Assembly: GCA_018649885.1 (NCBI GenBank)
Contig: JABIHA010000126.1
Span: 62,001-102,238 of the forward strand
DNA length: 40,238 nt
Source of the DNA: Bacteriovoracaceae bacterium
GTDB taxonomy: Bacteria; Bdellovibrionota; Bacteriovoracia; Bacteriovoracales; Bacteriovoracaceae
Direction of reading: 5' to 3'
Shown here: positions 1-40,238 of the stretch, piece after piece
Layout: every line of letters starts with the position of its first letter
How positions within the stretch are numbered: the first letter of the stretch is position 1
The notes under the pieces: generated by a model
Told to the model about the DNA's origin: nothing
What the model saw: the letters and a program-made list of their open reading frames with translations, nothing else
Database searches by the model: none
Position numbers and translations under genes: made by a program

Positions 1-61
1 CACCAAATGATCTCCTACTTCCTTTAAGATTATTAGAGAGAGAAAAAACATCGGAGAAATT

Positions 62-550
62 ATGAACTTTAAACTACTACTGTCTATTTCACTTACTTCA
101 TTAATACTAACAACCGCAAATGCCAAGGAGCTATCATTTGATCTCGAGAGCCTCTCTGACAAGGTACTAGAGACACAAAATGTGATTAGCACAACTAGTG
201 ACGAAGAAGTTACTAGTTACGCAGAAGATTCTGAGTACGGAGAAGGTCAATTCCAAGTTAGTGGAGTAACAATAATTTCCATGCGTAAATACCACAAATA
301 TTCCACACTAAGTCATGAAGTTGAAAACTCAGGAGTCTTTGTTTTTTCAGATGCTAACGGTGAAGCCTATGGAGCCTACTACGGAAAGACTTACTGTCCC
401 CAAATCAATATTTCAGAACACGATTTAGAATTGTACCGAGATTACTTTTTAAACAAACGTACAATATCGGCCGTCTACCTAATAAAGCCAACAGATAGTT
501 CCACAAGGAATTGCCTTGCTGGTCATTTTCAATATGCAAGAGATAATTAA
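62..550 (+). CDS. Hypothetical secreted protein
   Basis: 162-aa ORF with GGAG RBS upstream and an N-terminal signal peptide (MNFKLLLSISLTSLILTTANA); no recognisable domain. Confidence 0.8.
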   Translation: MNFKLLLSISLTSLILTTANAKELSFDLESLSDKVLETQNVISTTSDEEVTSYAEDSEYGEGQFQVSGVTIISMRKYHKYSTLSHEVENSGVFVFSDANGEAYGAYYGKTYCPQINISEHDLELYRDYFLNKRTISAVYLIKPTDSSTRNCLAGHFQYARDN

Positions 551-633
551 AATCACTTTATGTGAGCGGCCGGTCAAATAAATTTGGCTGGATAAGAAAA
601 TGATATTTAAAACACTTAAATAAGGGCAGGGTC

Positions 634-1254
634 ATGAAACTTTTCAATCAGTTTGCTATCTTCTTTCTTTTTATTTCTTTTTCTGCATTTGGATTTTCTA
701 AAGAACAGCAGCTAGCAGACTCTGCAAGTAAATTATCAGAGATTTGGGAAACTAAGAAGAAGGAAGTAGTGACATTGCATGATATTGCCAATGCTGTTCA
801 ATACTCTCTTTTTGGGGGTAATCAAGAAGAAATGGTTTCAAGGCAAAGAGAGGTCTTAGGTGAACAATACATGGTACTAGTTGAGGATTGGTGGGAAGAT
901 ATGCATAAGGGAATTTTAAACCGAGAACTCGCAAGTACTTACTATTATCAATGCAGGGAGAATCGGTCGGATTTTAGCAGTATTCAAAAATTTGTAGGCA
1001 AAAAGAATGTTGAGATCTATCACAACAATGAGTATAAAAATCTCCCTCTCCCTTGTAAGAGATATATTACTCATGCAGGGAGAAGCAAGTTGGCATATCA
1101 AAATGCTAGTATTACACATAAGTTAATAAAACAAAGAGAATCCGGCATGGATAAGCTTGATACAATATATTTCTTACAAACTGGTGAGAAAAGAGAGGTG
1201 TCTCTATTTACCGAAGCCAGTAATCGCAGGTTGGATACCTCAAGAACTGAGTAG
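634..1254 (+). CDS. Hypothetical secreted protein
   Basis: 206-aa ORF with signal peptide MKLFNQFAIFFLFISFSAFG; no recognisable domain. Confidence 0.8.
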   Translation: MKLFNQFAIFFLFISFSAFGFSKEQQLADSASKLSEIWETKKKEVVTLHDIANAVQYSLFGGNQEEMVSRQREVLGEQYMVLVEDWWEDMHKGILNRELASTYYYQCRENRSDFSSIQKFVGKKNVEIYHNNEYKNLPLPCKRYITHAGRSKLAYQNASITHKLIKQRESGMDKLDTIYFLQTGEKREVSLFTEASNRRLDTSRTE

Positions 1255-1269
1255 GTCAAAAAATGACCT
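1253..1269. terminator. Short hairpin between convergent genes, possible terminator
   Basis: AGGTCA-AAAAA-TGACCT directly after the stop at 1254; no clear U-tract. Confidence 0.3.
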
Positions 1270-1292
1270 GTGCTAGACTCTAAATCCTGCTC

Positions 1293-1967
1293 CTATTTAG
1301 TCGCAAAGAATTTCGCATAGGTCGGGTCTGTCTGATAGCCATCTTCGGTGGCAATATCTCTGATTCCCGCAATTGTATTTGAAGGCCAAATACTTTGGAA
1401 GATATTGACGATCCACTTGGGAACGGCGCCTTTTGGGTCGGCGTTTATTTCGACCATTATTTCTGTTTTTGTGCCATTTTCTATGGATTTTAGGATGTAT
1501 TCGCTTTCTTTTAAATCCCCACGAACTACACCTTTTGTTACTGGTGCGCTTGGATCAGTGGCCGGTCCCATTTTAATTTTAAAGGTTTTTTTATCAGCTG
1601 ATACCCACCACTTTACGTAATAAACAAAATCTCTATTTTTAAGTGGCCACGGTGTGCTTGTAAGATTGTATTCAATTCGATGGGTTTCAGAGATTTGCTT
1701 TACAATTCTGGTCTCTTTTAAATCGGACATCCACTCTTTAATTCTTTTTTGGTCATTGATAACAGTTAAAACTTTTGCCATTGATGCGTCTATAATTCCA
1801 ATTCCTCTAAAGGCGACAATTTTTGAATTGGGAACATCACCTCTGTAAACTGTGACTTTATTTCTGACCTTGGTTTTCTTCCAAACAGTGCCTGGCATTA
1901 CGGCGTGAGCAGAAGCTAGCCAAGTAGATATTAAAATAGTTGCAAGAATTAAATGTTTCAAAGTCAC
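1293..1967 (-). CDS. Secreted START-domain (lipid-binding, SRPBCC) protein
   Basis: Signal peptide plus START motifs PWPLKNRDFV and ADPKGAVPKWIVN. The real start may be TTG at 1961, with GAGG 5 nt upstream. Confidence 0.85.
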   Translation of the reverse strand: MTLKHLILATILISTWLASAHAVMPGTVWKKTKVRNKVTVYRGDVPNSKIVAFRGIGIIDASMAKVLTVINDQKRIKEWMSDLKETRIVKQISETHRIEYNLTSTPWPLKNRDFVYYVKWWVSADKKTFKIKMGPATDPSAPVTKGVVRGDLKESEYILKSIENGTKTEIMVEINADPKGAVPKWIVNIFQSIWPSNTIAGIRDIATEDGYQTDPTYAKFFATK

Positions 1968-2089
1968 CTCACCAATTTAAATTTTCAGCAAAAGCTGTGT
2001 ATTTTCCAGATCCTACCAACTTTTAAAAATATTTGATACGAATCTTAACGAACTAAAGTAAATTCTATAGACGCGTCGCATGTGAGACT

Positions 2090-2118
2090 TTGTAATTTAC
2101 CTTAAAGTTTTGTATGTT
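2090..2118 (+). promoter_or_regulatory. Putative sigma-70 promoter of the aminopeptidase gene
   Basis: TTGTAA (2090-2095), 17 nt, TATGTT (2113-2118). Confidence 0.4.
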
Positions 2119-2164
2119 TTATCCAAAAACCACAGCTAATTAACCAAAATCACAGGAGTTCTCC

Positions 2165-3631
2165 ATCAAACTTTCGATCCCTTCAGCTCTACTTCAAAAA
2201 CCCTCTAAAATTTCACCAACAGGGCAATTAATAGTTTTAGGAAAATTAACTAGAGTTCAAAAATCTAAAATCCTAGAAAAGCATCTTCCCATGTGGCAAA
2301 TAAATCATTTTTTTAATTCAGCAAAAGAGAATTGCTTTTACACAGGACTAACAGGGCCAGTGTGGATTGTTGATTTAGTGGACAAAGAACCTTGCAAAAT
2401 TAATACATCACTTTTATGTGCCTCAAATACAAGTACAGCAAAAAACTTAGTAGGCTCACTCGTGCCTAGTCTTCTTGCTCAAAAACTCACATGCATAGGG
2501 ATCACCTTTCACAAGGTAGAAAAAAATCAAATCATTAGCTCTCTTGTGGGACTTGAAATTGGCCACTACAGTTTCAAAGGAAGGGCGCAAACTCCTTATT
2601 ATCAAATTCAAAATGGGACAAAAGCTATTTCAAATGAAATTAAACAAGCTGCCAGCCTATGTGGAGTTTCAACAAATATTTCAAGGCACCTAGTAAATTT
2701 ACCTGGAAATAAGCTTAATCCAAAAACTTATGCCGAGGCTGCTAAAACACTTTTTAAAGGTTCTAAAAATACTAAAGTTAAAGTTATTGATAGGAATAAA
2801 CTTGGTGAGCTTGGTTATGAGCTTCTTCTTACTGTAGGGGATTCAGCAAGTGCAGCTCCTTGTATTGTTCATTTAAGGTACAGACCACAAGGGGCCAAAG
2901 GCAAACCCGTGGCATTTGTAGGAAAGGGGATCACATTTGACTCTGGCGGGATAAACGTGAAGCCTCACGCTGGAATGAGACTAATGAAAAAAGATATGGG
3001 CGGCTCAGCGGCCCTTATGGGACTTGCTTATTACCTAGACCATTCAAATATAAAAAAACCTGTAGATATTTATCTCTGCCTTGCAGAGAATGCCATTGAT
3101 AGCAAAAGTGCAAGGCCCGGAGATGTTATTAAATCTAAAGCGGGCGTAGAAGTGGAGATTCACCACACAGATGCTGAGGGCAGACTCGCACTGGCTTCTG
3201 GATTAACTATGGCCCAAAATGCGGGGAAAAAAGATGCTCCTAGAGCAGTTATTGACGTGGCCACTCTTACAGGCGCAATCAAAATAGGCCTGGGTTCAGA
3301 TGTTGCGGGGCTATTTTCTAATAATGATAAACTCGCAGCAAAAATTGAAAACGCCAGTCACAGCTCGGGTGAGCACTGCTGGAGAATGCCCATGTATCAA
3401 AATTACAGATCTCAAATTAAGTCTTCCTTTGGCGATATTGTCAATTCAGGAGGAGGGTATGGTGGTGCCATCACAGCTGCGCTCTTTTTAGAGAGTTTCG
3501 TTGAAAATGATATCCCTTGGGCCCATCTTGATATCTATGCTTGGAACGACTCCCCAAAAGGTGCCGTTACTGAAGTAGGCGGTTCAGGCCAAAGTGTAGG
3601 ACTTCTCATTGACCTGATGAAAACTATATAG
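2165..3631 (+). CDS. M17 family leucyl aminopeptidase (PepA/PepB-like); probable ATC start at 2165 (track start is ATG 2291)
   Basis: Motifs VGKGITFDSGG, MKKDMGG, HTDAEGRL, ATLTGA and WAHLDI. The frame is open from 2144, and AGGAG (2154-2158) lies 6 nt before an in-frame ATC. Product call is high confidence, start position moderate. Confidence 0.9.
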   Translation: MKLSIPSALLQKPSKISPTGQLIVLGKLTRVQKSKILEKHLPMWQINHFFNSAKENCFYTGLTGPVWIVDLVDKEPCKINTSLLCASNTSTAKNLVGSLVPSLLAQKLTCIGITFHKVEKNQIISSLVGLEIGHYSFKGRAQTPYYQIQNGTKAISNEIKQAASLCGVSTNISRHLVNLPGNKLNPKTYAEAAKTLFKGSKNTKVKVIDRNKLGELGYELLLTVGDSASAAPCIVHLRYRPQGAKGKPVAFVGKGITFDSGGINVKPHAGMRLMKKDMGGSAALMGLAYYLDHSNIKKPVDIYLCLAENAIDSKSARPGDVIKSKAGVEVEIHHTDAEGRLALASGLTMAQNAGKKDAPRAVIDVATLTGAIKIGLGSDVAGLFSNNDKLAAKIENASHSSGEHCWRMPMYQNYRSQIKSSFGDIVNSGGGYGGAITAALFLESFVENDIPWAHLDIYAWNDSPKGAVTEVGGSGQSVGLLIDLMKTI

Positions 3632-3653
3632 GGGACAGCAAGATAGATTTTAA

Positions 3654-4318
3654 TCAAAAGAAAGCTTGGGTGCCCTTATTTTCAACATCCTCTAGGATCA
3701 TTTCTCTTCTGTAGATTACAAACTCTATTTCTTCTTCTGTTAATAGATCTGTAAACCGAGAACGAATTGTTGAGGGCTCAAGGGAGCTGAGACTGGTAAT
3801 AAACTTTTGGGTATACTTCTCAGGTAAAGTCCTCCCTATTGGAAAGCTAACTGCTCTTGAAGTATCCAATATGCCAACAGCAAAGTCTTGATCAAAATCA
3901 AAACGAACTACCCCACCATCAGGTGTTATGTGAAAATTACTAACACTCCCATCTGAATCCCCAAGTAAAAATGAAAAGGCCTTTGTATCAGACATTTTTT
4001 GAGGGTCGATGACTTGCAAGGCACCTCTCCCCTTAGTAGATATTGCTGCTCAACCAGATAATCAAGCCCCCTAATATGAGCTGCTGAATCAATTTCAAAG
4101 CCTAGGCCTAGAGGCCTGGAAACTCCAGAATCAACTCCTATACTCCACAGTAAGTATCGATCAAAAACAGGCCCCACTACTGGAAGATTCGAGCTTCTTA
4201 TAGCGATGCTATCCGCCATCGCTATAATTTGTGCACATAACTTGGAGGTACCAGCATGCGAATAGCTACCAAAGCTAGAAAATGAAATGAGTAAAATGTA
4301 AACAAATCGCAACGTCAT
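3654..4318 (-). pseudogene. Frameshifted secreted protein with a PI3/4-kinase- or HipA-like C-terminal segment
   Basis: Two overlapping same-strand ORFs. The upstream part starts at ATG 4318 with an RBS and signal peptide. The downstream part (3654-4019) has LLGDSDGSVSNF...RFDFDQDF and LLTEEEIEFVIYRREMIL. The shift must fall 3' of the TGA at 4050-4052. Confidence 0.5.
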
Positions 4319-4527
4319 AGCCCCTTTTCGGGGAATTTCATATGGACAATAAGAGAGTAAAATACTTTTATAAAGTCCCACTGAAAGTATTATTAGGGAC
4401 TTAGTAGTTGAATCCTAAATTTTTCCTTAGATAAATTTCTGAGCTTGGAATAAATAGTGAGAAACAAAATGAAATTTTGAGAGCTACTGCTTTGCCTCTT
4501 AAAGTTTTTGGAGATTCTTAACAATCA

Positions 4528-5331
4528 CTAATGCTTAAATATTGTTGAAGGATAGGTTTCAAAATATTTATAAAGTAGGATTGAGCCAGAGATAGCTGCA
4601 TTTAGTGAGTTCACACCACCTTCGACCATCGGTATTTTTACAAAATGATCGATATAGGGATAGAGATCTTTATCTATCCCTGAGGCTTCACTGCCAATAA
4701 TAAAAACTGCATTTTCAGGGCATTCAAAATAATTGAGACTCTGTCCGAATATTCTGTTTTCAGCACCAATGATGACATGGCCTGAATTCTTTAGAATTCT
4801 TAAACTTTCTTTGAGATCAGAACTCACATGTACTTTTGATTCTAAAAAACATCCCATAGAGACTCTCGCCGAGCGCCTCAAAAATGGAGAAGCAGTGGTC
4901 TTGTCACAGAGAATAGATTTTCCTCCGAGACCAACTTGAGTTCTCACGAGAGAGCCAACATTTTCAGCGCTGTTCACTCCATTTAAAACAACAATAGGAG
5001 AAGTCAGCTCACGTAGTGCAACCGTATCTGGTCGCTCTACCATCGCCATAATTCCTTGGTGCAGCTTAAAGCCCACAACTTCTTCCATCAGCTGTCTCTT
5101 AGCAACAAAGATCCGCTGCTCATCAACGCCATTTTCCCTAAGGAGAGGCTTATATTTAACGTACAAGTCGTGGGTAAGAAATAGACTTTCAATCTTTGCT
5201 GACGCTGCAAGTGCTCTTTCAACTAGCCTCTTTCCGTCAATAACAACGGTGTCACTAGACTGGTGCACTTTTTCCTTAAGAGATAAATACTCAAAAACAC
5301 GTGGATCATCGAGCTTTGTGATTTCTAACAT
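4528..5331 (-). CDS. TrmH/SpoU family RNA 2'-O-methyltransferase
   Basis: SPOUT motifs ENVGSLVR, IIGSEASGI and KIPM...VNSLNAAISGSILLY. Confidence 0.92.
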   Translation of the reverse strand: MLEITKLDDPRVFEYLSLKEKVHQSSDTVVIDGKRLVERALAASAKIESLFLTHDLYVKYKPLLRENGVDEQRIFVAKRQLMEEVVGFKLHQGIMAMVERPDTVALRELTSPIVVLNGVNSAENVGSLVRTQVGLGGKSILCDKTTASPFLRRSARVSMGCFLESKVHVSSDLKESLRILKNSGHVIIGAENRIFGQSLNYFECPENAVFIIGSEASGIDKDLYPYIDHFVKIPMVEGGVNSLNAAISGSILLYKYFETYPSTIFKH

Positions 5332-5388
5332 TTTTACTCACTTCCTTTTAATTTTTAAGAAGTTATAGGTGTTGTCAAAGTGCACCAA

Positions 5389-5418
5389 TTGACAGCAATG
5401 ATAGCCTCAAGGTATCCT
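5389..5418 (+). promoter_or_regulatory. Putative sigma-70 promoter of the carD-like gene
   Basis: Perfect TTGACA (5389-5394), 18 nt, TATCCT (5413-5418). Confidence 0.55.
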
Positions 5419-5560
5419 ATATAGCAAGACGAAGCTTTATAAAGCTTCACAAGGAAATCCCAAAAAGCATTGGAACTTGAACCTACTTATAGATCACATC
5501 TTTTCAATGCCCTGCTTTTAAGTTTCCTCCCTTTTCAAAAACATCAACAAGGAATGTGAA

Positions 5561-6049
5561 ATGTTTAAAATTGGCGACACGGTATCATGCTCAGGATTTG
5601 GCATTGGAATTATCGTAGACATTGAAAATCAAGACCTAGGTGGAAGGTCCATGGACTTTTACGTCGTGGGTGATTTACAAAACACTGACAAAATTAAAAT
5701 ATCGACTACCACAAAAGGGAAATTGAGAGGCCTTCTCAATAAAAGTGAAATGGAGACAATTGTCACATTTTTAAAAACTGAAGGAGACTCCCCTATAAAA
5801 GGTAACAACAGAACTTTCTATCTCAACCTTCTCAATGAATTTAAAACTGGCGATCTTGAAAAAATGGCCCGCGTTTTAAAATCTCTCACACTAAAAAATG
5901 AACAAAGAAAATTGAGAGTTGAAGAGAAAAAACTATATGACCGAGTTAAAGAACAAATCTCAACAGAGATGGCCTTTGTCTATGACATGAGTCCCCTCGA
6001 TGCAAAGTCCTATTTAGAGAAAACTCTTATGATGGATCAGCAGTCGTAG
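5561..6049 (+). CDS. CarD/CdnL family transcription factor (divergent)
   Basis: N-terminal MFKIGDTV...GIGIIVDIE RNAP-interaction domain, a LRGL linker, and C-terminal FKTGD...ARVLKSL...EEKKLYDRVKEQISTEMAFV; 162 aa. Confidence 0.85.
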   Translation: MFKIGDTVSCSGFGIGIIVDIENQDLGGRSMDFYVVGDLQNTDKIKISTTTKGKLRGLLNKSEMETIVTFLKTEGDSPIKGNNRTFYLNLLNEFKTGDLEKMARVLKSLTLKNEQRKLRVEEKKLYDRVKEQISTEMAFVYDMSPLDAKSYLEKTLMMDQQS

Positions 6050-7404
6050 AGATTGTAGGCTTTGATATTGCAAAATTCTTTAAGCCCGAAATGACTAAGC
6101 TCACGTCCAAGCCCACTTTTTTTAATTCCTCCAAAGGGCATTCTTGGATCTGATTTTGTATAAGAATTAATAAACACTGTACCCGATTCAATTTTTCGGG
6201 CCACCATCATGGCCCGATCTAAATCTTTTGACCATACACTTGCTCCCAAACCAAATTCACTAGCATTAGCAAGCTCTATTGCACTGGCATCATCATCTAC
6301 CTTAAAAACAAGAGCAACCGGTCCAAATACTTCTTCAGTAAAAACTCTCATCTTCTCATTTAAATCACATAAGATTGTAGGCGAATAATAAAAACCTTCT
6401 CCTTCAATTCTCTCTCCCCCGCAAACGACTGTAGCTCCTAGTGAAGTTGCATCTACCACTTGAGAATCAATTTCTTCAAGAGCTTTTAAACTTACTAGTG
6501 GACCTATTTGAGTTTTTTCATCTAATGGGTCTCCTATAATTTTAGACTCCACGATCTGTTTAAATTTTTCAACAAACTGATCGTATACATCACTGTGAAT
6601 GATAAATCTTTTGGCAGCAATACAGCTCTGTCCAGTGTTTTGCATCCTTCCCCGTACCGCTCCCTCACAGGCCTTTTCTATATCTGCGTCCTCTAAAACG
6701 ATAAAAGGGTCTGAACCACCAAGCTCTAACACCACTTTTTTTATATTGGCCCCAGCCACCTCGCCAACAAGGGCACCGGCCGTAGTACTTCCTGTAAGTG
6801 AAATTCCACAAACCCTTGGATCTTCAATTAAACCAGTAACACTTTGATGGTCAGTGAGAAGGGTCGCAAAACATCCAGGCATAAAACCCGCATCCATAAA
6901 AGCCTTTTCAAGCATCAGCGCGCAGCCAGGAGTTACATTGGAGTGTTTTAGAAGAGTCGTATTTCCGGAAATCAAAGTGGGAACTGCGAATCGAATCACC
7001 TGCCATAGAGGATAATTCCAAGGCATTATACTGAGAATAACCCCAAGTGGTTCATAACTAATATGGTGACTGAGTCCATCTGCAGTGACCAACTCATCTT
7101 CCAGCCATTTTTTTGAGTTGGTCACATAGCTGTCACAAAGAAGTGCGCATTTTTTCACCTCTGCCCTGGACTCAGTTATGGGCTTGCCCACCTCAATACT
7201 CATTTGTCTTGCAAAGGGTTCAAGGGTATCTAAAAGTACCTGGGATAATTTGGAAACGAACGCAAGCCTAGCTCTCAAATCCAGCTCACTCCAATTTTTA
7301 TAGGTAATATGTGCGGTGCTAAGCTTTTGCTCAATTTCCTGGTCGCTGTGGAATTCGTAGGTGGTAATCACCGTATTGGTAGCTGGATTAATAGGACTAA
7401 TCAT
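6037..7404 (-). CDS. NAD(P)-dependent succinate-semialdehyde dehydrogenase-type aldehyde dehydrogenase
   Basis: Motifs IMPWNYP, LTGST, LELGGSDP, catalytic GQSCIA, EEVFGPV and PFGGIKKSGLGRE. Confidence 0.92.
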   Translation of the reverse strand: MISPINPATNTVITTYEFHSDQEIEQKLSTAHITYKNWSELDLRARLAFVSKLSQVLLDTLEPFARQMSIEVGKPITESRAEVKKCALLCDSYVTNSKKWLEDELVTADGLSHHISYEPLGVILSIMPWNYPLWQVIRFAVPTLISGNTTLLKHSNVTPGCALMLEKAFMDAGFMPGCFATLLTDHQSVTGLIEDPRVCGISLTGSTTAGALVGEVAGANIKKVVLELGGSDPFIVLEDADIEKACEGAVRGRMQNTGQSCIAAKRFIIHSDVYDQFVEKFKQIVESKIIGDPLDEKTQIGPLVSLKALEEIDSQVVDATSLGATVVCGGERIEGEGFYYSPTILCDLNEKMRVFTEEVFGPVALVFKVDDDASAIELANASEFGLGASVWSKDLDRAMMVARKIESGTVFINSYTKSDPRMPFGGIKKSGLGRELSHFGLKEFCNIKAYNLYDC

Positions 7405-7542
7405 AATCTATCCTTTTTGTACTTTAGTTAGCAGGGCAGCATGCACTTGTTCATTAACAATAAGCAATTGATATTCTACAATAGGTATTCTTAGACATAA
7501 AATAATGTCTACAAAGAGCAGGAATCTGCGAAGAGGACTTAA

Positions 7543-9711
7543 ATGAAGTTTTTTCTTATCACTGTGCTTTCCCTCATAAATTTTTATGCCTTTGCCTCTG
7601 ATGATTTTGATCCCAAAGCACTTGTTAAATTTGGGATGCAGACAATAGAAATTGATGGAGAAAATTATCTTTCTGTAAATTACCATAACGAAAAAAAATG
7701 GCACACCTACTGGGTCAATCCAGGAGATGCTGGCAAGGAAATGAAAAACAAGTTCAGCCTAGATGGAAGTGAGCTCACCCTATCTGAACTTGAATGGCCC
7801 GTCCCTAAAAAATATATAGAAGAAGGGGATATTCTGGCCTATGGGTATGAAGGAAGCTACTCACTATTTTTCCACCTTCCAAAAAAACACACTGGAGAAT
7901 TTAAGCTATCTGGCCACTGGTTAGTATGTAAGCATATTTGCATCCCAGGCTCAGGGGAAATCACTGGAGTTTTGAATTCTGGAGATTTAAAAGTAGATGG
8001 TGATAACCTCACCTTGAACCAATCAGATCTTGAAAAAAGTTATCGCCAGTTGCCAGGGCACGGGAAAAAGCCGAAAGAGCTCGAATTGTATATTACAAAA
8101 GGACTCTCTGGTGAGGGGCTAACACTCCACTACTCACTAAAAGGTCCCTTTTCAAAGGGTTTGACTCTAAAGCCAGGACTATTAACTCCATTTCCAAATG
8201 GTATCATTTCATTCAAAAGGGAATATCTATATTCGGACGATGATGGAAACCTAGTAGGCACAATGGATATATTATGGGAAGGCGACTACCTTGAATCACC
8301 TGTGCTAATGCCCACTGATGGAGATTTAAAAACACCGCTGGATTTGAGTTTTCTCTATCGTGATCCAAGCTCTCTCAAAATAACAAAAATTGGGCATCTT
8401 ATTAAATCATTTTCAGTGTCGAGCACTGAAGGCCTAAAAAGCTATTACAAAAGCCTCACACCGTATGGTAGTCAAAATGTAAAAACCAAAAGTGCGAAAA
8501 ATGAAACTTCATTTTTCACTTACCTTCTCTTTGCATTTTTAGGCGGTCTGATTCTCAATATCATGCCGTGTGTACTTCCCATTATCTCTTTAAAACTCTT
8601 TGGCCTCTTGGCCCATAGCGCGGAATCAAAAACGAGGATTCTAAGACATAACCTTACATACTCTGCCGGTGTTATTTCAACCTTTTTACTACTGGCCGGT
8701 CTTGTCTTAATTCTTCAAAGATTAGGAGAGCAAGTTGGTTGGGGTTTTCAAATGCAAAGTATCTCCTTTGTGGGGGCCATGATCATGGTTTTGTTTCTGA
8801 TGGCCTTGAATCTTTTTGGGCTATTTGAATTTGGCACCCCAGGTGGAAAGACGCTAGGGGGAGCAAAATTAAAAGGTGGATTCAAAGGAGACTTTTTAAC
8901 AGGAGTTCTTTCAACAATACTCTCCACCCCATGCTCGGCTCCCTTTTTGGGAACTGCCCTAACATTTGCTTTTACTTCACCTCCTCATATTATCTTTTTA
9001 ATGTTCTTTTTTATAGGCCTTGGTCTCTCCTTTCCATTTTTGGCAACAGGATTTTTCCCTGGATGCCTAAAACTTTTACCAAAGCCAGGACTATGGATGG
9101 AAAACCTAAAGAAGTTTTTAGGCCTCACCATACTTCTCACATTAATTTGGCTCTTTGATGTGTTTATCTCTTTATCACCCACATCCATGGCCATGAATCA
9201 TCTGACAGGTGCTCTCATTTTTATTTTCTTTGCCATCTTCTTTCATCAGAAAATGAGTAAATCAAAAATGTGGAAATCAATTTACTACTTTTTAAGTATT
9301 GCCATGATTGTAGGATTCATCTACCACAGTCAAGATCAAGCACCAGCACCTTCAATAAACCAGGCCACCATGACTCCAGGAGAACTACCGTGGATGCCCT
9401 GGTCGAGAGAGAAAATGAAATCCTTAAAAGGTGAGTTGGTATTCATTAATTTTACTGCCAAGTGGTGCTTTACCTGTAAAGTTAACGAAAAATTTGTCCT
9501 TCACTCTGATGATTTTAAAAATCTAATCGACAAATACCAACTAAAGCTCCTATTAGGAGACTGGACAAAAAGAGATGACCGCATTGGCTCCTTTTTAAAA
9601 GAAAATAGTTTAGTTGGAGTACCAGCTTATTTTATTCAGAAAAAAAATGGAGAATTGATTTCTTTAGGAGAGACGATTTCTATTTCAAAGATCGAATCAA
9701 ACCTTAAATAA
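7543..9711 (+). CDS. dsbD: Thiol:disulfide interchange protein DsbD (N-terminal, transmembrane and thioredoxin domains)
   Basis: WHTYWVNPGDAG and WLVCKHICIPG; transmembrane cysteines in MPCVLP and STPCSAPFLG; thioredoxin motif FTAKWCFTCKVN. Confidence 0.9.
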   Translation: MKFFLITVLSLINFYAFASDDFDPKALVKFGMQTIEIDGENYLSVNYHNEKKWHTYWVNPGDAGKEMKNKFSLDGSELTLSELEWPVPKKYIEEGDILAYGYEGSYSLFFHLPKKHTGEFKLSGHWLVCKHICIPGSGEITGVLNSGDLKVDGDNLTLNQSDLEKSYRQLPGHGKKPKELELYITKGLSGEGLTLHYSLKGPFSKGLTLKPGLLTPFPNGIISFKREYLYSDDDGNLVGTMDILWEGDYLESPVLMPTDGDLKTPLDLSFLYRDPSSLKITKIGHLIKSFSVSSTEGLKSYYKSLTPYGSQNVKTKSAKNETSFFTYLLFAFLGGLILNIMPCVLPIISLKLFGLLAHSAESKTRILRHNLTYSAGVISTFLLLAGLVLILQRLGEQVGWGFQMQSISFVGAMIMVLFLMALNLFGLFEFGTPGGKTLGGAKLKGGFKGDFLTGVLSTILSTPCSAPFLGTALTFAFTSPPHIIFLMFFFIGLGLSFPFLATGFFPGCLKLLPKPGLWMENLKKFLGLTILLTLIWLFDVFISLSPTSMAMNHLTGALIFIFFAIFFHQKMSKSKMWKSIYYFLSIAMIVGFIYHSQDQAPAPSINQATMTPGELPWMPWSREKMKSLKGELVFINFTAKWCFTCKVNEKFVLHSDDFKNLIDKYQLKLLLGDWTKRDDRIGSFLKENSLVGVPAYFIQKKNGELISLGETISISKIESNLK

Positions 9712-10431
9712 GAGACTCACTCCTATAATCAACAGAGTGCTGTGTACAAATTTAAAAAACCAGCTTGGGTTAATTTTTGGCAATAATTTTTCTCCTGCAA
9801 AACCTCCAAGCCAAATTGCAGGAAGCAGGTAAAAAATAGACATTCCCATTTGCTTATCGATGACTCCCCCAATGGAAAATTGAAGGAGTAAAATCAAATT
9901 AAGGACCACCCAAACCATGGCCAGTGTTGCCCTAAAAGTTTCCTTATCAGAAGTCAGATTTCCAACATAGTTAACAATAAGGGGACCTCCGGCTGCAAAC
10001 AGGCCATGAAAGATACCTCCTGTGAATGTTAAGACAAAATTGACAAGTTTATTTGGGCTTTTCTCCATATTCTTTTTAAAAAATAAATTCGAAAGGGCAA
10101 AAAAGATCACGCCTACTCCTAAAACAATTAGTAAGAAATCTACTTTAAAGCTCGCTTTTAAATAAAATCCAACGGCCAATCCCAGTCCCATTTTTGGCAA
10201 TATACTTTTAAGAATTATTTTCCATGAGACACTTTGGTAATTTTGGTAGGAAATTTTTGAAAACTGAATAAACGAGAGGATTACAATAATGGGAACGAGT
10301 CTATCAAGAGAAACTAACTGGGCACCCATGGAAATGGCAATGACAGCACTACCAAAACCAAGAACCGTGCCACAAAATGATGAGACAAATATAGTAAAAA
10401 ATAAAATGACACTAATAAATAGTTGATCCAT
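9697..10431 (-). CDS. TauE/SafE (TSUP) family exporter
   Basis: About 8 TM segments, GTVLGFGSAVI and GLFAAGGP...FRATL motifs. ATG 10431 has AGGTG upstream (track start is TTG 10446). Confidence 0.85.
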   Translation of the reverse strand: MDQLFISVILFFTIFVSSFCGTVLGFGSAVIAISMGAQLVSLDRLVPIIVILSFIQFSKISYQNYQSVSWKIILKSILPKMGLGLAVGFYLKASFKVDFLLIVLGVGVIFFALSNLFFKKNMEKSPNKLVNFVLTFTGGIFHGLFAAGGPLIVNYVGNLTSDKETFRATLAMVWVVLNLILLLQFSIGGVIDKQMGMSIFYLLPAIWLGGFAGEKLLPKINPSWFFKFVHSTLLIIGVSLLFKV

Positions 10432-10650
10432 TTTGGGCACCTGCAAACTGAGATACTAGAGGAATCAGAAAATTTTTCAAGAGTTTTGAAATATTTTGCT
10501 CTGTAGTCACCCAGTGTTTCATGACCCTGGAAGGGGCCAAAATCTATAAAAAACTGTTAAAAAGAGGTAATAATTTCAAACCCTTATAAAACTAGGGGAC
10601 ATAAATCTCCAGATATGATCTACCAAAAGACAATTAATAGGAGCTTCCAA

Positions 10651-12480
10651 ATGAAAATATTGTCAATTTTAAGCATATTACTTCTAAGCCTTTCAGTTTC
10701 CCAGGCCCAAACTGATATTAGGGGAAACTGTAGTGCTGACCGCACCTACTGTGCCTTCTTCTCGCCAGACGACCTTCCAATTGCAGCAGTGAGGGAATAC
10801 CTAAAAAGTGCTAAAGTCTCTATTAGAATCGCCACCTACAATGCCAATGTCACTGACTTCATAGATATTCTCAACAAACAAGCCGAAGCCGGTGTGAAAA
10901 TAGAATTCCTAGTGGATTACAAACTTTCTTGGAAATCAAATAAGGTATGGAACTCACTTAGTGAGCACGAAAACCTCATAAGATATAGAGTCCCAGTACT
11001 CCGAGGTGGCAATCCTCAAATGCATAACAAAGTGATCATCATAGATGGCAAAACAATTCTCATGGGATCTGCCAATTGGACCTACTCAGGACTTATGGCA
11101 AATTATGAAAATGTGCTAGCGATCACACGTCCAAGTGTTGTAAAAAAATTCAATGATGAGCTCGATGAGCTCAGAGAAGTCTCAAAAAAAGCTTGTGAAT
11201 TATTTTCTAATAAAAACTGCCAAAGTGGAGGCGCTGATTGGGATAGTAAATTCCATGAATTTGCTACCAGCGGAAAAGTTCCTGAGAACGCAATTTTATG
11301 GACCTCATCAAATTGTTCAACCTTAACCAAAGGATGGGGCCTTGTGAACAACAAGTCTCAATTTAAGGAAGAGGAAATTAAGTTTTGCTTTAAAGATGGG
11401 AGATGGCTTGAACTCGCTAATTTTGCCGCCCAAAATGAAAGGTATATTGATGGCCAAAAAGTCAGCGATAATCTTGAAAAATTTCTTGAAGAAGACGCTC
11501 AAGAGGGACAAAAAGACCGAGTTTACTTTGCTCCAGAAGACAATATTGAAAAAGTACTACTTGATCAGCTTTCAAAAGCACTGATAACACCTGAAGAAAG
11601 CTTTGTTTACATCTCCACTAACTTCATTACCAATAAAAAGTTTGCAAAAAAAGTAGTTGAGCTATTTGAAAATGGAGTCAGAGTTAAGCTCTTCTTTGAT
11701 CGCGGACGCTATGAAGACGACAACTTTCAACATGCTATATCAATACTCAAACCACTAGGCTTCACCAACGGCACTGATCGCTCTGATATAGATCTATTGA
11801 CAATTTTCGACAATAAAATTACTGGTCCCTATGGATCTAATCACAATAAGATGGCCATAATGAGTACCCCCAGAGAAGGTCTGGCCCTTATTAATGGCTC
11901 TGCCAATTGGTCTAATAGCGCTGTCAGAAGAAACGATGAGAATCTTTTGGTGATAAAAGATGATCAATTAGTGGCCATTTATGCCAAAGAGATAATAAGC
12001 CAACTCTATGTTTACAGATACTCACAAAATATTAAGTCCCCTGGGTTTCAAGATGATCTGGCCTATTTAGAAAGTAAAATCCCGTGTCTTGGAAATATCG
12101 TAGGAACTTCATCTCACTGTGAGGGCTGGGCCCCTAAAAAGAGGGCCACAGCGGTACTTTCGGTCAAAGATGTACCAGCAAGCGCTGAAACGCAAAGAGT
12201 TTGGGCATGGGTTCCTCAGTTAAATAACAATAATGGCGGAGCAGTCGAGCTTTTTACTCACAGAACTTTTGAAGGAAAATGGGTTAGCTCAGTATCTCTT
12301 CCTCCCAACTGGAGATTCTCTTTTAAATTCTTCAAAACCTCAATCGAGACCGATCCCAACAGTGTGGGCCTTACAGGTGCTTCATGGGAATACGAAGGCA
12401 TGGGAAACGATAGATGGCTTTCGCTGCCTGCACTTAGCTTAGAGAAGGTAGGAGATGTCTACACATGGGGCAAGCTATAA
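10651..12480 (+). CDS. Secreted phospholipase D/Nuc superfamily protein with two PLD domains and a C-terminal CBM20-like domain
   Basis: AGGAG RBS before ATG 10651 and a signal peptide; HNKVIIID...GSANWT and HNKMAIMS...GSANWS...NDEN motifs; C-terminal W..V.LP....F.FKF...WE....NDR pattern. Confidence 0.88.
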   Translation: MKILSILSILLLSLSVSQAQTDIRGNCSADRTYCAFFSPDDLPIAAVREYLKSAKVSIRIATYNANVTDFIDILNKQAEAGVKIEFLVDYKLSWKSNKVWNSLSEHENLIRYRVPVLRGGNPQMHNKVIIIDGKTILMGSANWTYSGLMANYENVLAITRPSVVKKFNDELDELREVSKKACELFSNKNCQSGGADWDSKFHEFATSGKVPENAILWTSSNCSTLTKGWGLVNNKSQFKEEEIKFCFKDGRWLELANFAAQNERYIDGQKVSDNLEKFLEEDAQEGQKDRVYFAPEDNIEKVLLDQLSKALITPEESFVYISTNFITNKKFAKKVVELFENGVRVKLFFDRGRYEDDNFQHAISILKPLGFTNGTDRSDIDLLTIFDNKITGPYGSNHNKMAIMSTPREGLALINGSANWSNSAVRRNDENLLVIKDDQLVAIYAKEIISQLYVYRYSQNIKSPGFQDDLAYLESKIPCLGNIVGTSSHCEGWAPKKRATAVLSVKDVPASAETQRVWAWVPQLNNNNGGAVELFTHRTFEGKWVSSVSLPPNWRFSFKFFKTSIETDPNSVGLTGASWEYEGMGNDRWLSLPALSLEKVGDVYTWGKL

Positions 12481-13761
12481 AGAGAAAGTGGAGACAATAG
12501 CTGGGTGGTCTGAATAGGTGCCACTCACTTGAGCCCAGTCATGATGATTAAAAAAGACGTGAGAGCTAGATGGACTCAGCTCACCTGCATAAAAAACAAA
12601 ATCAATTCTATTTTTTCGATTACACTGACTTCCACACTTTGAAGCTCTTCTGGACACTTCAAGTGCTTCTTTAAACTTAAAAATGGAGGCGCCAAATTGT
12701 AGCTGAAATTTTTTGAAGTTTGATACAGCGCTGATAATTCTATTTTTGGCCTCTTTAGCACTAAATATGGTGGCCCATCTTTTGTAAGATGAGTTATTGA
12801 GATTCCACAATTCTTTTTCAAGCTTTTCTAATTTTTTTTGAAAGAACCCATCTAGTAAGAAAGAATAGTCCGCATGGTTTTTTAACAATATGGGAATAAG
12901 TGTCACTTCAGATATTTTGCTAACTGGGCTGTGGTAGAGTCTGGCATTAAAGTCCCCTGCTATAACCACTCCCCCAAAGTTCTTATTCACCCGATCTGTG
13001 CTTACTAATTTTTCCAAGTAAACTCTCAGCGCAAGCGCTTGCTCAAAGCCTGAGACTTTATGGCCTTGGTGAACATTGGCAGCATAGAAGAATTTATGAC
13101 TTCCTTTAATTTTGAATTTTAAAAGCTGAAAAAATAGCTTATCTCCATACTTATTGTAGGAGATATCCATCGATTTATTACTTACCACGGATATTTTTTT
13201 CGGGTTTACAACAAAGGCCATGCCCTCGACAACAAGCCCACCAGGGTAAGGATTGTCGCCAATATTAAAGACGGTTTGAGGAGATCCTTTCACTAGTTTG
13301 ACAATTTTGCCTCTATTAAATGTATTTTTATCAGTGACCCAACCTCGGTTTCCACGGCAAGCAAGGTAGCTTACAAACGAGCCTGTCTTTTTTGCAATGG
13401 CCTGGGACTGATTCTCAAATTGCTGAGGATATTTTCCATCTTTAAAACTAGAGCAATCTTTTTTTCCTGAGACCGAACCAGAAACCACTTCTTGCAAAAA
13501 AACTAAATCTACCCTTTGATCTAAAATCCAACGGGCAATATACTTATTTCTTAAAATCGAGCCGTTGATTAACTCTTTTGGAGTGAAGTAAAATAAGTTG
13601 GATGGAGCGAGAGATAATTTACCACTAGCATCTTGAAAATATCTCTGGCCTTGGTTTGTAGGATGTAGGCCGTGTAAATTGAAAGTTGCCACTTTGAATT
13701 CAGTGGCAAAAAGATTAAATATTAATAAAAACAGTAAAATAGCAATCCATGCTTTTTTCAC
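12475..13761 (-). CDS. Secreted endonuclease/exonuclease/phosphatase (EEP) family protein
   Basis: VATFNL, DLVFLQEV, IAGDFNA, RIDFVF and SDHPAI motifs. GTG 13761 gives a clean signal peptide and removes the overlap with the upstream gene. Confidence 0.88.
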   Translation of the reverse strand: MKKAWIAILLFLLIFNLFATEFKVATFNLHGLHPTNQGQRYFQDASGKLSLAPSNLFYFTPKELINGSILRNKYIARWILDQRVDLVFLQEVVSGSVSGKKDCSSFKDGKYPQQFENQSQAIAKKTGSFVSYLACRGNRGWVTDKNTFNRGKIVKLVKGSPQTVFNIGDNPYPGGLVVEGMAFVVNPKKISVVSNKSMDISYNKYGDKLFFQLLKFKIKGSHKFFYAANVHQGHKVSGFEQALALRVYLEKLVSTDRVNKNFGGVVIAGDFNARLYHSPVSKISEVTLIPILLKNHADYSFLLDGFFQKKLEKLEKELWNLNNSSYKRWATIFSAKEAKNRIISAVSNFKKFQLQFGASIFKFKEALEVSRRASKCGSQCNRKNRIDFVFYAGELSPSSSHVFFNHHDWAQVSGTYSDHPAIVSTFSL

Positions 13762-13769
13762 TAGAAACC

Positions 13770-14306
13770 TTACCTTCTTCGCATTCGCTTTTGAAGATCC
13801 ATCATCTTCTTTTGGAATTCCATGCAAGCGCTTGAAGCTTTTCCGTCTGTGGCCATTTTTTTCATACAGCCTCGAAGCTCTTTTCCCTCAAGTCCTGAGC
13901 AGTGTTTTTCTCTATCGCCCTGGCAAGCTGCGATTCCGTCTTTTTTGGCATTTAAAATTTCTTTGCATCCAGGAGAAATTTCATCAATATGCTTTTGCAA
14001 ACATTCCTTGCCTGCCCTTCTAGCTCCTGCACAGAATTTTTCAATGTCGTCCATACAAGGATTCGCTTGTCTTCTTTGATCCAGCCATCCTTTACACTCA
14101 GGACTAACCTTCCCCTCACTTTCAAGTTTTTTAAGGCATTTAGTGACATGGCCTCGCTCTTTTTTACCCGTGGTCTTAGACATACAGTGCTGCTGCATTT
14201 CTACCATACAAGGATTAATTTTTTTCATCATAGCAAGTCTCTCAGCACTTTGAGAGTAAACCTGCTGACTGAGAGAGACCAATAAAAATAGAGCTATTAA
14301 CTTCAT
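13770..14306 (-). CDS. Secreted cysteine-rich repeat protein (GLG1/Cys_rich_FGFR-like repeats)
   Basis: Signal peptide and three C-x7-C...C[LM]xK...SxxC repeats (NPCMVEMQQHC, NPCMDDIEKFC, AACQGDREKHC). Confidence 0.8.
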   Translation of the reverse strand: MKLIALFLLVSLSQQVYSQSAERLAMMKKINPCMVEMQQHCMSKTTGKKERGHVTKCLKKLESEGKVSPECKGWLDQRRQANPCMDDIEKFCAGARRAGKECLQKHIDEISPGCKEILNAKKDGIAACQGDREKHCSGLEGKELRGCMKKMATDGKASSACMEFQKKMMDLQKRMRRR

Positions 14307-14316
14307 ACGATTACCT

Positions 14317-14342
14317 AAAAAAAAGGGGGCCCCATGACCCCC
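14317..14342 (-). terminator. Rho-independent terminator
   Basis: Minus strand GGGGGTC-ATGG-GGCCCCC followed by T8, just after the stop at 14351. Confidence 0.8.
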
Positions 14343-14350
14343 GTATTGTC

Positions 14351-14872
14351 TTATTTTAAATCAAATTCAAATCTTCTGCCTCTACTTTTTACTTTGTAGT
14401 CATGCTTACTTGAGATCACCTTTGCTTCATAGTCCAGGTCTGCTCTTTTAAAACGTTCTTGATCAATAGTGATTTCAAAAGTTTCAACTTCAACCTTACT
14501 TAACATGGCCGCATCTTTAAAGTTAAGTTTGATACTTTTTTGAACAGTAAGAACTTTTTCAGCGTATCTCATGCAGTATCTTTCATATGATCTATAACGA
14601 TCGTAATCTGAATATCTTGGGTAGTGATCTGGAAATGGGTTGCCTCTCATAACCCATCTCATACAAACTAGTCCTTTATATTTATGAGAAAATTTAACTT
14701 TTACTTTCGCAGGAGTTGCCGCTGTTCTTGTAAGCATTAAAGTTTCTTGCAAACGCATCCCTCTAGCTTGAGTTAACTCACCTAGATTCATTTTTTTATC
14801 ATTAAGTTTCAAATCAACTGATGCCTGAGCACCAAAGGCCAGCAAAAGTGCCAAGACCATTACAAATTTCAT
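14351..14872 (-). CDS. Hypothetical secreted protein
   Basis: Strong GAGGAGGAG RBS, signal peptide ending AQA, and a paired CMRW/CMRY motif. Confidence 0.82.
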   Translation of the reverse strand: MKFVMVLALLLAFGAQASVDLKLNDKKMNLGELTQARGMRLQETLMLTRTAATPAKVKVKFSHKYKGLVCMRWVMRGNPFPDHYPRYSDYDRYRSYERYCMRYAEKVLTVQKSIKLNFKDAAMLSKVEVETFEITIDQERFKRADLDYEAKVISSKHDYKVKSRGRRFEFDLK

Positions 14873-15017
14873 AGCTCCTCCTCGAAGACTGAGTAAAAAT
14901 ATAGAGCTTTGATCATGGCCTTAAAATTTTGGCCTATAAAGACACTATGAAGCATACTTACCCCATTCCTGGCGCGTAGCTCTACCAATTGTGTCTGTCC
15001 TTTAATACACTTATTCC

Positions 15018-16886
15018 ATGAAAAAAATATTCCTACTCATTATGCTTTCTGGTGTTATTGGCTGTAGCTCAAAAAATGGTGATGCTGATAAAAGCCGGAT
15101 TATCATTAATTTGAATAAGTCGACAAACCCTGAGGCCCAGAGCTTTACCGCCGGTGGTGGACCATGGGGCTTGGCCGACCCTAGCTCCATGTCTGAAATA
15201 AATTGTGTTGCTATTTTTATTGGGCGAAATGGAGGAGGAAATGACGGAAGCTGTACTAACAGTAGTGACGTCACTGAGATTGAAGTTTTCGAAATCCTCG
15301 GACCCTATAGTTTCTCAGGTCCGACCCTGACCATTGATGAGAAAATCGAAGCTGAAGACAATCTTAACTTTTATCTTATGGGCCAAAAGTCTACTGGAAG
15401 CTGCCCGGCCAGCTACTTCGGACTTACTCCGGCCCAACTTGTAACTCTTTCTGCCCCCTATGTCTTTGGCTCTACAACTCAGAGTCTGACCGCTGGGGAG
15501 TCCACCACTATCAACTTGTCCGGAGCCTTTGCAGGCTCAACACGAATCAATAATTGCACAGGTGCTCTCTTTGGAAGTAATTACGACTCAATATGTGACC
15601 TCTATCCTAATGTTACTCACTTTGCTGATATCGACATGGGCATTAACGATTATTTGATTTGCAACTCAGACCAATTAGAATCTATTGGCATCGATGGAAC
15701 TGCACTATCGGCAAATTTTGAATTGGCCCAAGACATAGTCTATCCAGCTGGCCCCCACACACCAATTGGATCAGCAGGAGCCCCTTTTACAGGAAATTTT
15801 GAGGGAGGAGACCACAGTATTTCAGGATTTACTACCGCCAACTCCGCACTTTCTCATGTAGGATTTTTCTCCCATACAGATGGTGCAAATATTCAAAACC
15901 TTCACCTAATAAATGCACAAGTTTATGGCAGCGACTATGTAGGAATTCTTATCGGTCACGCAGAAAATGGAAGCAATATATATAATGTGAGGGCCGAAGG
16001 AACCGTCACTGGCGTAAGTAGTAGTGGATCAATTGGCGGCCTAATTGGAAGCTTGGGAGACCCTGGTACTAGTTTAGATAGTTGCAGTTCATCAGCTGAT
16101 ATCACCCTCGATGCTAATGGTAGAGGAGGCTCCCTTGTTGGAATTGTTGAATTCAGCGCCAGTGTTTCCAACTGTAATGCATCGGGCAGTGTAACAGGAG
16201 CAGGGAATGCAAACCGAAGCCTTGGAGGACTTATAGGTCGGCTAGATGATTCTTTTGTTTCCTATACTTATTCTACTGGAGCAGTCAACGATGGCAATAT
16301 AAGTACTGCCAACCTTTATGCTGGAGGACTAGTAGGAGAAGTTATTGCCTCTAGTACATTTAGCTCGTTCGTTTCATCATCTTTTAGTACCGGAGCTGTC
16401 ACCACTATTAGCTCTGGAGCTCAGAGCTCAACGGGTGGATTAGTCGGGATTATGGATGGTACTGCAGGAGGAAGCGCTGGTGTTGACAGCAGTTATTCAA
16501 CTAGCACCGTTACAAGTAGTACTGGAGATGCCTCTTCTGCTGTTGGCGGTCTTGTGGGCGAATGTAACACGGCCACGATTTCGGAGTCATTTAGCATTGG
16601 TAATGTCATATCCAATGGAAACCTTTCTGAAAATGCGTCTCTTTTTCTAGGCCTAGACGTTTCAATTTCATGTGCAATTTCTGATGGGGAGTTCTACACA
16701 AGTGCAACTTGCACCAACTGCCCAACGGGTTCATATATTCAGCCAAACGGTCAAGCAACTACCGGTTACTTTTTCAGCTCATTTGTTAGACCGATGTCCG
16801 GAGCCAGTTGGGATTTTTCCAGTGTATGGTATGGAGACATTGGTACTTTTCCCACACTGCGATCTGCAAGTTCTACCTATGATTAA
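15018..16886 (+). CDS. Surface lipoprotein with GLUG-motif repeats (beta-solenoid)
   Basis: Lipobox VIGC, FTGNFEGGDHSISG, and repeated [IVL]GGL[IV]G units separated by S.STG.V. Confidence 0.85.
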   Translation: MKKIFLLIMLSGVIGCSSKNGDADKSRIIINLNKSTNPEAQSFTAGGGPWGLADPSSMSEINCVAIFIGRNGGGNDGSCTNSSDVTEIEVFEILGPYSFSGPTLTIDEKIEAEDNLNFYLMGQKSTGSCPASYFGLTPAQLVTLSAPYVFGSTTQSLTAGESTTINLSGAFAGSTRINNCTGALFGSNYDSICDLYPNVTHFADIDMGINDYLICNSDQLESIGIDGTALSANFELAQDIVYPAGPHTPIGSAGAPFTGNFEGGDHSISGFTTANSALSHVGFFSHTDGANIQNLHLINAQVYGSDYVGILIGHAENGSNIYNVRAEGTVTGVSSSGSIGGLIGSLGDPGTSLDSCSSSADITLDANGRGGSLVGIVEFSASVSNCNASGSVTGAGNANRSLGGLIGRLDDSFVSYTYSTGAVNDGNISTANLYAGGLVGEVIASSTFSSFVSSSFSTGAVTTISSGAQSSTGGLVGIMDGTAGGSAGVDSSYSTSTVTSSTGDASSAVGGLVGECNTATISESFSIGNVISNGNLSENASLFLGLDVSISCAISDGEFYTSATCTNCPTGSYIQPNGQATTGYFFSSFVRPMSGASWDFSSVWYGDIGTFPTLRSASSTYD

Positions 16887-16899
16887 AACTGAGATAAAT

Positions 16900-18594
16900 T
16901 TATTTTAGAAAGTTTTCCACTTCTTTTGCACAGCCTAGCTGTAGAACGCGCTCAAGTTGCTTCTGGCACTGAGAGTAATGTAATTCTCTAATCAAGGCCC
17001 GAGTGGAAAGAGTATCACTTGGAGTTACCGACAATTCATCGATGCCCATTCCCACCCAAAGGGGTACCAACTCTTTTTGACAAGCGGCTTCTCCGCACAT
17101 CCCAACCCAAATGCCGGCTTCGTGGGCATTTTGAATGACTAGGTTAATGAGTCTTAAAATCGCTGGATTATAAGGTGTGTAGAGATTCATCAGTTTTTGG
17201 TTCATGCGATCTACTGCTACCGTATACTGAATCAAATCATTAGTTCCAATACTCATAAAGTCTACGTGTTTTGCCAATATATCTGACTCAATTGCAGCAG
17301 ATGGAACTTCTATCATCATTCCAAATTCATAATCTTTTGAAAATTCAGTCCCCTCACCTTCAAGCTCTCTTTCACACTCACTAAATAATTCTTTAACCTG
17401 TAATACTTCTTCAAGACATGAAATCATGGGAACCATTATTTTTAGGTTACCATTCACCCCGGCCCTTAAAAGAGCTCTCAGTTGTGTTTTAAATAATTGA
17501 CTATTTTCGAGACAAAGCCTTACCCCTCGGACTCCCAAAAAAGGATTTTCTTCTTTTTCAAGATTTAGATAATCGACTTGTTTGTCTCCACCAATATCGA
17601 GAGTTCTTATGACCACTGGCTTGGGAGACAAGGAAGACAAAACTTCACTATAAACGCTAAATTGTTCCTGCTCGCTAGGTGCAGTATCAGTATTCATAAA
17701 AAGAAATTCTGTTCTAAAAAGGCCCACTCCCTCAGAGTCATTTTCAACAACAAAACTGACATCAGTGGTAGAGCGTATATTTGAAGCCAGTTCGATTTTT
17801 TTAGAATCGAGGGTCACTGTCTCAAGACCATGGTATTTTTTTAAAAGATCTTTATTCTTGCGGTAGTCAATTTTCTTTTCTTCAAACTCTTTGATGACTG
17901 TCTCATCAGGATTGACATAAACCTCGGCAAAATCACCATCAAAGACCAACAAATCACCAGTCGTGACACTTGAAGAAATATTTCCAAGACCAACCACTGC
18001 TGGAATTTCTAAAGTTCTAGCAATAATAGCGCTATGAGAAGTTCTTCCCCCAATATCTGTTAAAAAGCCAACCACTTTAGATCTGTCCATAACAGCTGTT
18101 TCTGAGGGAGTGATATCCCCCGCAACTAAAATGACTTCGTCTTCTAGTGTAGACAAATCACACAAGGGAATTCCCAACATATTTTTGAGAACCCTTTGAG
18201 AAATATCTTTAACGTCAGCACTTCTGGCCCTCATATATTCATCATCCATCGATTCAAAAACAGCGATGAACTGGTCCGTGACTTCTTGGTAAGCAAATTC
18301 ACTGGAGTATTTATGCTCTAAAATAAGAGTTTTTGTTTGATCTAATACTTCAATGTCTTCAAGTAGCATTTGGTGAGATTCAAAAATTAAGGCGTGATCC
18401 TCACCTAAGTTGATTTTAGATTTTTCAGCAATTTTTTGGAGTTGATCTTTAGAGCAAGCGATAGCACTTTCAAGCCTACTAAGTTGAAGATTTGATGAAT
18501 CCACCGTGAGTCTTTCAACCCTAACAGGTGAATTGTTGATAACTAAGGCACGACCAATGGCCACGCCCGGTGATGCTTTGTGCCCTTTAAGCAT
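16900..18594 (-). CDS. ptsI: PEP-protein phosphotransferase (PTS enzyme I)
   Basis: Phospho-His motif GGRTSHSAIIAR, plus GLFRTEFLF, RTLDIGGDK, EENPFLGVRG, SIGTNDLIQY and GMCGE. Confidence 0.97.
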   Translation of the reverse strand: MLKGHKASPGVAIGRALVINNSPVRVERLTVDSSNLQLSRLESAIACSKDQLQKIAEKSKINLGEDHALIFESHQMLLEDIEVLDQTKTLILEHKYSSEFAYQEVTDQFIAVFESMDDEYMRARSADVKDISQRVLKNMLGIPLCDLSTLEDEVILVAGDITPSETAVMDRSKVVGFLTDIGGRTSHSAIIARTLEIPAVVGLGNISSSVTTGDLLVFDGDFAEVYVNPDETVIKEFEEKKIDYRKNKDLLKKYHGLETVTLDSKKIELASNIRSTTDVSFVVENDSEGVGLFRTEFLFMNTDTAPSEQEQFSVYSEVLSSLSPKPVVIRTLDIGGDKQVDYLNLEKEENPFLGVRGVRLCLENSQLFKTQLRALLRAGVNGNLKIMVPMISCLEEVLQVKELFSECERELEGEGTEFSKDYEFGMMIEVPSAAIESDILAKHVDFMSIGTNDLIQYTVAVDRMNQKLMNLYTPYNPAILRLINLVIQNAHEAGIWVGMCGEAACQKELVPLWVGMGIDELSVTPSDTLSTRALIRELHYSQCQKQLERVLQLGCAKEVENFLK

Positions 18595-18610
18595 GTCTCA
18601 CTCCCCGTTT

Positions 18611-18865
18611 TTATTTTTGATCTATTATAAAGGCCTCAAGAGCTTCGAGTGCATTTTGTTCATCATCACCCGTTGCCGTCAAAGTAATTTCAGTATTTTT
18701 TGTAATTCCCATACTCATGACACTCATGACTGACTTGGCATTACCCTTTTTTCCACCGGCCGCGATAGTGATGTCAGAATTAAACTTTGTTGCTTCGCGC
18801 ACAAAAAGAGCAGCAGGTCTTGCATGAAGCCCCGTTTCATTTTTTATCTCAATTACTTTTTCCAT
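18611..18865 (-). CDS. ptsH: Phosphocarrier protein HPr
   Basis: GLHARPAA (His15 motif) and NAKSVMSVMSMG (Ser46 motif); 84 aa. Confidence 0.97.
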   Translation of the reverse strand: MEKVIEIKNETGLHARPAALFVREATKFNSDITIAAGGKKGNAKSVMSVMSMGITKNTEITLTATGDDEQNALEALEAFIIDQK

Positions 18866-19039
18866 AATTTAATAAATCCTTAAATAAAAAATTTCACACC
18901 TTGCGCCACTCTAACCCTAAAAAGCCCCATCGCCAAAGGCAAAGTACACAATTTTTTAGATTTTGCTGCTTTAGCGTTGGCCACAAAATTCCCTTTTAGG
19001 TATAGCTTGGGGCACATCTAAAATATCGGAGTTATTAAT

Positions 19040-20938
19040 ATGGGAAAACAATTATTTGGGCTACTGCAAAAGATTGGGAAATCTTTAATGCTGCCCGTAT
19101 CAGTATTACCTGTTGCAGGTATCTTACTTGGGGTTGGCGCAGCAAATTTTGGTTGGATGCCCCCAATCGTCTCAAACATCATGGCCCAGTCAGGCGGAGC
19201 TATATTTTCCAACCTGGCCTTAATCTTTGCCATTGGTGTAGCACTTGGACTCACAGAAAATGATGGAGTTGCCTCTCTAGCAGCAGTTGTCGGCTACGTT
19301 GTTCTCCTAGGCACCATGGGTGTTATGGCCTCAGGTGTTTTTGGACTTGAAACCAAAACCATAATGGGAATTAAAACCTTGGAAACGGGAGTTTTCGGAG
19401 GGATCCTGATAGGTTCAGCTGCGGGATTTTTGTTTAATAAATTCTATCGTATATCTCTGCCACCATACCTAGGTTTTTTTGCTGGCAAAAGATTTGTTCC
19501 TATCATTACAAGTTTTGCGGCCATAGCCATGGGAATTGCCCTATCAGTAGTATGGCCTCCAATCCAATCTGGAATTGATTCTTTTTCTCATTGGGCAACT
19601 GCTGGAAACCCAACTCTTATGAGTTTTGTCTACGGTGTAGGAGAAAGAAGCCTTATTCCTTTTGGACTTCACCATATATGGAATGTTCCCTTCTTTTTTG
19701 AGATTGGCTCATTTGCCAACTCAGCTGGAGAAGTTGTTCACGGTGATATCACCCGATTTTTTGCAGGTGATAAAACTGCTGGATTTTTAGGCGGAGCCTT
19801 TTTGTTTAAAATGTTTGGTCTTCCAGCTGCGGCACTTGCCATCTGGCATTCAGCAAAACCTGAAAATAAAAAGGCCGTCGGTGGAGTGATGATTTCAGCT
19901 GCTCTCACTTCTTTTTTAACAGGAATTACAGAGCCAATTGAATTTGCCTTCTTGTTTGTGGCACCACTTCTCTACGCCATTCACGCCCTTCTAGCAGGTG
20001 CTAGTTTTGTCCTGTTTGACTTACTAGGTGCTAAACTGGGAACGACTTTTTCTCATGGATTAATCGACTTTGTTCTCTACTGGAAACTGAGCACTAAGCC
20101 ATGGCTTGTTCTAATCTTTGGACCAATGTACGCAGCTCTCTACTACGGCATCTTTAGAGTGATGATAGCCAAATTTAACTTTCTCACTCCTGGTCGTGAA
20201 GATAAGGTTGAAGCAATTACACTCAAACCAGATCAAATCGGAGGCGAGCTAGTTGCTGCCTTCGGTGGTGCCAGCAATATCGAAAGCCTAGACGCTTGTA
20301 TCACTAGGCTTAGAATCACACTTGTAGATCTTTCTAAAGCCGATAAGGAGCGCATTAAAGCACTTGGTGCAACAGGTGTACTAGTTATTGGAAATAGCAT
20401 GCAGGCCATTTTCGGGACCCTTTCAGATAACTTAAAGACCCAAATGAAAATCTACATGGACCACCAAATTAACAAACCTGCCACTTCTGAAATAGTAGTC
20501 CACGCTCCCATGGCCGGACAAATCCTATCCCTAGAAGAAGTTCCAGATGAAGTTTTCTCTAGCAAAATGATGGGGGAAGGCTTTGCAGTTAAACCTACGG
20601 ACGGCGAAGTGAGATCTCCAGTTACAGGAGTCGTAGCTCACGTATTCCCTACAAAACACGCCATAGGCCTTATCGCCACAGATGGTACTGAAGTTTTAGT
20701 CCACTTTGGTATTGATAGTGTTAAATTAAAAGGTGAAGGAATTACGACCTACGTAAAAGAAGGCCAAGATGTGAAAGCAGGAGATCGTCTCTTAAGTGTT
20801 GATCTCAGCGCCATCGAAAGTAAAATTCCTTCAACTGTGACTCCCATCATTTTTACAAACCTTCCTGCAGGTAAAAAATTCTCACTTAATAAAAAGAATG
20901 TGGATATTAATCAATCTGATTTTTTAACTTGGCAATAA
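19040..20938 (+). CDS. ptsG: PTS glucose-family transporter EIICBA
   Basis: EIIC motifs [25 protein letters not shown] and [39 protein letters not shown]...VHFGIDSV. Confidence 0.93.
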
Positions 20939-20950
20939 AAGAAGCAAGCT

Positions 20951-20982
20951 GAGCGTCTATTTCAATAGGCGCTCTTTTTTTT
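20951..20982 (+). terminator. Rho-independent terminator of ptsG
   Basis: GAGCGTCTATT-TC-AATAGGCGCTC followed by T8. Confidence 0.9.
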
Positions 20983-20983
20983 A

Positions 20984-22036
20984 TTAAGGCTGTAATTCAA
21001 AAGTAATAGGGGATTTCATAACGGCGGCGATTGTCTGTGAAGGATCTACACCTTTATAAAGAACCTTATAAAGACCTACAAAAATTCGTGATTTAATTTG
21101 ATATTTTTGACTTAGAAGGTAGGCAGCTTTAGTTGTTTTATAACCTTCTACAACTGTCCTTTGAGATTTAATAATCTCCTCAGCACTTCTGCCTTTGGCA
21201 ATTTCAAGTCCAAAGAGCTTATTTCGACTCAAACCTCCTGTTGAGGTCAAAATCAAATCTCCCATCCCTGAAAGGCCATAAAATGTTTCTGGTCTAGCAT
21301 TAAAAACAACGCCAAATCGTCTCATCTCAACAATCCCTCTGGTAATCATGGCAGCCCTGGTATTGTGATTATAACCAAGGCCTTCAATAATCCCAGCAGC
21401 AATGGCCAAAATATTTTTAAGAGCACCCCCGAGAAGCACTCCTTTCACATCGTAAGTTGGAAGACATCTAAAATAACTTGTCTGCAACATTTCAGCGACT
21501 TTAAATAAGTTGTAATATGATCTTCCGGCAAGAGAAACAAGTGTGATTTGCTCTTCCAAGATCTCTTTTGCAAAAGATGGCCCAGAGAGAAAACAAAATG
21601 AATCTCTAAACTTTGGAAAATAATCGTAGAACAAATCATCGGGAAGCTCTAATGTATCTGGATCTATCCCTTTAGACAATGATACAAAAGGTATCTCTTT
21701 TTCTAGATAACTTAAAACGAGTTCTTTATTCTCTTCACAAAAATTTTTGATTGCACTTGAAGGCAGTCCAGAAACAACTAGCTCAAGCTCACCGTCAGTT
21801 CTTTTTTCAACCTCATCCCAAGTTAGGGCGGGTACAATATTCTTTGGTAGTTTATGGCCTGGAAGGTAAATCTTGTTTTCACCTTCTAGAAGGCCTCGGT
21901 AATTATCCTCAGATCTAACTTTTAAAATAACCGTTTTAAAGTTACTTGCAAGAACTGAGGCGATTGATGTCCCAAAAGCTCCGGCCCCAATAACTAATGC
22001 TGTATCGTAACTGGGATTTTCTTGTTTAGCTTTTAT
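20984..22036 (-). CDS. gpsA: NAD(P)H-dependent glycerol-3-phosphate dehydrogenase, about 350 aa, apparent ATA start
   Basis: The track ORF (231 aa) has SKG, LSGPSFA, GGALKN, GLSGMGDL and SRN motifs. The same frame is open 119 codons further upstream and includes Rossmann VIGAGAFGTS and ENKIYLPG. AGGAG lies 5 nt before ATA at 22036. Confidence 0.93.
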   Translation of the reverse strand: MKAKQENPSYDTALVIGAGAFGTSIASVLASNFKTVILKVRSEDNYRGLLEGENKIYLPGHKLPKNIVPALTWDEVEKRTDGELELVVSGLPSSAIKNFCEENKELVLSYLEKEIPFVSLSKGIDPDTLELPDDLFYDYFPKFRDSFCFLSGPSFAKEILEEQITLVSLAGRSYYNLFKVAEMLQTSYFRCLPTYDVKGVLLGGALKNILAIAAGIIEGLGYNHNTRAAMITRGIVEMRRFGVVFNARPETFYGLSGMGDLILTSTGGLSRNKLFGLEIAKGRSAEEIIKSQRTVVEGYKTTKAAYLLSQKYQIKSRIFVGLYKVLYKGVDPSQTIAAVMKSPITFELQP

Positions 22037-22050
22037 GGGTGCTCCTGTTG

Positions 22051-22311
22051 TTAAAGTCCCATGACTCCATCAATGCCATTAACTTTTTCATAAAGATTTA
22101 ATACTTCGTCTGAGGAGTTTACCAAAACATGTGCAGTAAAGCTTCTATACTTACCAGTTTTTGAAGCTCTAATAGTCACACGGTGCTCCTTCAAAATGTC
22201 GTTTACTAAGTGTGATGTTTCGCTTTTTACGATACATTTAAAATTGTAGTGTGCCGGCCAGTCATATTGCCGATCAAGAAGTTCCTTGAACTTCTCCCGT
22301 TTTTCCCCCAT
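22051..22311 (-). CDS. DUF493/YbeD family protein
   Basis: WPAHYNFKCIV, SKTGKYRSFT and LYEKV...GVMGL; 86 aa. Confidence 0.85.
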   Translation of the reverse strand: MGEKREKFKELLDRQYDWPAHYNFKCIVKSETSHLVNDILKEHRVTIRASKTGKYRSFTAHVLVNSSDEVLNLYEKVNGIDGVMGL

Positions 22312-22584
22312 GGGCCCTTCCTAAGTTAATAGTCTGCGTTTCGAGTAGTGGAGGATATTTCTCAAATATAAAACTATTAGGCAACAAAAGTAGGCATTTC
22401 AAAATTTCACAACGTTTTCAACAGGTTATTCAGTAAAAAAAATACAACTCAAGACTAGCGCACAGCAAGGCGATGAGGTACAATGACCCCTTGCGTTATT
22501 GCGATCATCGGAATGTAAGCTCAAGTCTATCGCTATCATTAATGGGTTTTATTTTTGATCCTATACTTCGGGGGAGGCAGGGAG

Positions 22585-24786
22585 ATGAAAGCACTAATAC
22601 TACTTCTAGTACTTGTTTTATCGTCACAAGCTTTTGCGGGCACTCGCTTTAACAAGATTGTCTTAAAAAAATCATTGGCCGATAGACGTGAAATTCTAAA
22701 AAAGAAAAAACTATCGAAAGCTGATTTAGATAGTCTTGAAAAATCTAATAAGAAACTTTTTAAAGGCACATTAAAAGTTGCTCCACTGGGAACTATCAGT
22801 AGCCCGAGTTTGTCTACTGGTGGAAGTTCAAAGTCAATGCTGAGAGCAAGTGAAGGCTTTAAACTTCCCGACTTTAAAGAAGATCCCATCAAAGGGGCAA
22901 ATCCTTGGGAGGATACCGATCCACTTTTCAAAGAAATCCTAGGATATCTTCAACCCAATTATGAAGACCTGGGTGTTGCTCAAATTGCAAACCTTCTGTC
23001 ATTTAATCATGATTTTGACCTAGGCCAGGAAAACTTCAATGGCTTTACTTGGTATAAACCAATGGGAACTTTTTCTATTGGAGTCAACAGAGACCTGGCA
23101 CCTGACTTATTCGATGACAAGCGCTGGATTGTAACAGATACATTCCACCTGGTGATTGATGCAAAGACACTAATCTCAAATTTAGTGGAAGAAGACATGA
23201 TAGAGCCCATGACCGATGTTCAAATGGGGGCCTTTGCGGGATTAAGTTTCAAAAGAACTTATACCTATGTTCACTTTGCAAATTCATTTGCAGAGGGACT
23301 GAAAAATGATTTAGATAAGCTTTTTTTCAGCTTCTTAAAATTCAAAGGCCACGGCATCCAGACCCTTAAGCCTTACGAGTATCTCACCAAGCAAGATAGC
23401 TTTGTTGTTAGTGCAGGTGCTGTCGTCTACTCTCCATCATTTTATGGATTCTCAGCAAAAGCAGGGGCACTTTTTAAATTCAATCATGTCTCTAAGGTGC
23501 AGATTCAATCCCTTGGTGACGGTGACTCAAAAGATGCAGATGAAAGACTAAGAGTGGTATTAGAAAAGTCAAACAAGATTACGGCAGCAGCAAAAGCTGA
23601 GGTGATGCTCGACTTTTATGGACTTCTCCAATTGACACTTTTAAGTTTTGATTTAGAGTTTGAGTTTGAAGAAAAACATGACACCTACTTAACATTTAAC
23701 CATGCTGATTTCGAAAAGTTAGAAGACGAAGAAAATGAGGACTGGAAAGAGCTAAAGCAAGTTCTGAGACTCAGAAAAATTGACTTCAAAGCTCTTAAAG
23801 ACAATGTCATCTCACAAAATTACAAAAAATCTATTAAGAGTAAGGCCCAATACATGGCGCTTGTCTTTGGGGGAAATGTCACAAGTAATAGTGCCACCTA
23901 CAATATAATCAAAGACAACCTGGTGACCTCATTTTTAAAAACAAGTATCTCGAATCTTCGCTACGTGGAAGTTCTATGGAGTAAGCTCCTTGGAGGTGTC
24001 ACTAAAGCTATTTTAGGCATGAACCTCTTTGGTTCAAAATACTACAGCTATAAAAGAAGAAATATGTCCCTCGAATATAGAAAGGTTGAGGAGTATATAA
24101 AATCTGACAAGCAAGAATATGTAGATCTAGAAGATAGCCTTTCAATACTTCTTACCCAAGAGTACTACACAGCTGGCACCAAAGGCTTTCTCAATAAAGG
24201 TTACAAAAACGAGCTATTAAAAATGGTGGAGGATTATTCTAATCTGAGCTACCAGGTTTACGAGCTGGTAAAAAATGACACTCTCATAGGTCCGGCCACA
24301 ATTAGTACCAGTATCAGAGTTAGTAGAAGTGGCCTTGATTACTTTAATGCCATGTCAGAGGATGAGGCCTTCTATTATTTGACAACAATATGCAAAACTA
24401 AAAGACCAGAATTTTGGATGGAAATGAAAACCAGAAATAGAGGACTGGGGAGATGGCAAATAGGCAAGGCCGAGGTTTGCATGAAAAAGCTTGGGAAGTA
24501 TTTTAGAAGCTATCATACGGAACTCGCTAAATCGGACAAAATCCCACTAGCAGACCTGGAGAAGTTTACAAAACAACTCCACAAAAGAATAAGGCGTCTT
24601 GATTATATCCTTCTATTCTTTGGCCATGATAATGCTTTTTTTAGTGGAAGCTTTACGGCGAGCACTGGTAAAAACAACCCACTATTTCACACTTTCTTTC
24701 AGGGCGGGCAATTTGAGGGGCTCGGCATGATTCACAACTACCAATACGAGCAGGGGCAACGAGTCCCCGCATCCATAAAGAATTAA
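22585..24786 (+). CDS. Large hypothetical secreted protein
   Basis: GGAGG/GGAG RBS before ATG 22585 and a signal peptide ending QAFA; about 733 aa with a beta-strand-rich middle; no family recognised. Confidence 0.85.
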   Translation: MKALILLLVLVLSSQAFAGTRFNKIVLKKSLADRREILKKKKLSKADLDSLEKSNKKLFKGTLKVAPLGTISSPSLSTGGSSKSMLRASEGFKLPDFKEDPIKGANPWEDTDPLFKEILGYLQPNYEDLGVAQIANLLSFNHDFDLGQENFNGFTWYKPMGTFSIGVNRDLAPDLFDDKRWIVTDTFHLVIDAKTLISNLVEEDMIEPMTDVQMGAFAGLSFKRTYTYVHFANSFAEGLKNDLDKLFFSFLKFKGHGIQTLKPYEYLTKQDSFVVSAGAVVYSPSFYGFSAKAGALFKFNHVSKVQIQSLGDGDSKDADERLRVVLEKSNKITAAAKAEVMLDFYGLLQLTLLSFDLEFEFEEKHDTYLTFNHADFEKLEDEENEDWKELKQVLRLRKIDFKALKDNVISQNYKKSIKSKAQYMALVFGGNVTSNSATYNIIKDNLVTSFLKTSISNLRYVEVLWSKLLGGVTKAILGMNLFGSKYYSYKRRNMSLEYRKVEEYIKSDKQEYVDLEDSLSILLTQEYYTAGTKGFLNKGYKNELLKMVEDYSNLSYQVYELVKNDTLIGPATISTSIRVSRSGLDYFNAMSEDEAFYYLTTICKTKRPEFWMEMKTRNRGLGRWQIGKAEVCMKKLGKYFRSYHTELAKSDKIPLADLEKFTKQLHKRIRRLDYILLFFGHDNAFFSGSFTASTGKNNPLFHTFFQGGQFEGLGMIHNYQYEQGQRVPASIKN

Positions 24787-24810
24787 GATTACTTAAGATC
24801 TCCGCGGTGC

Positions 24811-24853
24811 AAGAGTATCTGTCATTGTAAGGTACTCTTTCATTCATTATACT
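24811..24853 (+). promoter_or_regulatory. Hairpin (terminator or operator) overlapping the phhA sigma-70 promoter
   Basis: Inverted repeat AAGAGTATCT/AGGTACTCTT (24811-24839); TTGTAA (24825-24830), 17 nt, TATACT (24848-24853). Confidence 0.6.
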
Positions 24854-24883
24854 GGGCACGTCATTTTTTAAGGAGATAAAACC

Positions 24884-26653
24884 ATGGGTGCCTACCAGGA
24901 AGTCGTAGATAAACTTCCTCCACACTTAAAGATATTTGCCGTAGATCAAAACTATGATCAGTACAGCCCTATCAACCAAGCTTGCTGGCGCTATATTATG
25001 AGAGGCCACCTACACCACTTTAAAAAACATGGCCCAAAAGTCTACACAGATGGAATCCATAAATCGGGAATAACAGTTGATGAAATTCCCACCATCGATG
25101 GTATCAACGAGCATTTGGCCAAAATGGGCTGGAGTGCTGTTGTTGTCAACGGCTTCATACCACCAAATGCCTTCATGGAATTCCAGCAACACAAAATCTT
25201 TCCCGTTTCTGCGGAAATGAGAACAATGGAACACATTCTCTACACTCCAGCTCCTGATATTGTTCACGAAGCAGCTGGACATGTTCCCATTATCCTTGAA
25301 AGTGAGTACTCCGAATTTTTAAGTAAAGTTGGTGAATACGGGTCAAAATCTATTTTCACTAAAAAAGATCAAGAGGTGTACAAGGCCATAAGAAATCTCA
25401 GTATTGTCAAAGAGTGGCCTAACGCTACCGAAGAAGATGTAGTAAATGCTGAAAAAAATCTAACCCTTACGCTGGAAAAAAATGAAACTCCATCCGAAGC
25501 CACTTTAATTTCAAGATTTCATTGGTGGACAGTTGAGTACGGGCTAGTGGGAGAAGTTGAAAATCCAGAAATTTTTGGAGCAGGACTTCTTTCAAGTATG
25601 GGAGAATCCAGAACCTGCCTTGATAGCGATGTAAAAAAGATACCTCTTTCTATTGATTGCTTTAACTACTCTTACGACATTACTAGTAAACAGCCACAGC
25701 TCTTTGTCGCCAAAGACTGGGAGCACTTATTGAATGTACTTGAAGAGTTTGCAAGCACTATGGCCTTTCGAGTGGGAGGAGTCGTTTCACTGGAAAAAGC
25801 AATCGCCAGTGAAAATCAAGCGACGATTCAATACTCTTCAGGACTTCAGGTATCGGGACTTTTAACAAAAGCTCACTGCGCAGGAGAACTTGAAACTTAT
25901 ATTCAGATGACGGGACCAACATCACTTTGCTTCCACGATAAAGAGCTAAAAAATCATGGCCCTGAACAACACGGGGAAGGTTTTGGCTCTCCTGTAGGAA
26001 AACTTGTCGATGTAAAAAGACCCCTGGAAAATCATACAAATGATGAACTTAAAGAGATTGGAATTACCATCGGTGAAAGTTGTGAGCTCAATTTCCTCTC
26101 AGGTGTAAAAGTTTCTGGGGTATTAAAAGAATTAAAGAGAAAAGAAAATAAAAAAATCATCTTAATGACTTTTGAAAACTGCACAGTTACAGGTTCAAAG
26201 GGAGAGGAACTCTTTAATCCATCATGGGGAGTTTACGATATGGCCGTTGGAGAGAGAATCGTCTCTGTCTTCTCGGGCCCTGCAGATAAAGTTAAATACC
26301 CCGACGGAACCTATAAGTCAGATGATAATGCGATTGAGATAAAGTACACCGAAGAAGAAAAAACATTATTCAAAAAATATTCAAAAGTTAGAACCATAAG
26401 AGAAAATGTTAAAAAAGGTGCAAAGCTTGATATGAATGAATTGCACCTCATTTATATGAACCTCAAAAAGAAGTACCCAAGCGACTGGCTCCTTCGCATA
26501 GAAATCTATGAGCTTTTAGTAAGCGATGAAGAAAATGCCGAGCACTCCATGGTAGGCTCAATCACAGAAGAGCTTGAAAAACTTAAAGAAGTAAGTGTTG
26601 AGCAAAAATTTCTGATTGAAGAAGGCATTAAATTAATTCAACTAGCACTCTAG
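24884..26653 (+). CDS. phhA: Pterin-dependent aromatic amino acid hydroxylase (long-form phenylalanine 4-monooxygenase)
   Basis: YTPAPDIVHEAAGHVP (Fe-His pair), WWTVEYGL and GAGLLSSMGE, followed by a C-terminal extension of about 300 aa. Confidence 0.92.
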   Translation: MGAYQEVVDKLPPHLKIFAVDQNYDQYSPINQACWRYIMRGHLHHFKKHGPKVYTDGIHKSGITVDEIPTIDGINEHLAKMGWSAVVVNGFIPPNAFMEFQQHKIFPVSAEMRTMEHILYTPAPDIVHEAAGHVPIILESEYSEFLSKVGEYGSKSIFTKKDQEVYKAIRNLSIVKEWPNATEEDVVNAEKNLTLTLEKNETPSEATLISRFHWWTVEYGLVGEVENPEIFGAGLLSSMGESRTCLDSDVKKIPLSIDCFNYSYDITSKQPQLFVAKDWEHLLNVLEEFASTMAFRVGGVVSLEKAIASENQATIQYSSGLQVSGLLTKAHCAGELETYIQMTGPTSLCFHDKELKNHGPEQHGEGFGSPVGKLVDVKRPLENHTNDELKEIGITIGESCELNFLSGVKVSGVLKELKRKENKKIILMTFENCTVTGSKGEELFNPSWGVYDMAVGERIVSVFSGPADKVKYPDGTYKSDDNAIEIKYTEEEKTLFKKYSKVRTIRENVKKGAKLDMNELHLIYMNLKKKYPSDWLLRIEIYELLVSDEENAEHSMVGSITEELEKLKEVSVEQKFLIEEGIKLIQLAL

Positions 26654-26739
26654 TCGAATTAATTGGAGCTACAGTAAATCCTTTACAAGGCTGTATCCAT
26701 TTTAGGTAACTAAAATAGAACCGACTTTTCAGCACTCCT

Positions 26740-26836
26740 ACTTGGACTTTGACCTAGGTTTAGGTTTAGCCAAAAAAATAGATCAAAGTGACTGCATAAA
26801 ATTAGGCTAGACCTAAACCTAGGTCAATGTCCAAGT
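26740..26836. repeat. 32-bp near-perfect inverted repeat (REPIN/MITE-like hairpin)
   Basis: Arms at 26740-26771 and 26805-26836 are complementary at 30 of 32 positions, with a 33-nt spacer. Confidence 0.9.
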
Positions 26837-26853
26837 CCAGGTATTATTTGGTA

Positions 26854-27519
26854 CTAATTAGTTGTTCTGCCTTCTTTTTCTAGTGAAAGCTGGGCCTTTT
26901 TGACAATGTCATCGGCATTTTTCTTGTCAACTACTGCAATGATATTAAACTCTTCTTTCATGTCTCTTCTAGACATGGCAAGGCCCTGATCTAGGTCATA
27001 AAGCGTTTGAAAGTCAGCTGAAGATATAGTTTTTTCTTTTAAAATAATAGGTCCACTTCCATGTTTGTATTTGCTAAGAGCTGGAAGCTTGTAAACTCTT
27101 AAACGGTTTTGCATAGGTCCTATAACAGTAAGGTCGTAAATGGTTTCTTTATATTTCACGACAAATTTATCAGTATCATCTTCAAGGATATAATAGGGAG
27201 TATTAAACCAGGTTTTAACACCGTTAAGTGAGACTTCATCATCTTTTTTTTCTTTTTTGCCATTTCTCACTTTGCCTTTATAAATAAAGGGACTTTCCTC
27301 AAGTGGGCTTTGATATTCAAAATTATCTTTGTTAAATCTTTTGAAATGATCCTTGTTTATTTTCTCTAAGACTTTTGATTTGATATCAGCCGCTTTGGCG
27401 ACAATGATCATATTCTTTGTTTGCCCAAATACTTTAGTACTCACAGCCATTTGTTGTTTTTGATTTACAGCGCAGCCAAAGAACGCGACTACCATCATAG
27501 ATAAAATTATAAGCTTCAT
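26854..27519 (-). CDS. Hypothetical lipoprotein
   Basis: GGGAGG RBS, lipobox FFGC, Lys-rich; no family recognised. Confidence 0.8.
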   Translation of the reverse strand: MKLIILSMMVVAFFGCAVNQKQQMAVSTKVFGQTKNMIIVAKAADIKSKVLEKINKDHFKRFNKDNFEYQSPLEESPFIYKGKVRNGKKEKKDDEVSLNGVKTWFNTPYYILEDDTDKFVVKYKETIYDLTVIGPMQNRLRVYKLPALSKYKHGSGPIILKEKTISSADFQTLYDLDQGLAMSRRDMKEEFNIIAVVDKKNADDIVKKAQLSLEKEGRTTN

Positions 27520-27537
27520 AACCCCTCCCTAGATTTA

Positions 27538-28239
27538 TTACCTTTCTATTTGTCCTAAATTTGAATCGATTACAGATCCATTCATAACTGGATTTTCAAT
27601 ACAAAATTCCACAACTCTTGCTTGCTCTTCAGGCGTAATTAAACGCCCAAAGCTAACACCACCTGCAACGCTTTTAACTATCTCAGGATCAGCACCCAAG
27701 TGAGTTTGCAACATCTCGGTGTCTGTAAATCCTGGGCAAATACAAGACGTGTGAATCATACGACCTACCAGGTCTTGGCATGTTGCCCTCATCAGTCCAA
27801 CTAATCCATGTTTTGAGCTGACATATGAACATGCTCCAGCAACGGCCTTGTGGGCCAAGGTGGAGCCTATGTATATAATTGAAGAACCCTCTCCCATTAA
27901 GGGGAGGACCATTTGATTGAGAATAAGTGGTGCTACTAAATTGACTTCTAAAACTTCTCTAAATTGACTCGATGATAGGTTTAAAGTGCTGTCTTTTTTT
28001 AAACTGCCAGCATTGTGAACTAAAGAAAACTTTTTATCACCATCAAGAAATTTTTCAATCTTGCCTTTCAGGTCTTGATTTTCATCCAATCTTTGAAGAT
28101 CAACATTCTCCCAGCTAACTTCTTTTTCTGGGCAAGGTGTTCTAGACAGGCATAGGACCTGATGGCCCCTCGAAATTAAAAGCTTGGCCGTGGCAAGTCC
28201 AATTCCTCTTGAGGCTCCGGTGATGATACATTTACTCAC
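27538..28239 (-). CDS. SDR family oxidoreductase
   Basis: TGASRGIG, HNAG, catalytic YVSSK and ICPGFTDT; overlaps the upstream PTPS stop. Confidence 0.93.
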   Translation of the reverse strand: MSKCIITGASRGIGLATAKLLISRGHQVLCLSRTPCPEKEVSWENVDLQRLDENQDLKGKIEKFLDGDKKFSLVHNAGSLKKDSTLNLSSSQFREVLEVNLVAPLILNQMVLPLMGEGSSIIYIGSTLAHKAVAGACSYVSSKHGLVGLMRATCQDLVGRMIHTSCICPGFTDTEMLQTHLGADPEIVKSVAGGVSFGRLITPEEQARVVEFCIENPVMNGSVIDSNLGQIER

Positions 28240-28738
28240 CTACCGACTCCGATGACCACTGGCTTGTCCCACTTTGTCCTGGACCTGAGCTTACCTTAAC
28301 TACAAGACTTTTAATCATATGCTCTTTGAGACTTTTCTTGTCGCTGGTAAGTTGTTTAATAAAAAAGTGTGAGAACTCTTCAACTGTTGTATTAGTGATT
28401 GGTAAAATGAGTGTATCGGCCTGGAGAAAAGGAATCTTCTCGTGATTAAATTTTACAATTAATTGATTCCCCTCTTCTTCAATTTTTAGGTGGGGAGAAT
28501 TTTGAGGTAAAATAGTATATTGATTTAGACTTTGGCAAAGATCTTTAAGCTTTTTCTTATAGACCTGATAGTTAAAGCACATACCCTCATCACTTACAGG
28601 GGCTGAAATTTGTGCTGATACTGTAAAATTGTGACCGTGAAGCCTTTCACGATTGGACTTTGAAAAAATGGTGAAGTGAGCAATTGAAAATTTTTGGTCT
28701 TCCTTTGCCAACTCAATTGTAGTCATACGATTTTCCAT
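28232..28738 (-). CDS. 6-pyruvoyl-tetrahydropterin synthase family protein (COG0720), PTPS-III-type motif
   Basis: FSIAHF, ERLHGHNF (ExxHGH with no Cys) and NTTVEE. Confidence 0.88.
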   Translation of the reverse strand: MENRMTTIELAKEDQKFSIAHFTIFSKSNRERLHGHNFTVSAQISAPVSDEGMCFNYQVYKKKLKDLCQSLNQYTILPQNSPHLKIEEEGNQLIVKFNHEKIPFLQADTLILPITNTTVEEFSHFFIKQLTSDKKSLKEHMIKSLVVKVSSGPGQSGTSQWSSESVGE

Positions 28739-28744
28739 AATCGC

Positions 28745-29479
28745 CTATGCTTGTACCGGCTTGATCCCGGCAAGTTGATCAAGAGCTTCCAGCTCATGAA
28801 TAAATTTGTCCCTAGTAGATTGAACCAGCTTATCTATGTCAGCTATGTTGATTCCCTTAGTCACAATGGCAGGAAGAACTTTGATTTTTAAATCGGCAGC
28901 CTTCCAGCGATTGTAGTCAATTTGGTTATGAAAATGAGGGAGGATCACAGGAAAGATGGGAACCCCTGAAGTAATCCCTATATGAAAAGCACCTTTTTTA
29001 AATTCGCCTAGCCCTTTGCCATGACTACGCGTTCCCTCAGGCAAAATGTAAACTGATAAATTCTCAGCCACAAGAGTATCCTTCACATTTTGCATACACT
29101 TTAAGGCCCGCTGCTTATTAGAGCGATCTATTAAAAAGTTGCCTCCCAGCCAAAAAAGCCATCCAAAAAATGGAATCCACTTTAACTGTTTCTTACCAAT
29201 AACTAATGTTTTTTTAGGACAGAGGTGAGAGAGCAAAAAGAGATCTAGAGTACTTTGATGATTAGAAATCAAAATCTTTGGACCTTCTTCATAAATAATC
29301 TCGCCACCATCAAGGTGATACTTTACGCCCAAAATTCTGAGTGTGAGTCCCGAGACAACTTGCCCGAATAGCCAGGAATTATCCCTATGAAAAGGTCTAA
29401 AGACAAAAACGGGCAGTACAAATAGGCATGCCGGAAAAAAACAGATGAATGCCAAGATTAGGCGAATTACTTTTAACAC
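28745..29479 (-). CDS. plsC: 1-acyl-sn-glycerol-3-phosphate acyltransferase
   Basis: NHQSTLD, LIDR, PEGTRS and FKKGAF motifs. GTG 29479 is preferred over the track TTG 29521. Confidence 0.92.
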   Translation of the reverse strand: MLKVIRLILAFICFFPACLFVLPVFVFRPFHRDNSWLFGQVVSGLTLRILGVKYHLDGGEIIYEEGPKILISNHQSTLDLFLLSHLCPKKTLVIGKKQLKWIPFFGWLFWLGGNFLIDRSNKQRALKCMQNVKDTLVAENLSVYILPEGTRSHGKGLGEFKKGAFHIGITSGVPIFPVILPHFHNQIDYNRWKAADLKIKVLPAIVTKGINIADIDKLVQSTRDKFIHELEALDQLAGIKPVQA

Positions 29480-29532
29480 ATCCCTATTGTAGAGATCCCC
29501 GGATCCATCGTCTATTGCCAACTTACAATCGA

Positions 29533-30252
29533 CTAATTAAGTGCTGTTCCGATGCGATGCGGTCTAAAGCGAACAGGGTGTTCACCAAATGGGAAAATCA
29601 TGGAAAACCACACAAACATGGCCCTTCCCTTGATATTTTCTTGAGGGACGAATCTCCAGAACCTTGAATCTGAGGAGAAATCTCTATTGTCTCCCATGAC
29701 AAAATACTTCCCTTCGGGAATCTGAGTCTTAGGGTATTGCTGGTGCATATACCTAGTTTTAGTATATTGAATGACGTGCTTATGCTCACCTGTGGCTGCC
29801 TTGAAGAACAAAAAGTCATGATCTTTGAAGGCGTCATCCATATCCGCCATAACGTCACTGCCATTAAACTCTTCTGTTTTTATAGGCTTATCGTTGATGT
29901 AAACAACATTATCCACAACTTCAACAGAGTCACCAGGGAGACCAATGACCCTCTTAATATAATTAAAGCTGGGATCTTTGGGGAATTTAAAAACAATCAC
30001 ATCCCCTCTTTTGGGAGATGAAAAGGAGCTTATGTAGACTGGGTCCCAAAATAAGTCCGAATAAGGGACTTTAAAACCATAGGCAAATTTATTAACCAAA
30101 ATAAAATCCCCAATCATTAAAGTTGGGATCATTGAACCACTTGGAATCTTGAAGGGTTCAAAGAATGTGGATCTAAAGGCAAAGACCACAAGAATGATGA
30201 GGGATATCGATTTAACTTCTTTTACAATTTTTTGCTTTCTAGTCATTTCCAT
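29533..30252 (-). CDS. lepB: Signal peptidase I
   Basis: IPSGSMIPTL, YIKRVIGLPGD and MGDNRDFSSDSR motifs. Confidence 0.97.
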   Translation of the reverse strand: MEMTRKQKIVKEVKSISLIILVVFAFRSTFFEPFKIPSGSMIPTLMIGDFILVNKFAYGFKVPYSDLFWDPVYISSFSSPKRGDVIVFKFPKDPSFNYIKRVIGLPGDSVEVVDNVVYINDKPIKTEEFNGSDVMADMDDAFKDHDFLFFKAATGEHKHVIQYTKTRYMHQQYPKTQIPEGKYFVMGDNRDFSSDSRFWRFVPQENIKGRAMFVWFSMIFPFGEHPVRFRPHRIGTALN

Positions 30253-30328
30253 ATTTTAGTTTCTACTCCGCTGGCCTTAATTTAACAAGTACTCAACATT
30301 GTATTTGCTGCCTTGTACTGTTGCAACT

Positions 30329-30922
30329 CTAGTTTGAAAAGTGGCCTTTTCTTTCTGCATTATCAAGAATTTCGTGAATTAATCCATGAAGCTCTGGAAA
30401 TTGAGCAGAAGTGTTGGTGACTTTTTCTAAGACTCTACTTTTTTCAATTTTGTGCTGAACCCATGTTCCCCCGTCGTTAAGGTAGTTGCACAACACGGGT
30501 TGAAGTCTATCAATTGTTTTTACAAATTGGGCCTCAAGAGAATTTGCATCTTCAAATTCTATCCATAGATCGTGGAGCTCACGAGATAAATCTGGGGACA
30601 ATCTTCCAAAAACTAATTTTGCTGCCTCTCTTTCTTTTTGCTCGTTTTCAACTCTGGCCTTGTCGTCATAAATAAAAACATCGCCCGCTTCAATTTCCAC
30701 CACATCGTGGATAAGGGCCATTTTTATGGCCTTCAGTATATCTATGGGTGCACCACTTCGCCCTGCAAGAGTCATCACCATCATCGCCAAATGCCATGAA
30801 TGCTCTGCAGAATTTTCTCTACGGTCGTCACTTACAATTTTATTCATGCGCAAAACGCCTTTGAGGCGATCTATTTCCACTAAAAAATCTAGCTCTGGGC
30901 ACAATTTTAAAAGGCTCTCCAT
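30329..30922 (-). CDS. HD-domain phosphohydrolase (YfbR/HDDC2-like)
   Basis: RENSAEHSWHLA, ALIHDVVEIEAGD and DRLQP motifs. Confidence 0.9.
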   Translation of the reverse strand: MESLLKLCPELDFLVEIDRLKGVLRMNKIVSDDRRENSAEHSWHLAMMVMTLAGRSGAPIDILKAIKMALIHDVVEIEAGDVFIYDDKARVENEQKEREAAKLVFGRLSPDLSRELHDLWIEFEDANSLEAQFVKTIDRLQPVLCNYLNDGGTWVQHKIEKSRVLEKVTNTSAQFPELHGLIHEILDNAERKGHFSN

Positions 30923-30964
30923 TCACTTCCCTTTCTCATAATTTTTAACCTACCATAGACTAAT

Positions 30965-32305
30965 ATGAAGGCACTGGACCACAAAAAAACAGCAGTAATT
31001 GACCTCGAGACCACCGGCGGTGAAGACCCTCAGATAATCGAAATCTCCATAGTTATTATTAAAGATGGTATTATCTGTGAAGATTACACCAAGCTTGTGA
31101 ATCCTGAAAAAAAAATATCAGCTGCCTCTCACGCTCTAACTGGCATTGATGACAAGATGGTAGAGCTGGCTCCTAAATTTTATGAGATAGCTGAGGACAT
31201 TGAGCTTTTTACCAAAGATTGCATTCTTGTCGCCCACCCTATTTCATTTGATTACGAATTTCTGCAAAAAAAATTCCAGAAGCTGGGAATCGACTATCAA
31301 AGAAAGACAAAATGTACCTTCCTTTTAAGTAAAGAATTTCTCCCCCAGATAAATTCATATAAATTAAAAGATCTATGTGAGCTTATGAGTGTGGAGACAA
31401 AAAACCTACACCGGGCCTTGCCTGATGCTCTAAGCACGGCCAGGCTATATCTAAAACTAGTTCATCATGCTAATAGATGGACCAAAAAATCGACTCCTTC
31501 CTATTTTAAATACACAATACTACCTGAAAAAGTGAGTAGCTCTGAAATTGAAAAACTACCTAGAAGATCTGGCGTAGTACTTTTCCTTGATAAGGATGGT
31601 ACTGCCCTTCTTATTGATCACGGAGAAAATATTTTTAATAAAGTGATTAAAACTTTTCATCTCCAAAATTCAAAGGCCTTGATTTTTAAAAACAAAGATC
31701 AGATTACTAAAATAGAATATAGATGCTTTGATAGTAAATTTGTATCTCATCTCTATGCAGAGAAGCTGGTTCGGTATTTAAAACCCAGATTCCAAAAAAA
31801 GACCTATACCCACAAATTAATCAGTACTAAAAATAGAGATGGTGAAGTTAAATTAAAAATTATCGCCAATAGAGATTCAAAAAAAGGACTGCAATATTTT
31901 CGGAACAAAAAAGAAGCTGACATATTCTATAGTAGAATGCAAAAGTGTCTTGATACTCCGGTGTATGCATACTCTGAAAGTACAAAGAGTGAAAATACTA
32001 AAAATGTAAATTTAGCTACTCAGAAATTCTTAGATCAGTTTCGTTATCCACAAGAAAACTTTTTTATTCAAGGTCCAAAAAATTTAAAAGGAGCTCAAAG
32101 CTTTGTCTTGTTTGAAAAAGGGGTATTAAAAGGGCATGGACAAATTCCAACTCTCCATGAGGCGAAACACGTTTCAGACTTTACTGCCTTTATGATTCCC
32201 ATATTTGAAGGACCAGAACAAAGATACCAGGCCATTAAATATATTAAAGAAATTCAAAACTGCTACCAAACACGGTTTTCCATAGTAAGTCTGAAATCCA
32301 GTTAA
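30965..32305 (+). CDS. DEDDh (DnaQ-like) 3'-5' exonuclease with a degenerate GIY-YIG-like domain
   Basis: IDLETTG, VAHPISFDY and HRALPDA motifs, followed by LPRRSGVVLFLDKDGTALLID. Confidence 0.87.
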   Translation: MKALDHKKTAVIDLETTGGEDPQIIEISIVIIKDGIICEDYTKLVNPEKKISAASHALTGIDDKMVELAPKFYEIAEDIELFTKDCILVAHPISFDYEFLQKKFQKLGIDYQRKTKCTFLLSKEFLPQINSYKLKDLCELMSVETKNLHRALPDALSTARLYLKLVHHANRWTKKSTPSYFKYTILPEKVSSSEIEKLPRRSGVVLFLDKDGTALLIDHGENIFNKVIKTFHLQNSKALIFKNKDQITKIEYRCFDSKFVSHLYAEKLVRYLKPRFQKKTYTHKLISTKNRDGEVKLKIIANRDSKKGLQYFRNKKEADIFYSRMQKCLDTPVYAYSESTKSENTKNVNLATQKFLDQFRYPQENFFIQGPKNLKGAQSFVLFEKGVLKGHGQIPTLHEAKHVSDFTAFMIPIFEGPEQRYQAIKYIKEIQNCYQTRFSIVSLKSS

Positions 32306-32310
32306 AACCT

Positions 32311-33267
32311 TTATTTATGAAGCTTTAGAAACCGGATGATATCTTTTCTCATGGGAGGAGTTATCTCATCTGCTACATCTTGATATATTCGAAAACTACA
32401 ATTGCACCCATAGTCTTTATATATTTTTCCTATTTTTCTATATCGTTTGATAGGACTGCTTCCAAAGATCTCAACTACCTTTGCTTTTTGCTCTTCATCC
32501 ATTCCCTCTTTGAGGTCCAGTACATCCCTTGTGTCATTATTGCCTTGGTAAAAGAGCATGGGAATTTCTTTGGCCTCTTTCCAGCGAAAGTATTGACCAG
32601 TGATACTTCTAATATCATCTGTTCCAAGAGGATAATCTAAATCATTTCCGTGCCATATTTTTTTGGGAACCATTGGCATTCCCCCTGTGGGTCCTATTAG
32701 CGCCGCTTGGACCATTCGAGGATGAAGAAGAGTAAACCTATTTGTAAAAAGGGCCGACTTCCAGTAACCGGCCATTAAAACCTTAGGATGGGTACTGTAG
32801 CCACGTGACTCAAGTCTACCTCTAAAATCTTCAATCATTCGAATTAGCTGGATATCAATTCTTTTTAACTTGCCCTTTCTCACCATCAAAGTATCACGAT
32901 CAAGTGAATGAGTGTCATACCACCAGTACTTTTCTGAACGTGGAAAAACAGGTCTCATTATTATCAGATTGATATTTTCAGCAATGGCATTAACCGTATA
33001 ACCCGTTTTTTCAAGTCCAAGTTCTAGATGAAAATTCATCACATTTTCTTCCCTATTTGAATAGTAGGGAAGAACTAAAATTCTATTGGTTTTTTCAACT
33101 TCTAAAGTTGAAGGAATATAGTAGTAATAGGGCCAATTAAAGCCACTGCTAACTTTTGCTTTCACTTTATGAACTTTACTCTTAATAATATAAGCATGTT
33201 TACTACATCCAAGTAGAGCAGTAAGCAAAATTAGAAGAAGGGGCACTAAACTAAGTTTTCTACGCAT
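32311..33267 (-). CDS. Alpha/beta-hydrolase-fold lipoprotein, probably catalytically inactive
   Basis: ATG 33267 gives MRRKLSL... with lipobox LLGC. HSLDRD and RIDIQLIRMIED are present. The nucleophile elbow reads AGYWKSALFTNRF. Confidence 0.75.
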   Translation of the reverse strand: MRRKLSLVPLLLILLTALLGCSKHAYIIKSKVHKVKAKVSSGFNWPYYYYIPSTLEVEKTNRILVLPYYSNREENVMNFHLELGLEKTGYTVNAIAENINLIIMRPVFPRSEKYWWYDTHSLDRDTLMVRKGKLKRIDIQLIRMIEDFRGRLESRGYSTHPKVLMAGYWKSALFTNRFTLLHPRMVQAALIGPTGGMPMVPKKIWHGNDLDYPLGTDDIRSITGQYFRWKEAKEIPMLFYQGNNDTRDVLDLKEGMDEEQKAKVVEIFGSSPIKRYRKIGKIYKDYGCNCSFRIYQDVADEITPPMRKDIIRFLKLHK

Positions 33268-33356
33268 AATTATATTATATATGAAAGCGGGCCAGCTCCC
33301 AATAAGATGCAAAATACGCTTAGTTATGCGTAGAGTGGCTGAGTATTCTAATCAGT

Positions 33357-33458
33357 CTAGGGAAGTAGTGGAAGAACTGAAGCCTGTGCTTCAAGCAAAA
33401 TAGTAAGGCCAATAAGTGAAATAAACATAGAAAGAATGTAGGTGTTTGCTAGGCTCAT
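33357..33458 (-). CDS. Unannotated 33-aa hydrophobic peptide MSLANTYILSMFISLIGLTILLEAQASVLPLLP
   Basis: Strong RBS AAGGAGGAG before ATG 33458, TAG at 33357-33359, and one TM-length hydrophobic stretch. Confidence 0.65.
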   Translation of the reverse strand: MSLANTYILSMFISLIGLTILLEAQASVLPLLP

Positions 33459-33549
33459 TTGTCTCTCCTCCTTGAGAAATCAATAAATTTCATTTAATGG
33501 GTCCGACCCATTTAAGGACCTCTCCTAGTCCTTTGATGAGTCATTAAAA

Positions 33550-33565
33550 AGCAAGATAGGTACCA
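33550..33565 (-). promoter_or_regulatory. Sigma-54 (RpoN) -24/-12 promoter
   Basis: Minus strand TGGTAC-CTATC-TTGCT matches TGGCAC-N5-TTGCW with one mismatch and points to the small ORF. Confidence 0.65.
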
Positions 33566-33726
33566 AACACAGCGCCTAAAAACTGCTATTTGGAAAACGG
33601 GATTGAACAAACAATATACAGATTGTGTACTTTTTACTCAGAAAAATAAAATCTATTTAAAAGACCTGTGCCCATATTCCCTAGGTGAATGCAGCTTCCC
33701 AGGTTAAAATTAATTTGGAGAAAACT

Positions 33727-34011
33727 ATGATCAAATTATTGGCCCTTACGGTATTACTTATTTCCAGCACAGCAAATGCAGAACTGGCCACTTGCTCATT
33801 TAGCTATAAAGGAAAAGTCACTAGAGATTTTGTGGCACTTTTAGGCCCTCAGATTTCAAAATCCTCATGCAAGAAGTTACTTAGTAAATTTAGAAAGTCA
33901 TTTTGTAAAGGCCACCGAAAACAAGCCTACGTAGAAACTATTTTTTTAAAGGCCCGAGATGGAAAAACACTCTATTCAAATCAAGGCCGAGGCACTGAAT
34001 ACTGCTATTGA
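33727..34011 (+). CDS. Small secreted Cys-containing basic protein
   Basis: GGAG RBS before ATG 33727, signal peptide ending ANA, 4 Cys, Lys/Arg-rich. Confidence 0.72.
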   Translation: MIKLLALTVLLISSTANAELATCSFSYKGKVTRDFVALLGPQISKSSCKKLLSKFRKSFCKGHRKQAYVETIFLKARDGKTLYSNQGRGTEYCY

Positions 34012-34718
34012 TAAATAGGAAAGCTTCCCTGTAGATGGAAGCTGGACCCAAACCTTGGGTCAGGCGAGAACTCCCCTCTTTCATAATCTTGGGCAGTTAT
34101 CACAGTTACATGTTCGAGTATTTTTCGATGTTTTTGATTTTCAAATCGTAAAAAGACTTCTTCAAATTTTTGTTTTTCACTATCTCTCAAGTACCAATTT
34201 CCATACCCATCATCATTTGCAGAGAGAAGGTAATTAAATGTTTGGTACTCCGATAATGAGGGAATACCGCCAAGTCCAGATACAACCCCAGGAAAACTCA
34301 GCTGTAATCTATATCCATTTAAATCACTAGACTCAGGCAAAATAGTTGCCTTCAGATTAAGGAAGTTCAAAAAACCAGAAACTCCTAAATTGTATCCAGA
34401 CTTTCTCGTTAACTTATCAAAGTCATGAACTTCAGTGACAATAGATCCGTAGTACTCATGTTCAGGATCTCCACTAAATTGGCCGGAGTATTCAAAACAA
34501 ATTTGGGTAGGACTATTGTCTTCACCGTTACCGAAAATTAAGTGGACCTCTGCTTTAAAATCATCAATATTTACGTAGGGAAGCCTTGCTCTGTAGACAT
34601 CTAAATTTGAACCAATAAAAAGAATGCGTTGATTTAATCCCTGTTCATCACAGTCCGCAAAAGTAGATCCGCAGTATAAACAAACCAATACAAACGCTAT
34701 AAATTTCTTTAATTTCAT
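34005..34718 (-). CDS. Hypothetical secreted protein
   Basis: Signal peptide MKLKKFIAFVLVCLYCGSTFA; track start is 34733. Confidence 0.75.
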   Translation of the reverse strand: MKLKKFIAFVLVCLYCGSTFADCDEQGLNQRILFIGSNLDVYRARLPYVNIDDFKAEVHLIFGNGEDNSPTQICFEYSGQFSGDPEHEYYGSIVTEVHDFDKLTRKSGYNLGVSGFLNFLNLKATILPESSDLNGYRLQLSFPGVVSGLGGIPSLSEYQTFNYLLSANDDGYGNWYLRDSEKQKFEEVFLRFENQKHRKILEHVTVITAQDYERGEFSPDPRFGSSFHLQGSFPIYQ

Positions 34719-34920
34719 AGTTAAATCCCACACAGATAATCACCGTTTTATCACGCTTTTGAGGGCCCAGGTCGGATTTTGAATAATTTTTAGAGCTATT
34801 TAACAGATTGACTCTTCGCGCGTTCCATAATTTTAAGTAGTTGAACAATATTATAGCTTCTACACTGTCATTGAATAAGTGTTTGTCCCATCGTAGAAAG
34901 AATTTTGGGGATAAGCAGTT

Positions 34921-36501
34921 ATGAAAAAACTAATTTTTACAATTCTAATACTCGAAAGCTTTTGTGCTCACGCGGAAATAATTAAGCCAGTGAAAAACCT
35001 AATTTTATTAATAGGTGACGGCATGGGCCCACAACAAATTTCACTGGCACAGATTTATCTAAACCACGCCAAAAAATCACCCTTTGTCAGAAAGGGTCTC
35101 CACATGACCAATTCTGATATGGTGGCCTTATCCTTTACGACTCCCCATGGAAATTTAGTGACCGACTCTGCCTGCTCAGCTACTCAGTTGGCCACAGGAA
35201 AACAGGCAATGTCTGAGATGATCGGCGTTGATAAAAAAGGCCGAAGCGCTAAGACAATTTTAGAAATGGCCAAGCAGGCCGGTAAATCAACAGGCCTTGT
35301 TTCTGATACAAGAATTACTCATGCAACACCTGCCAGTTTTGCCTCACACGTTCCCAATAGACACCTGGAAAATGAAATAGCCAAACAGCTGGCCACAAGT
35401 GATGTGGATGTCATGTTCTCTGGAGGAGTAAGACATTTTTTACCAAGTGAAACAAATAACCCACAAAGTGCGGCCTACAAAAAACTAAGAAAAATAATTC
35501 CCGCTCATATTGGATTAAAATCAAAACGTACCGACAGTCTCAACCTCTTAGATCTTGCGACCAAAAAGGGAAAGAGCTTAGTCTTCGACAGACAATCCCT
35601 TAGAGACACCAAGGCCCGTAAAGTATTGGGTCTTTTTACCAACTCAGCTATCCCCAATGCCATCAGCATGAAAGAATTATCAAAAAATCCTTCAAGGGCC
35701 ATCCCAAACCTCCAGGAGATGACACATAAAGCGCTTGAAATTTTATCGAAAAATCCTAAAGGCTTTTTTCTGATGGTCGAAGGCGGTCAAATTGATTGGG
35801 CAGGGCACGCGGGGGATGCTGGGGCCATGCTCCATGAAATGCTACAGTTTGATGAGACCATAAAAATTGTTATAGACTGGGCGAAAAATAGAGACGACAC
35901 ATTGGTAATAGCCACAGCTGACCATGAAACAGGGTCCTTTGGATTTAGCTACCACAACGCAAATATTCCAAAGCCTTCACCATTTCCAGGAAAAGAATTT
36001 AAAGATATCAAGTTTAAACCCACAATGAATTATGGGAATTACAACATACTCGATAAGCTCTACGCCCAAAAAGGCGATTTATTTTCTGTATCTAAGAAGT
36101 TTGGAAAACTCAGTGCTAATAAGCAAAATGGCGAATCTCTTTGCCAAATGGTAAATCAAATAACACCCTTTAAACTGCAAAAAATAGAATGCCAAAAAGT
36201 TATTGATGATTACAATCGCCCTAGAAGTGTTGATGGTCCAAACCTCCACTCTCACACTTTGGGTTACAACCGAGATTACTCCAACAAAGTACACCAATTT
36301 ACTAATCTTATCAGTGGCGTGTTGGCCACCAAGCAAAATGTCGCTTGGGGAACGGGAACACACACAGCGACTCCTGTATCCGTCTTAAGCTGGGGCCCCA
36401 AGAGTTGGACATCTCAGTACACGGGATTCATGCACCATGTTTTCCTGGGACAGCTGATGCAAAAATCATTGGGTGTGAAAGAAAAAACTACTTTATATTA
36501 A
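34921..36501 (+). CDS. phoA: Alkaline phosphatase (PhoA family)
   Basis: LIGDGMG, VTDSACSAT (catalytic Ser), HATPA, VEGGQIDWAGH, TADHETG and THT motifs; signal peptide. Confidence 0.95.
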   Translation: MKKLIFTILILESFCAHAEIIKPVKNLILLIGDGMGPQQISLAQIYLNHAKKSPFVRKGLHMTNSDMVALSFTTPHGNLVTDSACSATQLATGKQAMSEMIGVDKKGRSAKTILEMAKQAGKSTGLVSDTRITHATPASFASHVPNRHLENEIAKQLATSDVDVMFSGGVRHFLPSETNNPQSAAYKKLRKIIPAHIGLKSKRTDSLNLLDLATKKGKSLVFDRQSLRDTKARKVLGLFTNSAIPNAISMKELSKNPSRAIPNLQEMTHKALEILSKNPKGFFLMVEGGQIDWAGHAGDAGAMLHEMLQFDETIKIVIDWAKNRDDTLVIATADHETGSFGFSYHNANIPKPSPFPGKEFKDIKFKPTMNYGNYNILDKLYAQKGDLFSVSKKFGKLSANKQNGESLCQMVNQITPFKLQKIECQKVIDDYNRPRSVDGPNLHSHTLGYNRDYSNKVHQFTNLISGVLATKQNVAWGTGTHTATPVSVLSWGPKSWTSQYTGFMHHVFLGQLMQKSLGVKEKTTLY

Positions 36502-36520
36502 AGAGACTGGGCGTGTACAT

Positions 36521-37549
36521 CTACCTAGAAAAAGTTGGGAAACTTCCAAGCTCCGTGCTTTTTGGTCTCAAGCTCCAGGACCTTGTTGGGAGATCTTTTA
36601 AAACCATTAGCCATAAAAAGCCAGCACTTGTGAGAATTTGGGTGAAGGCCATAGTCCATGCAGGCAATGTGTGAGTTAGATCTACTAACATTCCGTCCCC
36701 TGGGAACATTCCGAATCCAAATAACATAGGGATTCGGTACCAGTAATAAACCATTACTGCCATGGCCGGAAAGAGACGAAAAGTATATTCACGATTTTTC
36801 TGTCCAAGAATTTCTCTAAAAACAAGAAAAATAAAAAGTGAGACACTCATACCTAAAATAGGAAGAGCATAAGCTTGAAAAATTTCGGTAGTAGTAATGG
36901 CAGCATGGAAATTGGGAACCTGAAACCACCCCCAAACAAATCCCACAAATCCGCCTCTCATGACTAAGTCTGTATACTTTTTAATCCTCGGCGTATTTTG
37001 AATTTGAATAATGCCAGGAGTTGTTGAGTCGGGACATGGTGAAACACAATTCACACAACTTCCGCAGTGATCATTTTTTAATTGGAATACAGATGACTGA
37101 CCATATATTTTTTCTACTTGATGAATTGGACACATTCCGGAACACCATCCACTCTTCCATTCAAATACACTGCCAAGAATTACTCCTGCTAATGTCAGAG
37201 TTAAAATTGAAATAGCAGTGGCTTGACCACTCATATCTAAAATAAGATGTCTTAGTGGAACCATACTGAAAAGAAGTACCAAACCGATTAAATTAAAAAT
37301 CGTTGAAGTTTTTTCACTGATTTTATTTTTTTTAGAATACCCCATATGTCTTGGAAGCAGTGTTGTTGATCCCATGGGACAGATATTTCTCCACAATCCA
37401 GGTGCAATAACTAAAAGAGCAGGGGCCACAGGAATTAATATATTCCAAAAAGCATGGAGACCTAAACTTGGCAAAAATACTAGTAGCGCAAATATAGCGG
37501 CTCCTATAAACCAGACAATTATTTGTAATTTTTTTGAAAATCCTGACAT
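36521..37549 (-). CDS. Polytopic membrane ferredoxin-type protein (NapH/MauN/4Fe-4S-like)
   Basis: WRNICPMG, WCSGMCPI and CGSCVNCVSPCP motifs with multiple TM helices. ATG 37549 has a GAGG RBS (track start is 37588). Confidence 0.8.
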   Translation of the reverse strand: MSGFSKKLQIIVWFIGAAIFALLVFLPSLGLHAFWNILIPVAPALLVIAPGLWRNICPMGSTTLLPRHMGYSKKNKISEKTSTIFNLIGLVLLFSMVPLRHLILDMSGQATAISILTLTLAGVILGSVFEWKSGWCSGMCPIHQVEKIYGQSSVFQLKNDHCGSCVNCVSPCPDSTTPGIIQIQNTPRIKKYTDLVMRGGFVGFVWGWFQVPNFHAAITTTEIFQAYALPILGMSVSLFIFLVFREILGQKNREYTFRLFPAMAVMVYYWYRIPMLFGFGMFPGDGMLVDLTHTLPAWTMAFTQILTSAGFLWLMVLKDLPTRSWSLRPKSTELGSFPTFSR

Positions 37550-37732
37550 TTTAGAAACCTCTTTTAAATTTTTTTCGTGCGCGCTCATTATAGGATAAAT
37601 TAAAAAAAAAAGGCCTTTGAGAGTGGCATATTGAAGATATTACAACTTTGTAATTGGCCAGGTCGTTCATTATCGGCGAAAATATGACGAGGAGCATTCT
37701 TTTCAACTTCTCCCAGATGGTAGGATAGCAAT

Positions 37733-38275
37733 ATGTCTTTTTTTATTTGTGTAAAAGGAAAAGTTTCACCTTACGATTTCGACTATCTCTCGGAGTCGCT
37801 TACTCCTAGAGTAGGCCAAACCCAAATAAAAGGGGCAGGCATAGTCAAAGGAAGTACCCATAAGCCTGAGGGAAAAAGGTACTTTGTCATCGATATAAAA
37901 AGCCCGGATCCTTTGACTCTGAGTCCTGCTAACACCATCAGAGAAGCACTTAAAACTATCGAAGATAAAACCGTTCACCATCTTCCCATAGTCATTGATG
38001 GACTCTTAACGGGAATGATAAGTGATCGCGATTTAATTGATTTTTCTCACGACGAACTCGATAAAGAGATTCGACTGCACAAAGTTATGAGTAAAGTTGT
38101 TTTGGCCTGCGGTGAGAATACTGAAATCAAAAATGCTGCAAAAGTCATGACCTATGAAAATATAAATGCCCTTGCAGTCATTGATTCAGAGATGGCCTTC
38201 GTAGGCCTTGTCACCAGCAACGATATTCTCAAGTGGGTTTTTGAAGAAGAGTTTTTAAAAAAAGCTAAAAGCTAA
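37733..38275 (+). CDS. CBS-domain pair protein
   Basis: HHLPIV...GMISDRDL and NALAVID...GLVTSNDIL. Confidence 0.9.
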   Translation: MSFFICVKGKVSPYDFDYLSESLTPRVGQTQIKGAGIVKGSTHKPEGKRYFVIDIKSPDPLTLSPANTIREALKTIEDKTVHHLPIVIDGLLTGMISDRDLIDFSHDELDKEIRLHKVMSKVVLACGENTEIKNAAKVMTYENINALAVIDSEMAFVGLVTSNDILKWVFEEEFLKKAKS

Positions 38276-38937
38276 AGCTTTTGATGCATCAGATCCATTT
38301 CTTCAGTGGTCATTAACTGTTGTGCCTGACAAAAAAGAATTTTATCTTCTCTATAAATATGAAGCTTTAATAGCTCTATCAATTCCTTGGCATTTTTAAT
38401 TGCACTTGCAAGTATAGTCAGCTTGGAATTCACATCGTCAATCTGAGAGTATAAAACAAAACAGTGGTAAGTAATCGCCGCCAACTGTATCGCTTGAACG
38501 TGCTCACTTTCGAGAACATCTACCCCTGTTACAGGATCATCACCCGAGCCATGCTCACCAAGCTCAACAAGCTTTACTTTCAGAAGTGGAAAAAATTCCC
38601 TTTCTTCTTTTCTATTATGAGGAGTGAACTCACTTTCAAAAAAATTAAAAAAGCTCTCAACACCTTCGATCGCCTCAGGATCGACAACTTTCTTCTTTTG
38701 AAGAACATCGATAGACTCTTCAAAAGTTTTTACAAAACTAGTAAGCTCAATATGCTCTTCCATCATCTCTTTAATAAAAGGGTGCATCATCTCCATATCA
38801 ACTTGCACAGGAAGTGCTGCATCATAGGACTCTGGTGGATCCATAGGTGAGAGATCTTCATCAGCCTGTGTGCCGCATTGAGGTTGAGGTCCCATAGGGT
38901 CTGTTTTTGCCAGTGTTTTATAGTCCAATTTATCCAT
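38272..38937 (-). CDS. Hemerythrin (HHE) domain protein
   Basis: MEEH...HNRKEEREFFP and ESEH...HIYREDKILF. Confidence 0.87.
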   Translation of the reverse strand: MDKLDYKTLAKTDPMGPQPQCGTQADEDLSPMDPPESYDAALPVQVDMEMMHPFIKEMMEEHIELTSFVKTFEESIDVLQKKKVVDPEAIEGVESFFNFFESEFTPHNRKEEREFFPLLKVKLVELGEHGSGDDPVTGVDVLESEHVQAIQLAAITYHCFVLYSQIDDVNSKLTILASAIKNAKELIELLKLHIYREDKILFCQAQQLMTTEEMDLMHQKL

Positions 38938-38989
38938 ATTTAATTCCTGATGTAGTTTTCTTTAAGGGAGCTTAACACAGTCTTGTTAG

Positions 38990-39988
38990 CTAATAAATAG
39001 TTTGTGAATAGGGGCCAATGACTTCAATTTTATTGGTCATAATGCCATCTAAGTTTAATTTTCTCATTTTATTGTATTCTCTAATGGAGTCCACTTGTGA
39101 GGCGTATACTTTGGTGCCGTGTTTATGGGCAAGTTCAATAAATCGATGGGGCCACCCCCACAATACCATTTTAAATTTAAATAAACGGCCTGGCCTTCCT
39201 AAAAATCTCTCGAGGGTCTCTCTGATCGGAATCATCATCTCTATACCATGACACTCTTTGGGAAAAACTCCCTTCCACCCCACTTTTAAATAAGTGAAGA
39301 TGCACTTTTTATTGGCCTGTGAAATCTCATCCAGGACTCCCAGTTTCTTTAATTCAACCTCAAGGCCATATCTATGAGGAAAATGAATACGCTTTCTAAG
39401 ATCTAGTGGATATTTTGAGACAAGTGAGACAAAGGCCTTGGCCGTTCGAAGTTTATTTCCCTTCACATTGACCAGCAGTGATTTTTTCGGATACTTCTGA
39501 AGCAGATCGAGTACTTCTTTGAAAGAGGGCATCATCCCCCAGTACTTTCCTCTAAAGGGAAAACTCTTACTTTGATCAAATGTATAGCCGTGACCAATAT
39601 CCAGACTTTGTAGAAAGCTTAAGCTTTGCTTATTGGTTTCACACTCATTTTTGCTATTGCAATTGCAACCACTGGAACAACTTACATTGGTCCTACAATT
39701 TAGCGTCCAGTCATGAAAAACTACAAGGTTTTCAGGACCGTGAGATTCCGTAGTGGGATGAACATCTAGCTCCACGATATCAGCAAACTGGTTAAAAGCG
39801 GCTTCAATCGAAACCAGGGTATTTTCCAAGTACTGGTGCTTTGGTTTATCAATCCTACTAGCAGTACAGGTTTCATTGTTTAAACCATTTCTATTGTAAG
39901 TTTGATGGATACCTCTGTGAGCAATAAGCTCAGCTCCCAGGTTAAGGGATAGTAAGGAAAGAGTGATGGCCAAGATAAGATTTTTCAT
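38990..39988 (-). CDS. Secreted glycerophosphodiester phosphodiesterase (GDPD)
   Basis: IAHRG, ENTL, VELDVH, VFHD and DGIMTN motifs. The signal peptide begins at MKNLIL (39988). Confidence 0.9.
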   Translation of the reverse strand: MKNLILAITLSLLSLNLGAELIAHRGIHQTYNRNGLNNETCTASRIDKPKHQYLENTLVSIEAAFNQFADIVELDVHPTTESHGPENLVVFHDWTLNCRTNVSCSSGCNCNSKNECETNKQSLSFLQSLDIGHGYTFDQSKSFPFRGKYWGMMPSFKEVLDLLQKYPKKSLLVNVKGNKLRTAKAFVSLVSKYPLDLRKRIHFPHRYGLEVELKKLGVLDEISQANKKCIFTYLKVGWKGVFPKECHGIEMMIPIRETLERFLGRPGRLFKFKMVLWGWPHRFIELAHKHGTKVYASQVDSIREYNKMRKLNLDGIMTNKIEVIGPYSQTIY

Positions 39989-40099
39989 TGTGAAAGAGTA
40001 TTCAAACTTTAAAAGAATGTCTCTAGCTGAGTCTAAATAAAATATATTGTAAGTGTCTGTATTTTTTACGTATACGTCCAAATAATCGACAATATCGCC

Positions 40100-40238
40100 G
40101 TAACTGCCCAATATACTGTTTTTAAAGAGATCGTATAGTTTGGGCAAGAAAAGGAAGTTCTCCGCGGGTCGAAGTTCGGTCATCTAGGTATTTCCAAAAA
40201 CTCACACCAAGCTTTCTGCAAGTTGAGATTATTGATAA
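40100..40238 (-). mobile_element. Downstream end of an IS66-family insertion sequence
   Basis: The transposase tail is followed 22 nt later by a terminus reading GTAACTGCCCAATA on the + strand; IS66 TIRs begin with GTAA. Confidence 0.68.
40122..40238 (-). CDS. C-terminal fragment of an IS66-family-like transposase (runs off the window)
   Basis: The frame reads LSIISTCRKLGVSFWKYLDDRTSTRGELPFLAQTIRSL*, matching the S...TC+..G+....YL C-terminal pattern of IS66 transposases. Confidence 0.75.
   Translation of the reverse strand, partial: LSIISTCRKLGVSFWKYLDDRTSTRGELPFLAQTIRSL

Follow-up and report, generated by a model that had tools for sequence, protein, structure and literature searches.

Introduction

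The AUU start codon of infC is widely conserved and autoregulatory, an inefficient start that IF3 discriminates against. Hecht et al. (10.1101/063800) name infC and pcnB, which both start with AUU, as the only two confirmed near-cognate starts of Escherichia coli, and measure AUA, AUC, AUU and CUG at 1-2% of the AUG level. For Staphylococcus aureus, PMC13009471 describes infC (AUA), ccpN (AUA), cvfC1 (AUU) and citZ (AUA), with an extended Shine-Dalgarno (SD) sequence and an output of about 10% of that from AUG. Ribo-RET located these sites, which were then assayed in reporters; ccpN and cvfC1 are conserved across species, and the AUA of citZ is lineage-specific. In Listeria monocytogenes rsbW, according to PMC13068326, changes from ATG to ATA or ATT are clade-specific, were selected under acid stress and lowered translation, with effects that were measured. 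A different route to weak-start usage is represented by E. coli infC362, which PMC7145577 gives as the IF3 fidelity mutant Y75N.

The window analysed here is a stretch of 40,238 nucleotides from the genome of an uncultured marine predatory bacterium of the Bacteriovoracaceae (hereafter G000), which was assembled from a metagenome in 151 contigs and is 92% complete with 3.9% contamination. A first-pass annotation of this window had reported two non-AUG starts with a common context, one at an M17 aminopeptidase gene and one at gpsA. Our analysis suggests that both are probably intact, working genes in which an ancestral ATG has become ATC (peptidase) or ATA (gpsA), initiation still taking place at that codon.

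Results

Sequence and layout of the two sites

Both sites read as the first-pass annotation gave them, and only one of its coordinates needs correction: the plus-strand string starts at 2152 instead of 2153, one base off. On the plus strand, ACAGGAG (2152-2158, with an AGGAG core) is followed by a 6-nt spacer (ttctcc), ATC (2165-2167) and AAA. On the minus strand, ACAGGAG (22048-22042) is followed by a 5-nt spacer (caccc), ATA (22036-22034) and AAA, the string spanning 22048-22031. The ATC and the ATA are each in frame with a long ORF, and neither has a canonical start close by. In both genes the SD is at working distance, with AGGAG 6 nt (peptidase) and 5 nt (gpsA) 5' of the weak codon; the GGAG-to-start spacing in G000 peaks at 5-8 nt, with a modal value of 6 nt. 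A canonical start with AGGAG or GGAGG at working distance is present in only 756 of the 4088 long ORFs of this genome. Within the window, ACAGGAG is mildly over-represented (9 matches against 4.26 expected, with at least 9 in 4 of 100 shuffles). Two such starts in 38 genes had been considered more than expected, and at the genome's estimated rate of 14/4088 the probability is indeed approximately 0.008, a figure inflated by selection because the window was chosen for these two genes.

The putative gpsA start

The gpsA gene, which encodes an NAD(P)H-dependent glycerol-3-phosphate dehydrogenase, lies at 20984..22036 on the minus strand and has 350 codons plus stop when read from the ATA at 22034..22036, its putative start given the orthologue start position and the SD (22042..22048). 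Its product matches Pfam NAD_Gly3P_dh_N over residues 15-171 and NAD_Gly3P_dh_C over residues 196-336, and a genome-wide search yielded this single gpsA match in G000. The frame is open from 22069, and the 130 codons that follow the upstream stop include no ATG, GTG or TTG. A canonical codon first occurs at 21677..21679 (TTG), 119 codons past the ATA, and this leader is the longest without a canonical start among the 4088 long ORFs. The NAD-binding GAGAFG motif, at residues 17-23 counted from the ATA, is upstream of that TTG, and the ATA is the sole near-cognate codon with an SD that precedes the motif. The TTG was rejected as the start, given that the protein would then be 119 residues shorter and would have lost the Rossmann GAGAFG along with most of its N-terminal domain.

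Among the family orthologues whose 5' end is intact, 20 of 20 have ATG (17) or GTG (3) at the matching place, 5-15 codons upstream of GxGxxG, which is also where the ATA of G000 sits. In a wider set of 143 gpsA loci, 132 have a canonical start and two do not, both reading ATA and both being 100%-identical contigs of the same organism; of the other nine, eight are without the motif and one runs off the contig end. Directly upstream of gpsA, on the same strand, is a DUF493 (YbeD-like) gene (22051..22311; Pfam DUF493), whose TAA stop is 14 nt before the ATA, the SD beginning 2 nt after this stop. Of the 20 family loci L002-L021, 16 likewise have a DUF493 match preceding gpsA in the same orientation, in 15 cases no more than 43 nt away.

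The putative M17 aminopeptidase start

The M17 (leucyl) aminopeptidase gene lies at 2165..3631 on the plus strand; with the ATC as its candidate start codon, it has 488 codons plus stop. The frame extends from stop to stop over 2144-3631, and the product matches Pfam Peptidase_M17 over residues 171-481 (E 8.5e-104). In four orthologues (G003, G013, G015 and G011), the start codon aligned with the ATC is ATG, and the N-terminal peptide is conserved. The first canonical in-frame codon is the ATG at 2291..2293, 42 codons past the ATC, which was rejected as the main start since it has no SD 5' of it and lies 42 codons inside the N-terminal region aligned with the orthologues; the peptidase could nevertheless also, or instead, be made from this ATG and lack its first 42 residues. 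The genome has another M17 paralogue (C20:150924-151877), hence the constraint on the copy in the window is weaker than that on gpsA.

A genome-wide class of SD-led near-cognate starts

The occurrence of GGAG 5-9 nt before in-frame ATA, ATC, ATT or CTG was compared with its occurrence before other codons in the leaders of the 4088 long ORFs. The genome-wide class that had been suspected from the two sites exists, but is small and confined to the reading frame: 25 of 1027 near-cognate codons have the SD, against 104 of 9812 other codons, an approximately 2.3-fold enrichment (odds ratio 2.33, Fisher p 6.6e-4), while control frames shifted by +1 (15/1094) and +2 (7/704) present no excess. By codon, the counts with GGAG at 5-9 nt are 9/320 for ATA, 4/183 for ATC, 8/421 for ATT and 4/103 for CTG. 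With 5-mer SDs the comparison is 25/1027 against 120/9812 (p 0.0037, an excess of 12.4), whereas with a loose SD (any of AGGA, GGAG or GAGG) the enrichment is gone (43/1027 against 338/9812, p 0.21). Chance is expected to yield about 11 of the 25 sites, and the class amounts to about 12-14 of the 4088 genes, or about 0.3% of the long ORFs.

Several candidates are supported independently. In an ABC ATPase read from ATA, the Pfam ABC_tran match begins at residue 22 and GPNGGGKS occupies residues 39-46, with the first canonical codon 35 codons past the ATA; a patatin read from CTG has its domain from residue 14 onwards and meets no canonical codon until 22 codons past the CTG. A GNAT acetyltransferase (ATA) is a further such case. 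For the candidates at C105:24939, C60:9524, C36:4279 and C24:52449, G003, a relative of a different genus, has homologues whose alignments begin at candidate residues 1-11 and which start with ATG, GTG, TTG and ATG, respectively. Hydrophobic N-termini are not significantly more frequent among the candidates (7/25 against 14/104, p 0.13). G003 has ATA and ATT starts of its own, and its count over the 2.64 of 3.44 Mb of contig C1 that were scanned is 6/2107 ORFs, against 25/4088 in G000. The rate of G000 is nominally about twice as high and not significantly different (p 0.09), which leaves room for a modest real difference.

Initiation machinery

The initiator tRNA of G000 (C24:70039-70115) is canonical: it has a CAU anticodon, C1xA72 and, in the anticodon stem, three G-C pairs adjoining the loop. 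In alignment to E. coli IF3, the IF3 of G000 retains Y75, R99, D106, R131 and E134, among which R99 and E134 are presumably start-codon selection residues. Y75 and R131 are listed among the residues governing this selection in PMC7145577 and PMC3401457. At four positions otherwise conserved among 24 relatives, the IF3 of G000 has changed (V39I, K83A, K/R115G and L121I). Position 115 corresponds to R112 of E. coli IF3, mutation of which disrupts ribosome binding according to PMC3401457; given that Thermus thermophilus IF3 likewise has Gly there, K/R115G is not diagnostic. The infC gene keeps an ATT start behind AGGAGGTG, and most of the 24 relatives start infC with ATT, ATA or ATC. The 16S rRNA is assembled over positions 9-873 only, so that 1338/1339 and the 3' end with the anti-SD are missing from the assembly; its 790 loop has 0 mismatches to the typed universal motif.

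Discussion

In a metagenome assembly of the quality given above, it might be suspected that the two genes truly start with ATG and that the weak codons come from mistakes in assembly or sequencing, or from rare variants private to a strain, and neither codon was found in any other genus compared. Nevertheless, contigs from other marine metagenomes have the same letters: run X3 contigs (records 9 and 16) cover 2140-7234, which includes the peptidase site, and 21483-22060, with 0 differences across both sites, and metagenome contigs L217 and L268 also read ATA at gpsA. The contigs of DNA runs X2, X3, X4 and X7 (run years 2012-2019) report no differing letters at either site. These matches exclude assembly error, which the first-pass annotation had named as a way in which its reading could fail, and given that contigs hide rare variants, a minority ATG allele could exist; taken as a whole, this explanation is extremely improbable. 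It is also quite unlikely that the start mutations have inactivated or shortened the proteins, with the peptidase made from ATG 2291 only and gpsA either decaying or read from TTG 21679. In-frame canonical codons do occur downstream in both genes, and there is the second M17 paralogue, yet both frames are open at full length with their Pfam domains intact. A GpsA started at the TTG would be without its NAD-binding motif in a genome where a second gpsA was not found, and the 42 codons preceding the SD-less ATG 2291 still align with orthologue N-termini.

The first-pass annotation had further proposed that the lineage may have relaxed its start-codon discrimination through a variant IF3, initiator tRNA or rRNA. 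A change of this kind, in the 16S rRNA for the last of these, would let ATH and CTG starts accumulate genome-wide. The enrichment of near-cognate starts, the nominal twofold rate over G003, the four IF3 changes and the unassembled 3' part of the 16S rRNA are all compatible with this, but we consider it unlikely: the tRNA is fully canonical, the checked IF3 residues and the 790 loop are kept, and G003, with Lys at IF3 position 115, has a similar rate of weak starts. Moreover, the ATT start of infC is sensible only if IF3 discriminates against ATT. The other proposal was a regulon tuned through the stringency of initiation, with CsrA perhaps acting at ACAGGA as well. Taken as a conserved set of ATH starts, it draws on the ACAGGAG, the CC before the codon and the AAA after it, which are common to both sites; among 1201 canonical GGAG starts, ACA precedes GGAG in only 21 and CC precedes the start in 59. 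However, AAA is the most frequent second codon (263 of these 1201), and ACAGGAG is absent from all other candidates of G000; neither ACAGGAG nor the CC serves as a signature of the class. The functions are unrelated (lipid synthesis, peptidase, ABC ATPase, GNAT acetyltransferase, patatin, HTH regulator and secreted proteins). With infC as the exception, no weak start that has a counterpart is conserved between G000 and G003, the counterparts being canonical in the other genome in both directions, and the ATA of gpsA and the ATC of the peptidase are canonical in all relatives examined, which belong to other genera. As for dual control by CsrA, a csrA gene is present, but neither leader has a stable hairpin or folds better than its shuffles (MFE -6.2 and -10.3 kcal/mol, z -0.15 and +0.40), no hairpin presents GGA, each SD region has a single GGA, and AGGA is a general feature of SD sites. 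A regulon of this kind is therefore very unlikely, and the weak starts are best read as neither a regulon nor a sign of altered initiation machinery.

Under the preferred reading, in which both genes work and are still initiated at the changed codon, the initiator tRNA would be used at ATC and ATA, with the strong AGGAG SD at its optimal spacing of 5-6 nt bringing the weak codon into the P site; at gpsA, ribosomes ending DUF493 14 nt upstream may help. Output would probably be below that from ATG. The two sites would be members of a mixed group of only about a dozen genes that includes the classic infC ATT, and, infC aside, these weak starts appear lineage-private with quick turnover. The substitutions may have been tolerated, or may be mildly tuning, at genes whose ribosome-binding site is strong, given an AT-rich genome with frequent G-to-A change. 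Weak starts at two ordinary genes do not demonstrate loosened start-codon rules.

A broader proposition, which we regard as doubtful, is that the marine Bacteriovoracaceae/Halobacteriovoraceae family tolerates near-cognate starts, ATA above all, severalfold above the approximately 0.05% annotated in model bacteria, each lineage rapidly gaining and losing its own set, even at the essential single-copy gpsA. If so, selection on start-codon identity would be weak, or IF3 stringency milder, where the SD is strong, and G000 might be at the upper end, given its nominal twofold count over G003 and its IF3 changes K83A and K115G.

Comparison with known systems

IF3 fidelity mutants such as infC362 represent the mechanism expected had the lineage relaxed its discrimination; since the IF3 of G000 keeps Y75 and the other checked residues, it is not a variant of this type. 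As in Listeria rsbW, conserved genes appear to have undergone a derived change from ATG to a weak codon (ATA or ATT there), by labile tuning or tolerated mutation; the Listeria changes were selected under acid stress. The resemblance to S. aureus lies in the use of AUA and AUU as starts by housekeeping or metabolic genes with a strong, properly spaced SD, in a frequency of similar order (four sites in one genome there), and, for the AUA of citZ, in a lineage-specific weak start. In contrast with the S. aureus sites, the SD of G000 is the 5-mer AGGAG and not a long extended one. The AUU starts of E. coli infC and pcnB are likewise near-cognate AUH codons behind an SD, at a conserved start position in an ordinary gene, although the gpsA ATA and the peptidase ATC differ from infC AUU in being species-private and with no feedback role evident. 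The arrangement at the two sites is thus known and rare, a further example of the kind found in E. coli infC and pcnB and in S. aureus ccpN and citZ.

Start sites of gpsA and the M17 aminopeptidase

Both sites read as the first-pass annotation described them. On the minus strand, ACAGGAG (22048-22042) is followed by caccc, the ATA codon of gpsA (22036-22034) and AAA. The gpsA frame (22069-20984, -) is uninterrupted and codes for both GpsA Pfam domains, and its first canonical codon (ATG, GTG or TTG) is a TTG at 21679, 130 codons past the upstream stop and 119 past the ATA. This start-less leader is the longest among the 4088 long ORFs of the genome (at least 150 codons, with a closed 5' end and overlaps removed). 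Numbering from the ATA, the NAD-binding motif GAGAFG occupies residues 17-23.

The nearest gpsA relatives are metagenome-assembled genomes and isolates labelled Bacteriovoracaceae, Halobacteriovoraceae or Halobacteriovorax; no closer relative was found in the metagenome and genome collections, where the best non-self gpsA matches are 71-72% identical. The family orthologues whose 5' end is intact (L002-L021) all come from other genera, and 20 of 20 carry a canonical start (ATG in 17, GTG in 3) where the ATA stands here, a few codons upstream of the Rossmann motif. The comparison was widened to 143 metagenome and species-genome loci, of which 132 present a canonical start (116 ATG, 8 GTG and 8 TTG); of the remaining eleven, eight lack the anchoring motif, one runs off the contig end, and two, both with ATA, are 100%-identical metagenome contigs of the organism itself. 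Given that the genome contains a single gpsA match, the cell presumably depends on it. Between the end of the DUF493 gene and the ATA lie 14 nt. Of the 20 family loci, 16 have a DUF493 match upstream on the same strand, at most 43 nt away in 15 of them, which makes translational coupling with gpsA plausible.

On the plus strand, ACAGGAG (2152-2158) is followed by ttctcc, ATC (2165-2167) and AAA. The peptidase frame is open over 2144-3631 (+) and matches Pfam Peptidase_M17 with an E-value of 8.5e-104. Its first canonical codon is an ATG at 2291, before which no Shine-Dalgarno (SD) sequence was found. The orthologues in four relatives (G003, G011, G013 and G015) have ATG exactly at the position of the ATC, and the peptide that follows is conserved (M-Q-F-K-V-S-S-S-L and M-N-F-K-I-E-S-S-L, versus I-K-L-S-I-P-S-A-L here). 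A promoter scan of 1900-2350 returned no plus-strand match upstream of the ATC.

Presence of both codons in other metagenomes

The DNA of the window (G000:C16:62001-102238) recurs in marine metagenomes, and contigs from four other runs (X2, X3, X4 and X7) were compared with window positions 2140-22060. A 7481-nt contig of X3 covers 2140-7234 and extends further upstream, and a 5356-nt contig of the same run covers 21483-22060 and extends beyond, each with 0 differences; no alternative letter is listed at either start site in any of the four runs. This shows the ATC and the ATA to be genuine and widely distributed within the species, and the reading of either as an assembly error is rejected. 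Contigs do not reveal minority alleles. The samples hold essentially one population (at least 99% identity), so the wide distribution need not mean that the codons are old.

The sole difference listed across the 19.9 kb is at 16620, where the window has A and the contigs of X2, X3 and X7 have C; hence, the population is nearly clonal over samples from 2012-2019. At 6602-6639, inside the ORF at 6037-7404 (-), contigs of all four runs match over about 38 nt only, beyond which either flank is unrelated sequence and shows an identical loose-end consensus in every run. This suggests a segment common to another abundant organism, or a repeat. The ORF at 19040-20938 (+, 632 residues), judging from its translation, may be a fused PTS sugar transporter (EIICBA type), which, if true, would be unexpected for a predatory Bacteriovoracaceae lineage.

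Near-cognate starts across the genome

The two sites had been proposed as examples of a genome-wide class. All in-frame codons from the upstream stop to 10 codons before the first canonical start were scored for GGAG 5-9 nt upstream; before the first canonical starts, GGAG lies preferentially at 5-8 nt. The near-cognate codons are preceded by GGAG in 25 of 1027 cases (2.4%; ATA 9/320, ATC 4/183, ATT 8/421, CTG 4/103), and other codons in 104 of 9812 (1.06%), an odds ratio of 2.33 (Fisher p 6.6e-4). Ranked by GGAG rate among 58 codons, CTG is 1st, ATA 2nd, ATC 6th and ATT 7th, and frame-shifted controls present no excess (15/1094 at +1, 7/704 at +2). Requiring a 5-mer SD yielded 25/1027 versus 120/9812 (p 0.0037), an excess of 12.4. 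With a loose SD (any of AGGA, GGAG or GAGG) there is no enrichment, either here (43/1027 versus 338/9812, p 0.21) or in the control genome G003 (16/461 versus 96/3622); the GGAG and 5-mer tests were chosen because AGGA is too common in AT-rich DNA. These values indicate that the class exists, given the frame-specific excess, but that it is small and ordinary, with some 12-14 members among the 4088 long ORFs (0.3%).

Members with support independent of the SD include infC (ATT); an ABC ATPase (ATA), whose Pfam domain begins at residue 22, with GPNGGGKS spanning residues 39-46 and the first canonical codon 35 codons past the ATA; a patatin (CTG) with its domain from residue 14 and its first canonical codon 22 codons later; and a GNAT acetyltransferase (ATA). 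For four further members, the alignment with the G003 homologue sets in at residues 1-11, and that homologue starts with ATG, GTG or TTG. Five additional candidates would, by our reading of the sequence, carry signal-peptide-like N-termini right after the codon; hydrophobic N-termini follow 7 of 25 near-cognate sites with an SD and 14 of 104 other sites, which is suggestive only (p 0.13). The 5-mer test also picked up an ATT at window 10573, which was not accepted as a start: 14 codons further on there is an ATG, and a second, more distal ATG opens a signal-peptide-like MKILSILSI.

The context shared by the two sites was compared with 1201 canonical starts preceded by GGAG. AAA is the commonest second codon (263/1201), and GGAG is preceded by A in 555 of these starts, by ACA in only 21; CC directly precedes the start in 59. 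The coincidence of ACAGGAG and CC at both sites is thus uncommon. ACAGGAG is absent from every other candidate in the genome and, hence, does not serve as the signature of a class, as had been suggested. The functional feature common to both sites is the 5-mer AGGAG at modal spacing; an SD this strong precedes a canonical start in only 756 of the 4088 ORFs. Dual control by CsrA had also been raised, and a csrA gene is present, but both leaders fold no better than shuffled sequences, and AGGA is part of most SDs.

Comparison with a related genome

The genome under study (5.45 Mb in 151 contigs, 38% G+C, 92% complete, 3.9% contamination) exceeds in size all 40 relatives sampled (0.9-4.4 Mb). G003 belongs to the same family and a different genus and is 100% complete; its counts come from 2,635,933 of the 3,435,933 bases of contig C1, leaving out 2.4-3.2 Mb. 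Near-cognate and other codons were preceded by GGAG in 6/461 and 26/3622 cases, and by the 5-mers in 8/461 and 32/3622, some 3-4 sites above expectation for 2107 ORFs. Per ORF, 25/4088 versus 6/2107 (p 0.09) or versus 8/2107 (p 0.27) does not distinguish the two genomes by their rate of weak starts.

Three ATA genes, one ATT gene and infC are the well-supported weak starts of G003, and apart from infC their homologues in our genome start with ATG or TTG. One is a 266-codon gene near C1 position 1701998 (-; loci L085-L204), with ATA after AAAGAGG and no canonical codon for 156 codons past it; its homologue on our contig C25 starts with ATG. Conversely, every weak start of our genome with a G003 counterpart is canonical there, infC excepted. 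Given these mutually canonical starts, weak starts are labile and lineage-private, with no conserved set. There is no G003 homologue for 22 of our 34 candidates.

A homology test that ignores the SD flagged ORFs for which the top match in the other genome sets in 8 or more residues upstream of the first canonical start; these were 29 of 263 queries here and 26 of 183 in G003. Many of the flagged ORFs are without a near-cognate codon and could reflect frameshifts, fusions or fortuitous extensions. This approach also missed the peptidase, due to weak N-terminal conservation, and gpsA, whose G003 orthologue lies in the unsampled part. It served solely to show symmetry between the genomes.

Initiation machinery

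Loosened start-codon discrimination, through a variant initiator tRNA, IF3 or rRNA, or a regulon tuned by initiation stringency, had been proposed as the cause. The initiator tRNA (C24:70039-70115) carries a CAU anticodon, three G-C pairs adjoining the anticodon loop and the C1xA72 mismatch. In alignment with E. coli IF3 (8jsg_A), Y75, R99, D106, R131 and E134 are kept; roles of Y75 and R131 are described in PMC7145577 and PMC3401457. IF3 departs from 24 relatives at four conserved columns (V39I, K83A, K/R115G and L121I). Position 115 corresponds to E. coli R112, mutation of which is reported to impair ribosome binding (PMC3401457); K115G was set aside as a diagnostic cause, since Thermus IF3 has Gly at the same position. 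The 790 loop of the 16S rRNA, assembled without its 3' third, matches the typed universal motif with 0 mismatches. The sole 16S piece (C15:149-1032, positions 9-873) lies at a contig edge and only 35 tRNA genes were detected, so the rRNA and tRNA complement of the assembly is incomplete.

The start codon of infC is ATT, preceded by AGGAGGTG; most relatives share this arrangement, the signature of normal IF3 autoregulation. By our reading, ATT predominates among the infC starts of the relatives (L061-L084), L063 having ATA and both L074 and L084 ATC; a few seem canonical (ATG in L076 and L080, TTG in L071). Neither loosened discrimination nor a regulon is supported, given canonical tRNA and IF3 features and starts that, infC excepted, are lineage-private in the two-genome comparison; their private nature favours reading them as substitutions that are tolerated, or that tune expression, where the SD is strong.

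Relation to known non-canonical starts

The main value of these sites concerns annotation: gene finders restricted to ATG, GTG and TTG would shorten gpsA to 231 residues, removing the NAD-binding domain, and leave the peptidase with 446. Roughly a dozen further genes would be truncated likewise, which affects metabolic reconstruction from metagenome-assembled genomes. Few native AUA starts are known, and gpsA joins them as an essential lipid-synthesis gene.

According to Hecht et al. (10.1101/063800), annotated starts in model bacteria are 81.8% ATG, 13.8% GTG and 4.35% TTG, infC and pcnB are the only two confirmed non-canonical starts in E. coli, and initiation at AUA, AUC, AUU and CUG reaches 1-2% of the AUG level. 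Initiation-site profiling in S. aureus (PMC13009471) found AUA at infC, ccpN and citZ and AUU at cvfC1, all with an extended SD and an output of about 10% of AUG, the citZ AUA being lineage-specific. In Listeria, changes from ATG to ATA or ATT arise readily and vary between clades (PMC13068326). The near-cognate starts probably lower the output of both genes. Both sites fit the kind known from E. coli, S. aureus and Listeria, in which a strong SD compensates for a near-cognate start.

Follow-up and report, generated by a model that had tools for sequence, protein, structure and literature searches.

An apparent AUA start codon on an intact gpsA gene in one lineage of Bacteriovoracaceae

How does translation begin on a gene for a core enzyme when its 5' end carries none of the usual start codons, and does an unusual start there serve a purpose? 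Both questions are raised by gpsA, which encodes an enzyme of membrane-lipid precursor synthesis, in the genome of a marine, presumably predatory member of Bacteriovoracaceae (assembly GCA_018649885.1, contig JABIHA010000126.1), of which a stretch of 40,238 nucleotides, here called the window, was analysed. The gpsA frame lies on the minus strand and is open for 361 codons (22069-20984). It is limited upstream by an in-frame TGA (22070-22072) within the 3' end of the neighbouring gene, which sets the bound on any possible gpsA start. An earlier note on this DNA had pointed out that no ATG, GTG or TTG precedes the NAD-binding motif, and this is borne out: the first such codon in the frame is a TTG (21679-21677), codon 120 of the gene as delimited below. 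The same note had described 119 codons as open upstream of the TTG. That figure stands as the distance from an in-frame ATA to the TTG, whereas the frame itself is open for 130 codons counted from the TGA. At the internal rate of this genome, the run of 118 codons after the ATA free of ATG, GTG and TTG has a probability of about 0.0075, which is why the case is so conspicuous.

The start region is compact. The upstream partner of gpsA, a DUF493 gene (YbeD/HP0495-like; PF04359; 22051-22311, minus strand), ends 14 nt before the ATA (22036-22034, minus strand), and the Shine-Dalgarno (SD) sequence AGGAG (22046-22042) precedes the ATA with a 5-nt spacer, just as the earlier note had it. Only two codons between the TGA and the motif GAGAFG differ from ATG by one base: this ATA, and an ATT abutting the motif. 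A protein begun at the ATT would lack the first strand, which makes that codon unusable as a start. The SD is unextended and of ordinary strength. Its 5-bp duplex (-6.6 kcal/mol, scored with an assumed anti-SD, the 16S 3' end being absent from the assembly) is matched or surpassed at 39% of 320 unambiguous canonical starts. The A-richness of the 15 nt that follow the ATA is equalled by only 3.75% of these 320 starts. Compared with shuffled sequences, RNA structure at the gpsA start is not significant (z -0.92 to 0.07), and a promoter scan returned 4 sites against 4.0 expected. Position, SD, A-rich downstream context and the product already deposited in NCBI/nr make it very likely that the ATA is the start codon of gpsA. 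An N-terminus supplied by a -1 frameshift from the 3' end of DUF493, or by some other codon, including that of a short out-of-frame ATG ORF (22070-22026), is very improbable. The gpsA frame does overlap the last DUF493 codons in the -1 frame, but the overlap contains no slippery heptamer, the two genes occupy separate frames in the relatives inspected, the SD is correctly spaced for the ATA, and sister proteins have their Met at an equivalent position.

The surroundings are as follows. A terminator-like hairpin (20951-20974, scored on the plus strand) separates gpsA from a convergent PTS glucose IICBA gene. The latter passes NF008301 and belongs to a PTS cluster (16900-20938) that also includes ptsI-like and, by sequence, HPr-like genes. 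The presumed predator, whose genome is large (5.4 Mb), has these genes for sugar uptake. Divergent from DUF493, the plus strand (22555-24786) encodes a protein of 733-743 aa that begins like a signal peptide and matches no Pfam or NCBIfam family.

Read from the ATA, gpsA (20984-22036, minus strand) is intact and would encode 350 amino acids. This product scores 297.5 bits with NF000942 (cut-off 257) and 256.8 bits with NF000940 (cut-off 202), and comprises PF01210 (residues 15-171) and PF07479 (196-336), the full domain set of the GpsA family. The N-terminal Rossmann domain, with its GxGxxG motif (residues 17-22; 21971-21988), and the C-terminal substrate domain are present together only if translation begins at the ATA; the motif would be absent from a protein started at the first canonical codon. 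Residues 1-119, obtainable only from a start upstream of the TTG at 21679, keep 26 of 26 conserved columns (those at least 95% conserved among 165 homologs). Residues 120-350 keep 100 of 101, and the single change is common to the sister proteins. The ratio of N-terminal to C-terminal identity is normal (0.80 against a median of 0.79), and 12 solved relatives were found. Family profiles and conserved residues thus point to an NAD(P)H-dependent glycerol-3-phosphate dehydrogenase, a predicted DHAP reductase. The gene differs from the rest of its family in the non-canonical start and in an N-terminus 7 residues longer than the mode. A genome-wide search found this to be the only copy, with no second, intact gpsA elsewhere.

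In a tree of 65 proteins, this GpsA is sister to P0001, P0123 and P0002 (support 100/99), which are 71-72% identical to it. Its terminal branch, at 0.31 substitutions per site against 0.59 to P0002, is not long. The three sister proteins, whose starts are known as protein only, have their Met 15 codons before the motif, one codon off the homologous position of the ATA (16 codons), the family mode being 9. The N-terminus predicted from the ATA is also that of P0121, an NCBI/nr entry identical to the 350-aa product, so that the ATA start site had been called computationally before; JGI, Logan and ENA have the 231-aa truncation that results from a start at the TTG of codon 120. The NCBI pipeline admits ATA starts on homology.

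An unusual codon in a metagenome-type assembly of 151 contigs (92% complete) might simply be a consensus error hiding a true G. The earlier note had advised checking base 22034, and the check favours the ATA. Contigs from three DNA runs (X2, X3 and X4, of studies P2, P3 and P4; the possible source, X1, is not among them) cover the position with no other letter and no gap, although studies of one habitat may belong to a single campaign. Two loci from metagenomes, L031 and L082, agree at every position (100% identity over 3477 bp and 2054 bp, respectively), and these may not be independent of the source. All three DNA runs aligned and both metagenome contigs therefore carry ATA, and no contig varies anywhere across the 1.5-kb stretch. 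The run contigs have a depth of just 3.4-7.3, and rare variants do not show in contigs, but with identical letters from three runs of other studies and two metagenome contigs, assembly error is rejected; its residual probability is minute. The RNA run X13 contributed a single 212-bp contig (22114-22325), which covers DUF493 only.

Whether the ATA is an inherited property of gpsA was judged from its relatives. A total of 206 gpsA loci were examined, 196 with the 5' end and 10 without; removal of duplicates and of loci outside 50-99% identity left 147 distinct relatives, which in fact range from 50 to 72% identity. The start is canonical in 146 of them (129 ATG, 12 GTG and 5 TTG, 7-20 codons before the motif), and in the 147th the 5' end of gpsA is cut by a contig end. 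None of the 146 assessable relatives has a non-canonical start, and a family-wide conserved ATH start is rejected. The alignment of gpsA 5' ends that the earlier note had proposed goes largely against its reading, the nearest relatives being just 72% identical. With the truncated protein as query, no relative between 77% and 100% identity came up among the best 8000 candidates scored, and none of the truncated forms in that range that would be a sign of an older ATA. P0128, a protein of 233 aa, came out at 75% identity. This genome is the sole member of its genus. Among kin at up to 72% identity, then, the ATA is restricted to this lineage; given the gap between 77% and 100%, it may have been maintained there over the long term. 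The operon arrangement is conserved: 109 distinct loci, this one among them, have DUF493 upstream of gpsA in the same orientation, and in 25 the stop of the one gene overlaps the start of the other by 4 nt.

Where a non-canonical start is under selection in this family, the pattern is quite unlike that of gpsA. Initiation on AUU, AUC or AUA underlies the autoregulation of IF3 by infC, and pcnB of E. coli likewise has a non-canonical ATH start. With infC as positive control, 28 of 30 loci from the family were read by eye as an SD followed by ATT, ATC or ATA, the other 2 giving no clear reading. In the present genome (G000), infC starts with ATT behind AGGAGGT (L179:290-838, plus strand; C45:12990).

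Private non-canonical starts are not peculiar to gpsA, and form a low background across Bacteriovoracaceae. When the 4149 genes called in this genome were scanned with a coding model, 40 had at least 25 coding-like codons ahead of their first canonical one; gpsA tops this list, and infC is on it too. Several of the 40 have an SD followed by ATA, ATT, ATC or CTG. A conserved protein without Pfam match, present in 27 of 31 genomes, has an apparent ATC start behind AAGGAGGT (L180:239-778, plus strand; G000:C105:24939), and its start is canonical in 26 of 26 kin (by eye). An ABC-transporter ATPase has an apparent ATA start behind GGAGG (L181:248-1024, minus strand; G000:C60:9524). Its first canonical codon comes 35 codons in, at the P-loop, and kin are canonical in 10 of 10 (by eye). 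Further candidates with SD and ATA, ATT or CTG in this genome are C84:65797 and C84:95292 (both plus strand), C115:14204 and C72:68383 (both minus strand), C40:3630 (plus strand) and the L344 ortholog on C24; four of them precede signal-peptide-like stretches (by eye) and one precedes a TetR domain. ATA is followed by AAA in three of the ATA cases, including gpsA, as expected of Met-Lys starts.

The frequency of such starts was compared both ways by a paired ortholog test on 120 scattered 20-kb stretches from seven family genomes, with the coding model as a filter, the unfiltered run consisting mostly of antisense shadow ORFs. An SD with ATH or CTG and no canonical start was found in 5 of 719 genes of kin and in 1 of 544 here (p=0.24). 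Both counts are lower bounds, the kin cases come from assemblies rather than reads, and the kin are not independent. When no SD was required, raw flags numbered 8 in kin and 4 here. The five kin cases, with SD and ATT, ATA or CTG, are L338, L340 and L356 (G012) and L278 and L282 (G019); L333 and L270 in the unfiltered list are similar. The share in kin exceeds the approximately 0.05% of starts annotated as other than ATG, GTG or TTG in model genomes, as given in 10.1101/063800. Relaxed start-codon fidelity throughout this genome finds no support: the enrichment of SD with ATA is not significant genome-wide (1.34x, p=0.09) or in a restricted set (2.1x, p=0.07), the paired test shows no excess here, IF3 motifs, compared by eye, match the ones in kin, and the genome has a normal CAT initiator-type tRNA.

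The best explanation, which we consider probable, is that a lineage-restricted change from AUG to AUA has lowered GpsA output and is tolerated, in an intact gpsA of the conserved DUF493-gpsA operon. An ancestral AUG would have become AUA by one G-to-A transition. AGGAG would still place the 30S subunit, probably with help from ribosomes that terminate on DUF493 14 nt upstream, and the AUA would be decoded inefficiently by fMet-tRNA. This decoding would still be proofread by IF3. Full-length GpsA would be made at a lower level, by analogy at a few to tens of percent of that from AUG, and the drop would be near-neutral or mildly deleterious. Glycerol kinase, as a second route to glycerol-3-phosphate, possibly buffers it; its gene, glpK, was found in this genome as well as in 39 of 40 kin. 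With gpsA retained by 147 of 150 genomes in the family, GpsA matters, and a strong drop is possibly not neutral.

The expectation of reduced translation comes from other bacteria and a phage, where reported yields differ widely. AUA gives 1-2% of AUG in E. coli (10.1101/063800), and about 10%, up to 30%, in S. aureus (PMC13009471); for T4 rIIB a drop of approximately 85% with AUA is cited in PMC5499595. The low E. coli value lends weight to a recent loss of function, in which gpsA would be effectively silenced, glycerol kinase and prey lipids would suffice, and the frame would be too young to have decayed. Such a loss would also fit the glpK and MIP-family channel genes found in this genome and the invariance of the 1.5-kb stretch, as in a young, near-clonal population. 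Against it, gpsA shows no decay and no long branch, and its SD and A-rich context are kept. Just 3 of 150 genomes in the family lack the gene, roughly the number expected from incompleteness; it is not generally dispensable, and the idea that it is dispensable in the family has no support. Finally, a query for glpT (TIGR00712) found no match in this 92%-complete genome. On balance, loss of function is improbable. The query for plsY (PF02660) likewise found no match in the same genome, which contains 11 PF01553 acyltransferases, one of them inside the window (C16:90943-91308).

The remaining alternative is that the AUA was selected. The earlier note had proposed that the AUA throttles translation of the enzyme; a purposeful throttle of the IF3 type is possible but finds no support outside analogy. 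AUA would have been fixed to cut de novo synthesis of glycerol-3-phosphate, or to render that synthesis responsive to IF3, ppGpp or nutrients, the cell being a predator able to salvage the glycerol of its prey. In its favour are the uniform ATA in all contigs examined, the intact gene and the presence of glpK. Precedents exist too: nutrient limitation and ppGpp are reported to hit non-AUG mRNAs harder in vitro (PMC5499595), the AUA of ccpN to respond to medium (PMC13009471), and an ATA on rsbW to have been selected in Listeria (PMC13068326). But the codon recurs in none of the 146 assessable relatives while infC keeps its ATH start across the family; the SD is plain and the start lacks significant structure; glpK occurs family-wide and does not single out this lineage; and private non-canonical starts are a background, scattered over other genes here and in kin. 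The throttle therefore appears unlikely, and in gpsA the ATA resembles a tolerated mutation more than a conserved control switch. A more specific form, in which a switch selected in the predatory lineage would make GpsA sensitive to IF3 and ppGpp and turn it off in the starved attack phase, with prey glycerol used through GlpK instead, is improbable as well. If true, a start-codon switch on a lipid-precursor enzyme would have come from the pool of unannotated private ATH and CTG starts in Bacteriovoracaceae.

The preferred reading, a tolerated change, has its closest counterpart in citZ of S. aureus, where the AUA start occurs in the NCTC 8325 lineage only and a reporter gave about 10% of AUG (PMC13009471). 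Both genes encode central metabolic enzymes with a lineage-confined AUA start, the gpsA ATA being carried by all runs and metagenome contigs aligned and absent outside; they differ in phylum and enzyme, and the start is documented by Ribo-Ret and reporters for citZ (PMC13009471), whereas for gpsA it is deduced from sequence. Listeria monocytogenes rsbW offers a second comparison. There, ATG has changed to ATA or ATT with translation falling in the order ATG > ATA > ATT, start changes are linked to clades, and fewer than 0.3% of core genes have rare or flexible starts (PMC13068326). Both are single-base start-codon changes that follow lineages, with lowered translation established for rsbW and expected by analogy for gpsA. 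However, rsbW encodes a regulator and its change was selected under acid stress (PMC13068326); selection of this kind appears unlikely for gpsA. With infC and with ccpN and cvfC1 of S. aureus, gpsA shares an ATH start behind an SD and the inefficient decoding to be expected of it. Their starts are conserved across relatives, the defining property of that class, which places gpsA outside it, and the SDs of ccpN and cvfC1 are reported to be extended (PMC13009471), unlike the plain AGGAG of gpsA. A literature search, mostly outside subscription journals, returned no match for gpsA with a non-canonical start.

The practical consequence concerns annotation. Gene callers limited to ATG, GTG and TTG cut away the NAD-binding domain of GpsA, as in the 231-aa entries, and on these calls the organism would wrongly look gpsA-defective. 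The gene adds another core enzyme to those with a natural AUA start, as one public annotation already shows, and it would carry greater weight only if the codon were selected or condition-dependent. Private ATH or CTG starts in about 1 in 150-550 conserved genes (about 0.2-0.7%) sampled from this family suggest that starts of this kind are under-counted.

Two further loci touch on glycerol metabolism. In the present genome, an FAD-linked oxidase, a GlpD-like dehydrogenase and diacylglycerol-kinase-like genes stand in a row (L188:1609-5787; G000:C132). They were named from sequence likeness, the DAO-family match alone coming from a search, and the row is possibly a lipid or glycerol salvage operon. 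In a relative (G021:C22:254154-255884), a 659-codon frame, additional to that genome's normal gpsA, contains two GpsA-like stretches (38% and 27% identity).

What the first reader, a model, noticed from the sequence alone, without database searches (positions are those of the whole stretch)
33357..33565. Hidden module: sigma-54 promoter, GGA-loop hairpin leader and a 33-aa membrane peptide
Seen in sequence (minus strand): TGGTAC-N5-TTGCT at 33550-33565 predicts a start near 33539. The roughly 80-nt leader holds two hairpins, AAGGAC-TAGGAGAG-GTCCTT (33514-33533) and AATGGGT-CGG-ACCCATT (33496-33512), both presenting GGA in or at the loop. A very strong AAGGAGGAG RBS follows, for 5 GGA motifs in total, then the ORF MSLANTYILSMFISLIGLTILLEAQASVLPLLP. 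Known: CsrA/RsmA binds GGA in hairpin loops and SDs, sigma-54 promoters need an enhancer-binding protein, and single-TM peptides act as regulators or type I toxins. Inference: this is a doubly controlled small protein, or a dual-function Csr-sponge RNA, that is invisible to standard annotation.
Basis: partly seen in the sequence, partly recalled or inferred. Interest (0 to 1): 0.78.

Follow-up and report, generated by a model that had tools for sequence, protein, structure and literature searches.

The report
CsrA-gated sigma-54 orphan membrane peptide
A marine bacterium from a family of bacterial predators carries an unannotated 33-amino-acid hydrophobic reading frame behind a sigma-54 promoter motif and three GGA-loop hairpins, likely a small membrane protein whose translation is held off by the RNA-binding regulator CsrA; the same control design recurs on other genes across the family, but we found no relative of the peptide.

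Summary
Every described element is present. The genome (Bacteriovoracaceae) encodes RpoN, 8 enhancer-binding proteins, CsrA and FliW. The promoter fits the genome's own sigma-54 sites, which mostly precede exported proteins. The ORF has a top-1.4% SD, gene-like codon use and a terminator-like hairpin; public gene calls sit on the opposite strand instead. Only 2-3 of the 5 GGAs look like usable CsrA sites, which favours a repressed leader over a sponge. Sigma-54 plus tandem GGA hairpins recurs in relatives on dksA-like (covarying stems), subtilase and other small genes, so the design is a family-wide analogue, not a homologue. One metatranscriptome contig covers the unit (weak hint). No relative of the peptide was found, by weak searches, so a truncated remnant remains possible; a type I toxin is unlikely. 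The scan noted this design before on other DNA (e1-9914452, e1-9860439). Verdict: probably a real, overlooked sigma-54/CsrA-controlled small membrane protein, a new member of known kinds; interest 0.42.

The parts
33550..33565 (-). sigma-54 (-24/-12) promoter motif TGGTAC-N5-TTGCT; predicted start near 33539
   Evidence: T at position 4 also occurs at matching sites before one lipoprotein gene in three relatives, L079-L081
33514..33533 (-). hairpin 1, 7 pairs, loop AGGAGA; predicted CsrA site; same GGAC/GUCC stem type as the first hairpin of dksA-like leaders in one related genus
   Evidence: top 8.7% of 675 background GGA sites
33496..33512 (-). hairpin 2, 7 pairs, UCGGA at the tip; weak predicted CsrA site 21 nt from the hairpin-1 GGA
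   Evidence: top 22% only
33454..33487 (-). hairpin 3 (core 33462-33479): SD AAGGAG shown in a hexaloop matching WCANGGANGW; lower stem pairs with the AUG.
   Evidence: (top 4.7%)
33357..33458 (-). 33-aa ORF: one hydrophobic helix (about residues 8-22), A-Q-A at residues 24-26, no Lys or Arg, net charge -1
33309..33332 (-). weak terminator-like hairpin (5 pairs) with T tract, 25 nt after the stop
   Evidence: (3 found in 2.8 kb, 1.7 expected)
33259..33334 (-). alternative long stem (arms 33334-33321 and 33272-33259, 13 of 14 complementary) that competes with the terminator hairpin and would cover the next gene's ATG; the one RNA contig ends at 33259
33274..33302 (-). separate sigma-70-like promoter (TTGGGA-17-TATAAT) placed so that the next gene would be leaderless
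   Evidence: 10 of 12 matches; ATG at 33267 has no SD
32311..33267 (-). downstream neighbour: 318-aa predicted lipoprotein with alpha/beta-hydrolase-like fold and its own signal peptide; context only
33281..33403 (+). 40-aa antisense ORF called by public pipelines; probably spurious
   Evidence: no SD and codon log-odds about -2 bits

Best explanation
This is likely a real, stand-alone small gene: a sigma-54 promoter predicted to make a 230-280-base message for a 33-residue single-helix inner-membrane peptide, whose translation CsrA would block by binding the GGA hairpin loops. Shown in sequence: promoter motif, three hairpins, SD, ORF, terminator-like end, and the genes for RpoN, enhancer-binding proteins, CsrA and FliW. 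Inferred: (1) one of the 8 enhancer-binding proteins fires the promoter together with the genome's sigma-54 set of exported proteins; (2) a CsrA dimer binds an upstream loop (hairpin 1, or weakly hairpin 2) and the SD hexaloop of hairpin 3, which stabilises the stem over SD and AUG; (3) FliW, freed when flagellin is exported as in the B. subtilis and C. jejuni circuits, pulls CsrA off and a very strong SD gives a burst of peptide; (4) the peptide inserts in the inner membrane and modulates a partner membrane protein. Step 4 is the weakest; no partner is identified. My odds per step: promoter real 0.85, ORF translated 0.75, CsrA binds the leader 0.7.
For: Promoter statistics. 50 of 55 sigma-54 sites of 16 bits or more with an SD-led ORF start with a hydrophobic stretch, against 659 of 1313 background genes; 10 of the 55 ORFs are under 80 aa. 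Regulators present; csrA in 144 of 145 good-quality family genomes. The CsrA has K7, S11, I25 and E45, four of five residues tied to repressing activity in PMC13443453 (section read; positions counted by eye). Leader statistics. Positive controls: 6 of 7 flagellin leaders hold 3-5 GGA; 24 of 30 dksA-like genes have a sigma-54-like site and 20 of 30 have a loop-presented GGA, against 89 of 1409 background leaders; 7 of 11 stem pairs change on both sides in 12 such leaders. A pattern for sigma-54 plus WCANGGANGW hits 21 of 236 family genomes against 2 control matches, and leads into subtilases, small ORFs and ORF-less RNAs. Coding signal. One metatranscriptome contig, 33259-33520, begins 19 nt inside the predicted start and is the deepest of 5 full-length contigs in 20 kb; weak, one study.
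Against: No homologue of peptide or leader found. A covariance model of dksA-like leaders ranks the target only 18th of 32 genome hits. Hairpin 2 and the stem GGA score like background. The loop score is post hoc and finds only 3 of 7 flagellin leaders. The start region is not unusually closed: 24.6% of 525 strong-SD genes are as hard to open. TGGTAC departs from the usual TGGCAY, and no enhancer repeat or IHF site stood out upstream. The peptide lacks the basic N-terminus that 144 of 152 signal-like genes have. The RNA contig runs about 50 nt past the terminator-like hairpin, contigs give no strand, and the run was picked because it held this stretch.
Confidence: 0.45

Rival explanations
1. 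Truncated remnant: promoter, leader and signal peptide of a formerly longer sigma-54 exported-protein gene whose body was lost, perhaps when the neighbouring hydrolase gene arrived.
For: The ORF reads like a signal peptide plus 7 residues; most sigma-54 genes here are long exported proteins; subtilase genes in relatives carry a similar three-hairpin leader; the downstream hydrolase is found in only 2 of 236 family genomes; inherited codon bias would persist for a while.
Against: A terminator-like hairpin sits 25 nt after the stop; no similarity of leader or peptide to those subtilase or dksA-like genes beyond background (1 of 14 leaders in the top 1%, 0 of 14 peptides in the top 5%); no parent gene in the genome; other short hydrophobic sigma-54 ORFs of 47-76 aa exist here and a 38-aa one behind a GGA leader in G026.
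Confidence: 0.2
2. Mainly a CsrA-titrating message, like the C. jejuni flaA leader: the abundant RNA soaks up one CsrA dimer and the peptide is secondary.
For: Three loop-presented GGAs, unmatched in 1409 leaders; 21-nt spacing of hairpins 1 and 2 equals that reported for flaA (PMC4894983, passages); deepest RNA contig in 20 kb.
Against: Only 2 sites score well; no CsrB/Rsm Rfam match; FliW is present; better sponge candidates without an ORF exist in relatives (L138-L140); the ORF shows coding selection.
Confidence: 0.12
3. The gene is real but the hairpins are only 5'-stabilising or translation-damping structures; CsrA plays no part.
For: Two of five GGAs are the SD and one is paired; fold z only -2; site scores are modest.
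Against: The SD hairpin matches the high-affinity CANGGANG hexaloop; GGA loops are kept while stems covary in analogous leaders.
Confidence: 0.1
4. Precursor of an exported signal: signal peptidase I cuts after A-Q-A and releases the last seven residues, as Phr and PapR precursors do in Firmicutes (recalled, not from a call).
For: Hydrophobic core followed by A-X-A and exactly 7 residues; lies in an export-dominated regulon.
Against: No basic N-terminus; neither neighbour looks like a TPR-type receptor; no relatives; no Gram-negative precedent that I know of.
Confidence: 0.08
5. Type I toxin held silent by its structured leader and an antisense RNA.
For: Size and single hydrophobic helix fit; SD and AUG lie in a stem.
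Against: No charged C-terminal region, which PMC10730256 lists for the C. difficile candidates and B. subtilis toxins (passage); no plus-strand promoter-terminator pair across the unit; no match over 16 nt elsewhere in the genome; single copy; no PADLOC or Pfam hit.
Confidence: 0.05

Closest known systems
CsrA-repressed two-loop leaders in FliW organisms: C. jejuni flaA and B. subtilis hag (PMC4894983 and PMC7652899, passages read)
   Same: GGA in leader hairpin loops with one loop covering the SD; CANGGANG hexaloop; csrA beside fliW and flagellar genes; in C. jejuni, RpoN-dependent transcripts are also CsrA targets.
   Different: The message encodes an orphan 33-aa hydrophobic peptide, not a flagellar protein; three hairpins; nothing has been tested here.
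CsrB/CsrC and RsmX/Y/Z sponge RNAs (PMC7652899, PMC4894983, passages read)
   Same: Short transcript with tandem GGA stem-loops.
   Different: Only 2-3 usable sites, a strong SD and a coding-like ORF, no Rfam match, and a FliW-type lineage.
Sigma-54 GGA-hairpin leaders of Bacteriovoracaceae dksA-like and subtilase genes (scan note e1-9860439)
   Same: Same promoter type, first hairpin a few bases after the predicted start, 65-105-nt leaders, SD-proximal GGA.
   Different: No sequence homology shown; different cargo. Not experimentally described in the papers found.
Type I toxin peptides (PMC10730256, passages read)
   Same: About 30-60 aa, one hydrophobic helix, structured leader.
   Different: No charged C-terminus, no antitoxin RNA found, single copy.
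Phr/PapR signal-peptide precursors (recalled)
   Same: Short ORF that is mostly a signal peptide plus a few C-terminal residues.
   Different: Gram-negative host, no basic N-terminus, no adjacent receptor gene.

Membership tests
sigma-54-dependent promoter | GG-N10-GC (-24/-12) motif fitting the genome's consensus in non-coding DNA | tested here: met
sigma-54-dependent promoter | rpoN and enhancer-binding proteins encoded | tested here: met
   (8 matches at E <= 1e-30)
sigma-54-dependent promoter | upstream enhancer site | tested here: inconclusive
   only 5-bp inverted repeats and no IHF consensus in 165 nt upstream
sigma-54-dependent promoter | start mapped 12 nt downstream, RpoN-dependent | not testable with these tools
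   only assembled contigs were served
CsrA-repressed mRNA leader | two or more GGA sites in loops, one overlapping the SD | tested here: met
CsrA-repressed mRNA leader | csrA encoded | tested here: met
CsrA-repressed mRNA leader | loops conserved with covarying stems in orthologues | tested here: inconclusive
   no orthologue found; shown only for analogous dksA-like leaders
CsrA-repressed mRNA leader | direct binding and repression | not testable with these tools
   needs EMSA and reporters
CsrB/Rsm sponge RNA | many high-affinity GGA loops | tested here: not met
   2 of 5 sites in the top 10%
CsrB/Rsm sponge RNA | non-coding | tested here: not met
   strong SD and coding-like ORF
CsrB/Rsm sponge RNA | Rfam CsrB/Rsm match | tested here: not met
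   E up to 10
type I toxin-antitoxin | small hydrophobic peptide | tested here: met
type I toxin-antitoxin | charged C-terminal region | tested here: not met
   no Lys or Arg, one Glu
type I toxin-antitoxin | antisense antitoxin RNA | tested here: inconclusive
   no candidate by consensus scans; no stranded RNA data
type I toxin-antitoxin | toxic on overexpression | not testable with these tools
   bench test
Phr/PapR-type peptide precursor | signal peptide with basic n-region, hydrophobic core and A-X-A site | tested here: inconclusive
   core and A-X-A present, basic n-region absent; no dedicated signal-peptide predictor was available
Phr/PapR-type peptide precursor | adjacent TPR-type receptor gene | tested here: not met
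   neighbours are a hydrolase-fold lipoprotein and a 94-aa exported protein without family hits

The most novel reading that the evidence does not exclude
The ORF is the precursor of a seven-residue exported peptide signal in a Gram-negative predator, released only when a sigma-54 activator fires and FliW lifts CsrA repression, and it is one output of a family-wide sigma-54/CsrA circuit that times exported proteases, a DksA-like regulator, small peptides and sigma-54-driven CsrA sponge RNAs in Bacteriovoracaceae.
Probability: 0.08. Interest if true: 0.78.

Novelty: new member of a known kind. Interest (0 to 1): 0.42.

Why it matters
By itself this is one overlooked small gene that public pipelines call on the wrong strand. 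Its value is as a pointer. PMC13443453 (section read) says very little is known of CsrA control in Bdellovibrio although a transposon screen tied csrA to predation, and the Bdellovibrio papers I read in passages (PMC12622784, PMC5430801) describe attack-phase control through FliA with no mention of RpoN. Here a large sigma-54 set of exported proteins, with a subset carrying CsrA-type leaders (subtilases, a DksA-like gene, small peptides, apparent ORF-less sponges), gives concrete candidate CsrA targets in predatory bacteria that can be tested with existing reporters. Seven literature searches found no description of such a regulon; subscription papers and supplements were not searched.

Tried and rejected
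Homologue searches, all negative: blastn and tblastn in the own genome (the best-looking hit lies inside another gene); DNA against 60 relatives (best 27-nt chance match); peptide against 236 family genomes; phmmer over 1.84 billion representatives; word search; ESM Atlas, best 0.80; Pfam, PADLOC, Rfam. These are weak negatives: the self-match is only 53.9 bits and the neighbouring exonuclease's best relatives are about 30% identical. The loci-by-protein tool could not take so short a query, so metagenome contigs were probed only through the 94-aa neighbour, which returned one 100% identical contig. Synteny through the hydrolase: 2 of 236 genomes, neither with a matching sigma-54 site in the loci read; the 29 exonuclease loci from relatives were fetched but not inspected. 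A promoter-plus-SD pattern over GTDB contigs gave 15 hits, none titled as this family and none a similar peptide. A covariance model of dksA-like leaders did not single the target out. The 38-aa peptide of L137 does not align with the target and is itself an orphan. Strain variation: none listed over the unit in two DNA runs, so no dN/dS. A csrA presence/absence contrast was impossible because csrA is near universal. Opening energy of the start region is ordinary. The AlphaFold helix is expected for any hydrophobic peptide and was given no weight. Plasmid searches added nothing. Low-share sequencing runs were not used as habitat evidence.

Full report
Observation. The details need correcting. 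One GGA is buried in the hairpin-1 stem, hairpin 2 exposes only GG, and two GGAs are the SD itself. A third hairpin, not noticed, places the SD in an AAGGAG hexaloop closed by C-G and U-A, and its lower stem pairs with the AUG. That matches the ANGGAN/CANGGANG high-affinity loop described for CsrA/RsmE (PMC7652899 and PMC4894983, passages).

Host. Source names on proteins of same-family genomes give Halobacteriovorax marinus and Bacteriovoracaceae. The genome is the only one of its genus in the searchable set, and the neighbouring exonuclease's best relatives are about 30% identical, so conservation tests have little power. It encodes RpoN, 8 sigma-54 activators, CsrA next to a flgL-like gene and FliW and 7 flagellins.

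Promoter. The motif at 5-nt spacing has 64 matches, 50 of them non-coding; other spacings give 0-4 non-coding matches. A matrix trained without the target scores it 20.9 bits, where 38 of 40 genome sites are non-coding (training sites included). The T at position 4 is a minority form (4 of 50), also seen before one lipoprotein gene in three relatives. Of 55 sites of 16 bits or more with an SD-led ORF, 50 begin with a hydrophobic stretch, against 659 of 1313 background genes; 10 are under 80 aa. The sigma-54 set here is largely an export set that includes several very short genes. No enhancer site was recognised.

ORF. The SD is as strong as in 56 of 3999 genes. Synonymous codon use favours a gene by 3.9-4.5 bits, reached by 0 of 5000 non-coding draws; the antisense 40-aa ORF that public pipelines called scores about -2 bits and has no SD. 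An ORF of 25-60 aa this hydrophobic follows 0.34% of 11,325 SD-less non-coding ATGs. A weak terminator-like hairpin lies 25 nt after the stop, and the next gene has its own sigma-70-like promoter placed for a leaderless start, so the unit looks self-contained. The peptide has one hydrophobic helix, A-Q-A at residues 24-26, seven more residues, and no Lys or Arg; only 8 of 152 signal-like genes lack a basic N-terminus. It is absent from 15 billion catalogued proteins, and no relative was found.

Leader. Five or more GGA occur in 7 of 1446 comparable leaders, WCANGGANGW near the start in 26 of 3999 genes. On a post hoc score, three loop-presented GGA hairpins occur in 0 of 1409 leaders and 0 of 1000 shuffles and in no other of 71 sigma-54 leaders. 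Against this: fold z is only -2.05, the score finds just 3 of 7 flagellin leaders, and the start region is not unusually closed.

Relatives show the design, not the gene. Sigma-54 plus a GGAC/GUCC hairpin hits 15 of 236 family genomes, control 4; five hits are leaders of a DksA/TraR-like gene. Of the 30 best such genes, 24 have a sigma-54-like site and 20 a loop-presented GGA (windows not identical to the background's). In the 12 with a strict promoter match, 7 of 11 stem pairs change on both sides, 83% of cells pair, and slid controls pair 24-45% (related sequences, structure taken from one of them). The genome's own copy on contig C8 has the same tandem loops. Sigma-54 plus WCANGGANGW hits 21 of 236 genomes, control 2. 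Of 23 loci outside this genome, 10 lead into ~500-aa exported proteins (3 of 3 tested are subtilases), 3 into short ORFs of 38 or 78 aa, 3 are ORF-less GGA-hairpin RNAs, and 7 are long leaders, other genes or likely chance. A site matrix from the dksA-like leaders puts the target's SD loop in the top 4.7% and hairpin-1 loop in the top 8.7% of 675 background GGAs, the other three at 12-22%. A covariance model ranks the target first in the window but 18th of 32 genome-wide, and pairwise scores show no homology. The leader is therefore an analogue with two good sites and one weak one, the pattern of a repressed mRNA rather than of a sponge.

Expression hint. One metatranscriptome holds the stretch. 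Its only contig in 2.5 kb spans 33259-33520 and is the deepest (8.3) of 5 full-length contigs in 20 kb (2.2-5.3 for the others). It starts 19 nt inside the predicted start, does not cross the promoter, passes the weak terminator and ends at the base of a long alternative stem. This is one study, unstranded, selected for holding the stretch; I give it little weight.

Mechanism and rivals. Most likely (0.45): activator-dependent sigma-54 transcription, CsrA clamping hairpin 1 and the SD loop, relief by FliW, and a single-pass inner-membrane peptide acting on an unknown partner. All binding and timing steps are inferred from the B. subtilis and C. jejuni circuits and from the report that Bdellovibrio CsrA represses a hag reporter (PMC13443453, abstract, passages and section 37). 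Rivals: truncated remnant 0.2, CsrA-titrating message 0.12, CsrA-independent hairpins 0.1, exported heptapeptide 0.08, type I toxin 0.05 (PMC10730256, passages).

Novelty. CsrA-repressed leaders, CsrA targets under RpoN (C. jejuni) and small membrane proteins are all known kinds; this is a new, orphan member. Seven searches found no account of a sigma-54/CsrA export circuit in Bacteriovoracaceae; in the two Bdellovibrio papers searched for it, 'RpoN' and 'sigma54' did not occur. Supplements were not read. Earlier scan notes describe the same design on other DNA; they are unchecked and are not counted as support. Interest 0.42.

Noticed in passing
L138, L139, L140, from about 26 nt after the matched sigma-54 site (genomes G111, G112, G113): About 100-nt sigma-54-driven stretches with 4 GGA-loop hairpins, no SD-led ORF and, in two, a U-rich end: candidate CsrB/RsmY-like sponges in a FliW lineage; no Rfam match at this place.
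   Followed up: partly
L102-L131; own genome C8:38913-39437: A DksA/TraR-like gene across the family has a sigma-54-like promoter and tandem YAGGANG hairpins with covarying stems.
   Followed up: yes
L141, L143-L149, L154, L160: Exported subtilase-type genes with sigma-54 promoters and 66-85-nt leaders, GGA in the first loop and in an SD hairpin: candidate CsrA-gated predatory proteases.
   Followed up: partly
L137:1336-1449 (-); L142:1633-1866 (+); L159:914-1147 (+); L152, L153: Other sigma-54 transcripts with GGA-rich leaders: a 38-aa orphan hydrophobic peptide, a 78-aa exported protein, and long leaders with 7-8 GGA, one with a faint CsrB match, E 0.21.
   Followed up: partly
own genome C9, C10, C20, C29, C72, C5, C76: Several other short (47-76 aa) hydrophobic or signal-peptide ORFs behind sigma-54-like sites, probably under-annotated.
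   Followed up: partly
window 33259-33334 (-): A 13-of-14 inverted repeat competes with the weak terminator and would cover the next gene's ATG in read-through RNA; the single RNA contig ends exactly at 33259.
   Followed up: partly
window 32311-33302 (-): Predicted lipoprotein with a hydrolase-like fold, apparently leaderless from its own sigma-70-like promoter; found in 2 of 236 family genomes.
   Followed up: partly
window 33281-33403 (+): Public pipelines call a 40-aa ORF here, antisense to the likelier gene; no SD and non-coding-like codons.
   Followed up: yes
own genome C73, C35, C94, C57, C134 flagellin leaders: Six of seven flagellin leaders hold 3-5 GGA, several in hairpin loops, and some loops read AAGGU instead.
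   Followed up: partly
window 33727-34011 (+): Divergent 94-aa exported protein with four cysteines and no family hit; only an identical copy found in metagenome contigs.
   Followed up: partly
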